Below are positions 1-64,000 of a DNA stretch of 64,000 bases, in pieces. Made by a program: the position numbers and the translations under genes. Each line of letters opens with the position of its first letter. Positions within the stretch are counted from its first letter, which is position 1. Origin of the DNA: Deltaproteobacteria bacterium (GTDB lineage Bacteria > Myxococcota_A > Polyangia > Fen-1088); the NCBI GenBank assembly GCA_033763315.1, contig JANRKS010000028.1:32001-96000 (forward strand), given 5' to 3'. The notes below the pieces were generated by a model. That model saw nothing but the letters and a program-made list of their open reading frames with translations, had not been told where the DNA came from and ran no database searches.

Positions 1-149
1 ACCTGGGTGCCCAGGAAGATGATCCGGTCTTTGAGAAGACGGGAGAAGATATCCCAGCCGCGCTCGCCCCGGTGGGTTTGCTCGATGACCGTGGGAATGA
101 TGATATTGCTGACGGAAGGGGGAAGCGCGTCGTATGGGGAGCGGGACAT
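1..149 (-). CDS. clpP: ATP-dependent Clp protease proteolytic subunit (5' part; runs off window edge)
   Basis: Manual translation of the minus strand from ATG at 149: [49 protein letters not shown], the classic ClpP N-terminus. GAGGTG RBS upstream; lies directly downstream of tig. Confidence 0.95.
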
Positions 150-227
150 CGTCACCTCACTTGAGATTTAGGGAAGTAGTATCGCCGGAAATAAGACGCC
201 TGTCGCGCCTGTCGGGATTCTAAACTT

Positions 228-1553
228 CTACTTCCCCGCCTCTGTGGCCTGTTGAGCCTCTTCCGCCGATACGTCAGCGATCTTAGCCTGGGCCAACAGC
301 AGATCAAGCGTCTTGTCGTCTTGGATCTGGCGCCGCAAGCCGTGGATCTGGCCTGATTTTTCGAGGTCGGCGCGCAGCTTTTTGACGTTCTCTTGGCGGG
401 CGGCGGCCAGTTCTGCCAGCTTCTTCTGCACGTCCGCGTCCGTCACTTCGATCTTCTCAACTTCGGCGATCGCGGCCAACAACACCGACGCGCGCGCCTG
501 GGTTTCGGCTTCCGGCAACGAATCGTTGAACATGCGCTGGTCGTCGATGCCGGCAGCGCCAGGCTCGATGCCCATGCGGGCCAACTGGGCCTTGAACTGT
601 TCCACCATGCTCTTGGCGTAACGTTCAACCATCGAACGGGCCACGGGGAAGTCATTGGCCTTCACCAGCGCCTTCACCGCCTGTTGTGACAATTCGGCGC
701 GGATGCGCTGCTTATCGGAATCTTCAAGCCGCGCGCGAATCTTTTCTTTGAGGCCTGCGAGCGTCTCGGCTTCGCCCGTGTCTTTGGCGAGTTCATCATC
801 GATCGCCGGCACCTTACGGCTGCGAACCTCTTTGACGGTGACCTTCAAGGCCACGTCCTGGCCAGCCAGCTCGCGCATCGGCACGTCGTCGGCGATCTTG
901 TATTTGACCTCGTGATCTTCAGCTTTCACCGAGATGCCATTGAGCTGCGCCGCCAAACCAGGCAGGGGCTCGCGGCTTGGATCCGACAGATCCACGGCGG
1001 CAGTGCGGTGTTTAATCTTGTGGGCGCCGACTTTGCCCGTGACCTCGACCAAAACGAGATCGTCCCCTTTGGTAACGTCGCGACCTTCTTCGATGGGCAA
1101 GTACTGCGTGAGCTGGCGCTGGTGCGTTTCCAACTGTTGCTGGATCTGCGCTTCGTCCACTTTGGCGGGGCGGCGCTTGAGTTCGAGGCCCGTGTAGCCC
1201 TTCGGAACAACCGTTGATTTGATTTCAACCAACGCCGAGAATTTGAAGCCTTGGCCGGCTTTGAGTTCGAGTTTGTCAACCCGGGGTGGGGCGACGGGGG
1301 CAATTTGTTTCTCTTCAATCGCTTGGCCCAACGACAACTCGATGATTTCGCGCGCCACTTCGTCTTCGACGCGGGGGCCGTACATCTTCTCAAGCACGGA
1401 CCGCGGCGCCTTGCCGGGGCGGAAGCCATGCAGCTTCACTTGCTTGCGCAAAGCACTGTAGGCACGTTCCAACCTGGGAGCGACGTCGCCCCAGGGCACT
1501 TCAAAGTCAACGCGCTTTTCAACCGGGGAGATGTCTTCAATGGAGAGCTGCAT
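228..1553 (-). CDS. tig: Trigger factor
   Basis: 441 aa; ribosome-binding signature GFRPGKAP; FKBP-like middle and C-terminal helical region; tig-clpP synteny. Confidence 0.96.
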   Translation of the reverse strand: MQLSIEDISPVEKRVDFEVPWGDVAPRLERAYSALRKQVKLHGFRPGKAPRSVLEKMYGPRVEDEVAREIIELSLGQAIEEKQIAPVAPPRVDKLELKAGQGFKFSALVEIKSTVVPKGYTGLELKRRPAKVDEAQIQQQLETHQRQLTQYLPIEEGRDVTKGDDLVLVEVTGKVGAHKIKHRTAAVDLSDPSREPLPGLAAQLNGISVKAEDHEVKYKIADDVPMRELAGQDVALKVTVKEVRSRKVPAIDDELAKDTGEAETLAGLKEKIRARLEDSDKQRIRAELSQQAVKALVKANDFPVARSMVERYAKSMVEQFKAQLARMGIEPGAAGIDDQRMFNDSLPEAETQARASVLLAAIAEVEKIEVTDADVQKKLAELAAARQENVKKLRADLEKSGQIHGLRRQIQDDKTLDLLLAQAKIADVSAEEAQQATEAGK

Positions 1554-1699
1554 GGGAAGGGCTAAGGTTATTCAGGACTACGGCCCCCACGTCAACAGCC
1601 ACGAAGCCGCCGAATGCTGGGGCGACACAAGACATTGCGTCGCGCCAGAGGGTTTAAGCTTGCGCCAAACCCCGCGCTCGTACACCATACCGCCCTTAC

Positions 1700-3415
1700 A
1701 TGTCGTCAGGAGGATTCAGCACGCTAGGCGATCGCCTAGGTATTAAGGTGGCAGAGTGCCGCGTGCGTGGCTGCACCCGTACCTGGACCGATCTGTCTAG
1801 CAATCCAAAGCTGGGCGACGCCGGGGTCACCGACGACACCAAAGGCATGTGCGAGTCATGCCGCCGACGCTGGCCGAAGCTGGCCGACAAAGACATGCCG
1901 TGCGCGCGCGAGGGCTGCGAAGGCACATGGCGCTACAGCCGCGAATCGCAACTAGAGCACCTGGCCTCGGGCCGCCCCGATCCGAAGCACTTCTGTGGCG
2001 CCTGCGACGAAAAGCTTAAGAGCCTCGAAACAGTTGAAGCCACCTGCGCCGTCCCCGGCTGCGGCCGCACGGCACGCCTGACGCCAAAACAACAATTGCT
2101 GGGCGATGTGGGCGGCGTTGACCTTGCGGAAGGTGGCATCACCTACACGGGGCCGCTGTGCAAGCGCTGCGCGGAAAAAGGCCCGTACATCAAAGACGTG
2201 GCCGTGGCTTGCGGCATCCAGAAGTGCAAGCGCACTTGGACATGGAAGGCTGATGAGCAGATGCAGGCGTTTGCTTCTGGCAAGCCGAACATCGCTCCTC
2301 GCCGCATGTGTGACACCTGCCGCGATGCTTTCGGTAAACTTTTAGACCGCGACATTCGCTGCCGCGCTTCAGGCTGCAAGAAAACCTGGCAGTGGACGCG
2401 CGAACAGCAGCTTGACGCCGCGGTTGCAGATAAGCCGCTGCCCAAGCCTCCGTCACATCTTTGCACAGACTGCTTCAAGATCTGGAGCGGCCTTAAAGAC
2501 GAAGAGCGACCGTGCCGTCGCTCGGGGTGCAAGAACACCTGGACAGAAAAGCGCGGCGCCCAACTGGCCCGCATTCTGCGTGGCAAAACCGGTGAGCCGT
2601 TTCCTCAGTTCTGCGCTTCATGCGCGGGCGAGGTGGAACACCTCAAGGATCGCGAAGTGCCCTGCAAGAGCGAAGGGTGCAAGCGCACCTGGACCTGGAC
2701 GGCGCAACAGCAGTTCATCGCGGGCGTTCGCCCCCTGCCCTCGCAGCTGCCCAAAGTGGCGGTTGAGGCAAAGCCTGCGGATCCGAACGCATCCAGTGGC
2801 GCTGATGAGTCGGTCACGCACGAGGCACAGCCAGCGGCGGTGCAAGCGTCGCATGAAGACGTTCAAGCCGAGGCCGCCGGTGCGGATGAGGCCCACGATC
2901 ACGACGAACAGCACGATGATGTGGGAGCCGAGCCGGCTGGGGCCGAAGGCGCGGAGGCCGAGGGCACCGAGACGCCCGAGGGTGGTGAGGTCAATGCATC
3001 CGAAGCCACCGGCGCCAACGGAGAAACCGCCACCGCAGCGCCCACAAAGAAGCGCCGCCGCCGGCGTCGCCGCGCGCGGAACCACGTTCACGCCCCGAGC
3101 CGTCACTGCGGCTTTTGCACTGATTTCCTGGCCAAGCACAAGACCATCGAATTGCCCTGCGCCAGCTGCGGCACGCCGATTTTCTGGCCGCCCGAGAGCC
3201 AGCTGCAAACCGAACTTGGCAATTGGGAGATCCCGAAGCTGTGCGGGGCGTGTAAGCGCGACGCCACAGAGGCCGAGCGCATCCGCGCCAAAGAGGAAAT
3301 CATCAGCCACGCGCCTCACGCGGCCGGCTCTGCCCACCCGGCTCCCCAAGCGCCCGTCCCAGAACCAGAGACGCCGCCTGCCGAGGCGCCGTCTGCTGAT
3401 TCTACGCCTGCCTAA
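1700..3415 (+). CDS. Tandem zinc-ribbon repeat protein (zf-trcl-like, 8 units) with acidic insert and KKRRRRRRR patch
   Basis: 571 aa; repeated C-x4-C-x2-TW.W...Q...P..C-x2-C units (e.g. DIRCRASGCKKTWQWTREQQ...PSHLCTDC). Confidence 0.8.
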   Translation: MSSGGFSTLGDRLGIKVAECRVRGCTRTWTDLSSNPKLGDAGVTDDTKGMCESCRRRWPKLADKDMPCAREGCEGTWRYSRESQLEHLASGRPDPKHFCGACDEKLKSLETVEATCAVPGCGRTARLTPKQQLLGDVGGVDLAEGGITYTGPLCKRCAEKGPYIKDVAVACGIQKCKRTWTWKADEQMQAFASGKPNIAPRRMCDTCRDAFGKLLDRDIRCRASGCKKTWQWTREQQLDAAVADKPLPKPPSHLCTDCFKIWSGLKDEERPCRRSGCKNTWTEKRGAQLARILRGKTGEPFPQFCASCAGEVEHLKDREVPCKSEGCKRTWTWTAQQQFIAGVRPLPSQLPKVAVEAKPADPNASSGADESVTHEAQPAAVQASHEDVQAEAAGADEAHDHDEQHDDVGAEPAGAEGAEAEGTETPEGGEVNASEATGANGETATAAPTKKRRRRRRRARNHVHAPSRHCGFCTDFLAKHKTIELPCASCGTPIFWPPESQLQTELGNWEIPKLCGACKRDATEAERIRAKEEIISHAPHAAGSAHPAPQAPVPEPETPPAEAPSADSTPA

Positions 3416-3803
3416 ACCGCTGCTGCAGCCGATGCACCAGCGGAATGTCCGCGGGAGGCAGTTTGAGCGTCAGCACGTCACTTAGCGGCACCCAACGTAC
3501 GTCGTGCACCTGCACGGCCGTGGGAGCGCCGCGCGTGACCGTGCATTCATATAGCAACATGTAGAGGTCGAAGGACTCGTAGGCGTAGAACACCACGTCC
3601 ACCACGCCACCCACTTTTATCTCGCAGCCGAGCTCCTCCGCTATCTCGCGGACCAGCGCCGCCTCTGGCGACTCTCCGGGTTCGATCTTGCCGCCTGGGA
3701 ACTCCCAACATAGAGGCAGTGACTGGTCGGGTCGCCGCTGCGACAAACACACGCGATCACCATCGCGCAGCCATGCCGCCACCACCAAAAGCCGTGATCG
3801 CAT
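3402..3803 (-). CDS. NUDIX hydrolase, MutT/NudG family (d)NTP pyrophosphohydrolase
   Basis: WEFPGGKIEPGESPEAALVREIAEELG Nudix box; C-terminal LPPADIP; start trimmed to ATG 3803 (MRSRLLVVAAW). Confidence 0.9.
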   Translation of the reverse strand: MRSRLLVVAAWLRDGDRVCLSQRRPDQSLPLCWEFPGGKIEPGESPEAALVREIAEELGCEIKVGGVVDVVFYAYESFDLYMLLYECTVTRGAPTAVQVHDVRWVPLSDVLTLKLPPADIPLVHRLQQRFRQA

Positions 3804-3810
3804 AAGGCGA

Positions 3811-5808
3811 TCAATGCCGGATTTGGCTTGGATCAGCAAGCTCTGGCAAACGCAAAACAGGGCTGCGACGTGTGCCTTGGTCCTGCGCCAGCGCATCGAT
3901 GCGCGACAGAAGTTCATCAAGAGCGAATGGTTTGTGGATGCACGCCGGAGGCGACTCCTCAAGGAAACGCCGGGCTTCGGGGGCAAAAGCCCCGCCCGTG
4001 ATGAACAAGAACCGCTGCGGCAGTTCAGGATAAAGTTCCCGCACAGCCGCGAAGAATTCTGCGCCCGACATCCCAGGCATCTGCAGATCACACAAGATCA
4101 CGTCGAAATCGCGGTCAATGGCCAGCAGCGCGAGGGCTTCTGTGGCGCTGCCCCGGATCTCCACATCATGATGATCGATCAGCATGCGGCGGTAGGCTTT
4201 CAGCAGCAATGTTTCGTCGTCCACCGCCAAGACGCGGCGTCGCCGACCGGTGCGGCCTTCAACCTTAGGAGATGGAGGTTGATCTTTCGCGGCCAAGAAC
4301 GGCAGCGTCACGCGAAACAAAGCGCCGCGCCCTGGTTCACTTTCCGCTTCGATCTTGCCGCCCAACGACAGGACGATGTCACGCGAGATTGGCAAGCCGA
4401 GGCCGGTGCCAACGCCACGTGGCTTGGTTGTGTAGAACGATTCGAACACGCGGCTCATCACGTCGGCGGCAATGCCGGGGCCGCTGTCTTGGATTTCAAC
4501 GACGACACCGGACGGGGTGTCGAAACTGCGCACCCACAGACGGTTGCGCTCGGGGCCACCTTCAGACATCGCGTGGGCCGCGTTCAAAATGATGTTGAGG
4601 AAAACTTGGCCGAGACGAGCCGCGCCGCCCGGCACATGGCGTGTGGCACGCAGATCGCGGATGACTGTGGCGCGGTAACGAAGCTCGTTGCGTAGCATCG
4701 ACAGCGCAGACTCCAAAGATACATTCGCGTCGGTTGCCACCTGGGTGTCGTCATCCACACGCGAGAACGAATGCAAATCACGCACGATGCGCGTGATGCG
4801 TGCCATGCCCTCCTTGGATTCTTGCAAAATGCTCATGGCATCGAACATCAGCGCCTGCGCCCCCAACGAACGAGCCACGCGTGGCTGGCTCGCAAGCTTT
4901 TCGTCCATCGTCTGCAACACCGACAGCACAGAATCTAGGTTGTGCAGAACAAAGGAAGCGGGGTTGTTGATCTCGTGCGCCACGCCCGCAGCCAGCAAGC
5001 CGATCGATGCCAGCTTTTCTGCCTGTAGACGCCTCACTTCGAGATCGCGCGCGTCCGTGACGTCGCGCATGTGCAGAAGCACGCGGTCTACCGCGGGGTA
5101 GGCGGCCACCAAGAGCTGCCGTTGGTCGCGCGATATCACGAGTTCGACGCGCTGGTTGGAGTGTCGCGCCTGGCTTGCCAGCGCCGCTAGATCAGGATCC
5201 ACGATCTCTGCGGCAACATCGCGGGGGTCACGCATGCGTCGGCCGGCGGTGTTTTCAAGCACAACCACGCCGTCGTTGTCTAACAGCAACACACCATCTT
5301 CAATCAGGTTTACGGCTTCTCGAAGCACGTCCCGTTCACTGCGCACTTCGTCGGCCAAAGCTGCGACTTTGCGCGTGTGTTCCACAACTTTGATCTCAAG
5401 CTCCGAGTTGTGACGGCGGGTTTCCGCGGCCAAGCGCTTCGAACGCAAGTTGAGATCCACGCGGCCACGAATCTCATCGGCCGAAGACGACGACAACAAC
5501 ATGTCATCGAGATCGCCTGGCAAAAGCGTGCCCGGCGCGCCGAGTTCAGGCCACGCATCAACAATGAGGACGGTGGGCAACGATCGCAAGCGACTCAGGC
5601 GGGCGACCTTGCCGCACAGGGCCTCCGCGCCACCGCCCTCCAGCAAGATGTGGACGAGCAGCAGATCGCTCTCCCGCACACCTGACAACTCTTCGAGCGC
5701 TGAATTGACGTCAGAGCAAACGGCGACCACGTGGCCCGCCTGGCCTAAAGCCACAGTGAAGTGGCGAGAAACGCCCGGAGCCGAAGCGGCAAGAACAAGG
5801 CGGGCCAT
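3811..5808 (-). CDS. Hybrid sensor histidine kinase (degenerate REC - PAS-like - HisKA - HATPase - REC)
   Basis: H-box GVAHEINNPA, N-box QVFLNIILNA, DSGPGI, FYTTK, GTGLGL; C-terminal receiver LAVDDE...ILCDLQMPG...HKPF. Confidence 0.92.
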   Translation of the reverse strand: MARLVLAASAPGVSRHFTVALGQAGHVVAVCSDVNSALEELSGVRESDLLLVHILLEGGGAEALCGKVARLSRLRSLPTVLIVDAWPELGAPGTLLPGDLDDMLLSSSSADEIRGRVDLNLRSKRLAAETRRHNSELEIKVVEHTRKVAALADEVRSERDVLREAVNLIEDGVLLLDNDGVVVLENTAGRRMRDPRDVAAEIVDPDLAALASQARHSNQRVELVISRDQRQLLVAAYPAVDRVLLHMRDVTDARDLEVRRLQAEKLASIGLLAAGVAHEINNPASFVLHNLDSVLSVLQTMDEKLASQPRVARSLGAQALMFDAMSILQESKEGMARITRIVRDLHSFSRVDDDTQVATDANVSLESALSMLRNELRYRATVIRDLRATRHVPGGAARLGQVFLNIILNAAHAMSEGGPERNRLWVRSFDTPSGVVVEIQDSGPGIAADVMSRVFESFYTTKPRGVGTGLGLPISRDIVLSLGGKIEAESEPGRGALFRVTLPFLAAKDQPPSPKVEGRTGRRRRVLAVDDETLLLKAYRRMLIDHHDVEIRGSATEALALLAIDRDFDVILCDLQMPGMSGAEFFAAVRELYPELPQRFLFITGGAFAPEARRFLEESPPACIHKPFALDELLSRIDALAQDQGTRRSPVLRLPELADPSQIRH

Positions 5809-6207
5809 GCGCTATCCCTGATTGCCGAAACGCGCGCGTGTTGAAACCGTCCTGCGCAGGCCGGGCATGCACAAAACGAGCAAGCGCGCGAAGGCAACAC
5901 AACCAGCCCCGCACACCCCTTTACCATCCAACAGCGAACAGAAACTCGTCATAGATGCGCAAGACCTGGCTTGCGCCTCCTCATAATCAGGCCGAAACCC
6001 GCGATGAGGCAAGTTCATTTCGTAATCGCTGACGCGCATACATCTAGGTACACAGGAGCCAAGCGTTGTGACCGGAATGGGCTTTCGCGGCCATTCTGCT
6101 TCGTTGCTCCGTTGTAACGACGGTGACAAAGAAGTAAGTGGGTGAGCACACAAAGACGTTACGGGACCCGCTCAAGGCGGTCTGCTAGCCCGTCGATGCT
6201 ATGGCTC

Positions 6208-7302
6208 ATGAGCGAGTTGGTCAATGAGGAGGTGCCGGCGGCGAAAGTCCTTTACGTGGACGACGAACCCAACCTTTGCCGCGCGTTCTTGCGCATATTT
6301 GGCAACGAGCCCGGCTTGAACGTACACGTGATGACGTCCCCAGCGGCGGCTTTGGATCTCATCGACAAGGAATCGTTCGATGTGATCGTATCGGATCTGC
6401 GCATGCCTGAAATGGATGGCATCGCCTTTTTAGCGAACGCGCGGCGCCAACGCCCTGAGGCGCGGCGCCTGTTGATCAGTGGATACGCCGATTTCGAGAC
6501 GGCGCTGGTGGCGATTAACAAAGTTGGCGTCGATCGGCTGCTCACCAAACCCTGGAACACCTACGAAGTTGTGAGTGCGGTGCAGGCCGCGGCTGATCAC
6601 GTGTCATTGCTGCGAGAGAACGCGCGCGTTCACGAAGAGCTACGGCGAAAGAACAAAGAGTTGGGGAGGATGAACCGCCAGCTCGATTTGATGCTCGAAG
6701 AACGCACAAGCAACCTTTTGGATAGCCTCGTGTCGGCGCTCGATCTGCGCGACTCGGAGACGCAGTGGCACTCGCGGCGCGTGGGCCTTTACGCGCGTCG
6801 CCTCGCCAGCGAGCTTGGCATCGCTGGCAAAGATCTGGACGACATTGAACGCGGCAGTATTTTGCACGACATCGGCAAAATCGGCGTTCGCGACGCTGTG
6901 TTGCTGAAGCCGGGCCCACTCAATGACGAGGAGTGGGTGGAGATGAAGCGCCATCCCGCGCTGGGTTTCGAGATGCTCAAGGACATCGGCTTTCTTGAAC
7001 ACGCTCGTTTGATTCCGCTGCAGCACCAAGAGCGGTACGACGGCTCGGGCTACCCTGGTGGTCTGCGGGGTGAACAAATCAGCATTGGGGCGCGAATCTT
7101 CGCGGTCGTCGACACCTACGACGCCATCACCAGCAACCGGCCCTATCGCAAAGCGCGCACGTACGCCGTGGCCCGCAGTGAAATCGAACGGTGCGCCAAC
7201 ACGCAATTCGATCCCAAGGTGGTCAGCGCGTGGCTACGGGTTCCTGAAGGCGACTGGCATGCGATCCGCCAGTCCCTAGAAGCCAAGGGCGCCGACGATT
7301 AG
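6208..7302 (+). CDS. Response regulator with HD-GYP domain (RpfG-like cyclic-di-GMP phosphodiesterase)
   Basis: Receiver LYVDDE...VSDLRMPEMDG...TKPW; ILHDIGK and HQERYDGSGYP motifs; RPYRK. Start uncertain (6142/6196/6208). Confidence 0.92.
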   Translation: MSELVNEEVPAAKVLYVDDEPNLCRAFLRIFGNEPGLNVHVMTSPAAALDLIDKESFDVIVSDLRMPEMDGIAFLANARRQRPEARRLLISGYADFETALVAINKVGVDRLLTKPWNTYEVVSAVQAAADHVSLLRENARVHEELRRKNKELGRMNRQLDLMLEERTSNLLDSLVSALDLRDSETQWHSRRVGLYARRLASELGIAGKDLDDIERGSILHDIGKIGVRDAVLLKPGPLNDEEWVEMKRHPALGFEMLKDIGFLEHARLIPLQHQERYDGSGYPGGLRGEQISIGARIFAVVDTYDAITSNRPYRKARTYAVARSEIERCANTQFDPKVVSAWLRVPEGDWHAIRQSLEAKGADD

Positions 7303-7303
7303 A

Positions 7304-7645
7304 TTAGGCTCGATCGCCAAGCTGATCGATTCGGTCGATTTTGGCGGCCAGAATGAAATCGTTCTCGGACAAACCACCCACGTCGTGGGTCCAAACCGTG
7401 ACATTGACGGTCGCGTAGCTCACGGCAAAATCGGGGTGATGGCCTTCGGACTCGGCAAGTTCCGCCAGGCGATTCACAAACGCCATCGAACCGCGGAAGT
7501 CACGAAACTTGAACTGACGACGTAGCTGACGCTCATCTGCGATCGTCCATGCTGGTATCTCGACCGCGAGCGACGCAATTTGTAGGGCGGTCAGTTTGGC
7601 GATTCCACCTGTGCAGGGCGCACACTTTCGGCTCGAGAGGTCCAT
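7304..7645 (-). CDS. phhB: Pterin-4-alpha-carbinolamine dehydratase
   Basis: AESEGHHPDF, WTHDVGGLSENDFILAAKID motifs; start trimmed to MDLSSRKCAPC. Confidence 0.9.
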   Translation of the reverse strand: MDLSSRKCAPCTGGIAKLTALQIASLAVEIPAWTIADERQLRRQFKFRDFRGSMAFVNRLAELAESEGHHPDFAVSYATVNVTVWTHDVGGLSENDFILAAKIDRIDQLGDRA

Positions 7646-7728
7646 GGACACGTAGGTTACCAAGCGGGGCAGCCACGTCACCTTGTTATGCGGTTGCGCT
7701 GCGCGCCGGCCTCTGGCAGTTTTGCCGG

Positions 7729-8112
7729 ATGTCTAGTGCGGTCACCAACGGCATTCGCGTCACTGTGAAAAGCCAATACATCGCCGATCGCTCTGCCCCG
7801 CGCGAACGGCGGTATGCCTTCTCTTATACGGTCACAATCCGCAACGAAGGCGCGGAGAGCGCGCAGCTGTTGAGCCGTCACTGGATCATCGTGGACAACG
7901 AAGGCGGCCAGCAAGAGGTCAAAGGTGAAGGCGTGGTGGGTGTGCAGCCGATGCTTCGGCAAGGCGAGAGCTTCGAGTACACCAGCTGGTGTGTGATCCC
8001 CACGCCCTCGGGCGCCATGCGCGGCACGTACCAGATGGTGGCAAACAGTGGCAAACGATTCGACGCCGAAATCGCCCCCTTTCGATTGGGCTTGCCTAAC
8101 TCTTTGAACTAG
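7729..8112 (+). CDS. apaG: ApaG domain protein
   Basis: YAFSYTVTIRN, QLLSRHWII, GEGVVGVQP, FEYTS, GAMRGTY motifs. Confidence 0.95.
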   Translation: MSSAVTNGIRVTVKSQYIADRSAPRERRYAFSYTVTIRNEGAESAQLLSRHWIIVDNEGGQQEVKGEGVVGVQPMLRQGESFEYTSWCVIPTPSGAMRGTYQMVANSGKRFDAEIAPFRLGLPNSLN

Positions 8113-8119
8113 GTGGCGC

Positions 8120-8842
8120 ATGCGCATCTTGGCAGGGACCAGTGGGTTTTCTTACGCGCCTTGGAAAGGCTCGTTTTATCCCGAAAAACTGCCTAGCAAG
8201 CAGATGCTGGCGTTTTATGCCACGCAGTTGCCCGCGGTGGAGATCAACAACAGTTTCTACCGCATGCCCAAACCAGCGGATCTGACGGCCTGGGCCGATC
8301 AAACGCCAGACACCTTTCGGTTCGTATTGAAAGCCCCCAAACGCATCTCGCATGTGCAGAAGCTTGTTGAGTCGGGGTCGGACGTCGCTCGGCTGGGTGA
8401 AGTGGCGGCTGCATTGGGGCCGAAGCTGGGACCGGTGCTGATACAGCTGCCGCCGTTTTTGCGGGTGGATGCGCCTCGCCTGCGGGCCTTCTTGGCGGTC
8501 CTGCGCGAGGTGGCGCCGCGTCTGTCGCCTGCCTTTGAGTTCCGTCACGCCTCTTGGTTTTGCGAGGAAGTGTATGCGGCGCTATCGGAAGCCAAGGCCG
8601 CGCTGTGTATCGCTGACGACGAAAAATTGACCACGCCGATGGTTGCCACCGCCCCTTGGGGCTACCTGCGCCTACGGCAAGAGGGGTACGACGACCAGGC
8701 TTTGGCTTCCTGGTGGGACCAGGTGCAAAAGCAAAGTTGGTCGGAGGCCTATGTCTTCTTCAAACATGAGGACGCTGGGGTTGGTCCGCGGTTGGCCAAA
8801 GCGTTCCTGGGTTTAGCGGGTTCCCCAACCCCCGCGCCTTGA
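8120..8842 (+). CDS. DUF72 (YecE-like) protein
   Basis: GTSGFSY..W.G.FYP, VEINNSFY, LIQLPP, EFRHASW, YLRL motifs. Confidence 0.92.
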   Translation: MRILAGTSGFSYAPWKGSFYPEKLPSKQMLAFYATQLPAVEINNSFYRMPKPADLTAWADQTPDTFRFVLKAPKRISHVQKLVESGSDVARLGEVAAALGPKLGPVLIQLPPFLRVDAPRLRAFLAVLREVAPRLSPAFEFRHASWFCEEVYAALSEAKAALCIADDEKLTTPMVATAPWGYLRLRQEGYDDQALASWWDQVQKQSWSEAYVFFKHEDAGVGPRLAKAFLGLAGSPTPAP

Positions 8843-8908
8843 GGGCCCGACGCGGTAGGATATGTAAGTTTTTTGCCTACTGCGATTTGAGCCTATACTG
8901 TGAAGCGC

Positions 8909-9778
8909 ATGGCAGCGCGCTCCATAGCAAAGGGAAGCATCTCCTTCGGGTTGGTGGCAATCCCCGTCAAGCTTTACCCGGCCACCCAACCGCAGGCGGG
9001 GTTGTCGTTCAACTTGCTCGACAAGGAAACGGGGGGGCGACTCAAACAGCAATACGTGCGGGCCAGCGACGGCGAGATCGTCGAGCGCTCACAAATGGTC
9101 AAAGGTTACGAATTCGCCAAAGGCCAATACGTGACGTTTACGCCCGAGGAGCTCAAGTCCCTTGAAGAGCGCGGCAGCCAAGCCATCGAGATAGAGGAGT
9201 TCGTTCCCCGGGCGGCGGTGGATCCCATTCACTACGACAAGCCTTACTATTTAGGCCCCGAGCGCGGCGGCGAGAAGGCCTACCGTTTGTTGAGTGAAGT
9301 CATGACAGAAACCGACCGCGTGGCGATCGCCCGGTACGCGGCGCGCGGCAAACAATATCTCGTGATGCTTCGGCCCGCAGAAAAGGGGCTGGTGATGCAA
9401 CAGCTGCTGTATGCGGACGAAGTGCGCCCGATGAGCGACGTGCCGATCCCCGACGTTGAGCCCAAGCACGGCGAGTTGCAGCTGGCGCGCCAATTGGTGG
9501 AGCAAATCTCGAAGCAGACGTTCGACGTCAAAGCCTATAAGGATGAAGTGCGCGAACGGATCAACGCTGACATTCAGCGGAAGATCGAAGGCCATGAGAT
9601 CGAGCAGTTGGAAGAGGCTTCGGAGCCGGCGCAGGTGATCGACCTCATGGAAGCCCTCAAGGCAAGTTTGGCCGCCCACGCCGCTGCAACTTCTGCCCAG
9701 GCGGAACAGCGCCGGCCTGCCAAGCTTTCAAGCGATTCACCACCGGCCCGCAAACGCTCCAAGGCGGGGGCCGAATAA
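8909..9778 (+). CDS. ku: Non-homologous end-joining protein Ku
   Basis: GSISFGLVAIPVKLY, KGYE, YDKPYYL, VIDLMEALKASL motifs; basic C-terminal tail. Confidence 0.95.
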   Translation: MAARSIAKGSISFGLVAIPVKLYPATQPQAGLSFNLLDKETGGRLKQQYVRASDGEIVERSQMVKGYEFAKGQYVTFTPEELKSLEERGSQAIEIEEFVPRAAVDPIHYDKPYYLGPERGGEKAYRLLSEVMTETDRVAIARYAARGKQYLVMLRPAEKGLVMQQLLYADEVRPMSDVPIPDVEPKHGELQLARQLVEQISKQTFDVKAYKDEVRERINADIQRKIEGHEIEQLEEASEPAQVIDLMEALKASLAAHAAATSAQAEQRRPAKLSSDSPPARKRSKAGAE

Positions 9779-9823
9779 GCGCGATTGCTCGCATCTCAAC
9801 GCCGTCAAGCGGCGACGCGCAAT

Positions 9824-9832
9824 TTATCCACA
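9824..9832 (+). promoter_or_regulatory. Single perfect DnaA box (TTATCCACA) in the ku / MerR-TPR intergenic region
   Basis: Exact consensus 9-mer; isolated, so may be chance. Confidence 0.25.
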
Positions 9833-9931
9833 GGGTCAGGGTCGCAAAATCGCTCACTTTTCTGCGTAAGAAAAGTGTGTTGTGTTTTTTGTGATCCGCA
9901 AAACCGCGTGGGTATTATCATCACGCCGCCC

Positions 9932-10810
9932 ATGTATTCTGTACAGAAGGTCTCCAACGTTCTAGGCGTGCCCGCGGATCGCCTGCGTTCGTACATGAAG
10001 GCCGGGTTTGTGACCCCGGCGCGTGACGAGGACGGAGAACTTCGTTTGTCGTTCCAGGATATGGTGTTGCTTCGTAAGGTGGAAGGGCTGTTGGGGCAGC
10101 AGATCCCGGCCAAGCGGGTGCACCAAGCCCTGCGCCGTCTGAAGCAAACGTTGGGCAGCACCCGGCCGCTGGCGGGTTTGAACCTCGATGTGGATGGCGA
10201 TCGTCTCATCGTGGACGAGGGCAACACGCGCTGGGATCCGACCTCGGGGCAGATGTTTTTGTCGTTCGCAGGCGGCGCACGAAAGCACTCGCAGGCCTCA
10301 GAGACCAACATCGCTCCTTTGGCACTGGCGCGCGAAGCCTCGGCGCAGGAGTCGCAAAAGCGAAAGAAGCTGCGCGGCGAACGCGGCCCGGACGGCCTGA
10401 CGGCGCACGAGCACTTCGAGCGCGGCTGTGGACTGGAAGAGCAAGACGCGGCGGCCGCGCGCGACGCCTACCAGGCGGCGATTGATTTGGATCCCGCGCA
10501 CGCAGACGCGCACATCAACCTGGGGCGACTGCTGCATGAATCAGGACACCCGGAGGCAGCACAGCTGCACTACCGCGTGGCTTTGACGGTGCGCCCCGAG
10601 GATCCCACCGCGTTCTTCAATTTGGGCGTGGCCCTCGAAGACACGGGCCGCCGTGCCGAGGCGGTGGAAGCCTATGAGTCGTCGATTGGCATCGACCCCT
10701 CCAACGCCGACGCCCACTACAATCTGGCGCGCTTGCTTGAACAATTGGGGCGCCCCGAAACAGCCGTCCGTCACCTGTTGATTTACCGCCAGCTGACGAA
10801 GCGCCGCTAG
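9932..10810 (+). CDS. MerR-type HTH + TPR repeat protein
   Basis: N-terminal YSVQKVSNVLGVPADRLRSYMKAGFVTP...LSFQD (MerR-like HTH); C-terminal TPRs (AHINLGRLL, AFFNLGVAL, AHYNLARLL). Confidence 0.85.
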   Translation: MYSVQKVSNVLGVPADRLRSYMKAGFVTPARDEDGELRLSFQDMVLLRKVEGLLGQQIPAKRVHQALRRLKQTLGSTRPLAGLNLDVDGDRLIVDEGNTRWDPTSGQMFLSFAGGARKHSQASETNIAPLALAREASAQESQKRKKLRGERGPDGLTAHEHFERGCGLEEQDAAAARDAYQAAIDLDPAHADAHINLGRLLHESGHPEAAQLHYRVALTVRPEDPTAFFNLGVALEDTGRRAEAVEAYESSIGIDPSNADAHYNLARLLEQLGRPETAVRHLLIYRQLTKRR

Positions 10811-10831
10811 CCGCGGCCACGCAGGCCTGCG

Positions 10832-11956
10832 ATGCAGGGCACATTCACTGAAAAGCACCTGCTGGGTTTGTGCGTGATTGCGCGCGATGAAGCGCACAAC
10901 CTGCCGCGGCTGCTGCACTCAGCGGCACCGTGGGTTGGCGAGATGGTTGTGGTGGACACGGGGTCAGTGGATGACACGGCCGCCGTGGCCACAGCGTTAG
11001 GCGCCCGCGTGGTTCACTCGCCCTGGCAGAACAGTTTTGCATTGGCCCGCAACGCTTCGCTGGACGCCGCCACGGCCCCCTGGGCGCTGGTGTTGGACGC
11101 AGACGAAGAGCTGGTGGTGACTGACGCCAAGGCATTCGCCCACGCTCTGCAAACCGTGCAGCATGCGTTCGCGTTGGACTGCCACGATCTGCGCGACGAT
11201 GGCTCATTTTCCGTGGCGCCCCTGCTGCGTTTGTTTCGTAACAAATCACCGTTGATGCGGTTCGAGGGCGCGGTTCATGAGCAACTTGTGGGCGTGGCGC
11301 GTGGCGGGGTGGGTGTCGCGCACGCGGCCTTTATGCACTTCCTTCACACCGGCCACACAAGCCAAGTGCTGGCGCAAAGGCATAAGGACCAGCGCAACCT
11401 GGATCTCGCGCGCGCGCAAGTGAGGCAAACGGCAGACGATCCCTTCGCGTGGTATTGCCTGGGCCAAGCGTTGCTCACGCAACCAACCCGGGAGCGCCAA
11501 GAGCAAGCCATCCTTGCTTTTGGCCAAGCCATGGGGCGATTGACGGCCGGCCACGAAGGCGAAGCGTATGTTGTTTCGTTGTTCTTGAGCCACGCACAAA
11601 CACTGTTGCAACTGCAACAGACTGACGAAGGGGTGGCGATCCTGAACGTGGCGTTGGCTGGATTTCCCGATAGCCCCGATCTGCGGTTGGCACGGGCGCG
11701 CGCGTACATGACGGCGGGCGATTATGCGCAAGCCGAGATTGATCTGCGGGCGTGCTTGGATGACAACGCAGCGGCCTTCTTCGTGCGGTTGAATCCCACG
11801 GCCACGGGTTACGAAGCGCGGCTGACGTTGGGACTGTGCTTGCTGCGCCAACAGCGTTGGAGCGAAGCTGAAGGCCATCTGCGCGCCGCAGCCGCCACTG
11901 CGCCTGCGGGAGACGAGCGCGCCAACGCGCTGCTTGGCACACTCAACTCACGATGA
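10832..11956 (+). CDS. Glycosyltransferase family 2 with TPR-like C-terminus
   Basis: CVIARDE, VVDTGSVD, FALARN, LDADE, FEGAVHE motifs; helical TPR-like tail. Confidence 0.88.
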   Translation: MQGTFTEKHLLGLCVIARDEAHNLPRLLHSAAPWVGEMVVVDTGSVDDTAAVATALGARVVHSPWQNSFALARNASLDAATAPWALVLDADEELVVTDAKAFAHALQTVQHAFALDCHDLRDDGSFSVAPLLRLFRNKSPLMRFEGAVHEQLVGVARGGVGVAHAAFMHFLHTGHTSQVLAQRHKDQRNLDLARAQVRQTADDPFAWYCLGQALLTQPTRERQEQAILAFGQAMGRLTAGHEGEAYVVSLFLSHAQTLLQLQQTDEGVAILNVALAGFPDSPDLRLARARAYMTAGDYAQAEIDLRACLDDNAAAFFVRLNPTATGYEARLTLGLCLLRQQRWSEAEGHLRAAAATAPAGDERANALLGTLNSR

Positions 11957-12441
11957 CAAACACGCAGCAACTCACGGTGGTGGCACGAAGCCCAAGCGAG
12001 ACCCAAATGTGGGCTGAGCGGTTGGGGCGCGCCATGGGCGCCGGGGACGTATTGGCACTGACGGGTGGATTGGGCAGCGGCAAAACCACGTTCTGCCAAG
12101 GCTTGGCACGCGGCCTCGACGTGGGCGCTGATCGCGCGGTGGCCAGCCCTACGTTTGCTCTGGTGAACATTCACCCTGGACGCGTCACCTTTGCGCACGC
12201 CGACCTCTATCGCCTTAAGAGCGAAGCTGAACTTGAAGAGCTGGGCCTCGACGAGGCGATGGAACAGGGCGCGGCCGCCATCGAGTGGGCCGAACGGTTT
12301 GCACAGGTGCTGCCAAGCGACCATTTGTCGCTGCTGTTGCTCGCCGACGAAGCAGGCGTGCGCACGCTGGTGTTTAAAGCTCACGGGCCACGGGCCGCGC
12401 GCCTGTTGGCGGCCTTAGGCCCAAGCGCCTCGGTTGTGTGA
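11953..12441 (+). CDS. tsaE: tRNA threonylcarbamoyladenosine biosynthesis ATPase TsaE
   Basis: GGLGSGKTTF Walker A, VASPTF, HADLYRL, IEW motifs. Confidence 0.95.
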   Translation: MTNTQQLTVVARSPSETQMWAERLGRAMGAGDVLALTGGLGSGKTTFCQGLARGLDVGADRAVASPTFALVNIHPGRVTFAHADLYRLKSEAELEELGLDEAMEQGAAAIEWAERFAQVLPSDHLSLLLLADEAGVRTLVFKAHGPRAARLLAALGPSASVV

Positions 12442-12456
12442 TCGCGCCCCGCAAGC

Positions 12457-12500
12457 ACAACAACGCCCCCGGCTCTTGCGAGGCGGAGGCGCGTTGTTGT
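12457..12500 (-). terminator. Hairpin between convergent tsaE and ompA-like genes (probable intrinsic terminator)
   Basis: ACAACAACGC (12457-12466) pairs with GCGTTGTTGT (12491-12500); on the minus strand the inner GC stem closes a GCAA loop. Confidence 0.55.
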
Positions 12501-12515
12501 CGCACTGACTGTTTA

Positions 12516-14045
12516 CTATTTCGTAATCAGTTTGAATTCGATGCGACGGTTTTGTTCGCGGCCCTTCTTGGTCGCGTTCGGAGCGATCGGCTGGTCAGGC
12601 CCGTAGCCTTTGCTCTCGATGCGGCTTGCATCGATGCCCGCCGAAACGAGGTACTCCTTCACGGAGTCGGCGCGATCATGTGACAGCTGCATGTTCTTCT
12701 CAGGTACGCCTTCAGAAGAGGTGTGGCCTGAGATTTCGATGCGCAGATCTGGGTAATCCTTCAGCACCTTGACGGCGCCCGCCAAGACTTTGAAAGAAGA
12801 CTTGGCGATGGCAGCCGAGTTCTTCTTGAACGTGATGCCCTGAATGACGCCCGTGAACTTTTGCACCTCTTTGGGAAGCTCGTCGGGGCAGCCGTCACCG
12901 TCTTGGAAGCCGTTTTTGGTTTCAAGTTCGGTGGGGCACTTGTCGTCAGCGTCCAGCACACCGTCGCCGTCGTTGTCGGGATCGGGACAGCCATCTTCAT
13001 CTTGGAAGCCATCGGCGTCTTCGGCCTCCGTGGGGCATTTATCAGCGGAGCCGAACAGACCATCTTTGTCTTCGTCGCTCTCAGGGCAGCCGTCTTGATC
13101 GTCAACGCCGTTCATGGTTTCGGCTTCAAGCGGGCACTTATCCACGCCATCGAGCACGCCATCGTTGTCGTTGTCAGGATCGGGGCAGCCGTCTTCGTCT
13201 TGGAAGTTATCGACGTCTTCCTTTTCCGTCGGGCATTGATCCTCTGGATCAAGCAAGCCGTCGCCGTCTGTGTCTGCAGGCGGGGGTGGCGGTGGGGGCG
13301 GTGGGGGCGGAGATCCACCGAACTTCACGCCAAGACCGGCCAACAACTCAAAGCTGGGTGTAACGCCGCCATCGTGCCAGTCGGGCAACCACGACGTGCG
13401 CGCGTCAAAGCGTGCAAGCAGCGTCTTCGAAATGTCCCACTTCATGCCGGCGCCGACGTGGAAGCCACCGTCCTTATCCTTCTCTTCAATGCCGCCCTTA
13501 ATGGCGCTGCCGTCCGTGTCGGCCACTTGGGCCAAATTCACACCGGCGAGCACGAAGGGACGGAAATCGCCCCACGTGGCCACGTGAGCCAGCAAGTGCA
13601 GGCGGTAGATCATGATGAAGGCAGCGATGTCGTCGCGGCGATCGGAGGTGGGAAGGCCCGAGACTTCGCTTTCAATCCCGATGGTCGGGAGGAAGTTCAA
13701 AGCCAAGCGCAAACCAAACTGACCCGAGAAATTGGGGCCACGCCCGGGGCTGTCGGCCACGCCCAGTTCCAGGTCCTTCGCCCACAGGTGATACCCCCCG
13801 AACAGCCCGAGTTCGACCTGCAGGCCACGCGGTTCACCACTGGGGGCGGCCGCGGCCGGCGGTGGAAGCTCGAGCGTCTTGTCCGCTTCGATGCTTTGGG
13901 CTGGAGTTGAAGCCGGAGCGGCAGGCGCTGCGGCGGGGTCTTCGACCGCAGGTGAAGCTGGCTCTTGGGCGTACGCCGTTGCGCCAACCCCCAACCAAAT
14001 TCCACAAGCGGCACTCAGGATGTTTCTTGATTTCGTCCGTTGCAT
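12516..14045 (-). CDS. OmpA-family outer membrane protein (beta-barrel, poly-Pro linker, TSP3 Ca-binding repeats, OmpA_C)
   Basis: Signal peptide, beta-strand region, PPPPPPPPPP linker, DxDxDG..D.CP repeats, IEISGHTS...NMQLSHDRA...NRRIEF. Confidence 0.92.
   Translation of the reverse strand: MQRTKSRNILSAACGIWLGVGATAYAQEPASPAVEDPAAAPAAPASTPAQSIEADKTLELPPPAAAAPSGEPRGLQVELGLFGGYHLWAKDLELGVADSPGRGPNFSGQFGLRLALNFLPTIGIESEVSGLPTSDRRDDIAAFIMIYRLHLLAHVATWGDFRPFVLAGVNLAQVADTDGSAIKGGIEEKDKDGGFHVGAGMKWDISKTLLARFDARTSWLPDWHDGGVTPSFELLAGLGVKFGGSPPPPPPPPPPPADTDGDGLLDPEDQCPTEKEDVDNFQDEDGCPDPDNDNDGVLDGVDKCPLEAETMNGVDDQDGCPESDEDKDGLFGSADKCPTEAEDADGFQDEDGCPDPDNDGDGVLDADDKCPTELETKNGFQDGDGCPDELPKEVQKFTGVIQGITFKKNSAAIAKSSFKVLAGAVKVLKDYPDLRIEISGHTSSEGVPEKNMQLSHDRADSVKEYLVSAGIDASRIESKGYGPDQPIAPNATKKGREQNRRIEFKLITK
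12879..13274 (-). repeat. Four tandem 99-bp (33-aa) thrombospondin type 3-like coding repeats in ABAB pattern
   Basis: DTDGDGLLD..CP..ED.D.FQDEDGCPDP / DNDNDGVLD..KCP...ET.NG..D.DGCP alternate twice. Confidence 0.85.
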
Positions 14046-14169
14046 TCCACGTCTCCCGATGGCTCTCTAGCGGTGCCAGTATATCGACGCAGCCGGCGCG
14101 CGGAAGTTTTCTTGACGCAAAAAGGCTTAAAGTTGCATACAGTCGCCTCACCTACACATTCGTGCAGTC

Positions 14170-15882
14170 ATGGGCGTTTCAGTTAGGGATCAAAGGCCGC
14201 CGGCGCGCCGCCCGGCGTGGCTGTGGCTGCTGACCTGCCTCAGTTGTTGTGCGGCTTCGCCAAACGTCGCCGCGAACGAGAATGTGGTGATCTCCATCGT
14301 GGGCACGAGCGATCTGCATGGGCACATCGAGGTGTTGCCCACGCTCGGCGGTTATGTGAAGAACCTGCGGGCCGCACGCAAGGCGGACGGCGGCGCGGTG
14401 TTGCTGGTGGATGCCGGGGACATGTTTCAGGGCACGCTGGCCTCCAACAGCACCGAAGGCCAAGTGGTGGTCCAGGCCTATAACGAACTGGGGTATGCAG
14501 CGGCCGCCGTGGGCAATCATGAGTTCGATTTTGGTCCTGTCGGCCCACGAGACAACGCCGGCGATTCGACCGACGACCCCCGCGGCGCTTTGCGGGCGCG
14601 CGCGGCCGAGGCTCGCTTTGCATTCCTGATGGCCAACGTAGTCGACGACGCCAAGGGCAAACCACTGACCGGGAAGAACCTGATGCCAAGTGTTTTGCTG
14701 AACGCTGCGGGCCTAAAGGTGGGCGTTGTGGGCGTGACGACGATCGACACACCCAAATCCACGTTGGCGGCGAACATTCAGGGTCTGCACATGCAACCGC
14801 TGGCGCTGGCCGTGGCCACCCAGGCACAAGCGTTGCGGCAGCGTGGCGCACGGATTGTGTTGGTGTTGGCGCACGCGGGAGGCTCGTGTCGCCGCTTTGA
14901 TGTTCCCACCGACATCGGTTCGTGTGCCACCGGCGCGGGAGACACCGAGATCTTCGATGTGGCGCGGGCCCTGCCCCGCGGTGCCGTTGACGCCATCGTT
15001 GCGGGCCACACCCATGCGGCCGTGGCTCACGAGGTTAACGGCATTCCCATCGTGCAATCCTATGCGCACGGGCGCGCGTTTGGACGCATCGATCTGGTGT
15101 GGGACGCGAGAGCCAAGCGCGTGCGGGAACACCATATCTTTCCCCCACAAAATTTGTGCAAAGGTCGCTCCGCGAAATCGCCCTCCGGGTGTGTTGCCTT
15201 CCCCTATGAAGGCCGCAAAGTCGAGCCCGATCTTGCGACGCAGAGATTGGCCGCGTCCGCTGAGAAACGGGTAAATGAAGTTTCGTCGCAACCGTTGGGC
15301 GCCACCGCCTCGGCCGCCTTCCAACGCGACTATGACGACGAATCGGCGTTGGGCAACCTGGTTGTGGATCTTATGCGTGCGGCGCGGCCTCAGGCCGACG
15401 TGGCTTTGACCAATGGCGGCGGCTTGCGCAGTGATCTGGCCGCGGGCCCGATCACGTACGGGCGGCTGTTTGAGGTTGTGCCGTTCGATAACACATTCGC
15501 TTTGGCCAGCGTGACCGGCAAACAACTGGCCGCAATGTTCGCTCACAACTTGAAAAGCAAAGGCGGCTTCCTATCACAATCGGGACTGCAGATCACATCG
15601 CGCTGCGAAGGTGCAAAGTTGCTTGTGCGGCTTGCAAGACCCGATGGAAAACCCATCGAAGAGGGCGAGACCCTTACGATGGTGACAAACAGCTTCTTGG
15701 CATCGGGAGGAGATGCTGCATTTGAAAAGCTGCCTTTCCAGGTGGAAGCCGCGCCGCCCTTGCGCGATGAACTCGTTAAAGTGATCGGCCAGCGAGGCGG
15801 TGTGATTGCGCCTTCAGAGTTCACCGCGCAACGACGCCACCAGTATCCGGGGCCGCGCCCCGTTCGCTGCCCGCAGAACTAA
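14170..15882 (+). CDS. Bifunctional metallophosphatase / 5'-nucleotidase
   Basis: TSDLHG, VDAGDMFQG, GNHEFD, AGHTH, NGGGLR, VPFDN motifs; N-terminal signal. Confidence 0.93.
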   Translation: MGVSVRDQRPPARRPAWLWLLTCLSCCAASPNVAANENVVISIVGTSDLHGHIEVLPTLGGYVKNLRAARKADGGAVLLVDAGDMFQGTLASNSTEGQVVVQAYNELGYAAAAVGNHEFDFGPVGPRDNAGDSTDDPRGALRARAAEARFAFLMANVVDDAKGKPLTGKNLMPSVLLNAAGLKVGVVGVTTIDTPKSTLAANIQGLHMQPLALAVATQAQALRQRGARIVLVLAHAGGSCRRFDVPTDIGSCATGAGDTEIFDVARALPRGAVDAIVAGHTHAAVAHEVNGIPIVQSYAHGRAFGRIDLVWDARAKRVREHHIFPPQNLCKGRSAKSPSGCVAFPYEGRKVEPDLATQRLAASAEKRVNEVSSQPLGATASAAFQRDYDDESALGNLVVDLMRAARPQADVALTNGGGLRSDLAAGPITYGRLFEVVPFDNTFALASVTGKQLAAMFAHNLKSKGGFLSQSGLQITSRCEGAKLLVRLARPDGKPIEEGETLTMVTNSFLASGGDAAFEKLPFQVEAAPPLRDELVKVIGQRGGVIAPSEFTAQRRHQYPGPRPVRCPQN

Positions 15883-15894
15883 AACAGCAAGCGG

Positions 15895-17997
15895 CTAAGA
15901 GACGGCTTCGATGAGGCGCTGCGCCGCCTCGATAGATTCGGTCGTGCCCGTGATCGCCAATACGTCGCCTTCGGACAAACGTTCGTGCCCCGTGGGCACC
16001 ACAATCGCACCACCTGCGCGCGTGATGGCCAGCACGGTTGCACCAGTGAGCCCGCGCAGGTTCAACTCAACCAACGTCTTGCCGATCGCCGGGCTGCGAG
16101 GTTTAACAGGCAAAGGCACGGGCGCGCCCAACCCTGGCAGGGACTGCTTAACAACGCTGAGGTTATCCATGGTGATATGCGTACCGCTTTGGTTGGGGTC
16201 GTGGTGCGGCTCGGTGCCTTGCGCCGCCAACACTTCAACGATCACCTGCGCGCCGGCCCGCACGTGCCCTTGCAGATTGGTGGCGCTTCGCCAGAAGGTG
16301 ATCCCCAGCACGGCCACCACCAACAAGAAGACCGCGGCGCCCTCAAAGCTGGGCAAGAACGGTTGGGTCACAGCCACCAGCGGCGCCCCAAACACCAACG
16401 CAACGGCTAGCTGCAAGGACACCACAAACGCGCGGCGAGGCGCCGCTGCCAGATCCAACTGCCCCTTGCCCGCACGAGGCAACGCGAGCTCGGCCAGTTC
16501 ACCCCCAATTGTGCGCGCCAAGCGAATGGCGCCTAAGCAAAACGGAGATCCAATCACCACCGCGACGGCCACAACAACGATGTGAGCCAACCAGACGTTG
16601 CCGTGCAGGAAGGGTGACACGCGTTGGACCAATGACTTTAACGAGAGGCTGGCGCCGATGATCACGGCGGCGAGAGCCACCACGTCCCCCAACATCAACG
16701 CCAAACGGCGACGCATGCGGCGGGCTGGCGTTTGCGGGCCGCGCGCGGGGGACGACAAGCGTTCGAACCATGTACCGTAAAGCGCGCAGAAAGTTTGCAA
16801 CGCCGGCGGCAGACGTTCGTAAAAACGCGCCGACGCCCGGCCTGAAGCTTTCACCAACAGCGGCGTCAACAACGTGGTGGCCACAGAAACGGAAACAACC
16901 ACCGGAAAGAGAAACGGCCGCACCACGCCCAGGGTGAGGCCCAACCCGACGAGGATGAAAGAGAACTCACCGATCTGCGCCATGCTCATGCCAGCCTGCA
17001 CAGATGTGCGGACGCTGTGGCCCGACAAGAACGACGCGACCGACACGGACAAGAGTTTGCCGGCAAGCACCACCGCGGTGAGCACCAGGACGGCGCCCCA
17101 ATTGGCGGTGACCAACTTTGGATCGATCAGCATGCCCACCGACACGAAGAAGATGGCGGCGAACATGTCGCGGATGGGTTTAACGAGCCTTTCCACGCGG
17201 TGGCCCGCACCACTTTCAGACACCAGGGAACCTGCCAAGAACGCGCCAAGTGCCACGGAATAACCGAATTTCTGCACCAACAACGCCATGGCGAAACACA
17301 GACCCACGCTGGCCACCAATGTTGTTTCGGAACGGCCGAGGCGCAGGATAAAACGCATCAGACGCGGCACCACCATCATGCCCACCACCAACAGCACCAC
17401 CAAGAAACCCAGCAGCTTGCCGGTGGTGGATGCCAACGTGCCCATCGTGTCGTTAACCGATCGCGCCTGCCCTGAAACCACGGCAGGCAGCGTGGCCAAC
17501 AACAAGATGGCGATGAGATCTTCGAAGATGAGCACGCCGAAGACAACTTCTTTGATGCGCTCATCGATCTTTTGCTCTTCGAAAGTCTTGGCGATGATCG
17601 TGGTGCTGGAGATCGACACGGCGGCCGCGGTTAACATCGCTTCGGCCGGGCTCCAGCCAAACAGCTTTGCGGTCACGAAACCAAGCCACAACATGGCGCT
17701 GACTTCGATGGCGGCCACGGCGGCGATGCCGATGCCCCGGCGCAGCAGCTTGCGGATGCTGAACTCAAGCCCGAGTGAAAACATCACCAGGATCACGCCG
17801 AGTTCTGAGAGCGTTTCGATGATGCCCTGGTCGGCGAACAGGGGCATCGGAAAATGGGGGCCCACAAGCAGGCCCGCCATCACATACCCAAGCACAACCG
17901 GTTGCTTGAGGCGCTGAAACAAGACGGTGGTGACGGCCGCCACGCAGAGGACCAGCGCTAGGTTGGTGAGGAAGACGTGAGGGCCGTGCACAGCCAA
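15895..17997 (-). CDS. CPA2 cation:proton antiporter with C-terminal TrkA-C (RCK_C) domain
   Basis: Many TM helices; [35 protein letters not shown]; C-terminal [11 protein letters not shown]...GATVLAITR. Confidence 0.92.
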
Positions 17998-18073
17998 AGT
18001 ATCCAGCGTTGGCCCGAGCGCGTCCAGGTTTTGCTATTGTGGCGCCAGTTACATACGGTCCCGCACCGGAGGA

Positions 18074-19786
18074 ATGAAAGTGCCCCACGATAAACCTGCC
18101 GCCTTGAACGAAACCAGCAGCTGGAACGCCCTGCAAGCCCACGCCCAGAAGTTGGGCCACACCAGCATGCGCGCGCTGTTTGCGGCGGAGCCCGACCGCG
18201 CCCAACGACTCAGCCTGGCGCTCGGCGGTTTTACCGTGGACTTCTCAAAGAACATCGTCACCGATGAAACGTTGCGGTTGCTGCGCGACCTGGCCCGTGA
18301 GGCCGGCGTTGAACGATTGCGCGACGCCATGTTCGCGGGCGAGAAGATCAACATCACCGAAGATCGGGCGGTGTTGCATGTGGCGTTGCGCAACCGTTCG
18401 AACCGGCCGATCGTGGTGGACGGCGAAGATGTGATGCCCCAGGTGAACGCCGCACTGGCGAAGATGAAGGTGTTCTCGGATCAAGTGCGGGCGGGCGGCT
18501 GGCTCGGGTTCACCGGCAAACCGATCAACACGATTGTGAACATTGGAATTGGTGGGTCGGATCTGGGCCCGGTTATGATCACCGAAGCGCTGAAGCCCTA
18601 TGCGAAGCGTGACTTGGCTGTGCACTTTGTTTCAAATGTCGACGGCGCGCACATTCAAGAGACGCTGCGGCTTTTGGATCCGCAAACGACTCTTTTCATC
18701 GTGGCGTCGAAAACGTTCACCACGCAAGAGACCATGCGCAACGCGCATACAGCCCGCCGTTGGTTCTTGGCGCAAGCCACGGATGAAGCGCACATCGCCA
18801 AGCATTTTGTGGCGCTTTCCACCAACAGCACGGAGGTGGCGAAGTTCGGCATTTCAACCAGCAACATGTTCGAGTTCTGGGACTGGGTGGGCGGCCGTTA
18901 TTCGTTGTGGTCCTCGATCGGTCTGCCCATCGCGCTGGCGGTGGGGTACGACAACTTCGAGCGATTGCTTGCAGGGGCACACGCGATGGACGAGCATTTT
19001 CGCACGGCGCCGCTCGAGAAAAATTTGCCCGCCACGTTGGCGTTGCTGGGCGTTTGGTACAACAACTTCATGAACGCCGATAGCCACGCGGTGTTGCCTT
19101 ATGACCAGTATCTGCACCGGCTGCCCGCTTACTTGCAGCAAGGCGACATGGAGAGCAACGGCAAGCGCGTGACACGGCAAGGGGCCGCCATCGCGTATCA
19201 AACGGGCCCGATCATTTGGGGCGAGCCTGGGACCAACGGCCAGCACGCGTTTTACCAATTGATTCACCAAGGCACGAAGCTGATCCCGTGCGACTTCATC
19301 GCGTCGATCGAGGCGCCTCATAGGCGGGGCGGCCTCACGCCGGCGCTGGCGTGCATTGAGGAGGATCTCAACGATCACCACGAAAAGCTGCTGGCCAACT
19401 GTTTTGCGCAATCGGAGGCGTTGATGCGCGGCAAAACGGAGGCGGAGGCGCGTGCTGAACTGGATGCCGAAGTGGCGGCGGGAAAGCTTTCAGGGGCCGC
19501 GCGAGATGCCTTGCTGCCGCACAAAGTGTTTCCTGGCAACCGGCCTAGCAACACGATCTTGTATCCAGCGCTCGATCCCTACACGCTGGGGCTTTTGGTG
19601 GCGCTTTACGAGCATAAGATCTTCGTGCAAGGCGCCGTGTGGAACGTGAACTCGTTCGATCAGTGGGGCGTTGAGCTGGGCAAGCAATTGGCCAAGGGCG
19701 TGTTAGCGGATCTGGGCACCAAAGCCACCACCACCAACCACGACAGTTCTACCAACGCGCTGATCAACGCCGCCAAAAGCGTGTGA
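18074..19786 (+). CDS. pgi: Glucose-6-phosphate isomerase
   Basis: [46 protein letters not shown]. Confidence 0.98.
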
Positions 19787-19814
19787 CCAGCGCGTGGGCG
19801 CCGGGGCGCATGGC

Positions 19815-20771
19815 TTAAACCAGCGTCTCGGCGAACTTCTCGAGCTTGCGGCCGTCCGCGTAGAACTTGCGAATGCCGTCCGATAGCTTGTCCACGGCCA
19901 TCGCATCCTCGTTATGCGCGAACCGATAAGCCTTTTCATCGAGGTGAACCTTCGGAACGTCTGCCTTCTTGGCCGCCGCGGGATCCAGGCGACGGGGCAA
20001 GGTGCCTTCCTTTTCCGACAAGGTGGCCAAAATGTCGGGGCTGATGGTCAGCAAGTCGCTGCCACACAGGCGCGTGACTTGTTCCACTTTGCGGAAGCTC
20101 GCGCCCATGACTTCGGTCTTGTAGTCGTATTTTTTGTAATACGTGTAGATGCGTTCAACAGAGGCCACGCCGGGATCCTCTTCGGGGGCGATGTCTTTTA
20201 CGCCGCGCTCTTTGAGGTAGTAATCGTAAATGCGGCCCACAAACGGCGAGATCAGCGTGACGCCCGCTTCGGCACAGGCCACCGCTTGCGCGAAGCTGAA
20301 CAACAGCGTGAGGTTGCAGTGAATGCCCTCTTTTTCCAGACGTTCAGCGGCTTTGATGCCTTCCCAAGTTGAACCAAGCTTGATCAAGATGCGGTTGCGA
20401 TCGATGCCGGCCTTGGCGTAAAGTGCGATGAGCTCGCGCGCTTTGGTCACCGAACCTTCGATGTCGAAGCTGAAGCTGGCATCCACTTCGGTGGACACGC
20501 GGCCGGGGATGATCTTCAAGATCTCGCAACCAAAGTTCACGGCCAATTTGTCCATGAAGGCGGTGGTACGCGCTGACTTGTCACCACTGATGGAGTTCGA
20601 GAACTTGAGCGCCTCGTCCACAAGCCCGCGGTATTGGGGCATCTGGGCGGCCTTCAACAGCAGCGAAGGGTTGGTGGTGGCGTCTTGCGGCTTGTGTTTG
20701 GCGATCGCTTCAATGTCGCCTGTATCGGCAACCACAACCGTGTGCTGTTTCAGTGATTCAAGCAGTGTCAT
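19815..20771 (-). CDS. tal: Transaldolase
   Basis: [50 protein letters not shown]; start trimmed to MTLLESLKQ. Confidence 0.97.
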
Positions 20772-20881
20772 CGTGGGACTCCTCGGGCCTGCGGGCCCCC
20801 TGGGGGCGTGTGCTTTGTGTTCAGGGAACTTTAGCGGACGCGCCCGGCCGGGGGTAGCATGGGTGGTGCATTTGTGGCCCG

Positions 20882-21802
20882 ATGACGCACGCCCTGGCGC
20901 CTTACCCTGATCCCGAAAGCCGCGACACAACGACGCGCGGGTTGGCCGACGCGTTGGGCGGCGAGGCCATAACGTATGGCCAAAGCGTCGAGGGACGGCC
21001 TTTGTTGGCCGTGCGCGTGCCGGCACGGGTGGCTGGAGCACCTCGCGTGCTTGTGACCGGCAACATCCATGGTGTGGAGTGGATCTCGTCGCAAGTTGCT
21101 TTAGGCGTGCTGCGCGTGCTGGGCACGCCTGCCGGCGCCCCCTTGCGGGCAAATGCGGAGGTGTGGGTGATTCCGTGCCTGAACCCCGATGGCTACGCGC
21201 GTACGTTTTTGAGCGGTGGCCACGGTTCACTCGCGGGCCTCCGCACCAACGCCAATGGAGTGGATCTCAATCGGAATTTTCCGCTGCCGGCCGGGCACGT
21301 TCGAAAGCGGTTGCCCGGGGCCGGCTCAAGCACACCCGGCAAAGCCACGTACGTGGGGACGGGGCCGCTGAGCGAACCTGAGAGCGAGGCGTTGGATCGG
21401 CTGCTGCACGACCAACAATTTCACGCTGGCATCAATGGCCACAGTTTCATGGGCAAGGTGATCCCCGCCCGCGCGCTGCGCGCAAAGGAAGCATCCGTTT
21501 ACAAAGGCCTGGCGCGCGCGTTGGCGAAGGCGCAAGGCGCGTTTCGTTATGGGCGTCTGGCAAGCAACTGGATTGATACGTTCACCGGCGAGCTTGAAGA
21601 TCACCAACATCACCACCACCGCATGTGGGCGGCGTGCTTAGAAACATTCACGTTCGGCGCAAGCGTGCGGCAACACTTGCGTGCGCCAAGTTTGTTTTGG
21701 CGTTTTAACCCGCACGATGTGCAGCGCTGGTGTAACAATGACGTGCCGGCTGTGGCGGCGTTTTTGTTGGCCGCGCTCAAGCAACCGCGGCCCGCGGGGT
21801 GA
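20882..21802 (+). CDS. M14 family zinc carboxypeptidase-like protein
   Basis: NIHGVE (HxxE), [25 protein letters not shown] motifs. Confidence 0.88.
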
Positions 21803-21873
21803 ATTCACCTCCCCCGTTAGGAGCGAAGGGGCCAAAGGGAGAGGGGACACCCGGAGGCGTTAGGTTCCGGTGG

Positions 21874-22368
21874 CTATGGCGTGGCGGGCGCGTTGGCTCG
21901 GGGCGGCTGTGGCAGCCAGCGGTTACGTGAACGGGGAACACGCGGCGGCAAGGGGTAAAGTGAGCGGCACTCGTGCACCGTGTGGTAGCCATAGGCCGCC
22001 GATGCGGCGGTGACGGCAGCCAACACCAAGGCGCCAACGCCGAGCGTGATGGCGGCGTTGGCGCCGGTGTGATCAGGCGCGGGATCCCAACTCGGTTGCA
22101 CCGCATTCGTGTCACTCGAACGCGCGAGGAAACCAATTCCCGTTAAAAGGAGGCCGAATCCGCCAACGCCCGCGGCGCCCACGGTATCGAGCACGGGCGC
22201 GGCCATGCGCCTCGTGCATGGCGCGGTGGCTTGAGGAACGAGCGGTGGGGGTTCCTCATGGCGCACCGGCGGGGGGACAACCGCCAAGAAGCTGCAACCG
22301 GGTTGCCAAACAAGCAAACCAGACAACACAGCGGTCAAGACACCTCGAGTGTTAGCGGGCTTGTACAT
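21874..22368 (-). CDS. Hypothetical membrane protein / lipoprotein
   Basis: 164 aa; hydrophobic N-terminus ending PGC, two further hydrophobic segments; third gene of an overlapping minus-strand operon. Confidence 0.6.
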   Translation of the reverse strand: MYKPANTRGVLTAVLSGLLVWQPGCSFLAVVPPPVRHEEPPPLVPQATAPCTRRMAAPVLDTVGAAGVGGFGLLLTGIGFLARSSDTNAVQPSWDPAPDHTGANAAITLGVGALVLAAVTAASAAYGYHTVHECRSLYPLPPRVPRSRNRWLPQPPRANAPATP

Positions 22369-22747
22369 CGCACCTCGATGGAACGTACCTGAGCGACACG
22401 GCGATCGCGTCGGCGCTGAACCTCAGATTGTTTTCATTCGGTTGCTGGAGAGTCTCCGCTCTATAGGGAGACAGGTAACAAGTTTGCAGCTCTTCGTTCC
22501 CCTCGAAGCCGTCGATGAGTTGCAGCAGTCGCAGGCACAGGGGACGACAAACGCAATCGATCTCGTCCTGTTTACAGCCTGCGGAAGCACCGTCGCGCTT
22601 ACAGTCCGCGATCAGGCGCTGCAAATCCTCGTCTGGGGCATTCACGTAGACAGTCTGTTGGATGGGCGGGCAAGGCTCATCACACGCGGCTGAGCCAGTG
22701 AACAGCCACGCCAAAAACACGACCCGGGGCAAACGCAATTGCAGCAT
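22352..22747 (-). CDS. Small Cys-rich lipoprotein similar to the N-terminal domain of the adjacent ferritin-like protein
   Basis: Lipobox SAAC; CPP...DE.L..L...C.R...CRPLC pattern; TGATG overlap with upstream gene. Confidence 0.7.
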   Translation of the reverse strand: MLQLRLPRVVFLAWLFTGSAACDEPCPPIQQTVYVNAPDEDLQRLIADCKRDGASAGCKQDEIDCVCRPLCLRLLQLIDGFEGNEELQTCYLSPYRAETLQQPNENNLRFSADAIAVSLRYVPSRCDVQAR

Positions 22748-23688
22748 CACGCGAGATCCTCTGCCAGGTGCTGCAAGATCAACCGGGTGTTTTCACGGCA
22801 CGGGAATCCCAACTGCGTACGCACGTACTCTGGGAGGGACCGCGCGTGCGCCAACCGTCGTAGCTCTCGGGCGCCCGCCTGGGCCACGCCCGCGCGTTGC
22901 CGCGGCGACAACTGCGGCAAAGCCCATGAACGTATCGCACGCGCCAAGGTGGCGTGGCGAAGCTCGTCTGGTGCAATGCTTGACATGGCCGCACGTACGC
23001 GCGTGTCGCCGGCAACCGCGCCCTGGTGTGCGGCCACCAAAGCGCCGAAGCTTTCACGCACGCAGCCTTCCACTTCATTGGCGCGAGCGAGTTGCGCGAG
23101 ACTGGGTAGACGAGGCTCAGCGGGGCAGCGAGGCACACCTGGCTCAATGCCATGCGATCGAACGATGGCACGCAGAGCGCGCGCATGACGGATCTCGTCG
23201 CGAGCCGCGGCGCGCGCCGCCTCCACAAGCTCAAGTGGCGCCTCGTGATGGCGCAGCTGGCGGGCCAACCGCCGGAAAGCGGGCACTGAGGCAGCTTCGA
23301 GTTGCGACATCCGCGCCAGCCACTGAGCCACTGGGGGCCCCGCTTTGCCATCGGCAAAACGCAGCCGAGACGGGCGACGACCTCCAGTACAACTCGGCTC
23401 GCTACCGACGTGCACGCGCAGGTATCCGTCTTTATCGCTATGCAATTCGCAATGCACAATTGCGTAAGCATTGCTCACGAACTCACACAGAGGCCGGCAA
23501 TCAGGATTCACGGGGCGCCGGCACGCCTGCACAAGCGGCGCGATCGATTCGTCTGTCTCGCGGATCAAATACAAGCGGTCATCAGGCGGGCAGTCACACC
23601 CGCCTAACCCGATCAAGGGCACACCGGACGCGATGAGGCTGCGGAGGATGTTGTTAAACCAGCGGCGCGACGAAATCTCTTCGAGCAT
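22747..23688 (-). CDS. Exported ferritin-like domain protein with Cys-rich N-terminal domain
   Basis: GRRP linker, LEAASVPAF, DEIRHA, NEVEGCVRES, DELRHA (paired ExxH diiron-type motifs); GAGGTG RBS before ATG 23688. Confidence 0.82.
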   Translation of the reverse strand: MLEEISSRRWFNNILRSLIASGVPLIGLGGCDCPPDDRLYLIRETDESIAPLVQACRRPVNPDCRPLCEFVSNAYAIVHCELHSDKDGYLRVHVGSEPSCTGGRRPSRLRFADGKAGPPVAQWLARMSQLEAASVPAFRRLARQLRHHEAPLELVEAARAAARDEIRHARALRAIVRSHGIEPGVPRCPAEPRLPSLAQLARANEVEGCVRESFGALVAAHQGAVAGDTRVRAAMSSIAPDELRHATLARAIRSWALPQLSPRQRAGVAQAGARELRRLAHARSLPEYVRTQLGFPCRENTRLILQHLAEDLA

Positions 23689-23928
23689 AGGCACCTCGTG
23701 CCTTTGACTCTGCAGCAAAGGCTGGGCCAATTGCAAAGGCGGGCGTTCTGACGAACGGCAGCCGTTTTCGGAGCCCGAGACGGTGACATTGGTGTCGCGG
23801 TTACGTCGGCCGCGCGTGATTGACGAGATCAAGGGCCAGCATTTCTCACGCACGGGCGAACTCCTTCGCATCCACAGCGACGCCCCTGCGTTCTCAGATG
23901 CAATCGCACAGGCAACAGGCCGCCCCTT

Positions 23929-25155
23929 TCATTCTGGGGGCACCCCGGCGTTAGCGGCCAAGCCCTGATCACAGTGCCGATTCACGGCGTTCGCAATTTC
24001 CTGCTGGAGATGGTGGTTCAGCAGAGGGTGCAGGGGCAAGTACACAGTGTTGGGTAACCAGGCCGCGGCTTCGATTGGTTTTGCACCAGGGTGTTGAGCG
24101 GGAGAAGGCGCCACCACCAGGCGCGACGCACGCGACGTGGCGTCGTATCCCGCTGCGCGCAACGTCTCCACCAGTTGCAAAGGGGCGTGACAACGGATGG
24201 GATAGACCCAGCGTGTTGGAAAATTTGCGGCAGCACCAACCAGACAATCCATACGAAGCGTCCGGCGATATTCATCGGCAAGCTTTTGCTTCCATCCCAA
24301 CTTCGTCCCTCCTTTTGAAGTCAAGCGTTGTCGTAGAAACTTTGTGAGGGCGTCTGATGGCCGGCATCGCATCCGAGCAAAGAGGTTCTCGCCGGCAAAC
24401 CCCTGAGAGGAAAGGTTCAACAGTTTTTCCAAATCGGTGCCAACAAGCCGGCACGCAACACCTGTGGCAGAAAAAGCAAAGCCGCTTCCCAACAGTTTCA
24501 AAATCGCGAGGTCGGTGAGCGCTCGGGCATACGCGGCGCGTGACTGCTGCGGGAAAGTGGACTCAACCTCCTGTGTGGCCAACGCCAAATCCGGATCACG
24601 AAAAAGCACCAAGGCCCCGCCGGCCGCGGTGCGGGTCTTAATCTTGCCGAAGCTAAAGAACGATACGTCCGCCGCAGGATCGGCAACGGGCACATCGGCG
24701 TTATAGCTTTGTGCAACGTCTTCCCACAGCGGCAGGCTGTTCTGCCGACAAACAGCACCAATAGCCTCTAGCCTGGCCTTAGAACCGAAAAGATGCGTCA
24801 CCATCACCGCACGGGTTCGAGGCGTAATTTGCCGAGCCACTTGCTCAGCCGTGGGTGCAAGAGTATTGCAGGGAACATCTAGCGGAACGGCGACCAGGCC
24901 GTGCTCCTTGATGATCCGCAACATGTCGGCAATCGTAATTGCGGACATGAGAATTTCGCTTCCGGGTGCCCAGTCCATGGCAGTGAGGAGCGCATCAAAA
25001 GCTGTTCGAACAGACAGACTGAGGAAACCACAGCGGCCCGCAGCGATGACGGGGTCGGACCAAACACGGGATCTTCCGGACCTTGGATCGAGGCAACCAA
25101 ACCCCGCCCGCAGCACATTTGCCCATTCGATGTCGACGATGCCACGGGGAATCAC
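23929..25155 (-). CDS. DegT/DnrJ/EryC1/StrS family PLP-dependent aminotransferase-like protein
   Basis: VTHLFG, WEDVAQS, FFSFGKIKTRTAAGG (PLP-Lys loop), VYLP; start trimmed to GTG 25155. Confidence 0.82.
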   Translation of the reverse strand: MIPRGIVDIEWANVLRAGFGCLDPRSGRSRVWSDPVIAAGRCGFLSLSVRTAFDALLTAMDWAPGSEILMSAITIADMLRIIKEHGLVAVPLDVPCNTLAPTAEQVARQITPRTRAVMVTHLFGSKARLEAIGAVCRQNSLPLWEDVAQSYNADVPVADPAADVSFFSFGKIKTRTAAGGALVLFRDPDLALATQEVESTFPQQSRAAYARALTDLAILKLLGSGFAFSATGVACRLVGTDLEKLLNLSSQGFAGENLFARMRCRPSDALTKFLRQRLTSKGGTKLGWKQKLADEYRRTLRMDCLVGAAANFPTRWVYPIRCHAPLQLVETLRAAGYDATSRASRLVVAPSPAQHPGAKPIEAAAWLPNTVYLPLHPLLNHHLQQEIANAVNRHCDQGLAANAGVPPE

Positions 25156-25250
25156 GGAGGAACCTGGCCCCACACTAACACTGCGTGGACCAAACGCATC
25201 CCCAAGAACGCTGGCGGTAAAAGCGCTGGTTTTCTGCGATACTCCTCCCC

Positions 25251-26708
25251 ATGGCATCGCGAAAGTCTGAACCACAGGATTCGTTCGACTCGCCAGTGGC
25301 GTTTGCCCCTTGCTCCAATGGCGAGTATTGCCCGCCTTCTCTCACCGCAGCGGACGCACGCGCAGAACGGCTGTGGCGTGAGTTGGTTGAGGACAAGCAC
25401 AAACGCGTGGGGATGTCGCGGAGGCAGTTTGCGCAGAGTGCATGTGGAACGGCGACGGCTTTATTCGTGATCAACCAGGTTTACGGATGTGGCGGCAACG
25501 ATTCATCGCGGGTAGGGACGGACGATGCTGGGTACCGCATTGATGCCGGCGCGATGGAAGATGCGGCCCAAGCATGCGAGGCGCTCGGGGGCGATGAGTT
25601 CGTGTTGGATGTGCAAACGCACTCCGCGGCACCGCGGCCTCCGTGGATGGAGCCAGACGTATGCCGGCCAACGAATGAATCACAGTCGTGCATTGGGCCG
25701 CTGCGGTTCATCAAGGAGGTGTTCGTGGCCAGCGACACCGACGTTGCGGTGCTCTCGGGTGTGCCTTCGGTGCGCGAGCAAGATCCACTGCGCATCGAGG
25801 CGCGCGACGAGATCCGCCGGATCGTGGATCGAATGGGTGGCCCGCGCCTATTGTTACACGCGAATGTGAGACCAAATGAAGGACAAGTGGCGCTTGATTT
25901 CATGGAAATCGACGCGAAGCAATTCCCGATTAAGGCCTGGAAAGTGTATCCGAGCGATGGAAACTGGCGCCTGGACGAAGACGTCTACGGAGCCCCGTTT
26001 CTTAGCAAGGCGCGCGCTTTGGGTGTGAAGGTGGTGGCCGCTCACCGTGGAATCGCGGATGATCAAAACCGCTACACCGATTTTTCGTCGCCGCGTGACT
26101 TGGCCGGTGCGGCCAAACAGTTTCCCGACATCGCCTTCCTTTGCTACCACTCGGGATGGGACGGCAAAGTGGCTGAAGACCATCCGTTTGATCCAAGCGA
26201 AGCAAACCCGCGCGGCATCGATCGTTTGATCAAAGCCGTGTTGGATCACGGAAGCGTATCGAACGTGTACGCGGAGCTGGGGTCAACGTGGCGCAATCTG
26301 ATGACGCGCCCCGAGGAAGCGGCCCACGCGTTAGGAAAACTGCTCAAGTACTTGGGGCCCGACAAGATCCTCTGGGGCACAGATGCGTTGTTCACCGGCA
26401 GCCCACAGGAGCAGATCGTGGCGTTTCGTGCGTTTCAGATCCCCGAGGCGATGCGCGAAAAACATGGCTATCCGGCGCTGTGCGCCGAGACCAAACGCAA
26501 GATCTTGGGGTTGAACGCGGCAAAGGTGTACGGCATCGACCCCGCAGAGAAGCGCGATGCCATCACGGACGATGAGGTTGCGCAGTGGAAGTTGGCGATG
26601 GCGGATGATCCGGCTAGCGTTCCGTTGCCCGCGCAGAAGTCGTACGGACCGAAGACGCGTCGGGAGTTCTTCGCAATGATGCGCCACCAAGGCGGACGGC
26701 ACGTGTGA
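25251..26708 (+). CDS. Amidohydrolase_2 family metal-dependent hydrolase with internal twin-arginine motif
   Basis: DVQTH, WKVYP, AHRG, CYHSG, YAELG, LWGTD, KILGLNAA; MSRRQF + hydrophobic stretch + YGC at about aa 55-80. Confidence 0.85.
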   Translation: MASRKSEPQDSFDSPVAFAPCSNGEYCPPSLTAADARAERLWRELVEDKHKRVGMSRRQFAQSACGTATALFVINQVYGCGGNDSSRVGTDDAGYRIDAGAMEDAAQACEALGGDEFVLDVQTHSAAPRPPWMEPDVCRPTNESQSCIGPLRFIKEVFVASDTDVAVLSGVPSVREQDPLRIEARDEIRRIVDRMGGPRLLLHANVRPNEGQVALDFMEIDAKQFPIKAWKVYPSDGNWRLDEDVYGAPFLSKARALGVKVVAAHRGIADDQNRYTDFSSPRDLAGAAKQFPDIAFLCYHSGWDGKVAEDHPFDPSEANPRGIDRLIKAVLDHGSVSNVYAELGSTWRNLMTRPEEAAHALGKLLKYLGPDKILWGTDALFTGSPQEQIVAFRAFQIPEAMREKHGYPALCAETKRKILGLNAAKVYGIDPAEKRDAITDDEVAQWKLAMADDPASVPLPAQKSYGPKTRREFFAMMRHQGGRHV

Positions 26709-26823
26709 GCCTCGCGACTCGTTCCTGCGCTGAAGCCGATGTTCCAGCGAAGGAACAGGACCGCCATGTTTAAAGGCGTATTGAGGCGCAGGGCCTCGCA
26801 CGGGATGTGCATTGGGCTGACCC

Positions 26824-28386
26824 GTGAAGAACCAAGGCACGGCGACAGACGAATGGCCGAAATCGGCGGCGGGCCCGCGCGAGCGCTTTGCGCAAGTGAC
26901 AAACATGGTGGCGGTTGGCACCGTGACCCCTGCATCGGCGAGATTTTGGGCACGGGTTGAAAAGCAAGGGCGTGTGCGGCTGCTTTTGAACGATGGCAAG
27001 AGCAGCGTGTGCAGCCAATTGTTCGATCCAGCCTACACCCCGGAATCGACGTGGGCTGTGACGTATCCCGATGATCTTGTTGACGCCCTGCCCTTGCGGC
27101 CGAACACGTCGTACACGTTCGAGTTGCAGGATGAAGTCGGTTGTCTTGTTGGCGCCGGTAAGTTCAAGACACCCTCGGAATGTCTGGAAGCCGTGCCTGC
27201 TCGTTGGTCGCTGGCGTTCTTGAGTTGCCATCAACCTTTCGGCCCCGACGGCCAAGTGACACCGGAAGCTCACAACATGTTGGCCGCCGTTCGAAAAGCC
27301 TTCGCGCTTTGCGAGCCCGAGCTGGTTCTGTTCTTGGGCGATCAGGTTTATTCCGACGCGCCGAAATCCATGTCGTTGTTCGAGGATCGCGAAGGCGAGC
27401 GCAACGTTTTGCACGAAGCTCCAAACGAAGTGCGGAGGCGCTTTGATTTGCGATACCGCCAAGCGTGGCATGAGCCCGCGTGGCAAGCGCTGCACGCCTG
27501 CGCCGCCACAGCGTGCATTCCCGATGATCACGACATCATCGACAACTGGGGATCCGATGTGGAGCACAATCAACCTTCCTGGCAGAAGGTGCGCGACGCC
27601 GCGTTGGAGGCTGCCTTTTCGTGGCAAGGGCAGCGTTCCTCAGCCCTTCGCCCCCCGCCGGGCAACTTTCAACAAGAGTTCCGGTGGCACAACGCGGGCG
27701 TGGTGCTGTTGGATGTGCGCACACAACGGCGCGTTGGCTACGCTCCGGAAGACAGCCAGATCGTGGATCCCGTTGCGATCGACCGCTTGGAACGATTCTT
27801 ACGCCGCAACGCCAGCTTGCCCGTGATCTTCGTGGCCGTCTCGGTTCCGATGATTCACATCCCGCAGTGGCTATCGGACGTGGGCCACGCCTTGCCTGTG
27901 GGAGGCATGGATTTGGCCGATCGATGGTCGAACCCAGCGTGGGCAGACACGCGTGATCGGCTGCTCACCATGCTGAACGAGCACCGCCGTGCACATCCGC
28001 AGCAGCAGGTGGTGTTGCTATCAGGCGACATTCACGCGGGTTGGGCCGTAAAGTTATGCGATCCTCACGACGACGTGCGGGGCAGGCCGATTGTGCAATT
28101 TGTTTCAAGCGCCATCACCAACGGCGAAGGTTCTATTGTGGGCGCCGTGAGCAATGCCATGCTGCGCGCCGCACAGGCTGTGTCGGGGCCAGTGGCGGGG
28201 CTTCATGTGCAAAACGTCCAAGGTCTAGCAGAAGCCACCGGCAACCCTTTTGGCGGACTGAATGTGGGCGTGGTGGACGTCATGACTTGCGCCGGGCAAA
28301 CACAAATTCGGCTGCGGCTCTTTAGCCACGGCGAAGGACTTCATGCCGCCGAAGCGGTGTGCGTGTTCGACAGTGGCCCGTTATAG
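26824..28386 (+). CDS. PhoD-like (alkaline phosphatase D family) metallophosphatase
   Basis: FLSC, LGDQVYSD, PDDHDIIDNWG, LLDVR, DRW, LSGDIH motifs. Confidence 0.87.
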   Translation: MKNQGTATDEWPKSAAGPRERFAQVTNMVAVGTVTPASARFWARVEKQGRVRLLLNDGKSSVCSQLFDPAYTPESTWAVTYPDDLVDALPLRPNTSYTFELQDEVGCLVGAGKFKTPSECLEAVPARWSLAFLSCHQPFGPDGQVTPEAHNMLAAVRKAFALCEPELVLFLGDQVYSDAPKSMSLFEDREGERNVLHEAPNEVRRRFDLRYRQAWHEPAWQALHACAATACIPDDHDIIDNWGSDVEHNQPSWQKVRDAALEAAFSWQGQRSSALRPPPGNFQQEFRWHNAGVVLLDVRTQRRVGYAPEDSQIVDPVAIDRLERFLRRNASLPVIFVAVSVPMIHIPQWLSDVGHALPVGGMDLADRWSNPAWADTRDRLLTMLNEHRRAHPQQQVVLLSGDIHAGWAVKLCDPHDDVRGRPIVQFVSSAITNGEGSIVGAVSNAMLRAAQAVSGPVAGLHVQNVQGLAEATGNPFGGLNVGVVDVMTCAGQTQIRLRLFSHGEGLHAAEAVCVFDSGPL

Positions 28387-28439
28387 GAGAAGTGCCGAAG
28401 GGCTTCGGGATTTCGAGCTTAAGGTCGCCAACAAGCCCC

Positions 28440-31400
28440 CTATGCTCCGTCCTCCACCTTTGGCACAACCTTCGCCTTGCGCATCGGCTTCCACAAGCCT
28501 TGTGACAAGAAGGCAGCCCACACCCAGCGGCTCCAGCGCAACAACGCAAGCGCAAGCCACAACGCCCAGGCCATCATGGCGATGCGGTAGACGAACAGCG
28601 GCACCGAGATCACGAGAGGCTGCGGCAACGTTGCCAAAGCTTGGTCGCTATACCAACGCAACAGCGTTTCATCTGAGCCGTTGCCCATGACCTGCATATC
28701 AGGCGATTCGAGCAAACCGGCACGAATGGCAGCGAACACCAAGACGGCGGCGATGCCTGTCCATAACACAAACGTAAGCTGCGTGAAGTTATAGGCCCAC
28801 GCCCGCGCTGGTCTGCGAATGCGCAAGCGCCAACCAAGCAACAAGAAGAACCCGCTCACGAATGCCACCGCGGGAAGTCCCACTTGGACAAGACCTAAGC
28901 CTAAAAGGGCCCAGTCCAACATTGATAAGGGAGACAACTTCGTGCGCGCCAATACATAGCCTAGCGCCACGAGCACCAGCAGGTAGCTCCAGAAGAAGAC
29001 CGCGGGGCCAAGCAATGGACCGGCCGTCCACAACACCCACCGTCCGGCGGAGCGCAACTGCACAACCGTGGATGCATTCGTGCTCTTCACTCCAAGGTTC
29101 ACCGCGGCGGGTTTGAAAGCGAACGCATGGCCTGCGGGATAACGCCAATCCATAACGAGGCTGTTTGCGCCAGGCACCAACGTTAACGTCACTTGCGTGG
29201 CATGCTGCGTGCTGGAGCTGCGTACGGGTGTTGAGGTGCCATTGATGGATAAGGCACTGAGCACGGCGCCTGCAGGCAACGTGATCACGTGCTCGCGGCC
29301 ACGGCTTGTGCGGCTTTGCCATTGCAAATTCACTTGCGTGCTGCGCGGCCCTGGTGAGTAGGTGGCGCTGCTGTTGTCGATCGTTAACGTTTGCCCTTCA
29401 ACGCCGCTTGGCCGTGTGATCGCAAGGGATACAGATTCATTCGGCCACGGACGCCACAACCACATACGCTGCGCATCCGTGTTGCCTTCACCGCGAAGCG
29501 TGGGGATGCCCTGCACATCAACGTGCCACATCGGCGCCGCCGCCACCTGCCACTCTTCAACAAAAACGCGATCCGCCGAAGGTGCTTTTAACGTCAGTGC
29601 CAATTGTTGCGATAATGTCGCGTCCCACGTTGCCGAGGCCGTGCCTGGGCTCAAGTTTAGTGCCACAGCACGCCCATTGGTTGCCAAGACCACACCCGCA
29701 CTTGTGACCGATTCACCTGGCAACAGGGGGATGTCGGCCAAAACGGGCGCGATGCTTTCGCCGAGACGTTCAACCGTCGTGTGAGTGGTCCACCGCAACC
29801 CTAGCGTGATTTCACGGCGTACCAGCAGCAACGGCACCACGCCATCGGCGCCTGCTGCATCTTTGCCTTTGCTTTCGGCGGCCGCAACAACGCGGGTGAA
29901 TTGCAGCGTTTCACTGGCTTGTCCATCCGTTCGCAGCCCCTCAAGCTGCACGCCTTGCAGTCGCGCGCGGGTGAACTTTGGTATCACAGGCAAGGTCAGC
30001 GACAGCGATTCTTTGGCGGGGAAGGCGCCCTGCATTTCAATGACGTTGGCCCCCTCGTTGACGACCGCCCACAACACACCTTTATCATCACGCGACAAAG
30101 CCACGGCCGCTTGGTTGTTCACGCGCACCTGCGATGGCAGCCAGCCATCGGGTTGACCGGGCAACGCCACAGCGGCACGGGCCAGGGCTGACACCGTAAA
30201 GCGCAGCTTCAACAACTGTGCTGAGGCATCCACCTGCAACTCATCCACTGTGGCGCAGTGAGGGCTGCAAGTTGGTGGGCGCACCAGGCGTTGTTTGAGG
30301 GTTTCTAGAACGTCCGCTGGCGGCGCCACCGGCGCGGGCTCGTCTGCAAGAGCCCGAGAGGGCACAAGTGCAAGCAAGATGAAGGGCATTGCGATCGCGA
30401 CCGAGGCCAGACTTAACCGGTGGCGCTTGAACATAAGGAAGGCAAGCGCCGCCAGGAGCACAACACGCAAGATCGCGAGGAAACTTGTGAGCCACGGAGG
30501 CAGTAGCCAAAGCGAAAGGCTTTGATCCGCCTGAACGGGACCGTTATAGGAGAAGCTGATGGTGTCCCACTGCCATGATGGAATGCCGGGCCCCGTTTGG
30601 ACGACGACGGACTTGTCCCAGACGGCGAGGTTTTGCGTCGTCTGCGCATTTCTCTTTGAGAATGAATCCCTCTTTCGGCCATAGAGGCCATGGAGGGAGT
30701 TCGCCGCAGGTGCGCCTGCCCCGACGCTTTCCACAACGCGACCCTCAACCGATTCTTCGATTTCCTCAGGCTCGGCCGCCGGCGCGTCGGCCTGCATTTT
30801 TGCATACTGTTGCACCGCCGCCGGCGCCGGCGCGGCCCCAGGCATGGGGATTGACCAACCACCACTTCGAGTGGCTGCGGGATGCAAAGCCAAACGCAGG
30901 TCTTGAGCGGCAAACGGCACGAAGATAAACAGCCAAACCGCCCAACTGCCGAGGCGCAAAACGCGAGGCACCCACGCCAGTTTTCCCGGCGGAACCAAGC
31001 GCAGCAATGCCTCGGCTATGACAACAGCCAGCCACACCCAGGCGGGGGCATCGCCTTCATTGAGGCTCAGCAGCAAAGCCGCAAATGCCACGGCGCCCAC
31101 GCGGTAGCCATAAAGGCGTTGCACGCTCACGGCCACGATCAACAACAAGAACAGATCCAGTAGCGACCACGCCTGTACCCAGCTGCCGTTGACGTGATCG
31201 GCCCCTGCGCCAAACAATAACTTCCATCCCGGCCCCAGGTGCACTTGCCCGGAGAGCGAATCGAAATCCTGGTGCCACGCCACGGCGGGAATGGTCATGC
31301 CTGTGCGAGGAACGCGGCTGTCGGCTTCAATGCGCGCGTTCTGCACGCGGATCTCTGCGCCCCACAGGCCGCCACTTTGTTTGTTATCACCGAGCGTTGT

Positions 31401-32639
31401 GATGAACTGGTCTTCGCCATTGACCGATAGGCGCCCCAGTTGCGCGGGTGGTTGCATCGACAGGCGCCAACTGCGGGACAGCGTGCCGTTGATGTTGTCG
31501 CGCACGGTGAACGCGGCGCCATCGAAGTCGAGCCATAGCTGCCGCGACAGTGACAACCGATCTGGCAACGGTGGTTCGTTGCCACGCTGATGTTGTACAA
31601 GCTTAAGCGTGGCGCCTGGTTCAACGGCGTAGGTTGGCAGCGCCTTCCACTCATCGGGCAGCGTGGTTTGCTGCGGATCAATCGCAGGCACACCTTCAAT
31701 AGTGACCGAGCGAACCGCGGGAGCCGCTGCAAAAACCCACGCCTCTTCGCCTTCTTTCCATGGACCCTCGGGTGCGGGGCGCACCACGCTCTCAACCTGA
31801 GCCACGTTGCGTGCCACAAGTTCGATCGTCCATTGCCCTGGCCGCACCTGCGTGCGCAAACGCCCATCGGGTTCGATGCGCACCGGCAAGCCGCTGCTGA
31901 GCGACAGCGGCACGAAGCCCTCTGGCAACGCCCGACCCAGCACCAATTCGCGGCTCTTGCCTGACACGGCCAGCGTGACCCGCGTGGTGAGCAACACGGG
32001 CACGCCGTCTTGCAGTTTGCGGTGAACGGTGATGTCAACGCTGTCGCTGTCGTCCTCTGCCACCGCCTTCGCAAAAAACACACGGCCGTCGCCCGTGCGT
32101 TGCGGTGCCGTGAGCGCTTTGCCTTGCACAGTTACCGATACCAACGCCACTTGCTGTGGCACAGCCAACGATTCAGGCAGCGCGTCCCACGCGAAGCGAC
32201 CCGTGACGGAGTGTGTGCCAGCCGCCAGCCGCACAAACGGCACGCCATCGCGTTCCACCACCGCGACTCGCTTGCCATCTACGTTTACATCAAGGGGCCA
32301 ACGTGCGCCCGCTTCATCCTCGGCGCCACCGGGCAAGGCAAAGCTTCCCTGCTCGTAGACTTCGTAGCTTTGGCTGAATTTGCCGCCATTGGCGTCGATG
32401 TGCAGTTGCAATTGCCCTGGCCAACCGCACACCGGCTGCGCGTCTTCGTCCGCCTGCAGTCGCGGGCAAGGTAGGCCTTGCACATCGTGTAACACCCACG
32501 GCACCCACGGTTTCAACGGCGCCGGTACGGCTTCGGGCGATAGCGGCTTGCTGCCCTCGCCCCAAGCAGCGCTGCCTGCCAGCGAAATGGCACCCACAAC
32601 GATCAATCCCCAAGCGTCAGTCTTCCGCGGTTTGTGCAT
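28440..32639 (-). CDS. Large (1399 aa) multi-pass membrane protein of unknown function, internally duplicated
   Basis: Signal peptide, two large beta-rich extracytoplasmic regions each followed by a TM bundle; long uninterrupted ORF. Confidence 0.85.
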   Translation of the reverse strand: MHKPRKTDAWGLIVVGAISLAGSAAWGEGSKPLSPEAVPAPLKPWVPWVLHDVQGLPCPRLQADEDAQPVCGWPGQLQLHIDANGGKFSQSYEVYEQGSFALPGGAEDEAGARWPLDVNVDGKRVAVVERDGVPFVRLAAGTHSVTGRFAWDALPESLAVPQQVALVSVTVQGKALTAPQRTGDGRVFFAKAVAEDDSDSVDITVHRKLQDGVPVLLTTRVTLAVSGKSRELVLGRALPEGFVPLSLSSGLPVRIEPDGRLRTQVRPGQWTIELVARNVAQVESVVRPAPEGPWKEGEEAWVFAAAPAVRSVTIEGVPAIDPQQTTLPDEWKALPTYAVEPGATLKLVQHQRGNEPPLPDRLSLSRQLWLDFDGAAFTVRDNINGTLSRSWRLSMQPPAQLGRLSVNGEDQFITTLGDNKQSGGLWGAEIRVQNARIEADSRVPRTGMTIPAVAWHQDFDSLSGQVHLGPGWKLLFGAGADHVNGSWVQAWSLLDLFLLLIVAVSVQRLYGYRVGAVAFAALLLSLNEGDAPAWVWLAVVIAEALLRLVPPGKLAWVPRVLRLGSWAVWLFIFVPFAAQDLRLALHPAATRSGGWSIPMPGAAPAPAAVQQYAKMQADAPAAEPEEIEESVEGRVVESVGAGAPAANSLHGLYGRKRDSFSKRNAQTTQNLAVWDKSVVVQTGPGIPSWQWDTISFSYNGPVQADQSLSLWLLPPWLTSFLAILRVVLLAALAFLMFKRHRLSLASVAIAMPFILLALVPSRALADEPAPVAPPADVLETLKQRLVRPPTCSPHCATVDELQVDASAQLLKLRFTVSALARAAVALPGQPDGWLPSQVRVNNQAAVALSRDDKGVLWAVVNEGANVIEMQGAFPAKESLSLTLPVIPKFTRARLQGVQLEGLRTDGQASETLQFTRVVAAAESKGKDAAGADGVVPLLLVRREITLGLRWTTHTTVERLGESIAPVLADIPLLPGESVTSAGVVLATNGRAVALNLSPGTASATWDATLSQQLALTLKAPSADRVFVEEWQVAAAPMWHVDVQGIPTLRGEGNTDAQRMWLWRPWPNESVSLAITRPSGVEGQTLTIDNSSATYSPGPRSTQVNLQWQSRTSRGREHVITLPAGAVLSALSINGTSTPVRSSSTQHATQVTLTLVPGANSLVMDWRYPAGHAFAFKPAAVNLGVKSTNASTVVQLRSAGRWVLWTAGPLLGPAVFFWSYLLVLVALGYVLARTKLSPLSMLDWALLGLGLVQVGLPAVAFVSGFFLLLGWRLRIRRPARAWAYNFTQLTFVLWTGIAAVLVFAAIRAGLLESPDMQVMGNGSDETLLRWYSDQALATLPQPLVISVPLFVYRIAMMAWALWLALALLRWSRWVWAAFLSQGLWKPMRKAKVVPKVEDGA

Positions 32640-32812
32640 GACCCGCGGTTAGTGTCTGCTTAGACTGGCCGGGCGGAAAGAAAAAACCAGAACGAGCGGT
32701 CTAAGCCCGAGCAGATTTGACGCCGGGCCTATGAGCCCGGTCCTTAGGATCGTCGCCCTCCAACGGCATCTGCTGCCCGTTCGAGAGCGCGGTCGCCCAG
32801 CAATCCTAGGGT

Positions 32813-33745
32813 TCAGTAAGCAATCAGCCGGACGCGGCGAAAGCGAATACCGATGAGCGCCGACGGACTATATCCATCCCGCCCCAACGCCACGTACCGC
32901 ACCTCATCAATTGGCAACGCTGGCGAACAAATGGTCGTTGGGCATCGGTGTACGCGGTCTTTGGGGTGATGAACGATGGCTACGCCTTCCTTCCATTCAA
33001 GGCGCACCGTCATCTCGCCGCTGTCGTTCGTGATCCAGGCAGCCCGATCCGCAGCGCTTTCTGCGGCAGGTGGGATCCTAAACCACTCCTTCGCGTCCAC
33101 GGCTTTTCCGTAGGCCTTGGGCATGGAGAAGCCGTACTGCTCCTCACCCGTTCGAAGAAAGAACAAGTCGCCGCCGGACCGCTGGTGAAGATCCGCCGCC
33201 TCGAACACACCTATCCAATCGAGCTTGCCGCCTTGGGTCCAGGGCGTACCCTTCATCGTGAAAGTGGCCTCGATGAAGCCGGCGGCAATGGTTTGCCCTG
33301 CGTCGATCACTAGCTGATCACCAGCGGCCACGGTTCGCCAACCTTCTTGCCAAACGCCTCCGGTCACTTTCACAAGGACGCCATTGCCAGGTGACGTGGG
33401 CGCGCCGGATTTAAAGTCAAAGTCGAAGATGACTCGCCCTACACCTGGCACCATGGGCGTTGCCGCATCCGCCACAGCGCCGCCATCGGCCGGGCTCGTG
33501 CCGCCGCTGCTAGCGATAGCAGCATCATGAGGCCCCCCACCAGTGCCCCCTGACGCGCCACCTAGCGATGTAGACGAAGCCTTGCCCGCCGCGCCACCCG
33601 TGCTGCCACGGACACCAGCCCCACCTTGGTCCGAGGCATCTATGACGTCCTCGTCATCCACGTCAGTTTGGGCGTTCTTCGGTGACGTGCATCCGAGCGC
33701 AAACGCAAGGACCATCCACCATACATGGCTGCCGTGCGCGTTCAT
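32813..33745 (-). CDS. Hypothetical lipoprotein (Gly/Ala linker + beta-rich domain)
   Basis: Lipobox ALGC; low-complexity linker; ATGA overlap with upstream glycoside hydrolase-like gene. Confidence 0.75.
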   Translation of the reverse strand: MNAHGSHVWWMVLAFALGCTSPKNAQTDVDDEDVIDASDQGGAGVRGSTGGAAGKASSTSLGGASGGTGGGPHDAAIASSGGTSPADGGAVADAATPMVPGVGRVIFDFDFKSGAPTSPGNGVLVKVTGGVWQEGWRTVAAGDQLVIDAGQTIAAGFIEATFTMKGTPWTQGGKLDWIGVFEAADLHQRSGGDLFFLRTGEEQYGFSMPKAYGKAVDAKEWFRIPPAAESAADRAAWITNDSGEMTVRLEWKEGVAIVHHPKDRVHRCPTTICSPALPIDEVRYVALGRDGYSPSALIGIRFRRVRLIAY

Positions 33746-35193
33746 CGGCAAAACCTTCCCGCAGCCAGGGCCCAGTCGGACATGCGAGGTGCATCGAAGA
33801 TATATGCCCCGGGTTCTTTGACGCCCAAATCAATCTCCTGGTACGGCGTCGTCGCGTCTACCGCAATGACTTGCTTGGCGGCGCCCACCACGCTGTACTG
33901 CACCTGCTTTGTGGCTTGTGCGAAGTAGATTGCATGCGTGTCGCTCTGTTTGAGGGCAAAGCCACCTGTCACGAGGGTGTTGTCGGGCACCATATCTTTG
34001 AAGAAGCGGCCTCGCCAAAACTCTGCGTATGTGCGCAAAGCTGCTTTGTTGGGATAGGCGCGTGATGTACCAGTTTCCGATCCAAGGTAGCCGTAGATGC
34101 CAGCGACGCCGCCGGCCAACGACGCCAGCCACAATGTCACCCGGGTCTCTTCTGCGGTGAGATCTTTGTCGCGCCCGCGCACGCGAAAGCGATCTTCGGA
34201 GAAACTAGGTTTTTCGGGTTGATGCTGCATCAGCCGTCGGAACAGGGCGTAATCGGGTTTGTGGTTCTCGTAACTGCTGTAGTCGAGCCCACCGTAGATC
34301 TGATTGACTTCGAGTTTCTGTGCTCTGGCCCCGAGCAGGTGCATGAACTTTGGCTTGGCATGCATGTAGTCGTGCCAGCGCTTGAGGAGATCGGCATCTA
34401 CCCATTCGTGCAAGTCGAAGCCGTAACCCATGGACCACCCGGGTATTTCGTTTAGCTCGCTGTAGATTTTGTCGAGTAAGGCTTTTTCTTCTGGTCCCAT
34501 GGCCCCACCTGCCAAGCTGCGGCTGGTTTGGCCACGCTGCTCGTCCCCCCACAACCAAAGGTGCGTGGCGCCGCCCTTCGCATGAACGGCTTGGAGGATC
34601 ATCTTGAGGGCAGCGAAGGTTCTAGTGTCAGGTGTCCTATCTGACGCCGACACAGTGTAGTTTCCAATGTGGAACCACTGACCCAACACCACCACATGGA
34701 CGCCGTTGAATCCGTGGCCATCGAACATCTCAGTAAGGAATGCATCGAGTGAAGACTGTGTGATCTTGCTAAGGTCGGTTCCGTCGTTATCGCCAAGCAT
34801 AACGAAGGCGGGCGTAAAGGTTTCACCGGAGCCCAGCCACATGAATTTGTCGCGGTACTTACCCAGGTGCCCGCGTGATGAATGAGGCGGGCAGGCCCCA
34901 CCGCCGCCAGATGCTCCACCGGGCGGTGGCGCACTTGCGCCGGCTCCGCCCGTGGCTGCCACGGCTCCGCCTGATGCCGTGATGCCACCACCACGGCCTC
35001 CAACGTCGCTTTGTACTCCTGCTGCACCGCCTGGGTTGGCAGGGCCTCCGTCGGCGGCGTTAGACGCTTCGTCTTGGCCGCCCGCCCCGGCGAAGGAAGG
35101 TTGCTCCTCGGGTGTGCCGCTTTGCCGCCCGGCGCAAGCAACGAAGAGAAAGAGCATTAGGCAAACGCGCGGCGAAGGGGCACCGGACTTCAT
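33742..35193 (-). CDS. Lipoprotein with putative glycoside hydrolase TIM-barrel (DUF4038/DUF5060-like)
   Basis: Lipobox FVAC, Gly-rich linker, then HGFNGVH...HLWLWGD...GFDLHEW...FSEDRFR...W...LAGG and a DWAL C-terminal beta domain; family call by resemblance only. Confidence 0.6.
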   Translation of the reverse strand: MKSGAPSPRVCLMLFLFVACAGRQSGTPEEQPSFAGAGGQDEASNAADGGPANPGGAAGVQSDVGGRGGGITASGGAVAATGGAGASAPPPGGASGGGGACPPHSSRGHLGKYRDKFMWLGSGETFTPAFVMLGDNDGTDLSKITQSSLDAFLTEMFDGHGFNGVHVVVLGQWFHIGNYTVSASDRTPDTRTFAALKMILQAVHAKGGATHLWLWGDEQRGQTSRSLAGGAMGPEEKALLDKIYSELNEIPGWSMGYGFDLHEWVDADLLKRWHDYMHAKPKFMHLLGARAQKLEVNQIYGGLDYSSYENHKPDYALFRRLMQHQPEKPSFSEDRFRVRGRDKDLTAEETRVTLWLASLAGGVAGIYGYLGSETGTSRAYPNKAALRTYAEFWRGRFFKDMVPDNTLVTGGFALKQSDTHAIYFAQATKQVQYSVVGAAKQVIAVDATTPYQEIDLGVKEPGAYIFDAPRMSDWALAAGRFCR

Positions 35194-35236
35194 GGTCCAG
35201 CAACGCTACGTTGTTGCAATGGCAAAAACAAGCTAA

Positions 35237-35248
35237 ATAATCGATTAG
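35237..35248. promoter_or_regulatory. Palindromic operator, LacI-type (ATAATCGATTAG), site 1
   Basis: TAATCGATTA perfect palindrome (35238-35247) in the divergent gap between the GH-like gene and DUF1592 copy 1; recurs at 46297, 52206 and 53120. Confidence 0.7.
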
Positions 35249-35343
35249 CTGAGCGAGCTTTCGTCAGGTCAATCTTGAACGCGTCATCGGTTGAGACCTG
35301 ATTGAAACATTTTCTGATCCAGCGACACCAACGATGACTGGAT

Positions 35344-37083
35344 GTGCCAATGCCAATGAAGTTCTTGGATGGAGTCCTCAAGCTGCGAATCGGGATCCTA
35401 AGCTGCGTAGCTGCGTGCGGTGGAGTAATTCCCAACGGGTATACCGAAGATGACGCTCCGACCGCATCAGGCGGAGACCGAGGCGGCGAAGGCAGCGCGG
35501 GGGGGGCGAGCCCCGCTCCTGCCTCTGGAGGCCTATTTACCTGCGAACGCGGAAGCGTTGCGGCCACGCCGAAGCGCATTTGGCGATTGTCACCGCAGCA
35601 GTACAGCAATACCGTCGAAACTCTGTGGGGGGGCCGTGACCGCCCCACCAAAGCGAACGTCGAGCGGCCCTCTCCCTTCGATGACGAGCCAGTCGTCGAC
35701 CGCTTTTCCACCTTCTCGCGGGCTCACCTGATTAGCGACTTGGCGTTCGGGCGTGTACTGGATTCTGCGTCACGGGTAGCGAATGAGTATGTTCGTTATT
35801 TGCATGCGCAACACCGCAGCTGCCCGACCAACGACAACGTCTGCGCCTTTGCCGTGGTGCAAGAGGCCGCAGAGAAACTGTTTCGCCGCCCGTTGCAGCC
35901 CGTAGAGGACGACCAGTATAAGAAGCTTCTCACCGAAGGACGCGCGCTGTTGGGCGATGAGCAGGGGCTGGCGCTGGTGATCGAAAGCCTTTTGTTGGCG
36001 CCCTCGTTCCTTTACCGGGTGGAACTTGGCCGAGACGAGCTCGACGATACCGGACGCACCCGCCTATCGTCGTATGAAATTGCGTCTGCGATTTCCTATA
36101 GCCTCACGGACGCACCGCCCGACGAGGCGTTGTGGAAGGCGGCGCAAGCCAACGCCTTATCGACCGCGGATGACATTCGCGCGCAGGTGCAAAGGCTAGC
36201 CAGCCTACCAGCGCACCGAAACACCGTAATGCTTTTCCTAAAGGAATACTTTCGCCACAGCATGGCCCAAGACGTGTTCAAGGACGACAAGCAAGTGCCT
36301 TTTCACGATGCGGCCCTGCTCATTGATGACACCGATCGCTGGCTTGCTGAGGTGTACGAGCAGACGGGGCGAGACCAATTTTTAAAGGGTCTTTTGACAT
36401 TTGATCAGGTGGTGGTGCGAGGCAAAACGGCACCCAATTACAATCTTGAAAAGGAGATCGCCGCAGACGCGGCCCCCAAGCTGGTGAGAGCGCCCGACAA
36501 CCAGCGCGTGGGCATGCTTGCGCAACCTAGTTTCCTGACAGCACTGTCCCACAGCGAAGCGACGGATCCCGTACGACGCGGCCGTTTCGTGGCTGAAAAC
36601 CTGTTGTGCGTAGACATACCAGAGTTGCCAATTGGGCTTGTCCCTGAGTTACCCGAAGCAACGGCGGAATCAACGCTCCGCGACCGATTGAAACAACACG
36701 TGGAGGATGATTCCTGCAAGGCTTGCCACAAATTGATGGATCCCATCGGGCTCGGGTTCGAAGGATACGATCACGTAGGCCGCATTCGCGCAACCGAGGG
36801 AGGAAAGCCCGTAAACACCCAGGGCGTCCTGGTAGGCGCCGACGTGCAGGAGGAGCCGTTCGAAGGCGTAGCGCAGCTGGCACAAAAATTGGGAGACAGC
36901 TCGTTGGTGAGCCAGTGCTTTGTGCGGCACGGGTTTTCTTACTGGTTAGGTCGAGCGACGGAGGACAGCGATGGCTGTGCCTTGCAGGCAGTTCACGACG
37001 CGTTCGTCAAGTCGGGGCAAGACCACGTGGCTTTGCTAACGAGCCTGTTTTCATCTGAACCGTTTTTACTTCGGAGGCCATAA
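35344..37083 (+). CDS. DUF1592/DUF1588-family (PSD/PSCyt3) lipoprotein with c-type haem motif, copy 1
   Basis: Lipobox VAAC; WRLSPQQYSNTV, LFRRPL, PSFLYRVE, YEIASAISY..PPD, TDPVRRG, CKACH..MDPIGLGFEGYD. Confidence 0.9.
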   Translation: MPMPMKFLDGVLKLRIGILSCVAACGGVIPNGYTEDDAPTASGGDRGGEGSAGGASPAPASGGLFTCERGSVAATPKRIWRLSPQQYSNTVETLWGGRDRPTKANVERPSPFDDEPVVDRFSTFSRAHLISDLAFGRVLDSASRVANEYVRYLHAQHRSCPTNDNVCAFAVVQEAAEKLFRRPLQPVEDDQYKKLLTEGRALLGDEQGLALVIESLLLAPSFLYRVELGRDELDDTGRTRLSSYEIASAISYSLTDAPPDEALWKAAQANALSTADDIRAQVQRLASLPAHRNTVMLFLKEYFRHSMAQDVFKDDKQVPFHDAALLIDDTDRWLAEVYEQTGRDQFLKGLLTFDQVVVRGKTAPNYNLEKEIAADAAPKLVRAPDNQRVGMLAQPSFLTALSHSEATDPVRRGRFVAENLLCVDIPELPIGLVPELPEATAESTLRDRLKQHVEDDSCKACHKLMDPIGLGFEGYDHVGRIRATEGGKPVNTQGVLVGADVQEEPFEGVAQLAQKLGDSSLVSQCFVRHGFSYWLGRATEDSDGCALQAVHDAFVKSGQDHVALLTSLFSSEPFLLRRP

Positions 37084-37086
37084 GCA

Positions 37087-38553
37087 ATGTCAAAACCGAA
37101 ACCGCTTGGTTCATCCGTGGTTCGCTGTGCACCGTTTACGCGACGGTCTTTACTGGAACGGCTGGGCTTTGGTGCCGGCGCCGCGTTGTTGGCGCCAATC
37201 ACGCAGTCGTTGTTGTCACAGGCGCAAGGCGCCACGCAAACACGCAAATGCGCCGTGTTCGCGCTGTGCGGAAATGGCTTGCACGCGACGTGGAACTTCC
37301 TGCCCCAGGAGTTCAATAAGTATGAGGCCACCGAGAAGTACTTCAACACCAAGTGGGACATGCGCCTGCCCGGAACCACCACCTACACGCTGCCGACGTT
37401 CTTGGAACCGGTGAAGCGGTGGCGGGATCGCATGCTATTGATCGATGGGTTAGAGAACAAAATCCCACGTTCTCAACACTCCGCTGGATACGGCGCCCTT
37501 TCTTGCACCGCTTCGCCCAACGACGCCGCGGCTGAAGCAGGCGGCCCACCTGGTGGTATCACCATCGATCAGCACATCGCACAAGGCATCGGCAAGAACA
37601 CAGCGCACAAGTCAATCCTGTTTGGATTTAACAAATATAAAGAGACGAACACGATCTTTGCCTCAGGGCGCGACAAGCCACAGCCCAACTTTGTGAATCC
37701 GAACGAAATGTTCAAAACTCTGTTCGGTTCGATCACCGGGGGCGAGGGGCTGCAAAAGGCCAACGCGCGTCAGCGTCTTTTGTTGGACGCGATGAAGGCG
37801 GACATCGCGCGCCTGCAGCGCGAGCTGGCTCCCGAGGAGAAACGCAAGCTTGAGGTGCATCTTGCGGCTGTAGAGGACTTCGAGCGACAACAGGCCTCGC
37901 TCCTAAACTTGAAATGCGATGCACCTATAGCGCCGGCAGTCGACATCAACGCAAAGGTTTCGGTGCCGGAAGATATTTTGGAATCCATGTGGTCGATGGC
38001 CACCCTGGCGCTGGCTTGCGGTATGACCAACGTGGTGGGCATGGCGTGCAACACAGGTATGTCGCACCAGAGGTTCGTTCCCTTCCGGCGCATACACGTG
38101 GGAACACAATTTGAGGCGGGCGGTTCAGTTCCAGGTCACGGCCACGAGGGCCGTTCGCTCCAAAAGCCTGCCATGGATCTCATCCATGGTTTCAACATCG
38201 GCTTGATCGCAAAAATGATCGGCATACTTTCGTTGATCAAGGAGGGTGATCGAACCATTTGGGACAATATGGTTGCGGTTTACACCAGCGACAACGGAGA
38301 GGCCCACCATAACAGCGGCGTACGATGGCCTATCGTGGTGTTGGGGAATGCTGGCGGCGCATTGAAGTCGGACGGGCGATACCTTGCTTATCCCTCTCGC
38401 GGCACGAAGGTGGAGGCCGAGAAGGGGAAATGGCGACCACTCGCCGACCTTTACAGCACTCTCGCTACGGCGGTAGGCGTGCCCACGACGGCTTTCGGAA
38501 CCGGCGGTGTTTATCAGACGGTCAAGGGGCCGCTACCTGAAGTTCTTGCGTGA
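37087..38553 (+). CDS. DUF1552 (HXXSHH) family Tat-exported protein, copy 1
   Basis: TRRSLL Tat motif; TIDQ.IA, NP...F..LF, E..KLE.HL..V..FE, ALACGMTNV, TSDNGEAHH, GNAGG.LK. Confidence 0.9.
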   Translation: MSKPKPLGSSVVRCAPFTRRSLLERLGFGAGAALLAPITQSLLSQAQGATQTRKCAVFALCGNGLHATWNFLPQEFNKYEATEKYFNTKWDMRLPGTTTYTLPTFLEPVKRWRDRMLLIDGLENKIPRSQHSAGYGALSCTASPNDAAAEAGGPPGGITIDQHIAQGIGKNTAHKSILFGFNKYKETNTIFASGRDKPQPNFVNPNEMFKTLFGSITGGEGLQKANARQRLLLDAMKADIARLQRELAPEEKRKLEVHLAAVEDFERQQASLLNLKCDAPIAPAVDINAKVSVPEDILESMWSMATLALACGMTNVVGMACNTGMSHQRFVPFRRIHVGTQFEAGGSVPGHGHEGRSLQKPAMDLIHGFNIGLIAKMIGILSLIKEGDRTIWDNMVAVYTSDNGEAHHNSGVRWPIVVLGNAGGALKSDGRYLAYPSRGTKVEAEKGKWRPLADLYSTLATAVGVPTTAFGTGGVYQTVKGPLPEVLA

Positions 38554-38619
38554 GTCCACAGGCGCTGCAGGTGGTGACCACGGTGCCACCACCTACAAAT
38601 TTCATAGGTGCTGGCGGCG

Positions 38620-40044
38620 TCAGCGTTGGATAGTCCCACAGGTTTGGCCCGCCGCCTGTACAACGGCACCCGCCGTCGGCTCGACCGCAATCTGATACAT
38701 CCCATCTGGAACGTCTTGCCACTGCATGCCCTGCGCGCACGGCGAACGATTGTTGCTCCAGGAGTTGCCGACGGCGACAACGGAGAGCGTTGGATTCCCG
38801 GTGGACCCTGGCGACATGAGCGCGAGATCCACTTTCGCATCAATGCCGATCGAGAACACATTGCCGCCCGGCGCGCTTTCGGTGCCGAGGTCATAGGCTG
38901 TTCCCGAGATAGGATCGATGAGCAAGCCAGCTCTCCTCTGCGCCTTGAAGCTTGAAGCACGCATCACCAACCCGCGAGAGAACGCTGCACCGAAAACTCC
39001 GTCAACGATGGTGGCTCCCGTCATTTGCGTCGGGCTGTCGCTGCGAATGCCGGTGCTATTTGCCGTCGCTGAGAGATCGATGCGGGCACGTTCGATGATG
39101 AGTTCGCCCGCGCCGCCTTTGTTGATTCCGACCGCCCACTTTTGCGCGTCTTCGGCGGCGTAAGCGAACGTGATAATCGTATCACGGATGAATGTTGTGG
39201 TGATTTGTCCACTGAGGTTGTCCTGCTTGACGTTGACCGCAGGGGCATCGCTGCCAAGCCCCGGATCTGGGCCGATCTTCGCTACACCAACTGTCAGGTT
39301 TGCGGCGTCCAAACGCACGAGGTCGTTCGCGTTGATCGCGGGCGTCACAACCGCGTTGAAAGTAGACTGCGTGATGGTCACCGAGGCAAGGGTCCCAAGG
39401 TTAACACCGCGACCGATGCCCTTGCCGTCGACGACGAGTTTCTGGGCCTCGAACGTCCCCAGCGAGGTTCGACTGGCGTCGCGGTCGCCCCCTGCAGACA
39501 ATGCCCAGGCATTAGGCTGAGCTGGACTCAACGAAACGTCCGAGAATACAACTGTGTGGCTGCCGCCGCGCATATCGAGCCTCACTGCCGCGCAGTTCTG
39601 GCAAGGGACTGTCCCCATCCGGTCAATGGAGAGACCACTGATCTGTTTTGAGCCCCAGATCTGCAAGACGGCCGGACTCGCGCCGGTCTCGTCAAGCAGC
39701 GTGGTCACCCCCGCGCCGGCGCCACGAATCGACTTGTGCCGATCACTATCCAGATTCAGCGGGAATGTTTCGCCGCCTGCCACGCTATAAAGGCCTGGGG
39801 CGACGACGATGTCAGCGCCTCCGCGCGCGAAATTAAGCGCATGGGTGATCGTTCGGAAGGCACTGGTCGGCGAACGACCGCTGTCCGAATTGTTGCCCGC
39901 GGTGGCGTCGACATAGAAAATGCCGCCCGAGTTATCTTCGCCGCAAGCGACGAGGTGAGCGCCGCCTGCCATCACCAACACCAACAGGGCCAGTGCGCGT
40001 TGAGCCAACGCTGATGCAGTGTTTTTGGATCCTAGATGATTCAT
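38620..40044 (-). CDS. DUF1565-like parallel beta-helix lipoprotein
   Basis: Lipobox LVAC; FYVDATAGNNSDSGRSPTSAFRTITHAL...VAPGLYS...GETFPL; GTESAPGGNVF...GNSW. Confidence 0.8.
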   Translation of the reverse strand: MNHLGSKNTASALAQRALALLVLVMAGGAHLVACGEDNSGGIFYVDATAGNNSDSGRSPTSAFRTITHALNFARGGADIVVAPGLYSVAGGETFPLNLDSDRHKSIRGAGAGVTTLLDETGASPAVLQIWGSKQISGLSIDRMGTVPCQNCAAVRLDMRGGSHTVVFSDVSLSPAQPNAWALSAGGDRDASRTSLGTFEAQKLVVDGKGIGRGVNLGTLASVTITQSTFNAVVTPAINANDLVRLDAANLTVGVAKIGPDPGLGSDAPAVNVKQDNLSGQITTTFIRDTIITFAYAAEDAQKWAVGINKGGAGELIIERARIDLSATANSTGIRSDSPTQMTGATIVDGVFGAAFSRGLVMRASSFKAQRRAGLLIDPISGTAYDLGTESAPGGNVFSIGIDAKVDLALMSPGSTGNPTLSVVAVGNSWSNNRSPCAQGMQWQDVPDGMYQIAVEPTAGAVVQAAGQTCGTIQR

Positions 40045-40079
40045 GACAATCACTTTGCAAACTTGGTGCGCAAACTCGC

Positions 40080-40832
40080 TTAGTAGACGTCCGGAGGCAG
40101 ACGTTGCGCCTGGACGCCATTCATACACGCGGGAAGCTCACCGCAATCCTTCCGCGCACAGGCCTCAAATTCGGGCAGAAATGCCGGTTGAAGATACCCG
40201 GCGAGAAACCAACAGCTCTCGTCAACAAGCCGAAAATCAGGTTCGGTCTCCCCGCAGGCTCGCACCTTGTCCACGCAGGTCTTAACGGCACCGTACCAAG
40301 GTGGATTCGCGCACGCATCCGGTTCTGCACTGTTGAAACACGCGCCGATCTCGGCTGCGTTGGCGTACTTGCCATCGAGCACGTCTGCAAGGGCGATGTA
40401 GGAGCAGCCCTCAATCAGGGCCCCGCCGCTCTCGCTTTCTTTCAAGGCTTCGCAAATCAGCCGCGGCGGCGTCGCCAAATAGCAACGTTCCAAGGCCGGT
40501 CGCAGCGCAGGGTTGACGCTTGGAAGCGCGGCCTTGGTGAGCTGCTGTTGGCACGCGGCCTCGAACTCGGCCACAGCTGTGGCTGCAGCGCTGGGGTTGC
40601 AAGCCTTGAAGCCTTGCGCCGCTCGCATGCAGGCCAGCGGATCGGCTTGGGCCGCGTCGGGCACCTGCGCGGCATCACCAACCGCGGCGTCTGTCGCCAT
40701 GGTAACGGCGGCGTCAGCTGCGGCATCCGGCCCACGCGCTGCAGGGGATTTGTCATCGTCGCAACCAAGCAGCACGGCGGCCGCGCTGAAGGCCGAGACA
40801 GTGAAGAGGGCAAGTGTTTTGTGGGCGTTCAT
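40080..40832 (-). CDS. Cys-rich lipoprotein A (paralogue of 41088-41750)
   Basis: Lipobox LLGC; AAGGA RBS; Cys spacing shared with the divergent neighbour. Confidence 0.8.
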   Translation of the reverse strand: MNAHKTLALFTVSAFSAAAVLLGCDDDKSPAARGPDAAADAAVTMATDAAVGDAAQVPDAAQADPLACMRAAQGFKACNPSAAATAVAEFEAACQQQLTKAALPSVNPALRPALERCYLATPPRLICEALKESESGGALIEGCSYIALADVLDGKYANAAEIGACFNSAEPDACANPPWYGAVKTCVDKVRACGETEPDFRLVDESCWFLAGYLQPAFLPEFEACARKDCGELPACMNGVQAQRLPPDVY

Positions 40833-41087
40833 AATGGTTTCCTTACGTGTTGGACCTAGTCCGCGAATCGTTGATTCAAAGGCGACACAAGCGTTTAGTT
40901 GCGAGGAAAAAGAATCGCCCCTTCAATGATTCACGACACGCAACCCACGTCCTGCGGACACCCTTGCCAACGACGGTCGCGGATTGTTGACCTCGCTCGA
41001 TCTTCAAGATGCGTGTCCAGAAAGCTCGGGTGAAGTGTCCTCCATTGGCCAACTGGCAAATCACAAAATTGGAAGGACGTTACATTG

Positions 41088-41750
41088 ATGAAGAATTTAA
41101 GAATGCCTTGCTTACTGTTGTGCACGCTGTACGCCGCTTGTGGCGGAAACGACGATGAAGATCTGTCCGACGCCGCGGTGTGCGCCGGCATGTTGGAGGT
41201 GTTTCGCGGCTGCTTGACCCCGTTGCAAGTGCCACAAGCCGCGCAAGCACAAACTGCGTGCACCAAGTGGCTGGTGGAGATAAAGGACGAAGCCACCAGC
41301 GCACAGCAGAAGCAGCGGTTGGGTTTCCCTGAAATCGAAAAGCGCGCGAAGCGCTATGTTAAGAACGGGTTTGGTTGCTACCTTGAGGGGCAGTCGGCGG
41401 CACAGCTCGGCTTCGATGAGTTTCTGAGCGCCTACGGCCAAATCGCAGTTCAGTTGGCCGCATTCGAGATCATGGACGGCACCTATGTTGACGTTGCCCA
41501 GGTGAAGCGATCTTGCTTCACGAAAGAAGCGACGCCCACATCCTGCGAGAGCGATTTCCTCAAAGGTAGCGCCCGTTTGTGTGACCAGAAGGTTGAGATG
41601 TGCCAGCAAGAGTCTGATGATTTTTCCAGCGGCGACGACGGTTGCTGGATCGGGCCTGCGCTGCTCGGAAAAAGCGCCTGGCCGACCTTTGAGACATGCG
41701 TCGCTTCGACCTCGTGCGCAGCCTTCGACGCTTGCCTCGAAAAAATATGA
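41088..41750 (+). CDS. Cys-rich lipoprotein B (paralogue of 40080-40832)
   Basis: Lipobox YAAC; DG.Y, C..KV..C, D..CW, P.FE.C motifs shared with lipoprotein A. Confidence 0.8.
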   Translation: MKNLRMPCLLLCTLYAACGGNDDEDLSDAAVCAGMLEVFRGCLTPLQVPQAAQAQTACTKWLVEIKDEATSAQQKQRLGFPEIEKRAKRYVKNGFGCYLEGQSAAQLGFDEFLSAYGQIAVQLAAFEIMDGTYVDVAQVKRSCFTKEATPTSCESDFLKGSARLCDQKVEMCQQESDDFSSGDDGCWIGPALLGKSAWPTFETCVASTSCAAFDACLEKI

Positions 41751-41858
41751 TCGCAGCAGGCACCCGATAACGTACCCAGCGCCACTGCGCATCCGCGATA
41801 GTCTCGAAACGTCGTGCTCCTGATCTTCACGCACGCGGCCCTGCTTCTCCAAATGCTG

Positions 41859-43400
41859 TCAAGGTGATGACGGACAAGCGGGGCCTACAGACTGCCACTT
41901 CAGCCCGGTGTTTGTGATCAATCCGAATCGCTGAAGGCCCACCCCCTGACGGCCAAAGCCGAATCGAAGGACGCCATCAGTGACGATCATCTGAAGCTCC
42001 TCGGTTTCGGCCCCCGTTGGGGAACACCCCGAGGCAGCCAAGGAAGCGGCGAAAGCGGAGCCTTCGGGAATCATGGCAATCATCTCATCGCTAAAGACGC
42101 CTATATGATCAACTATCAGATCGGTGCGAATGCCGGCGAATTGGCTGAGCACGAACGGGCTGCCGGAGATCGCGTGGGCAGCGTTGTAAGAAACCGTGAT
42201 CATTCGGCTCAAGGGCGTAGACACAAAGAGAAAGGTCACGTTGCGAGCCGGTGCGTTTAAGGGGTCCAAGGCAACGAGTCCCTGATTGTTCAGGCCCGTC
42301 ACGGTGACACGCCCGAGCTTCGCGTCTGGATGGGCAGCCCGCGCCTCCTGCACTGCCGCAGCAATGATGGTCCGCAGGCTGGAAGTGGAGGCAACTGGCG
42401 TCGCTGGCGCTGCAAGCGGCCGCAAGACGCGAAGATCAAAGACGTCGTCTCGCTCACAAGGTGTCGCGCCGCTCATGGTACCGAGATCCGATGTCAAATC
42501 GATCTGTGTGGTGGCCTCATCGACGATCTCGAAACCAAATCCGAGAGGGCTCTGCGGATCACAGCGCACGCGCGCCAAATGGTAGGGCTGCCGAATCGCC
42601 GCGGGATTGATGATTCCCTTGGCACAGCGGGGCGTGCTTAATGCCGCCTTTAGCGACGGTGCTGCGGCCAGAACCACTAAATTGCCACCGGTGGCGAGCA
42701 GATTCTGGAAATAGCGGGAGGGCAGCCCCGGAAGCTGGGGCCAGGGCAAAGCACCCTGATTCGGCATGGACTCTCCCTCAAGCAGGATGTCTGCAACGTC
42801 GAAACACGCTGGCCAGCCTGCCTCGGCAGACGCGGTCGAAGCCGCCTCTAAGTAGCAGCTGACGAGCGGCGCGAACGTTTCGTCGCTCACAGGCGGCGGC
42901 ACCAGCTGGGGCAAAAGCACAAGCTGCGACCAAGCGGACTGCAGGCGGGTATAAGCCAACGCAGGATCTACGAACGCATGAAGCGCGACAAAGTGCAGCT
43001 CGCCCTTTAGGCGTGCCATCATTTCCGCGTCGGTTGTCTTATCGGAGGCCAACAGGCGATGAGCGACGGGCGGGGGGCAAAGTCGTTCCGGTGGGATCAA
43101 ATCGTCTTGCACGATTGAGAAGGTAAACTCAGCGGGAAAGGCGGTGGCGACGATCGGCAACGCCTGGTGCAGCGGGCGAACGGCAGAGGTCGACAAGGCA
43201 GCGGCGGCCGACGCACGATGAGCCCAGGCCAGCGAAAGGCGTAGCCGCTCCCCTTGGCGGACCGGTCGTGCGAAGGACGACATCACACCCGCTCCGAGAA
43301 ACTTCGGTGTGCCCGCGTAGCCCTTCTCGGCAAGGGGATCGCCACACGCGCAAAACGCCAACCAGAACAAAACAAAAACGGCCTTACCAGTGACAGCCAA
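41859..43400 (-). CDS. Hypothetical lipoprotein, last gene of the ECF-caspase operon
   Basis: TTG start at 43400 with AGGAG RBS, overlapping the caspase stop; lipobox FCAC followed by GDPL...Y.G.P. Confidence 0.7.
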   Translation of the reverse strand: MAVTGKAVFVLFWLAFCACGDPLAEKGYAGTPKFLGAGVMSSFARPVRQGERLRLSLAWAHRASAAAALSTSAVRPLHQALPIVATAFPAEFTFSIVQDDLIPPERLCPPPVAHRLLASDKTTDAEMMARLKGELHFVALHAFVDPALAYTRLQSAWSQLVLLPQLVPPPVSDETFAPLVSCYLEAASTASAEAGWPACFDVADILLEGESMPNQGALPWPQLPGLPSRYFQNLLATGGNLVVLAAAPSLKAALSTPRCAKGIINPAAIRQPYHLARVRCDPQSPLGFGFEIVDEATTQIDLTSDLGTMSGATPCERDDVFDLRVLRPLAAPATPVASTSSLRTIIAAAVQEARAAHPDAKLGRVTVTGLNNQGLVALDPLNAPARNVTFLFVSTPLSRMITVSYNAAHAISGSPFVLSQFAGIRTDLIVDHIGVFSDEMIAMIPEGSAFAASLAASGCSPTGAETEELQMIVTDGVLRFGFGRQGVGLQRFGLITNTGLKWQSVGPACPSSP

Positions 43401-44964
43401 ATCCCGCTCCTGGCATAGGGCGCACATCGATGTGTGCGCCGGTTTCGTTCGTGGAATCAACCGTTGCGGTTGATGACACCAGCAGCTCGCTTTCGATCGA
43501 GGCGAAGCAGCTCTCGGCGAGCATGACATCCGCACGTGCAACCATTGCGGCCATGGGCACCCACCGGGCCCGAGACTGTTCACCCGCAGCGTGAAACTCC
43601 TGATGGACCCAACCTAACCCCAAACGTAGCCCCGCGGATGCCGAAACACGGCCAAAGTCGAAGACCTTCCTGGCGCCCATGCGCAAAGCACTTTCACGCA
43701 AAGTGGTTTGTGCGCCAGTTGGCTCTGCCGCCGTTCCCTGGTTATAGCCGCCAAGGACGTCGAAGGTCACGGTCCGAAGGTCAATGGAGAACGTCGCTTT
43801 CACCCCCGGCCCCCAACCGTAGTCAAGGAGCGGTCGGGTCCACCCACCGTAAAGGCCTAAACCGTAAACACGCGAGGGCCCGCTGCCTTTGCGTAAGAGT
43901 TGCGCGTTGCGGACGCGCGTAAAACCTTGACCAGTCAGGTTCACGGTGACGCCCGCTTTCGCCTCCACGTGGCCTTCACGGATTTCGTCGGCCTCGCGGA
44001 TCTGAACGAAGTAGCGCCCTGGCTCCACCCACAAGTTTTTCGGCTGGCTTGTCACGCTGGCTTCGGCCACCACGGCGCCGTCTTTGCCCCCAAGGAAGAT
44101 CACAAAACGTCCTGGACGTTGCAGGCGAAGGTGGCTCGCGTTCTCTGTGTCAATGGGTGCCGCCAGTGTGAGATCTGCGCGCCCCTTGAGCTCGTAATTG
44201 TAGGTTGGATGTTGAATGCCAGCGCCGCTTCCTGCGGTGCTCGCCACGGTGCGTTCGGACGTATAAGTGTAGGCTTCCGATAAGCCAATGCGCCCGTCGC
44301 CGTTCACGTCGGCAGCGCCGTGCAGCGCAGAGATCAGATGATGTGTGAAGAAGGATGCCTGGAGCGCATCCGATTCTTGCGCGTCTTCACCTTCGGCCGC
44401 CGAGGAAAAGATGACAAAGCCCTCTGGCATGCCTTCCTGATCGGGCGGCATTGCGAAAGGCGCAATGGGCTTGATGCCCTTGACCCGCGTTGCCACGCCC
44501 GAGCGACATGCATCCACGAACAAGAGCCGCACGTTCGCTGATGAGCTAACGGTACCCTCGCGCAGTTCATCCCAGCTCAAGCGTCCGTTGCCCAGGTGAA
44601 GCGAGAGGTGATCGCCGTGGCCTGAAAAGAACACCAACACAACGCTGCGTCGAGCCGCGGAGACCTCCAAACGGATCCGGTGGTTCAAGCGGCGAAGCGC
44701 GTCTCGAACCCGATCGGCCGTGGGTTGCTCAAGCACGATCACGTTTTCGGAGAGAAACCCTCCCACAGACTTTAAGGCCTGCCCCACGCGAACGGCGTCT
44801 CGAACAGCGTAACGAAGAGGCACTTCATTTGAAGCGCCAAGGTTCGCGCCAATGATCAAAGCGTACCGCACCTCGGGAAGCGCCTCCGCTTGGGCCATTG
44901 GCGCTTGGAACGCTCGCCACAAACAAAAGGCGAGCGCCAAGGCTATGGCACCACGCAACGTCAA
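43384..44964 (-). CDS. Caspase-family (peptidase C14) exported protein with C-terminal beta-barrel-like domain
   Basis: Signal peptide; RYALIIGAN, LRYAVRDA, FFSGHGD (His), VDACRSG (Cys), AQES...SFFTHHL, QHP; amphipathic beta strands ending in Trp; TTGA overlap with the anti-sigma gene. Confidence 0.88.
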   Translation of the reverse strand: MTLRGAIALALAFCLWRAFQAPMAQAEALPEVRYALIIGANLGASNEVPLRYAVRDAVRVGQALKSVGGFLSENVIVLEQPTADRVRDALRRLNHRIRLEVSAARRSVVLVFFSGHGDHLSLHLGNGRLSWDELREGTVSSSANVRLLFVDACRSGVATRVKGIKPIAPFAMPPDQEGMPEGFVIFSSAAEGEDAQESDALQASFFTHHLISALHGAADVNGDGRIGLSEAYTYTSERTVASTAGSGAGIQHPTYNYELKGRADLTLAAPIDTENASHLRLQRPGRFVIFLGGKDGAVVAEASVTSQPKNLWVEPGRYFVQIREADEIREGHVEAKAGVTVNLTGQGFTRVRNAQLLRKGSGPSRVYGLGLYGGWTRPLLDYGWGPGVKATFSIDLRTVTFDVLGGYNQGTAAEPTGAQTTLRESALRMGARKVFDFGRVSASAGLRLGLGWVHQEFHAAGEQSRARWVPMAAMVARADVMLAESCFASIESELLVSSTATVDSTNETGAHIDVRPMPGAGFGCHW

Positions 44965-45668
44965 GGCGGACTCTCGACGGGAATGCTGGCAGATGACGAC
45001 GCACAATCTCGGGGTGGGTCGTCCTTCTTTGCCAACTTGCAAAGCCGCCATCGCAGACGCACCGGTGCCCCCGCAGTCACCTCGAACCCCAGCGGGATCC
45101 AATCTCCGGATTTCACAGCGCCCACGAAGACCGCCTGCCAGCCGGCGTTGGTCTCGACTTCGAGCTGCAACCAATTCTTGGTGCCAACCGCATGAAACCG
45201 CAGCTTGTCGCCTGCTTGCAGCACAGACACCTCCCGAACCTCCATGACGGCGACGTTGCCATCGTGGTCGCGCACACCCATCTTTAGCGAGGCTTCGCCC
45301 TTGGCGCGGACGGTTTCGTCGTGCACGATTGTCGACGGCCTTGGTACCGAGAAGAAGAGCACCAGAGCCATCGCTGGTACCGCCAAGGCTCCCACCCACA
45401 TCCAAAATGGATCCCGCCGCCGCAGGTTACCTTGGTGGGGCCTCACGATTTGCGCGGGTGCGAGGCTGCCAGCCGACGATCGACGCGCCGCCTCGACCTC
45501 TGCGAGAATTTTTCGGCTGGCCGCCGAGTTCCTCGTCCTGGCTTCAAAAGCCGCGCGCTCGACGTCGCTCATCTCGTTCAAGGCCCAACGGTGTGCTTGC
45601 CACTCGGAAATCTCGCATTCCGGGTCGCGCTCGCGCGTGAACAAATCTTTGGATGGGGCGGCGGACAT
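44961..45668 (-). CDS. Putative membrane anti-sigma factor (ActD-like)
   Basis: N-terminal ISEWQAHRWALNEMS (degenerate anti-sigma domain lacking HxxxCxxC), single TM helix, VRAKG motif, extracytoplasmic domain; TGATG overlap with sigma. Confidence 0.7.
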   Translation of the reverse strand: MSAAPSKDLFTRERDPECEISEWQAHRWALNEMSDVERAAFEARTRNSAASRKILAEVEAARRSSAGSLAPAQIVRPHQGNLRRRDPFWMWVGALAVPAMALVLFFSVPRPSTIVHDETVRAKGEASLKMGVRDHDGNVAVMEVREVSVLQAGDKLRFHAVGTKNWLQLEVETNAGWQAVFVGAVKSGDWIPLGFEVTAGAPVRLRWRLCKLAKKDDPPRDCASSSASIPVESPP

Positions 45669-46261
45669 CAATAGGCCTCGAGCAGGCGGCGCGCCTGCTT
45701 GGTGAAGCGCTCAATCCGTCGGCCAACCGTGCGGCGGGGCACGCCAACAAGGCTGGCGATCTCATCCTGATCCATTCCGTCGATGAAGTGATGAATGGCC
45801 ACGATGGCATTCTCTGGATCGACTTGTCCCAACAGCCAACGGATGTCTGCCCGGAGGTCTGCTTGGGGGCCCGCGAGGGGTGCATCCGGTTGATACACTT
45901 TCTCGCGCAAAAGTCTCTCTCTGGTCTTGCTGTCCCTTAGAACGTTGAGCGCCAGGTTGGTGACGGCACGGAACAGAAAGGCCGCCGCGTGTTGTTCCCT
46001 ACCGCCCCTTTCGCGATGAACGATGAAACTAACAAACGCTTCGTGTGCCAGATCTTTCGCGAGCTCTTCATTGCGAACCAATCGCGTTGCACGACGGCGA
46101 AGCAGCCCTATGTGAGTTCCATAGAGTTCGTTGACGTCGTCGACAGCCGAGACAGCGGTGGAAGATGCCGTGGATGGTCTTGATGCTTGGACAAACGCTC
46201 GTGCGCGCCGCGGGACGAGCCGCCAAAAAACATCGTTCGGGACGGTTTCTAATTTTGACAT
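45668..46261 (-). CDS. ECF sigma factor
   Basis: Region 2 AKDLAHEAF...FLFRAVTNLALN.LR; region 4 DGMDQDEIASLVGVPRRTVGRR. Confidence 0.92.
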   Translation of the reverse strand: MSKLETVPNDVFWRLVPRRARAFVQASRPSTASSTAVSAVDDVNELYGTHIGLLRRRATRLVRNEELAKDLAHEAFVSFIVHRERGGREQHAAAFLFRAVTNLALNVLRDSKTRERLLREKVYQPDAPLAGPQADLRADIRWLLGQVDPENAIVAIHHFIDGMDQDEIASLVGVPRRTVGRRIERFTKQARRLLEAY

Positions 46262-46296
46262 CGTCTGAACTCGTGGACCCTTGAAGCCTACGGGAC

Positions 46297-46312
46297 GGCT
46301 AATCGATTAGCC
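46297..46312. promoter_or_regulatory. Palindromic operator, LacI-type (GGCTAATCGATTAGCC), site 2
   Basis: Perfect 16-bp palindrome in the divergent gap between the ECF sigma and Gfo/Idh/MocA genes. Confidence 0.75.
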
Positions 46313-46396
46313 AGGTGAATTTCTCGACGCCGCGTCTCAAGTCAGCGGCAGCAGACGCCTGTCGACCAGTTGTGAAAAGGCGTTAAACTCTTGGAG

Positions 46397-47404
46397 ATGA
46401 AGCCGCTTACAGGCGCGATTGTTGGCTGCGGCATGATTTCCGAGTTCCACTTGCGGGCTTGGCAATGCCTCGAAGGCGTTGACATCACGGCGTTTTGCGA
46501 TGTGGACGAGGCTGCTGGCTCGCGGCGGCGTGATGAATACTTTCCCAACGCAAGGGTATACAGCGACCTTGCGGCCTTGCTCGCGAACGAAGACGTTGAC
46601 TTTATCGATGTGGCCAGCCCACCGGACTTCCATGCTGCGCACGTAAGCCTGGCCTTGGCCGCCAACCGCCATGTGATCTGCCAAAAACCACTGACCTCAG
46701 ACGCAGCGACCGCAACCGCATTGGCAACGTCCGCGCGCGAACGGCAGCTTACGCTGGCGGTTCATGACAACCACAGGTTTCGTCCCTGGTTCCAACGCGT
46801 CCTCGCCGCCCACGCCCGCCAACAGTTTGGCCACGTGGTGCATGTGCGTTGGCACCAGTACGATGCAGCGGCCCCTTCGCAACGCTACAAGGTTAAAGCG
46901 CCCCAAGGTGTGCTGTTCGAGTACGGCACGCACTTCATTGATATGATGCTGGCATTGCTCGGCGAACCCAAGGATGTATCGGCGCAGCTGTCTCGTATCA
47001 ACGAAAGCGTGGCGGGCGAGAGCTTCGCGCACCTCATGTTTCGTTATGAAAACAGTGGTGTGGACATTTCAGTTGGATGGAAGAATGCCGGGCCACTTTC
47101 AGCCGGGTTTCATCTCTTGGGCACAACCGGCGAAGTCATCTATGAAGGCACGCTCACACGGGGGCCACAAAGCCATCTGCAAATTCTTACTTCAGGAAAG
47201 CTTCTTGCCGACGAGCGAAGAGATCCCACGGCCGATTACATCGAAAGCTTCATTGCTTACCAGCAGGCCTTCGTGGCGTCGCTGCGTGCCACCCCACAGC
47301 CACCACCCCCCATTACGGCCACCGAAGGTGCTGCCGTATTGGCGTGGACCGAGGCTGCATATGAATCTGCGCGCACCGGCAAGCCTATTGCTAAGCGTCT
47401 GTGA
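46397..47404 (+). CDS. Gfo/Idh/MocA family NAD(P)-dependent oxidoreductase
   Basis: IVGCGMIS, DVASPPDFH, HVICQKP, HDNHRFRP, EYGTHFID, AAYESA. Confidence 0.92.
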   Translation: MKPLTGAIVGCGMISEFHLRAWQCLEGVDITAFCDVDEAAGSRRRDEYFPNARVYSDLAALLANEDVDFIDVASPPDFHAAHVSLALAANRHVICQKPLTSDAATATALATSARERQLTLAVHDNHRFRPWFQRVLAAHARQQFGHVVHVRWHQYDAAAPSQRYKVKAPQGVLFEYGTHFIDMMLALLGEPKDVSAQLSRINESVAGESFAHLMFRYENSGVDISVGWKNAGPLSAGFHLLGTTGEVIYEGTLTRGPQSHLQILTSGKLLADERRDPTADYIESFIAYQQAFVASLRATPQPPPPITATEGAAVLAWTEAAYESARTGKPIAKRL

Positions 47405-47407
47405 TCG

Positions 47408-48787
47408 ATGCCCATGAAATCCACCCCTGCCAACGTTGTCGGCCTTGTCGCCGTGGTGGCGCTTCCCCTCTTTGCCGGTTGTGCGCCATCCCCCAACGCG
47501 ATCCCTACGTCCGCGGCAAGGGACGATTTGGTGCGTTTTGGTGCGCCTTTTACATCCGTGTTTCGCCCAGATCCTGAATCGCCCTATCACCTGCGCAACC
47601 AGGAGGGGCAGCACCTGTTCATATTGGCCAAAACCGCATGGCATTACTTCAACGCCAAAGATCCCCAGCAAGTGTTGCAGCACGCGCGTGCCCTGGGCGC
47701 AAACGTGATTCGCGTGGCGCTTGAGGGCAATCTGTATTTTGAGGAGTTGAGCATCGATGCGTGGCCGTGGTCAGGAACCCGCAAGCAGCCGCACTTCGCG
47801 ACCTTCAACGAAGCATACTGGACGCGGGTGCAAGACCGGATCGAGTTGGCGGGGCGAGCCGGCATCGGCATCGATCTGGTACTCTATGCTTCATTGCATC
47901 TGAACGAAGACGCCGTGCCCGAACAGCGCCTGTATTGGCAACGTGTGTTGGAAAGGCTGGGTCGCTACAGCAACATCCTTACCTGGGAGATCCAAAATGA
48001 ATACGTGGCAAATGAGCGTTTTCAAGACGAAGTAGCGGCGTTCTTTCAGCAGCACGATCAACATAGACGGCCGATCATCACCTCGAATGGCACGCGTGAC
48101 GTCCCCACGTGGCCGGAAAAACCATGGATGGGCATGGCCATCACCCACACGTGTACAGGCTCCACCAATAGTCATCCGCTGGGGCGTTGGTACCTGGCGG
48201 TGGCACGCAACGCACGCACATTCGGCAAGCCTTCCTTCAACAACGAAACCGGACGAGAGACTCGTCATCGCAACGATGATGGTGTGCACAGGCGCAAACA
48301 AGCGTGGCTGTGGAGCACGGCAGGAGGCTTTTGGACGTGGCACAGTTGGGATGGGTGTGAAGGCATCAACGATGCCACCTACAAGGCGCCTGGCGAAGAC
48401 TTCATGTTGCCCCTGGCCACGTTCTTTCGGTCGCTACCGTTTTGGCGGCTGCACCCGGAACACGTGGCGGTGCAGATCTCAGACGACCGTTTGATCCACG
48501 CGGCGCAGGCCAACGTTGAGCGTGAATACGTAATGACTTATGTGGCCACCTTAGCGACAAATGCGCAGGTGCAGGGAGCCCAGCTTCAGTATCGTTTGCG
48601 TGATGGACGCTACCACGTGACGTTTCGGGATCCGGCGAGTGGCCGTGTGGTAGATGAAACCGACCTTGAGGCCAAAGGCATTGGCACCGTGGACGTGTTG
48701 CCGATACCAACTTTTCGCGACGATTTGGTGATCGAGTTGCGCCGAACCAAAACCGCAAAGGTCACAGAGATGCCGGCCACCCACTGA
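47408..48787 (+). CDS. Putative glycoside hydrolase lipoprotein (DUF4038-like clan-A TIM barrel)
   Basis: Lipobox FAGC; TAW, GANVIRV, FNEAYW, WEIQNEY (acid/base-like), FNNETG (nucleophile-like), RKQAW...AGG; C-terminal DPASG beta domain. Confidence 0.72.
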   Translation: MPMKSTPANVVGLVAVVALPLFAGCAPSPNAIPTSAARDDLVRFGAPFTSVFRPDPESPYHLRNQEGQHLFILAKTAWHYFNAKDPQQVLQHARALGANVIRVALEGNLYFEELSIDAWPWSGTRKQPHFATFNEAYWTRVQDRIELAGRAGIGIDLVLYASLHLNEDAVPEQRLYWQRVLERLGRYSNILTWEIQNEYVANERFQDEVAAFFQQHDQHRRPIITSNGTRDVPTWPEKPWMGMAITHTCTGSTNSHPLGRWYLAVARNARTFGKPSFNNETGRETRHRNDDGVHRRKQAWLWSTAGGFWTWHSWDGCEGINDATYKAPGEDFMLPLATFFRSLPFWRLHPEHVAVQISDDRLIHAAQANVEREYVMTYVATLATNAQVQGAQLQYRLRDGRYHVTFRDPASGRVVDETDLEAKGIGTVDVLPIPTFRDDLVIELRRTKTAKVTEMPATH

Positions 48788-48867
48788 AAGCGAAGGTCGT
48801 CGGCATTGTGCTGGCTGGCGCGAAGGCGCATGGCAATGTCCTTGCCACACGCCTTCGCCAATTGGGC

Positions 48868-50334
48868 CTACGCTTTGATCTGGCCCAGAACTTTATCCCG
48901 CTGGGCAGCGTCTTTGGAGAAGCCCATGAACTGGTTCACGCCCAGTCCCTGCAGCACGGCGTTGTAGAAGTTGGAGGCATGGGTGTCGAACATGAAGGGT
49001 TGCCCCGTCTTAAAGCGCCCGTTGGCGCCCGAAATCACGTGCAACACGTTACGCGTGGAATGCCCGCCGCCCCCATCTCCCAACTCTGACGACACCATCA
49101 CCGGATTGGCTTCAAGGTACGTTTTGCCGTTTTCTGCCTGGATTCGGTCCAGCCGCGACAGAAAATATTCGACCTGGGCAAGCATGTAGAGCGAGTGCAT
49201 GCGCGCGCCGATGTTGGCGCTGCTGTTTTCGTCATTCGCGACATTGTGGTAGTAGCTCAGGTGATTGGATTCGCCGTTGTCTGCGAAGTTGATGGTCTGA
49301 TCTTTGTACTTCCAAGCCGTCTTGAACCGCACGTGATCACCGGCACCTTGGAACGTGATGTTGCCAAAGCGTGCGATGTCGCAGGATAGGGCCATCGCAT
49401 ACGTGTCGGCCATCGCTTGCCAAACCTTCTCCCACATCACAGCATCCACTACACGATCGTTGCTTCCGGCTCCCTCCTTTTCAAGGGCACGACGACTTGT
49501 TGTAACCTGAGGCGCACTCAGCGTGCATGCTGCAGAGGTTCCTCCGCCATCAGCTTGAAGCTGGCCAATGCGCAGCTCGAGGCTGCGGACCTCTTCAAGG
49601 TGGTCACGAAGGCGGGCTCGGCTGGAAGAACTCAACCCTGCGGCATCGGATGTCCAATGTTTGTACTCTTCCATCGCGGTGTCGAGCACACTCTTGGCGT
49701 AGATCTGCTTCTTGTTGTCAACAGGTGCGCTGCCCATAGGTGGTTTAGGGGCTGGCGCGAGACCCATGACCGCCTTGAACAAAACATCTACTTCAGAATA
49801 GGGCTCGGCGGCCACCTGCCCGTCCTCACGCCACGTGTGCCGCTCGTTCGAATAGTTCCGAGTGTTAAAGTATGTGGCCGCCGCCAAGGTTTGGATTGGC
49901 GAAGGAGAACGGCCACCAGCGTAGCCGTTCTTAAGAACCACCTGATCAATGGATGCGCCCTGGGCGCGAATGCTCGAAGTTGAGCCCCGTCCGGCGATAC
50001 CCGTGAAGCACTGCACGCCAGACTGCGCGTGCGTGCCGCTTTCAGTTTGATGAAGGCCGCTGTAGATGCCGAGCTTCGACCGCAAACCGTCGAGCGGCAG
50101 CAAAGGGTCGGGCGCCAAGCGAGGGCCGGCTCCATAGTGCGTTTGAAACCAACGGCCGGTCACGCCGTGGGCGAAGAACACCGTGACGAAGCGTGCTGGC
50201 ACAGGCTCGGGGGCGCCGAAGGCACTGTTGCGGCGCATTTCATCCAGCATTGGCATGCCGATCAATGCGCCGGCGGCGCTTCGCAAGAACGTGCGACGCG
50301 GAAGAACGTGGCGATACTTAAGATCGAGTTTCAT
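48868..50334 (-). CDS. DUF1552 family Tat-exported protein, copy 2
   Basis: PRRTFLR Tat motif; FFAHG, SIDQ, SVLD, RLRDHLEEVRSLE, ALSCDIAR, SSELGDGGGGHS, GANGRFKTG; start trimmed to ATG 50334. Confidence 0.9.
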   Translation of the reverse strand: MKLDLKYRHVLPRRTFLRSAAGALIGMPMLDEMRRNSAFGAPEPVPARFVTVFFAHGVTGRWFQTHYGAGPRLAPDPLLPLDGLRSKLGIYSGLHQTESGTHAQSGVQCFTGIAGRGSTSSIRAQGASIDQVVLKNGYAGGRSPSPIQTLAAATYFNTRNYSNERHTWREDGQVAAEPYSEVDVLFKAVMGLAPAPKPPMGSAPVDNKKQIYAKSVLDTAMEEYKHWTSDAAGLSSSSRARLRDHLEEVRSLELRIGQLQADGGGTSAACTLSAPQVTTSRRALEKEGAGSNDRVVDAVMWEKVWQAMADTYAMALSCDIARFGNITFQGAGDHVRFKTAWKYKDQTINFADNGESNHLSYYHNVANDENSSANIGARMHSLYMLAQVEYFLSRLDRIQAENGKTYLEANPVMVSSELGDGGGGHSTRNVLHVISGANGRFKTGQPFMFDTHASNFYNAVLQGLGVNQFMGFSKDAAQRDKVLGQIKA

Positions 50335-50359
50335 CTGAGGCTCCCTGCGTTTGATAAAG

Positions 50360-52105
50360 TCACTGCGCAGCTCGCACCATGCGAAATTGCGGGTCTTCCA
50401 CCACCGCGGCGAACAGCGCGTACAAGCTGTTTCCATTCTTCGCGGCCCTTGCACGAATGTTGTAAACGGGGCATGCGTCTTTGCCTTGAGTCTCAAGCCC
50501 CCGGCCCCAAGCGTACTGGGTCACCTTTTGCGAAAGACAACTTCGGAAGCGCACGTCTTCGCTCAGCAGCCTTAGGAAGTCGCGATGACCCTCGTAGGGC
50601 CGATCTTCTTCAACGTCGGGCGAGCCCATCCACAACATCGTGCCATCGGTTCGCAAAACGTTATCGTTGCCGTCACGTTCAACCCAACGACCCGTGCCGT
50701 CAAAACGTTCAAAGGGAAACGCCAGCGGATCGAAGCCGCTATGGCAGGCTCGGCAGGTGCCGTTCTCGGCTCGCGCGTCAGCATTCATGCGCTCGGTGAC
50801 CCCCGGCCCTAAAGGCCGTTGGTTCAATGCCGTGTTCACGTTTGGCCCCGGAGCCGCGGGGCTTTGGCACAAAATTGTCTTGAAGATGGTGAGTCCGCGT
50901 TCAACAACTTTGGGAATGTCGGCACCAGCATGGGCCATGAGGAATCCAGCATGTGTGAGGAAACCCAGTCGTGGTTGGTTGTCTGGCAGTTCAACCCGCC
51001 CGAACGTGTCGCTGGCATTCGCAGCACCTACGCCCGAGTGCTGGGCTAAGCGACGTGACGTAAAGGTGAAGGGCGCCGTTGCCAGCTCCCACGCAGGCGT
51101 ATCTCTGTCGTCGAGAAAGTGCTCGAACAACTGCAACGACTCTTGCACCATGTCGTTGCGAAGCTCAGCGCCAAGCGGCACATCGCTCTCGTCGCGTGTG
51201 GTGTCTGCAATTAAGTCCAAGCCCAACCACTCGGATACAAACGTGCGGAGGCCCTTCTTCGCGCGTGGATGCTTCATCAATCGCTCAAACTGCGAGGTCA
51301 ATCCAGCAGCGCGATCGAGGTCGCCCTTCTGGGCCGCATCCAGGAGCTCTGCATCTGGGCCCGAGCCCCATGCCAAGAACGCAAGACGCGTGGCTAGTTC
51401 ATAACCATCTAATTTTCGAGCGGGACCATTTTCTGGCGCAGGTTCTAGCCGGTAAAGAAACTGCGGGGAGGCAATCAGGGCGCGAAGAACCAACGTCGCG
51501 CCCATGCCGAAATCATCGCCTTGGTCCTTGGCCACCTTAAAGAGGCTCTGAAACCGCGACACTTGGCCTTCATCCAGGGGATGCCGCAGCAATCGTCGCC
51601 CCAACTCCTGCGTGAATCGTTTTTCGCACGGATCGCCGAATGCATCGCACCCAGCCAGCGCCTTTGTTGAAGAGCGTACTTTTGTGGCCACTTTTTCGGC
51701 CCATACGTCAATGCTCTGCACGAACTGCTGCGACGTAAGCAGCACCTGAACGTCGTTGCGGAACCCTTCAGGCGCCCGCACACCCACCGGCAAAGTTTCG
51801 CCAAGTTCGTCCAGCTCAAGAGCCACTTCGACAGATCTCATGATCTCGTCGGCGCTAAGCCGACGCAAGGGAACCACAGGAACATCCTGATCGTCCTGCA
51901 TGCACTCGACGGGCTTTTCGCCCACGAACGGCGGTGGTTGGCTGTCATCATCGGGGGGCGGCTGATCGTCGTTTGACGGGTCCTCCTCATCCGAGCTGCG
52001 ACCTTTGTTGATGCCGCCCGTGCATCCTGCAAAGGCTGTCGCCAACGCAACACCCAAGACAACAAGTCGAAATGGTTGAACAAGCCCACATTCCAAGAAC
52101 TTCAT
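50360..52105 (-). CDS. DUF1592/DUF1588-family lipoprotein with c-type haem motif, copy 2
   Basis: Lipobox FAGC; LRRLS, SPQFLYRLE, YELATRLAFLAW..PD, VERG, CRACHSGFDPLAFPFERFD. Confidence 0.9.
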   Translation of the reverse strand: MKFLECGLVQPFRLVVLGVALATAFAGCTGGINKGRSSDEEDPSNDDQPPPDDDSQPPPFVGEKPVECMQDDQDVPVVPLRRLSADEIMRSVEVALELDELGETLPVGVRAPEGFRNDVQVLLTSQQFVQSIDVWAEKVATKVRSSTKALAGCDAFGDPCEKRFTQELGRRLLRHPLDEGQVSRFQSLFKVAKDQGDDFGMGATLVLRALIASPQFLYRLEPAPENGPARKLDGYELATRLAFLAWGSGPDAELLDAAQKGDLDRAAGLTSQFERLMKHPRAKKGLRTFVSEWLGLDLIADTTRDESDVPLGAELRNDMVQESLQLFEHFLDDRDTPAWELATAPFTFTSRRLAQHSGVGAANASDTFGRVELPDNQPRLGFLTHAGFLMAHAGADIPKVVERGLTIFKTILCQSPAAPGPNVNTALNQRPLGPGVTERMNADARAENGTCRACHSGFDPLAFPFERFDGTGRWVERDGNDNVLRTDGTMLWMGSPDVEEDRPYEGHRDFLRLLSEDVRFRSCLSQKVTQYAWGRGLETQGKDACPVYNIRARAAKNGNSLYALFAAVVEDPQFRMVRAAQ

Positions 52106-52205
52106 GGGAACCTTTCTTCAAGCCACGCGATAGGTCGTCCACGCGGCGAACGTTGGAGCGAGCGAGCAGCGCCTGAGCCCCATCGACGTGAGACTATGCC
52201 GCCAG

Positions 52206-52217
52206 CTAAACGCTTAG
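52206..52217. promoter_or_regulatory. Palindromic operator variant (CTAAACGCTTAG), site 3
   Basis: CTAA-n-CG-n-TTAG dyad ~100 bp upstream of DUF1592 copy 2. Confidence 0.6.
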
Positions 52218-52283
52218 GCAAGGTATTTTTGCCATATCCAAGAGCGATTTGCACGTCCGCGCGCAGCGGTCTACCTTGACGAG

Positions 52284-53123
52284 ATGGACGAGGCGCTGTT
52301 TGCCATTCACCGGCGAAACAATGAGGCCACGCGCAACGCAAACAACACGTTCAGCGCACACCGTCGCCGTCTTACCAGCCTCCTCGTGCAGACTCCTGGC
52401 GGGCGGCTGGCGGTGCTGGGGGCCGGAAATGGCAATGATTTAGACTGGAACGTATTGTTAGCTGCCTTCGAGGAAGTGCACGTTTTCGACATTGACGAAG
52501 AGGCCACGTCTTACCTCTTGGACGCGCTGCCGAAATCCGCCACACCGGTGGTCGCCCATGCGCCCGTGGACCTTACGGGCACCGCATCACGCTACGCCGC
52601 ATGGCAAGCCCGACGGATCTCTCCGGAAGAATTGACTCTTGTGGCCACGGACGCGATTGAGGCCGTGGCAAGCGACATTGGTGAAACGTACGACGTCGTC
52701 GTCTCCACCTGCCTGCTATCGCAGCTTATGCACGGCGCACGCATCGCGCTTGGCGCGCAGCACGCGGACCTGCGCGCTTTGGCGGTTTGCCTGCAGCTGG
52801 GCCACCTGCGCTTGCTGTCACGTCTGTTGAACAGACATGGCAGGGCAATTTTGGTTTCAGACGTTGCGTCCAACGACGACCTCGATTTACGCCCGGTGGT
52901 GAGCTCTGAAACAGCGGCCCAGGCCATGGCCATGCTCACAGCCAACGGGCGCTGCTTTACCGGAACGGACCCTCTGCAAAGCCTTAGAATGCTTGAGACG
53001 GACGAAGTGCTTGCCACACAGGTGGACGCCCAGCTGCCGCTCAATGCGTGGGTCTGGCAGATGTCCGCTGTCAGGTCCTATCTGGTGGCGGCGCTGACAT
53101 TCGCACGAAAAACGTTGACCTAA
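52284..53123 (+). CDS. Class I SAM-dependent methyltransferase-like protein
   Basis: LAVLGAGNGNDLD, VHVFDID, YDVVVSTCLLSQL motifs. Confidence 0.7.
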   Translation: MDEALFAIHRRNNEATRNANNTFSAHRRRLTSLLVQTPGGRLAVLGAGNGNDLDWNVLLAAFEEVHVFDIDEEATSYLLDALPKSATPVVAHAPVDLTGTASRYAAWQARRISPEELTLVATDAIEAVASDIGETYDVVVSTCLLSQLMHGARIALGAQHADLRALAVCLQLGHLRLLSRLLNRHGRAILVSDVASNDDLDLRPVVSSETAAQAMAMLTANGRCFTGTDPLQSLRMLETDEVLATQVDAQLPLNAWVWQMSAVRSYLVAALTFARKTLT

Positions 53124-53131
53124 TCGATTAG
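53120..53131. promoter_or_regulatory. Palindromic operator, LacI-type (CTAATCGATTAG), site 4
   Basis: Perfect 12-bp palindrome overlapping the upstream stop codon, ~90 bp before DUF1592 copy 3. Confidence 0.7.
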
Positions 53132-53221
53132 CTGTGACAGTTTTGGGAACACCGCACTCGTAAGAGTCAGGTCGTCATGAGGGCGCAGCTCCGTGACGCA
53201 ACCACGCACGGGAGAACAGGT

Positions 53222-54949
53222 ATGAGTGGTTCTGTTTTCAGCAAAGGCTCGCTACGAGCGCTGGGGTTTTGGCTTTGCTGCCATGGAGCGGTGGCATGCA
53301 CGGGCGTTTCATCCAACGAAGGCGGTGGCCAGGGTGGCGACGGCAACGAGGCCGGCAGCCCGGGCAACGGCGGCAACGGCGGCGATGACCAGGGCGATCA
53401 ATCTGGCGGAGGTGGTGCAAACGGCGCGCAGAAATTTGCAGGCACCACGTGGCGGCGTTTGACCGCTGCGCAGCTCAACAACAGTTTGGCGGATCTGTTT
53501 GGCACCGGTCTCGCCGCCGGCGCCCCAGATCCGGACATTCGCGAGCACAACTTCCTTAGCATCGGCGCCGCACTCACGAACACATCATCGGGAGGCGTTG
53601 AGAAGCTGCAAACGCTGTCGCATGAGTTGGCTGAAAAGATTGCGCTCGATCCAAACCGCCGCAAGCTTTGGTTCGCATGCGATCCAAAGACGGACTTCGG
53701 CGCGTGCGTCTCGGCCTCATTGAAGAAACTGGGCGTCGCTATGTTCCGGCAGCCGCTGCCGAATGAAACTCTTGCTGGGTTGCTGGCATTGGCAGAACAA
53801 GCAAAGACAAGTTTCGGTGATCCTTGGATTGGCGTGCAGTACGCGCTTGCCGCGATGATGCAATCCCCCCGCTTTTTCTACATACAAGAGAAAGTGCGCG
53901 GCGACGCGAAGCCTGGGGAAAGTGTGGCACTCGATGGCTACAGCGTTGCGAGCCGCTTGTCGTTCCTGCTGTGGAACACAACACCGGATGCGGAACTGTT
54001 AGCGGCTGCGGACAAGGGCGAGCTTGATTCCGACAGTGGCATCGAAACACAAACCACGCGCTTGCTGCAAAGTCCGCGCGCCAAGCAAGGCTTCCGGGAA
54101 TTTTTTGCTTCCGCGTGGGGCATTCACAAAGCAGCCAACCGCAGCTTCGACGTGGAGGCATACCCGATGCTCGCGGCCACAGTCGGCGCTTCAGCGCTGG
54201 AAGAAGCGTTGCGGTTCATCGAAACTCACATCATCGACGGCGGCAAACCGTTGGGTCAAGCGTTGCTCTCGAACGAAACATTCGTGAACAGAGACGTTGC
54301 TCCGATTTACGGGCTGCCCGCTTTGCCCGGACCCGCTTACGCCAAAACCACTTTGCCTGCCTCGGCCAAACGGCACGGTTTCTTCACGCATACGGCTTTC
54401 TTGATCGCAAACTCAACGCCCATCGATACGCAGCCTATGCTGCGTGGCCGCACCGTGCGGGAGAATCTGTTGTGTCAGCAGATACCAGATCCCCCCGCCA
54501 ATCTAATGGCACAGCTTCCGCCGCTGGAGCCAGGCAAGAAGCAGACAAAACGAGAGCGGTTGGCCGTTCATCGCGAAGATCCTTTCTGCGCCAGCTGTCA
54601 CGATCCCATCGATCCACCCGGGCTGGCGCTTGAAAACTACGATGCCGCCGGCTTTCACCGCAGCAGCGAAGACGGCTTGGCGATCGACGCCAAAGGTGAT
54701 CTTGACGGTGCCGCTTTTGACAACCCTGAGGGCTTCGTCAAAGCCATCATCGGGCACCCGGCGTTCTATCCCTGCTTCGTCACCAACCTTTATCGCCATG
54801 CTACCGCACATGTTGAGACAGCCGACGAAGAGGAGGCGCTCGCTACACTTGCCAACGAGTTCGTTGACGACCAGGCCAATGTGCCACGGCTTTTATCGAA
54901 GCTCACGCGCAGCCGGCTTTTCACCCACGGCACCATGCCCGCCCTTTGA
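53222..54949 (+). CDS. DUF1592/DUF1588-family lipoprotein with c-type haem motif, copy 3
   Basis: Lipobox AVAC; WRRLT, SPRFFY, YSVASRLSFLLW..PD, TQPMLRG, CASCHDPIDPPGLALENYD; start 53222 (alternative 53177). Confidence 0.9.
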   Translation: MSGSVFSKGSLRALGFWLCCHGAVACTGVSSNEGGGQGGDGNEAGSPGNGGNGGDDQGDQSGGGGANGAQKFAGTTWRRLTAAQLNNSLADLFGTGLAAGAPDPDIREHNFLSIGAALTNTSSGGVEKLQTLSHELAEKIALDPNRRKLWFACDPKTDFGACVSASLKKLGVAMFRQPLPNETLAGLLALAEQAKTSFGDPWIGVQYALAAMMQSPRFFYIQEKVRGDAKPGESVALDGYSVASRLSFLLWNTTPDAELLAAADKGELDSDSGIETQTTRLLQSPRAKQGFREFFASAWGIHKAANRSFDVEAYPMLAATVGASALEEALRFIETHIIDGGKPLGQALLSNETFVNRDVAPIYGLPALPGPAYAKTTLPASAKRHGFFTHTAFLIANSTPIDTQPMLRGRTVRENLLCQQIPDPPANLMAQLPPLEPGKKQTKRERLAVHREDPFCASCHDPIDPPGLALENYDAAGFHRSSEDGLAIDAKGDLDGAAFDNPEGFVKAIIGHPAFYPCFVTNLYRHATAHVETADEEEALATLANEFVDDQANVPRLLSKLTRSRLFTHGTMPAL

Positions 54950-54970
54950 AGGTTCGAGGAGAAAATCGAC

Positions 54971-56326
54971 ATGAAGTTCAATCCGCTTTCTCGACGACGT
55001 TTTTTGGGCGGCAGCCTGGGCGCTAGCGTGCTTCACGTGGCGCTCCCGCGGTTGTCACCGATGCTTGATAGCCACGGCGTGGCATGGGCCAACGGTGACA
55101 AGCCGCTTCGCTACCTCACGTTTGGCTTCGGCTGTGGCGTGGTGACACAACACTGGAACCCCACAGCTTATGGGCAAGGCAGCGCCTGGTCACTGCCTCC
55201 CGCTCTTGCCCCCCTGGCCAAGTGGAAGTCGCACATGAGCGTGGTGACCGCGGTGAACGTGGAAGGGGCAGGCTCACACGGCACGGGCAACATCGTCTAT
55301 TTGTCAGGTGCGCGCGCCAGCCGTAGTACGGGCCCTTCCCTTCCCACATTGGATCAACAGATTGGCGCGAAGACCAAAGCATTCACGCCGCTGAAGTCTT
55401 TAGAGGTGGGCCTCATCGACAACCAAGACGATCGCACCGTGGGGCACCTATACTGGTCGCACAACGGCCCGAAGAGCCCTAATCCTCCTCTGTTTGATCC
55501 CAAGGCCGTGTTCGATAGGTTGTTTGGCGCCGGCACAAATACGACGCAGCCTGACCCGCAGGCCGCGCAGACCGCAGAGAAGATCCGTGGCATGAAGAAG
55601 AGCGTGCTCGACTTCGTGGCTGAAGACGCCCAACGTCTGCGGGCTGAACTGCCCGCGTCCGATAAGCGGCGGCTAGATCAACACCTCACGGCAGTCCGCG
55701 AGCTTGAACAACGCTTAAGCAAACCAGTAAGCAGCGATGGTGGCACGCAACCTCCATCCTGCAAAACGCCTGGAGCCGTGGCAGCCTCAGCGCCGCCAAA
55801 CAGCTTTGCGGGCGCTGATAAGATCGTGCAGCCGATGGCAAAGCTGATGGCACTGGCGTTCGCGTGTGACATCACCCGCGTCGGCACGTTCCAAACCACA
55901 CAAGCCGCTTCACGTGCGAGTTGGTCGGATCTCGGCATTGCCAATTGGCATGGCACCTCCCATGACGGCTCGGCCGCCGGGCAAGAAAAGATCCAAAAAG
56001 TGGTCGTCAAGCACATGGAGTGGCTGAAGGTCCTTGCCACTGAGTTCGAGCAAACACCCGATGGCGCAGGTAATCTGCTCGACGCTTGCGCCATCTTGAC
56101 TGTGAACGAGGTGGGGCAAGGCTGGACGCACCAAAGCTCGGAGATGCCCACGCTGATTCTGGGCAAAGCCGGCGGCAACCTCAAAGGAGACGTCGCGCTC
56201 CGCTTGGGCGGCTGGTGCGGCAAAGTGTGTTTGACCGTGGCGCACGCCGTGGGTGTTCCCTTGACCAGCTTCGGTGGCGGCGGCACGGTTGAAACACAAC
56301 CCATCGCGGCCCTGCTCAATGTTTAA
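54971..56326 (+). CDS. DUF1552 family Tat-exported protein, copy 3
   Basis: SRRRFL Tat motif; TLDQ, SLEVG, DP.AVFDRLF, SVLD, RLDQHLTAVRELE, AFACDITRV, WHGTSH, NEVGQGWTH. Confidence 0.92.
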   Translation: MKFNPLSRRRFLGGSLGASVLHVALPRLSPMLDSHGVAWANGDKPLRYLTFGFGCGVVTQHWNPTAYGQGSAWSLPPALAPLAKWKSHMSVVTAVNVEGAGSHGTGNIVYLSGARASRSTGPSLPTLDQQIGAKTKAFTPLKSLEVGLIDNQDDRTVGHLYWSHNGPKSPNPPLFDPKAVFDRLFGAGTNTTQPDPQAAQTAEKIRGMKKSVLDFVAEDAQRLRAELPASDKRRLDQHLTAVRELEQRLSKPVSSDGGTQPPSCKTPGAVAASAPPNSFAGADKIVQPMAKLMALAFACDITRVGTFQTTQAASRASWSDLGIANWHGTSHDGSAAGQEKIQKVVVKHMEWLKVLATEFEQTPDGAGNLLDACAILTVNEVGQGWTHQSSEMPTLILGKAGGNLKGDVALRLGGWCGKVCLTVAHAVGVPLTSFGGGGTVETQPIAALLNV

Positions 56327-56396
56327 GCCGTTTTGGTGTTCACGCCCGCCGACGTGACCAGCCCTCGAGGTCGCGCCCTCGACGCGCATATAGGGC

Positions 56397-57425
56397 TCAG
56401 AGCTTTCGTTTTTGTGGGTTTGCCAAACTTGCAATCGAGGCCGGTGGTTTACCAGTAAGCGTTCTAAGGAACGCCACTATGTCATCCACCTCGTTGGGCT
56501 CAAGGATGATGCCCAGCTGAACCTCGGCCATCACTTTGACCGCCTCGGCCAAGGTGGCCGCTGAAGCGTTATGAAAGTAGGGCCCCGTCAACTCAACGTT
56601 GCGCAACGTTGGCACTTTGAACCGGTGCAAATCAGCTTTGCTCTTTGTGACGTTGAAGCGCCCCATGTCCCGGCGTTGCGTGCTGCCGGCCCCTTTTAAG
56701 AACGAAGGTTTGCCAACCACGCCAAACCGCTCGAAGGAGACGCCCCCCAAGTTGGAGCCATTGTGGCATTTGTCACAGGACCGTTTTTGAAAGGCCTCGA
56801 ACCCGCGCAGCTCTTGAGCGTTCAGCGCCTTTTTGTTTCCAAGCAAATATCGGTCGAACTTTGAATCGAGGGTGATTAACGATTTCTCAAAAGTGGCAAT
56901 CGCGTCCCGTACGTTTGAAGGAGTCACGCCGTCTTTGTATTTCTTTTGAAACGCGGTGGCGTAAGTGGCGTCGCGCGAAAGGCGCTCGATCACCACAGGC
57001 CACTCGGCCGCCATCTCAGCTGGGTTCGTGACAGGACCGTCAACCTGTTCAACGAGATCAGCGGCGCGGCCATCCCAGAATTGTTTGAAGTTGTTGGCCG
57101 CGTTGAAGACCGTGGGCGAATTTAGCTCACCGACCCGACCTCCCACACCCACAGAAAAGGGTCGCGGATCGTGGCCACCTGTGGCCAGGTCGTGACAAGA
57201 GGCGCACGACAAGGTTTCGTCCTTCGACAGCTTTGTTTCGAAGAATAAGCGGCGGCCGAGGGCCACCTTCTCTGTGTCCAACCCTTTGGGAGCCACAAGT
57301 GGTTCGAAAAGCTCGGCATGCGCCCCAGAACACACGCCTGCAAACAAGGCAAAGGCCAGAACGACTTTGGGGCAGGTTTTGGTCACGCTCACGAGAAACG
57401 CATCGACGAGACGAAGTTGTAACAT
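56397..57425 (-). CDS. Di-haem cytochrome c peroxidase (CcpA/MauG family)
   Basis: CASCH and CDKCH haem motifs, NSPTVFN, QFWDGRA, NPAEM, FKVPTLRNVELTGPYFH; signal peptide ending AHA. Confidence 0.93.
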   Translation of the reverse strand: MLQLRLVDAFLVSVTKTCPKVVLAFALFAGVCSGAHAELFEPLVAPKGLDTEKVALGRRLFFETKLSKDETLSCASCHDLATGGHDPRPFSVGVGGRVGELNSPTVFNAANNFKQFWDGRAADLVEQVDGPVTNPAEMAAEWPVVIERLSRDATYATAFQKKYKDGVTPSNVRDAIATFEKSLITLDSKFDRYLLGNKKALNAQELRGFEAFQKRSCDKCHNGSNLGGVSFERFGVVGKPSFLKGAGSTQRRDMGRFNVTKSKADLHRFKVPTLRNVELTGPYFHNASAATLAEAVKVMAEVQLGIILEPNEVDDIVAFLRTLTGKPPASIASLANPQKRKL

Positions 57426-57438
57426 TAGGGCCTTCGTG

Positions 57439-59493
57439 TCACGCGACGGCTTGTTCGAGCGTTCCAAACACCGAGCCCGTGTTGGGGAACGTAAATACAA
57501 ACGCTGTGCCTCGGCCTTGCGCCGTTACCACTTTTACCTTGCCGCCCAAGAGTTGGGTGGCCGCCTTGACCGCAGCCAAGCCAACCCCGCGCCCTGAAGT
57601 CACGGTGACCTCGTCGGCCGTGGATACGCCATCGTGAAACAAGGCGTTTTCCAGATCCTGTGGGGTGCTGCTGGGCAGACCCGCGGCTGCGGCTTTGCGA
57701 GCCACCTTTTCCCAGTCAACGCCGCGGCCATCCTCTTCAACCCGAAGTTCAAATGAATCTGGTAGCGCCTGAACTTCCAATCGCAGCGTGGCCGCATCCG
57801 GCTTTCCGACCGCGCGGCGCTGCTCCAACGTTTCAACACCGTGATCCACAGCGTTTCTTATCAAATGTGAAAAAGCATTCCAAAATGGCGCCCAGGTGGC
57901 TGGATCTAAGCGCACGCCGCCGTCGTCGATCTTGACCTCAAGGGGAGCCTTGCCAAGGCGGACTGAAAGTTTTTGCGCCTGTTCACCAAACCGGTGAAGG
58001 CGCGCGGCTACGGGATCCATCGTCCAAGATGAGATCCACCGTTCCAAGGCCTCGACCGGTGCGCGCTGGCGCAAACGTTCGATAAGCAAACGATGATCTT
58101 CCACAGAAATCTCAACCGCCTTAATGGCTTTGTTACCCAGAAGGTCAGCAATGGCGTTGGCCGATCTGTCCCATTCGCGCCGAATGCTTTGCCGATCGAT
58201 GTCGCTCAAAGAACGCGACTCTTCATCAATGGCTGTCTCCAACCCGTGGCAAAGCGTGGCCAATGAATCAATGCCAAACAGCGCACAGATCCCTTTGAGG
58301 GTGTGAACCAACCGCTTCTCGGTTGCCAAGTCCTTGGGGCCTTCATAGATCTGCTGCGCAAGCGTCTGCGCTTCGTTTAGAAATTCAAGCACGCCCGTTC
58401 GATCCTGAGCGATGCGCTGGAAAATGCGCATCATCTCCCGTTGCTCCTTTTCCGCGCGCTCGTGAGCCAGTTGTTCGGTGATGTCGCTGACCACCAGCAA
58501 AAGGCCCGAGGGAATTTCGCCAGAACCAAGAGGGATATAGGAGATCTGCAGCTCGCGCGCGTTGGCCGTGATGTGTTTCGGCATCTGGTCCAAAGCCAGT
58601 TCAGCAGGCAAAAAACCATCCCGCACCTGCTCCAGGCCCATGCCAAAGGCACTCGCCACACGCGCGTCGATCGGCTGCACAAGGCTTTGGAACGTAGCCT
58701 GGTCTTGCGCGTTGCCAAACCATTTGTCCATCATGGCGGACCGCTCAGGAGCCATAACCCCTTGCAGATCTATCATGGCCAAACCCTGCGCCACGTTGTT
58801 CAGAACCACGCGCATACCTTGATTCGCTTTGTCCAGCTGCGAGGTGCGCTCGGCAACCATGCGCTCGAGGCCGGCCGCATAACCAGCCAACTGTTTGTCA
58901 CGCGCCAAGATGGCCCGCGTGAAGAACACAACGAACCCGATCCCGCCAAACAAAGCAAGGAGGCCGGCCACCGCGGTGGCAGCTTTGACCTTCTGAAGCA
59001 GCGAGCGGCTTTCCACCAACCGGCGGGTGCTGACCACAACGCCAACGCTGCCCACTTGGTTGGTTTCAACGAACGATTTGGACCAAGACGAAATGTAGGA
59101 ATCGTTGGTCACGATGGTGTCGGGTTTGGTCCCGAACAACTTCTCGTTGGCCAGTGGACTTGTCCCGAAGGTCAGGACGGGCTCGCCCTTGGCGTTAACC
59201 GCAACGATGGCAAGAATGTCGTCGCTCTTCTTGAAGTCGGCGATGGCATCCTCGACCATCGCCTTATCGTCGATCGCGAGGCCAAGCTCCGCGGTGCGTG
59301 CGATCTCTGCGGCGCCTCTCTGCGCCTTCCACTGCAGATCGCTGCGCACCCCTGGGCCGAAATTGTCGAAGATCCTTTGCAGCATCAGGAATGTACCCGC
59401 TGCAAACACCAGAACCGACGCGGTGAGCACAACGATGATCAGGCGCCGAAGGCTTTCCACCTTTAGCCCCGCTTTGACGTCACTCTTTACCAT
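57439..59493 (-). CDS. Membrane-bound CheA-like histidine kinase (TM - periplasmic sensor - TM - PAS-like - HPt - HATPase; no CheW)
   Basis: Two TM helices; HPt VHTLKG; CheA-type HLIRNAVDHGVE, EDGRG, GVST, SGRGVGL, GRGT; GGGAG RBS before ATG 59493. Confidence 0.88.
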   Translation of the reverse strand: MVKSDVKAGLKVESLRRLIIVVLTASVLVFAAGTFLMLQRIFDNFGPGVRSDLQWKAQRGAAEIARTAELGLAIDDKAMVEDAIADFKKSDDILAIVAVNAKGEPVLTFGTSPLANEKLFGTKPDTIVTNDSYISSWSKSFVETNQVGSVGVVVSTRRLVESRSLLQKVKAATAVAGLLALFGGIGFVVFFTRAILARDKQLAGYAAGLERMVAERTSQLDKANQGMRVVLNNVAQGLAMIDLQGVMAPERSAMMDKWFGNAQDQATFQSLVQPIDARVASAFGMGLEQVRDGFLPAELALDQMPKHITANARELQISYIPLGSGEIPSGLLLVVSDITEQLAHERAEKEQREMMRIFQRIAQDRTGVLEFLNEAQTLAQQIYEGPKDLATEKRLVHTLKGICALFGIDSLATLCHGLETAIDEESRSLSDIDRQSIRREWDRSANAIADLLGNKAIKAVEISVEDHRLLIERLRQRAPVEALERWISSWTMDPVAARLHRFGEQAQKLSVRLGKAPLEVKIDDGGVRLDPATWAPFWNAFSHLIRNAVDHGVETLEQRRAVGKPDAATLRLEVQALPDSFELRVEEDGRGVDWEKVARKAAAAGLPSSTPQDLENALFHDGVSTADEVTVTSGRGVGLAAVKAATQLLGGKVKVVTAQGRGTAFVFTFPNTGSVFGTLEQAVA

Positions 59494-59543
59494 TATCACT
59501 CCCGCAATGGATCCTCAGGCACCGCTGCTCCGCCCTTGATGGC

Positions 59544-59570
59544 ATCGGCGTGCCGCACCGCTCGCTTAAG
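59544..59570 (-). promoter_or_regulatory. Sigma28 (FliA)-like promoter toward the kinase gene
   Basis: Minus strand reads CTTAAG-N15-GCCGAT. Confidence 0.45.
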
Positions 59571-59593
59571 CCAACCCTCCGTATGGCAAACGA

Positions 59594-59620
59594 CTCAAGT
59601 CTGATTGCGCGCCGCCCGAT
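59594..59620 (+). promoter_or_regulatory. Sigma28 (FliA)-like promoter toward the lipoprotein-porin-PBP operon
   Basis: CTCAAG-N15-CCCGAT, same spacing as the divergent site. Confidence 0.4.
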
Positions 59621-59632
59621 GCAAAACCACGC

Positions 59633-60265
59633 ATGAAAGAGACGCGCATGTTGGCGATGGGCACAGGGATCTTAGGGGCGTTGGTCGCGGCCCTGTTGAG
59701 CTCTTGTCTCATCGATGATTCGGAACGCTGCGGCCCCAACCAAGTCTATGACTCGCATATGGGCTGCGCGTGTGAAGCGGGGTCCGTTAAGACCGACACC
59801 GGTTGCATCAAGTGCGGCGCCAATGAGGTTGCCAAGAGCACCGCTTGCGAATGTGCGGAAGGATTTGCCCGTAATCCAGCCACAAAGTTGTGCGAGGCCG
59901 GTAGCCCTTGTGGAACCGCGTGCGACGCAGCGAAACCGCGCTGTGTGGCCGCCAAAGGTGGCGCTTATTGCGCCGCCGCCGGATGCACCAAAGAGGCAGG
60001 TTGTGCAACGGGTGAAACCTGCGCCGTGTGGGATGCAAACCCTTACTGCATGCGTGCTCCCACGGGCGTCGGCAAAACGTGTGCGGCCGCGGCGGATTGC
60101 GCGGGCCAAGACGCCGACTTTTGCGAGGCGACCCAATCCAAGATGTGCCTGCCCAGTGGCTGCACGCCCAGCAAAAACGATTGCGCGACGGGGAACTCGT
60201 GTTGCGATCTGTCCGCCTTCGGCTTGACCACGCTGTGTGTCCCCACAGGGAGCTGCCCGATATGA
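59633..60265 (+). CDS. Cys-rich (EGF-like) lipoprotein
   Basis: Lipobox LSSC; 27 Cys in 210 aa by manual count, with CxC..G EGF-like turns; ATGA overlap with the porin gene. Confidence 0.8.
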   Translation: MKETRMLAMGTGILGALVAALLSSCLIDDSERCGPNQVYDSHMGCACEAGSVKTDTGCIKCGANEVAKSTACECAEGFARNPATKLCEAGSPCGTACDAAKPRCVAAKGGAYCAAAGCTKEAGCATGETCAVWDANPYCMRAPTGVGKTCAAAADCAGQDADFCEATQSKMCLPSGCTPSKNDCATGNSCCDLSAFGLTTLCVPTGSCPI

Positions 60266-61617
60266 AAACTTCAAAGTTGCTCGCCAACGTTCTTCTTTGC
60301 ACACTAAGCGCGCCAGCCTGGGCACAGGCACCCGATGCCCAACCGGTGCAGGCCGAAGCACCAGCAGCGCCAGCGACCGAACAAGCAGCACCGCCTGCCC
60401 CCGCTCCCGCCGACGCGCCAAGCGAAGCGGCTGCCCCATCGCCCGCGACCGAGGAAAGCATCGATCTTGCGGCCTTGGGCATCAGCGACGCCAGTGGAGG
60501 TTCAGCGCAAACAGCCGCCGATTCACCGCTGCAGTTTTATGGCTTCGCTGATTTTGGTGTGATGGCGCCGCTATACAAGAAGGACAGCTTGTGGAGTGGT
60601 GCCTATGCCCCCAGTTACAGCTCTGCAGCGATGGGGAACCTCAACCTGTACCTAGCCAAACAACTCGACACGAAGTGGCGCGCTTTGACCGAGGTCAGGT
60701 TCCACTATGCGCCCTTCCAGTCTTATGACGACCCCGCTGACAGTTATCGTCCAGCCATCCTAGGTGCGATGGAGATCGAGCGCGCGCACATCGATTATCA
60801 AGCGCATCAATGGCTCAATGTGCGAGCGGGACAATGGCTCACACCCTATGGCATCTGGAACGTGGATCACGGCACGCCAACTCTGATAGCGATTCGCAGA
60901 CCGTACTCCATCGGTGAGCAGCTGTTTCCCGAGCGCCAAACGGGCTTGTTGGCCTTTGGTGGAGATTACGTAGGCCCCGTTCGTCTCGGCTACCACTTCG
61001 GCGTGTCGAACGGCCGTGGCCCGCGTGATTCCGTTGTGGATTTGGACAAAAATAAGGCCGTCACGGCGCGCGTCGACCTTGCCTATGGTGGCAGCATCGG
61101 AGACGTGAAGTTGGGTTTCACGTTCTTCAGAGGCAAATACACAGCGGCGGGCGCGCCGAAGGTCGATTTTGCCACCGGCAAAAGCCAAGAAATGTTGACG
61201 ACCGTTTACGATGAGCAATCGGTGGGCGCCGATCTGCAGTACGACTTCAAAGGCTTCGTGCTGCGCTCTGAGTTCCTCTACAACGAGCGCAAGTTCCAAG
61301 ATCCTTATCGGCCGCGAAACGACTCGGGGCTGTTCGCACCTAATTCTTCACGCTGGGGGGCGTACGGGCTGGCGGGATATCGCATCCCTGTCATCAATCT
61401 GATGCCTTACTTTCTCGTGGAACGCTATAGCTTCGGCCAGGGGCAAAAATACATCCCGAACGCCGGGATCTATTACATTGGCCTTAATTGGCAGATCGTG
61501 CCGAGCGTCGTCGCCAAGGCCGAGTTCATCGTTGTGCAGTTTCCTGGCTCCGATCCGCTCATCGATCAGGCCGGCAAGATGCGCTTCTTGTCAACGCAAC
61601 TTGCGTGGGCGTTCTAA
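60262..61617 (+). CDS. Outer-membrane porin-like beta-barrel protein
   Basis: Signal peptide ending AWA, Pro/Ala linker, FYGFADF, IERAHIDY, VRAGQWLTPYGIWN, C-terminal LAWAF; start trimmed to ATG 60262. Confidence 0.82.
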   Translation: MKTSKLLANVLLCTLSAPAWAQAPDAQPVQAEAPAAPATEQAAPPAPAPADAPSEAAAPSPATEESIDLAALGISDASGGSAQTAADSPLQFYGFADFGVMAPLYKKDSLWSGAYAPSYSSAAMGNLNLYLAKQLDTKWRALTEVRFHYAPFQSYDDPADSYRPAILGAMEIERAHIDYQAHQWLNVRAGQWLTPYGIWNVDHGTPTLIAIRRPYSIGEQLFPERQTGLLAFGGDYVGPVRLGYHFGVSNGRGPRDSVVDLDKNKAVTARVDLAYGGSIGDVKLGFTFFRGKYTAAGAPKVDFATGKSQEMLTTVYDEQSVGADLQYDFKGFVLRSEFLYNERKFQDPYRPRNDSGLFAPNSSRWGAYGLAGYRIPVINLMPYFLVERYSFGQGQKYIPNAGIYYIGLNWQIVPSVVAKAEFIVVQFPGSDPLIDQAGKMRFLSTQLAWAF

Positions 61618-61629
61618 GGAACCAACACC

Positions 61630-62109
61630 ATGAGCACTTCAAGACGCGTGCTTTTGATTCGTTCGGGTTTGTGCCTCGCCACCGCGGCCGCTCCCACCCT
61701 CGTGCGGGCTGCAGCGCCGCTGGCTGTGATCGTAGGGACAGGCTGCAAACTCGACAGCGTGAGTAAGGCAGAACTCAAACGCTTGTTCCTTGGTGAAACA
61801 GACAACATATCTGGCAACGTCCTCGTACCTTTCAACATGGCGGCGTCGCTGCCCGAACGATCGATTTTCTTGAAGGCGGTGCTGGGTATGACGCCTGATC
61901 AAGAAAGCAAATACTGGATCGATAGACGCATCCGTGGCCAAGGCGGCTCGCCCAAGTCAGCGCCCAACATCGACGCCTTACTGAAGGTGGCGGCGAAGTT
62001 TCCCAAAGCGATCACTTATGTGCCTGCGACGCTCACCAAGCCCGATGTTAAGGTGTTGCGCGTCGAAGGTAAATTGCCGACCGACGCCGGCTACTCCCTG
62101 GTGGGATAG
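61630..62109 (+). CDS. Small periplasmic binding protein-like (PstS-like single-lobe) protein
   Basis: SRRVLL Tat-like leader; LAVIV, ELKRLFLG, ERSIF...VL, YW, AITYV motifs typical of small PBP-like proteins encoded next to porins. Confidence 0.72.
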   Translation: MSTSRRVLLIRSGLCLATAAAPTLVRAAAPLAVIVGTGCKLDSVSKAELKRLFLGETDNISGNVLVPFNMAASLPERSIFLKAVLGMTPDQESKYWIDRRIRGQGGSPKSAPNIDALLKVAAKFPKAITYVPATLTKPDVKVLRVEGKLPTDAGYSLVG

Positions 62110-62142
62110 GCCGCCTTCATCGCCTCGCATGTGCAGCGCGGG

Positions 62143-63810
62143 TCAAACCGATAACATCAGCAGCAGCTGCGCGATCAAGATCTTGCCGATCATGGCCACA
62201 GGGTAAACCACCGCATATGCGACGTACGTTTCCTCCGAACGGCCGGACATCTCGTAGGCGGCGGCCAACGTCGCGGGTTGCGTCTGCATGCCGCTGCACG
62301 TGCCGAGCGATCGGGTGATAGACGTCCGCGCGAACAAAGGCGCGACGGTCAACACCAGCCCTGAACAGACCAAGGTGATCACCGCGCCAAGCCCCACAAT
62401 TGAAAGCCCCACGGTGCCGGGCAGGTTGCCAAGCGCCGCCCCGGCTCCCACGCCCACGCCGGCCAAAAACAGCAGCAAACCAAGCTCACGCAGGGCCACG
62501 GTGGCTTCATAGGGCATCGACCATACGAAGGGGCCCGTGCGCCCGGCGCGGCCCAAGATGAGCGCCACGATCAACGGCCCGCCCGCAATCCCCAACGTCA
62601 CGTTGCCGGTGGGCAAAGGCAAGGGGACGCGCGCGAGCACCAGGCCCGCCAGGATGCCCAACGCCAGCGACACGAAATCCACCTCGGCCAGCGACTTTTC
62701 GGAATCGCCGAAAAACGCAGATACATCCTTGAGGCGGCTGCACGGCGCCACCACACGCAGCCGATCACCAATCTCAAGCCGCACTTCAGGCGAAGGCAAC
62801 ATATCGAGGTCGGCGCGGCGCAAGCGCGTGACCTGCGCATTGAAGCGGCGCTCAAGATCGAGATCGCGCAAGGCACAGCCCACGAGATCGCGGCGCGAGA
62901 CGAGAATGCGGCGCATGTCCACATCTTCACGGTTCATCTGCAGTTGTTCGTCGCTGCGCGCGCCAAAGTATGCTTCAGCGGCGGCCAAAGCGGAAGCGGA
63001 CCCCACGACTGTGACGATATCGCCTTCGTTTAGCACGGTGAACTTCGTCGGCACTTTCGTTTGCCCGTCATGATGCCAACGCGACACCACCACGCCCACG
63101 TCATGTCGCACGCGCAAATCGCCAATGGAACGGCCTGCGATTGCCGCCCGCGTGATGCGAAAGTTTGCCGACAGCAACTGCCTTTCCGCGCCCGACGATC
63201 GTTCGTCGATTTCCCGCTTGAGAGCCACGGCCTTCGCCCGCGCCGAAAGGCGCAACAACGCCAGCCCACCTAGAACGCCCAAAGGGTAAGTAAGGGAGTA
63301 AGCAATTGCCGGATGCGTGCCAAGCGACGTACCCTGCAAACGTTCGGTGGCTGCCGCCAGCGCGGGCGTGTTCGTGAGCGCGCCCGTGAACATCCCCGCA
63401 ACATAGCCAGCGTCGAGGCCAAGCCAGCGACCGCCCAAGTAAGCGATCGTGGCACCTGTTAACAACGCCGCCAACACCAGCGCGCTGGCGCGTTGGCCAC
63501 CTTGCCTCCAGGCTCGAAAGAAGCCCGGACCGCTTGATAGCCCCACAAGATAGACGAACAAAACCAAGCCGACGTCACGCAACGGCGTGGCGAGGCGCAG
63601 TGGCGATTGCGGTTCTGTGAGCCACGCGCCTAAACCCAGCCCAGCAAACAAAACACCGGCCACACCCAAGCGAAAGCCGCGCACCGAAACGCGGCCCAAC
63701 GCGAGCCCCACCAGAACCACAGCAAACAGCAGCAACAATTCACTGCTGAAAAAGGCGTTCGCCAGAACCTCCCGCAGATGGATTTGGTCACTCACGTTTG
63801 TGCGCAGCAT
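62143..63810 (-). CDS. AspT/YidE/YbjL family transporter with two TrkA-C domains
   Basis: LGVAGVLFAGL, GLSSGPGFF, GALTNTPALAAA, AYSLTYPLG, GGPLIVALILG, GMQTQPATL, YAVVYP. Confidence 0.92.
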   Translation of the reverse strand: MLRTNVSDQIHLREVLANAFFSSELLLLFAVVLVGLALGRVSVRGFRLGVAGVLFAGLGLGAWLTEPQSPLRLATPLRDVGLVLFVYLVGLSSGPGFFRAWRQGGQRASALVLAALLTGATIAYLGGRWLGLDAGYVAGMFTGALTNTPALAAATERLQGTSLGTHPAIAYSLTYPLGVLGGLALLRLSARAKAVALKREIDERSSGAERQLLSANFRITRAAIAGRSIGDLRVRHDVGVVVSRWHHDGQTKVPTKFTVLNEGDIVTVVGSASALAAAEAYFGARSDEQLQMNREDVDMRRILVSRRDLVGCALRDLDLERRFNAQVTRLRRADLDMLPSPEVRLEIGDRLRVVAPCSRLKDVSAFFGDSEKSLAEVDFVSLALGILAGLVLARVPLPLPTGNVTLGIAGGPLIVALILGRAGRTGPFVWSMPYEATVALRELGLLLFLAGVGVGAGAALGNLPGTVGLSIVGLGAVITLVCSGLVLTVAPLFARTSITRSLGTCSGMQTQPATLAAAYEMSGRSEETYVAYAVVYPVAMIGKILIAQLLLMLSV

Positions 63811-63840
63811 AGCCGCTGCACACGCTTGGCGCGACGTGAA

Positions 63841-64000
63841 TCAAGGGGAGACAGGCGCCGCTTGGCACACGTCTGATTTGCAAACGCCACTGCAGCATTC
63901 CTTGTTGGTGCCGCAAACAACGCCCACAGCGCTGCACGCCGGCTCGTCCGGAAAATTGAACGAAACATCTACGCGACCATTGCGGGTCATATTGAATTCC
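63841..64000 (-). CDS. C-terminus of a protein ending in a knottin-like Cys motif (partial; starts beyond window)
   Basis: Manual translation: EFNMTRNGRVDVSFNFPDEPACSAVGVVCGTNKECCSGVCKSDVCQAAPVSP*. Confidence 0.65.
   Translation of the reverse strand, partial: EFNMTRNGRVDVSFNFPDEPACSAVGVVCGTNKECCSGVCKSDVCQAAPVSP

What the first reader, a model, noticed from the sequence alone, without database searches (positions are those of the whole stretch)
35237..53131. Shared LacI-type palindromic operator links all three DUF1592-DUF1552 operons to sugar-catabolic genes: candidate undescribed carbohydrate regulon
Seen: the dyad (C)TAAwCGnTTAG occurs in four upstream regions: 35237-35248 ATAATCGATTAG, 46297-46312 GGCTAATCGATTAGCC, 52206-52217 CTAAACGCTTAG and 53120-53131 CTAATCGATTAG. 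Each lies about 85-100 bp before a start codon: DUF1592 copy 1, the Gfo/Idh/MocA + glycoside hydrolase operon, DUF1592 copy 2 and DUF1592 copy 3. Site 1 also fronts the divergent GH-like operon. A rough estimate assuming ~62% GC gives about 0.01 chance copies of TAATCGATTA in 64 kb, and three were seen; coding regions were not exhaustively scanned. Known: LacI/GalR repressors bind even palindromes with a central CG and an AAnCGnTT core, and mostly control sugar catabolism; DUF1592 and DUF1552 have no established function. Inference: the haem-lipoprotein/Tat-protein pairs are co-induced with glycan-degrading enzymes by a sugar sensed by a LacI regulator encoded outside this window, which would be a functional handle on these families.
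Basis: partly seen in the sequence, partly recalled or inferred. Interest (0 to 1): 0.88.

Follow-up and report, generated by a model that had tools for sequence, protein, structure and literature searches.

The report
LacI-type operator of a hexuronate regulon
A short palindromic DNA switch sits in front of three unexplained haem-lipoprotein/exported-enzyme gene pairs, two sugar-cutting enzymes and the core genes for burning uronic-acid sugars, so these mystery pairs are probably switched on with uronic-acid glycan use, but only 3 of about 119 such pairs carry it.

Summary
The dyad (G)CTAAnCGnTTAG(C) lies at the four stated places, always between genes. It is far rarer in shuffles (0.11 expected against 7 strand-hits).

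Genome-wide, the same box also precedes uxaC, a kdgK-eda operon, an IolE-like TIM-barrel gene, two MFS transporters and a second Gfo/Idh/MocA gene. This looks like a hexuronate (Ashwell-pathway) regulon. It also includes two apiosidase-like lipoprotein hydrolases and three DUF1592-DUF1552 pairs.

Two boxes (TIM-barrel gene, kdgK) are kept at the orthologous genes of one sister species while their flanks have diverged. A second sister species has both genes without the box, and it also lacks orthologues of two of this genome's three LacI genes.

The box has the shape of a LacI operator: an even palindrome with a central CG, 37-100 bp before start codons. The regulator itself is not identified.

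Limits:
- Only 3 of about 119 DUF1592 genes carry this box, and one more carries a second LacI box.
- The window loci have no orthologues in relatives, so the four window sites have no direct footprint.

Verdict: a real, ordinary kind of sugar regulon with an interesting cargo.

The parts
35237..35248 (.). Box 1, ATAATCGATTAG, in the divergent region between the 483-aa apiosidase-like gene and DUF1592 copy 1
   Evidence: A sigma-70-like TTGCAA-16-AATAAT match has its second hexamer overlapping the box.
46297..46312 (.). Box 2, GGCTAATCGATTAGCC, a perfect 16-nt palindrome between the ECF sigma gene and the Gfo/Idh/MocA-hydrolase operon
   Evidence: 25.4 bits
52206..52217 (.). Box 3, CTAAACGCTTAG, between DUF1592 copy 2 (minus strand) and the 279-aa ORF
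   Evidence: 20.2 bits
53120..53131 (.). Box 4, CTAATCGATTAG, before DUF1592 copy 3; overlaps the stop codon of the 279-aa ORF
   Evidence: 26.7 bits
33742..35193 (-). 483-aa lipoprotein. Apiosidase-like (GH140-like) TIM-barrel hydrolase by language-model features and predicted structure only; no Pfam hit.
   Evidence: no Pfam; feature score 0.93; TM 0.65-0.75 to PF13204 clusters; lipobox
32813..33751 (-). 312-aa lipoprotein of unknown family, downstream in the same minus-strand operon
28440..32639 (-). 1399-aa secreted protein of unknown family, probably the last gene of that operon
   Evidence: An orthologue exists in sister species G002, but not next to the other genes.
35344..37083 (+). 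DUF1592 copy 1 (PSD5-PSD4-PSCyt3-PSD2), one CxxCH, lipobox
37087..38553 (+). DUF1552 copy 1, twin-arginine motif
45668..46261 (-). ECF sigma factor, divergent from box 2 (37 nt away); possibly also under the box
46391..47404 (+). Gfo/Idh/MocA oxidoreductase
47408..48787 (+). 459-aa lipoprotein hydrolase, PF13204 apiosidase-like (39.3 bits, cut-off 26.5)
   Evidence: No orthologue in 88 other genomes of the order.
50360..52105 (-). DUF1592 copy 2
48868..50496 (-). DUF1552 copy 2. The longest ORF overlaps copy 2 of DUF1592; the true start is probably the Met just before the PRRTF motif.
52284..53123 (+). 279-aa ORF with good coding score and a GxGxG motif (methyltransferase-like by eye); no family hit; flanked by boxes 3 and 4
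53177..54949 (+). DUF1592 copy 3 (start probably the ATG at 53222)
54971..56326 (+). DUF1552 copy 3, twin-arginine motif

Best explanation
The dyad rsCTAAnCGnTTAGsy is the operator of a dimeric sugar-responsive repressor, most likely one of the two 'orphan' LacI-family proteins encoded elsewhere in the genome. I favour the one at contig C19:311346-312328 over the one at C34:114749-115759.

Proposed mechanism:
1. Without inducer, the repressor sits on or next to the core promoters and blocks transcription.
2. A uronic-acid-derived inducer, such as a hexuronate, 2-keto-3-deoxygluconate or a small uronide, releases it.
3. This switches on one regulon made of three layers. The envelope layer is the window: two apiosidase-like lipoprotein hydrolases, a Gfo/Idh/MocA oxidoreductase and three DUF1592 haem-lipoprotein + DUF1552 Tat-protein pairs. 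The uptake layer is the MFS transporters. The cytoplasmic layer is the Ashwell pathway (uxaC, kdgK, eda).

Shown: the sites, their exclusive upstream location, the regulon content, and conservation of two sites in one sister species.
Inferred: the repressor family, the repression mechanism, the inducer, and the role of the DUF1592-DUF1552 pairs in processing uronate-containing glycans.
For: 1. Rarity and placement.
- The 10-mer TAATCGATTA occurs 5 times in 7.63 Mb. Three are in this window with CTAATCGATTAG-type flanks.
- With at most 1 mismatch to the 12-mer and a central CG there are 5 hits. Four are intergenic and one lies 9 nt before the ATG of a TIM-barrel gene.
- With CTAANCGNTTAG and at most 1 mismatch, 24 of 44 hits are intergenic, against 40 of 244 for the reversed control.

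2. Hits outside the window found with a matrix built only from the four window sites.
- The only other hits at 20 bits or more are in front of uxaC (C17) and an IolE-like TIM-barrel gene (C35).
- Column-permuted symmetric matrices give 2 or more such intergenic hits in 4 of 150 trials.

3. Further members.
- The kdgK-eda operon, with the box directly after a conserved GCTATCGT -10-like element.
- An MFS transporter whose best family is TIGR00893.
- A second MFS transporter.
- A Gfo/Idh/MocA gene 2 kb from uxaC.

4. Footprints in sister species G002. Anchored on the box, the box is kept 12/12 (TIM) and 10/12 (kdgK, second MFS), while 90-nt flanks are 25-43/90 identical.

5. Phyletic pattern. 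Sister species G001 has uxaC, TIM and kdgK orthologues without the box. It has no match to the C19- or C34-type LacI at E<=1e-20, only one divergent LacI HTH. G002 has both LacI types (82% and 71% identity).

6. LacI shape. The box matches the published description of LacI operators: an even palindrome with a central CG, placed 30-140 bp upstream. Six non-orthologous LacI groups are known to control glucuronate/galacturonate use (PMC4052901, passages). All three LacI paralogues keep the hinge-helix Leu context and differ in the recognition helix (TA, QS, TY) (the residue roles are recalled, not tested).

7. A second LacI operator in the same genome. A bona fide autoregulatory LacI box with the same 10-bp core, TGTAATCGATTACA, stands before the C2 LacI gene and before another DUF1592-DUF1552 pair.

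8. Not a duplication remnant.
Against: - None of the three LacI genes has this box upstream, although 72% of LacI regulators are autoregulated (PMC4052901).
- The exact 12-mer is absent from 40 relatives.
- uxaC in 27 relatives, G002 included, lacks the box.
- The four window sites cannot be footprinted. The 459-aa hydrolase has no orthologue in 88 genomes of the order, and its distant homologues in other phyla have no box.
- The C19-type DNA-binding domain is nearly unchanged (recognition helix and hinge identical) in genus g13, yet kdgK there has no box, and uxaC and TIM carry a different palindrome.
- Two candidate sites have CC, not CG, at the centre.
- UxuA was not found in this 90.85%-complete genome, and the UxaA-like gene has only a weak half-box of 11.7 bits.
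- A box-like sequence before exbB is conserved in all three species, including G001, so it is probably something else.
- Promoter assignments rest on weak consensus matches.
- The second matrix was trained on 8 sites that then score high, which is circular.
Confidence: 0.6

Rival explanations
1. The box is a real operator of the same regulon, but the protein that binds it is not a LacI-family member. It could belong to another dimeric HTH family, or be a regulator in the unassembled 9% of the genome.
For: No LacI gene carries the box upstream. The genome is 90.85% complete. Sister species G002 has a fourth LacI gene with a box-like CTTAGCGGTTAG 87 nt upstream that has no orthologue in this assembly. 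The conserved core of 12-14 nt is at the short end of the 16-22 nt reported for LacI operators.
Against: Central CG, the AAnCGnTT core, even symmetry, placement and sugar cargo all fit LacI. The phyletic pattern follows two LacI paralogues. A sister operator with the same 10-bp core is tied to a LacI gene in the same genome.
Confidence: 0.17
2. The RbsR-like LacI at C2:386278-387366 binds both box classes, TGTAATCGATTACA and GCTAATCGATTAGC, since they share the 10-bp core. On this reading the window belongs to a ribose-type regulon.
For: Identical TAATCGATTA core. The C2-type box also fronts a DUF1592-DUF1552 pair on C7.
Against: The two classes differ consistently at the outer positions (TG/CA against GC/GC) with no intermediates among the top hits. 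Outer positions are the usual specificity determinants in this family (recalled). The cargo of the GCTAA class is uronate catabolism, not ribose.
Confidence: 0.08
3. The repeats are chance or non-regulatory palindromes, for example leftovers of a small mobile or recombination element, and the sugar-gene context is coincidence.
For: By base composition about 6 one-mismatch copies of the 12-mer are expected per genome (my own arithmetic from the composition), so total counts are not high. Two-mismatch hits are mostly coding noise (74 of 86). The motif is absent from nearly all relatives.
Against: Three exact 11-mers lie within 18 kb, all intergenic. Intergenic share is 55% against 16% for the control. 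Independent hits fall at uxaC, TIM and kdgK. Footprints exist in G002. No shared flanks point to a mobile element.
Confidence: 0.07
4. The dyad acts at the RNA or DNA-structure level, as a hairpin, terminator or attenuator, and is not a protein site.
For: It is a perfect inverted repeat, and box 4 overlaps a stop codon.
Against: The arms abut with no loop, are only 6-8 nt and are AT-rich, so a stable hairpin is not expected (inference, not folded). No terminator-like sites were found in these regions. Sites lie in divergent promoter regions upstream of both neighbours.
Confidence: 0.03

Closest known systems
LacI/GalR-family operators and regulons as catalogued by Ravcheev et al. 2014 (PMC4052901; passages read), in particular the LacI-type hexuronate regulators ExuR, KdgR, UxaR and UxuR of Firmicutes and Bacteroides
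   Same: An even palindrome with a central CG and an AAnCGnTT core. Sites lie 37-100 bp before start codons. Cargo includes uxaC, kdgK, eda and an acid-sugar MFS transporter. The expected logic is repressor plus inducer.
   Different: The regulator is not identified and is not encoded next to its targets. No autoregulatory site was seen. The outer half-site (G)CT is distinct from the TGT of the second LacI box in the same genome. The regulon adds three DUF1592-DUF1552 pairs and GH140-like lipoproteins. The host is an uncultured lineage that earlier notes of this scan call myxobacterial (not tested here).
GntR-family ExuR/UxuR and IclR-family KdgR hexuronate/pectin regulons of Gammaproteobacteria (PMC9369180, abstract seen in the search listing; operator sequences recalled, not checked)
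   Same: Same pathway genes under one repressor.
   Different: These are different protein families, with longer AT-rich operators that lack the CG-centred LacI geometry (recalled).
PSCyt3/PSD ('group III planctomycete-specific cytochrome') genes paired with an unknown neighbour family, described in Verrucomicrobia MAGs (He et al. 2017, PMC5615132; passages read)
   Same: Same domain architecture and pairing. That paper already suggested a carbohydrate role, from CBM fusions and sulfatase/GH neighbours.
   Different: Here the link is regulatory, through a shared operator with defined catabolic genes, and it points to uronic acids. It holds for 3 of about 119 pairs.
Polysaccharide utilisation loci, where each locus has its own sensor/regulator
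   Different: No SusC/SusD pair. The chemistry of DUF1592-DUF1552 is unknown.

Membership tests
LacI/GalR-family operator | Even palindrome of 16-22 nt | tested here: met
   Box 2 is a perfect 16-nt palindrome. The matrix of 8 sites is symmetric over 16 columns, with the strongest signal in the inner 12-14. Criterion from PMC4052901.
LacI/GalR-family operator | Consensus CG at the centre | tested here: met
   All 4 window sites and the uxaC, TIM, kdgK and two MFS sites have a central CG. Two weaker candidates (C17:42681, C32:135148) have CC.
LacI/GalR-family operator | Site 30-140 bp upstream of a start codon | tested here: met
   Window gaps are 37-100 nt. The uxaC site is 20 nt before the called GTG and the TIM site 9 nt before the ATG, both closer than typical.
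LacI/GalR-family operator | A cognate LacI-family regulator that binds it | tested here: inconclusive
   Three LacI genes are present. The phyletic pattern in 3 species fits the C19 or C34 type. No binding data.
LacI/GalR-family operator | Autoregulation or co-location of the regulator with its targets (72% of cases) | tested here: not met
   No such box within about 300 nt upstream of the C19 or C34 LacI genes. The C2 LacI gene carries the other box class. No LacI gene lies in the window.
Hexuronate (Ashwell pathway) regulon | uxaC under the operator | tested here: met
   NF002794 glucuronate isomerase scores 618.5 bits (cut-off 387). The box GGCTATTCGATTAGGT ends 20 nt before the GTG.
Hexuronate (Ashwell pathway) regulon | kdgK and eda under the operator | tested here: met
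   A PfkB kinase whose best matches are the kinase part of an aldolase/sugar-kinase fusion and KDG/KDGal kinases (all below the equivalog cut-offs) is followed by eda (TIGR01182, 183 bits, cut-off 156). The box lies about 85 nt upstream and is kept in G002.
Hexuronate (Ashwell pathway) regulon | Oxidoreductase and dehydratase steps (uxaB/uxuB, uxaA/uxuA) under the operator | tested here: inconclusive
   PF03786 UxuA was not found in the 90.85%-complete genome. One UxaA-like gene has only an 11.7-bit half-box 41 nt upstream. uxaB/uxuB were not searched.
Hexuronate (Ashwell pathway) regulon | Induction by glucuronate, galacturonate or KDG | not testable with these tools
   No sequencing run was listed for the locus.
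DUF1592 (PSCyt3/PSD) + DUF1552 gene pair | PF07631, PF07627, PF07637 and PF07624 in gene 1 and PF07586 in the next gene; CxxCH; lipoprotein and Tat signals | tested here: met
   (all three pairs over the cut-offs). (one CxxCH each; lipobox-like Cys; RR motifs). 104 of 119 DUF1592 genes in the genome are followed by a DUF1552 gene.
GH140-like apiosidase family (PF13204) | Family profile match | tested here: inconclusive
   The 459-aa protein scores 39.3 bits (cut-off 26.5). The 483-aa protein has no Pfam hit and is assigned only by Atlas features (0.93) and predicted-structure TM of 0.65-0.75. Catalytic residues and activity were not examined.

The most novel reading that the evidence does not exclude
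DUF1592 haem-lipoprotein + DUF1552 Tat-enzyme pairs are substrate-specific periplasmic glycan-processing modules, possibly redox-assisted. They would be used like PUL marker pairs: about 120 per genome, each wired to its own sensor. The three pairs in this window would be the set dedicated to uronic-acid-containing glycans (pectin/RG-II-like or glucuronan-like). They would be released from a LacI-type repressor by a uronate metabolite, together with GH140-like hydrolases and the Ashwell pathway.
Probability: 0.3. Interest if true: 0.8.

Novelty: new member of a known kind. Interest (0 to 1): 0.6.

Why it matters
DUF1592/PSCyt3 and DUF1552 genes occur by the dozen to the hundred in Planctomycetota, Verrucomicrobiota and this lineage, and no function has been shown. 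The literature searched here offers only context-based guesses.

A shared operator ties three such pairs to uxaC, kdgK-eda and GH140-like hydrolases. That yields a concrete experiment: test the pairs on uronate-containing oligo- and polysaccharides, and test a named set of three candidate repressors.

It also suggests that the many paralogous pairs are individually regulated, like polysaccharide utilisation loci.

The regulatory device itself is conventional.

Tried and rejected
- Duplication remnant: rejected. The paralogues are 25-30% identical and the flanks do not align.
- General property of DUF1592 promoters: rejected. CG palindromes precede 11 of 119 DUF1592 genes against 578 of 5413 others; AANCGNTT precedes 13 of 119 against 677 of 5413.
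- Conservation of the exact 12-mer in 40 relatives: none found.
- Synteny of the window loci in the two same-genus genomes: only the sigma gene (G001) and the 1399-aa gene (G002) have counterparts. No box lies nearby.
- Homologues of the 459-aa hydrolase: none in 88 genomes of the order. 20 loci in other phyla carry no box within the flanks held.
- LacI genes as box carriers: none. The neighbours of the C19 and C34 LacI genes are uninformative.
- The 279-aa ORF between boxes 3 and 4 as a regulator: no family hit, and it looks like a methyltransferase by its GxGxG motif.
- The exbB box as a regulon member: dropped. The whole region, including a near-identical box, is also conserved in G001. Its divergent neighbour is a TPR-like membrane protein, not a regulator.
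- Other one-mismatch intergenic hits (PIN, ABC, RelA/SpoT, SmpB, caspase-domain genes): no coherent theme, treated as noise.
- PDB sequence searches for the 483-, 459- and 312-aa proteins: nothing significant.
- Sigma-54 reading of the TGGCAAAAA element before boxes 1 and 3: the spacing does not fit (by eye).
- Sequencing runs: none was listed for the locus and no RNA holder was listed.
- Genus g13 motif ATGAWTCGAWTCAT: 43 and 48 hits against 2 and 1 for the control. I could not separate coding from intergenic hits there, so I did not build on it.


Full report
THE OBSERVATION

- TAAWCGNTTA gives 7 strand-hits at 4 loci. Shuffles of the window give a mean of 0.11, and none of 100 reaches 7.
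- Looser versions are not enriched: TAATCGATTA with up to 2 mismatches gives 10 hits against 6.06 expected.
- All four sites lie between genes. Three of them are in divergent regions, so each could serve two promoters. Gaps to the flanking starts are 37-100 nt.

Gene content holds.
- There are three DUF1592-type lipoprotein genes, each with one CxxCH, and each is followed by a DUF1552 gene with a twin-arginine motif.
- A Gfo/Idh/MocA gene is followed by a PF13204 (apiosidase-like) lipoprotein hydrolase.
- The divergent 483-aa gene at site 1 has no Pfam hit. It groups with PF13204 clusters in the ESM Atlas by features (0.93) and by predicted structure (TM 0.65-0.75).
- Site 2 also fronts an ECF sigma gene. 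Sites 3 and 4 flank a 279-aa ORF of no known family.

IS IT MORE THAN CHANCE?

The window is G000:C28:32001-96000 of a 7.63-Mb, 40-contig genome that is 90.85% complete.

Counts across the genome:
- The 10-mer occurs 5 times. Three are here. Two have other flanks (TGTAATCGATTACA).
- By my own arithmetic from base composition, about 6 one-mismatch copies of the 12-mer are expected per genome. So the total count is not the argument; placement is.
- With at most 1 mismatch and a central CG there are 5 hits. Four are intergenic. The fifth lies 9 nt before the ATG of a gene whose longest ORF starts a little earlier.
- At 2 mismatches the signal drowns: 74 coding against 12 intergenic.
- For CTAANCGNTTAG with at most 1 mismatch, 24 of 44 hits are intergenic, against 40 of 244 for the reversed control. 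'Intergenic' rests on my own ORF-based gene calls: 5532 genes covering 89.7% of the genome.

A matrix built only from the four window sites finds two further hits at 20 bits or more, both directly upstream of genes. Then there is a gap to 18 bits, where coding noise starts. Symmetric matrices with permuted columns give 2 or more such hits in 4 of 150 trials.

The three DUF1592 genes are distant paralogues (25-30% identity, ranks 50-104 of 118). The upstream regions align only at the box. The dyad is therefore not inherited from a duplication.

WHAT THE BOX CONTROLS

The two independent hits precede uxaC and an IolE-like xylose-isomerase-fold gene. The uxaC product is glucuronate isomerase (NF002794, 618.5 bits against a cut-off of 387).

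Following a lead from the sister species, I found TGCAAAGCGCTTAGGT before a PfkB kinase with KDG-kinase-like best matches. That kinase gene is immediately followed by eda (TIGR01182, over its cut-off).

Further candidates:
- An MFS transporter on the same contig as the window. Its best family is the D-galactonate transporter group, but it scores below that family's cut-off.
- A second MFS transporter.
- A Gfo/Idh/MocA gene 2 kb from uxaC, where the site has CC at its centre.

A matrix retrained on 8 sites gives 9 intergenic against 1 coding hit at 17 bits or more. Seven of those nine are training sites, so only the two new ones count.

Together the targets read as the Ashwell hexuronate pathway, plus uptake, plus the envelope genes of the window.

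Gaps in the pathway:
- UxuA was not found.
- The single UxaA-like gene has only a weak half-box.
- uxaB/uxuB were not searched.

CONSERVATION

The exact 12-mer is absent from 40 relatives, including both same-genus genomes. uxaC in 27 relatives lacks it.

The window loci are not syntenic in the genus. The 459-aa hydrolase has no orthologue in 88 genomes of the order. Its nearest relatives (43-55% identity) are MAGs of Planctomycetota, Verrucomicrobiota, Chloroflexota and Bacteroidota, and they carry no box. The four window sites therefore cannot be footprinted.

Members outside the window can be.
- In sister species G002 the TIM-barrel gene keeps CAAATCGATTAGGTA, 15 of 15 nt, in an otherwise unalignable spacer.
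- In G002, kdgK keeps GCTAAGCGCTTAT directly after its -10 element.
- In G002, the second MFS gene keeps CTAGnCGnTTAG with the same deviation from consensus as in G000.
- Anchored on the box, identity is 10-12 of 12 in the box and 25-43 of 90 in the flanks.
- Sister species G001 has orthologues of uxaC, TIM and kdgK with no box.
- A box-like sequence before exbB is conserved in all three species within a broadly conserved region. I do not count it.

WHICH REGULATOR?

The genome has three LacI-family genes.

The C2 LacI gene:
- It sits next to a ribose-type ABC transporter.
- It has TGTAATCGATTACA before its own start and TGTAATCGTTTACA inside the operon.
- The same box stands in the divergent region before yet another DUF1592-DUF1552 pair on contig C7.
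- So a bona fide LacI operator with the same 10-bp core exists in this genome, and it differs only at the outer positions.

The other two LacI genes (C19, C34):
- They have different recognition-helix residues.
- Their neighbours are uninformative, and no such box lies upstream of them.
- G002 has orthologues of both (82% and 71% identity). G001 has neither and holds only one divergent LacI HTH. This matches the presence and absence of the box at TIM and kdgK.

Points for and against the C19 type:
- The C19-type DNA-binding domain is nearly unchanged (recognition helix and hinge identical) in genus g13. There its own gene is preceded by GCTCATCGATTATC overlapping a -10-like element, 12 of 14 identical to box 2. 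This makes me favour C19.
- Against it, g13 does not have the box at kdgK. Its uxaC and TIM genes share a different CG-centred palindrome.

G002 also has a fourth LacI gene with a box-like site upstream that has no counterpart in this assembly. A regulator in the missing 9% of the genome cannot be excluded.

The published catalogue of LacI regulons (PMC4052901, passages read) states:
- Even palindromes occur in 1251 of 1303 regulators, and a central CG in 1173.
- 72% of regulators are autoregulated.
- At least six non-orthologous LacI groups control glucuronate/galacturonate use.

The box meets the first three features and the cargo fits. Autoregulation is not met.

HOW IT PROBABLY WORKS

At kdgK the box starts right after the -10-like element in both species. 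At site 1 it overlaps the second hexamer of the only sigma-70-like match. At uxaC it lies between a weak -35 and a TAAATT hexamer (read by eye). These positions fit a repressor that occludes RNA polymerase. The promoter calls are weak, and searches found none at sites 2-4. The inducer is inferred from the pathway, not tested.

COMPARISON AND NOVELTY

The device is a conventional LacI-type sugar regulon, so I rate it a new member of a known kind.

The cargo is what is worth noting. PSCyt3/PSD genes paired with an unknown neighbour family were described in Verrucomicrobia MAGs, with a guess at a carbohydrate role (PMC5615132, passages). A CBM2-bearing DUF1592 protein of Cellvibrio appears in a lignocellulose proteome table (PMC6004670, one passage). 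A full-text search for DUF1592 or DUF1552 returned 5 papers, and none in the listing assigns a function.

Here three pairs share an operator with defined uronate-catabolic genes and GH140-like hydrolases. That is a specific and testable hint.

It is not a handle on the family as a whole. 3 of 119 pairs carry this box and 1 carries the C2 box. The rest show no excess of such palindromes.

Earlier notes of this scan on other parts of the genome report the same count of about 120 pairs, which I confirmed. They also report an ECF-sigma system in front of another pair, which I did not check. Together these suggest pair-by-pair regulation.

SCORES

- The box is a functional protein-binding operator: about 0.85.
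- The binder is a LacI-family protein: about 0.65.
- The regulon is for uronic-acid sugars: about 0.6.
- The DUF1592-DUF1552 pairs act on uronate-containing glycans: about 0.3-0.4.
- Interest: 0.6.

Noticed in passing
G000 contigs C2:386222-387400 and C7:3914-3927 (loci L005, L004): A second LacI operator class, TGTAATCG(A/T)TTACA, stands before an RbsR-like LacI gene and inside its ribose-type ABC operon. It also lies in the divergent region 190 nt before another DUF1592-DUF1552 pair (C7:4116-7339). The G002 orthologue of this LacI has TGCAATCGTTTACG upstream.
   Followed up: partly
window 35219-35236 and 52218-52240 (minus strand): Boxes 1 and 3, oriented towards their DUF1592 genes, share ATGGCAAAAA(C/T)A at the same offset (9 nt before TAAnCG). 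Box 4 has CGAAAAAC one position off. GGCAAAAA occurs upstream of only 3 of 119 DUF1592 genes and 71 of 5413 others. It could be a second site or a promoter element.
   Followed up: partly
loci L027-L056 (uxaC upstream in 28 genomes of the family): A -10-like element (GCTACCAT, GCTAGCCT, GGTACTAT and similar) lies about 7-15 nt before the uxaC start codon in most relatives. A similar GCTATCGT lies before kdgK. This suggests very short leaders or leaderless transcripts.
   Followed up: no
genomes G014 and G044 (genus g13), e.g. L122, L030, L031: uxaC and the TIM-barrel gene share a different CG-centred palindrome, ATGAwTCGAwTCAT. With up to 2 mismatches it occurs 43 and 48 times against 2 and 1 for the reversed control. 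The same regulon may use a diverged operator there.
   Followed up: partly
window 41859-46261 (minus strand): The ECF sigma gene next to box 2 is followed by a 673-aa caspase-domain protein and a 574-aa protein of no family. This may be a sigma/anti-sigma-like signalling unit that shares the divergent promoter region with the Gfo-hydrolase operon.
   Followed up: no
window 52284-53123: A 279-aa ORF with good coding score has no Pfam or NCBIfam hit and carries a VLGAGNGND motif like class I methyltransferases. It is framed by boxes 3 and 4, and its stop codon lies inside box 4.
   Followed up: partly
G000 C6:253380-253500, G002 L138, G001 L178: The exbB upstream region is conserved over about 60 nt in all three species of the genus. 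It includes AGCTAATCGCTA(A/G)G and a TTTGAATGCCA block, next to a conserved TPR-like membrane protein gene. Its function is unknown.
   Followed up: partly
G002:C36:6759-7906 (L150): Sister species G002 has a fourth LacI gene, preceded at 87 nt by CTTAGCGGTTAG and next to a PKD/nucleoside-hydrolase-like gene. No orthologue was found in this assembly; the best match is 29% identical.
   Followed up: partly
window 48868-50496 and 50360-52105: The longest ORF of DUF1552 copy 2 overlaps DUF1592 copy 2 by 137 nt. The twin-arginine motif follows an internal Met at residue 54, so the real start is probably there.
   Followed up: no
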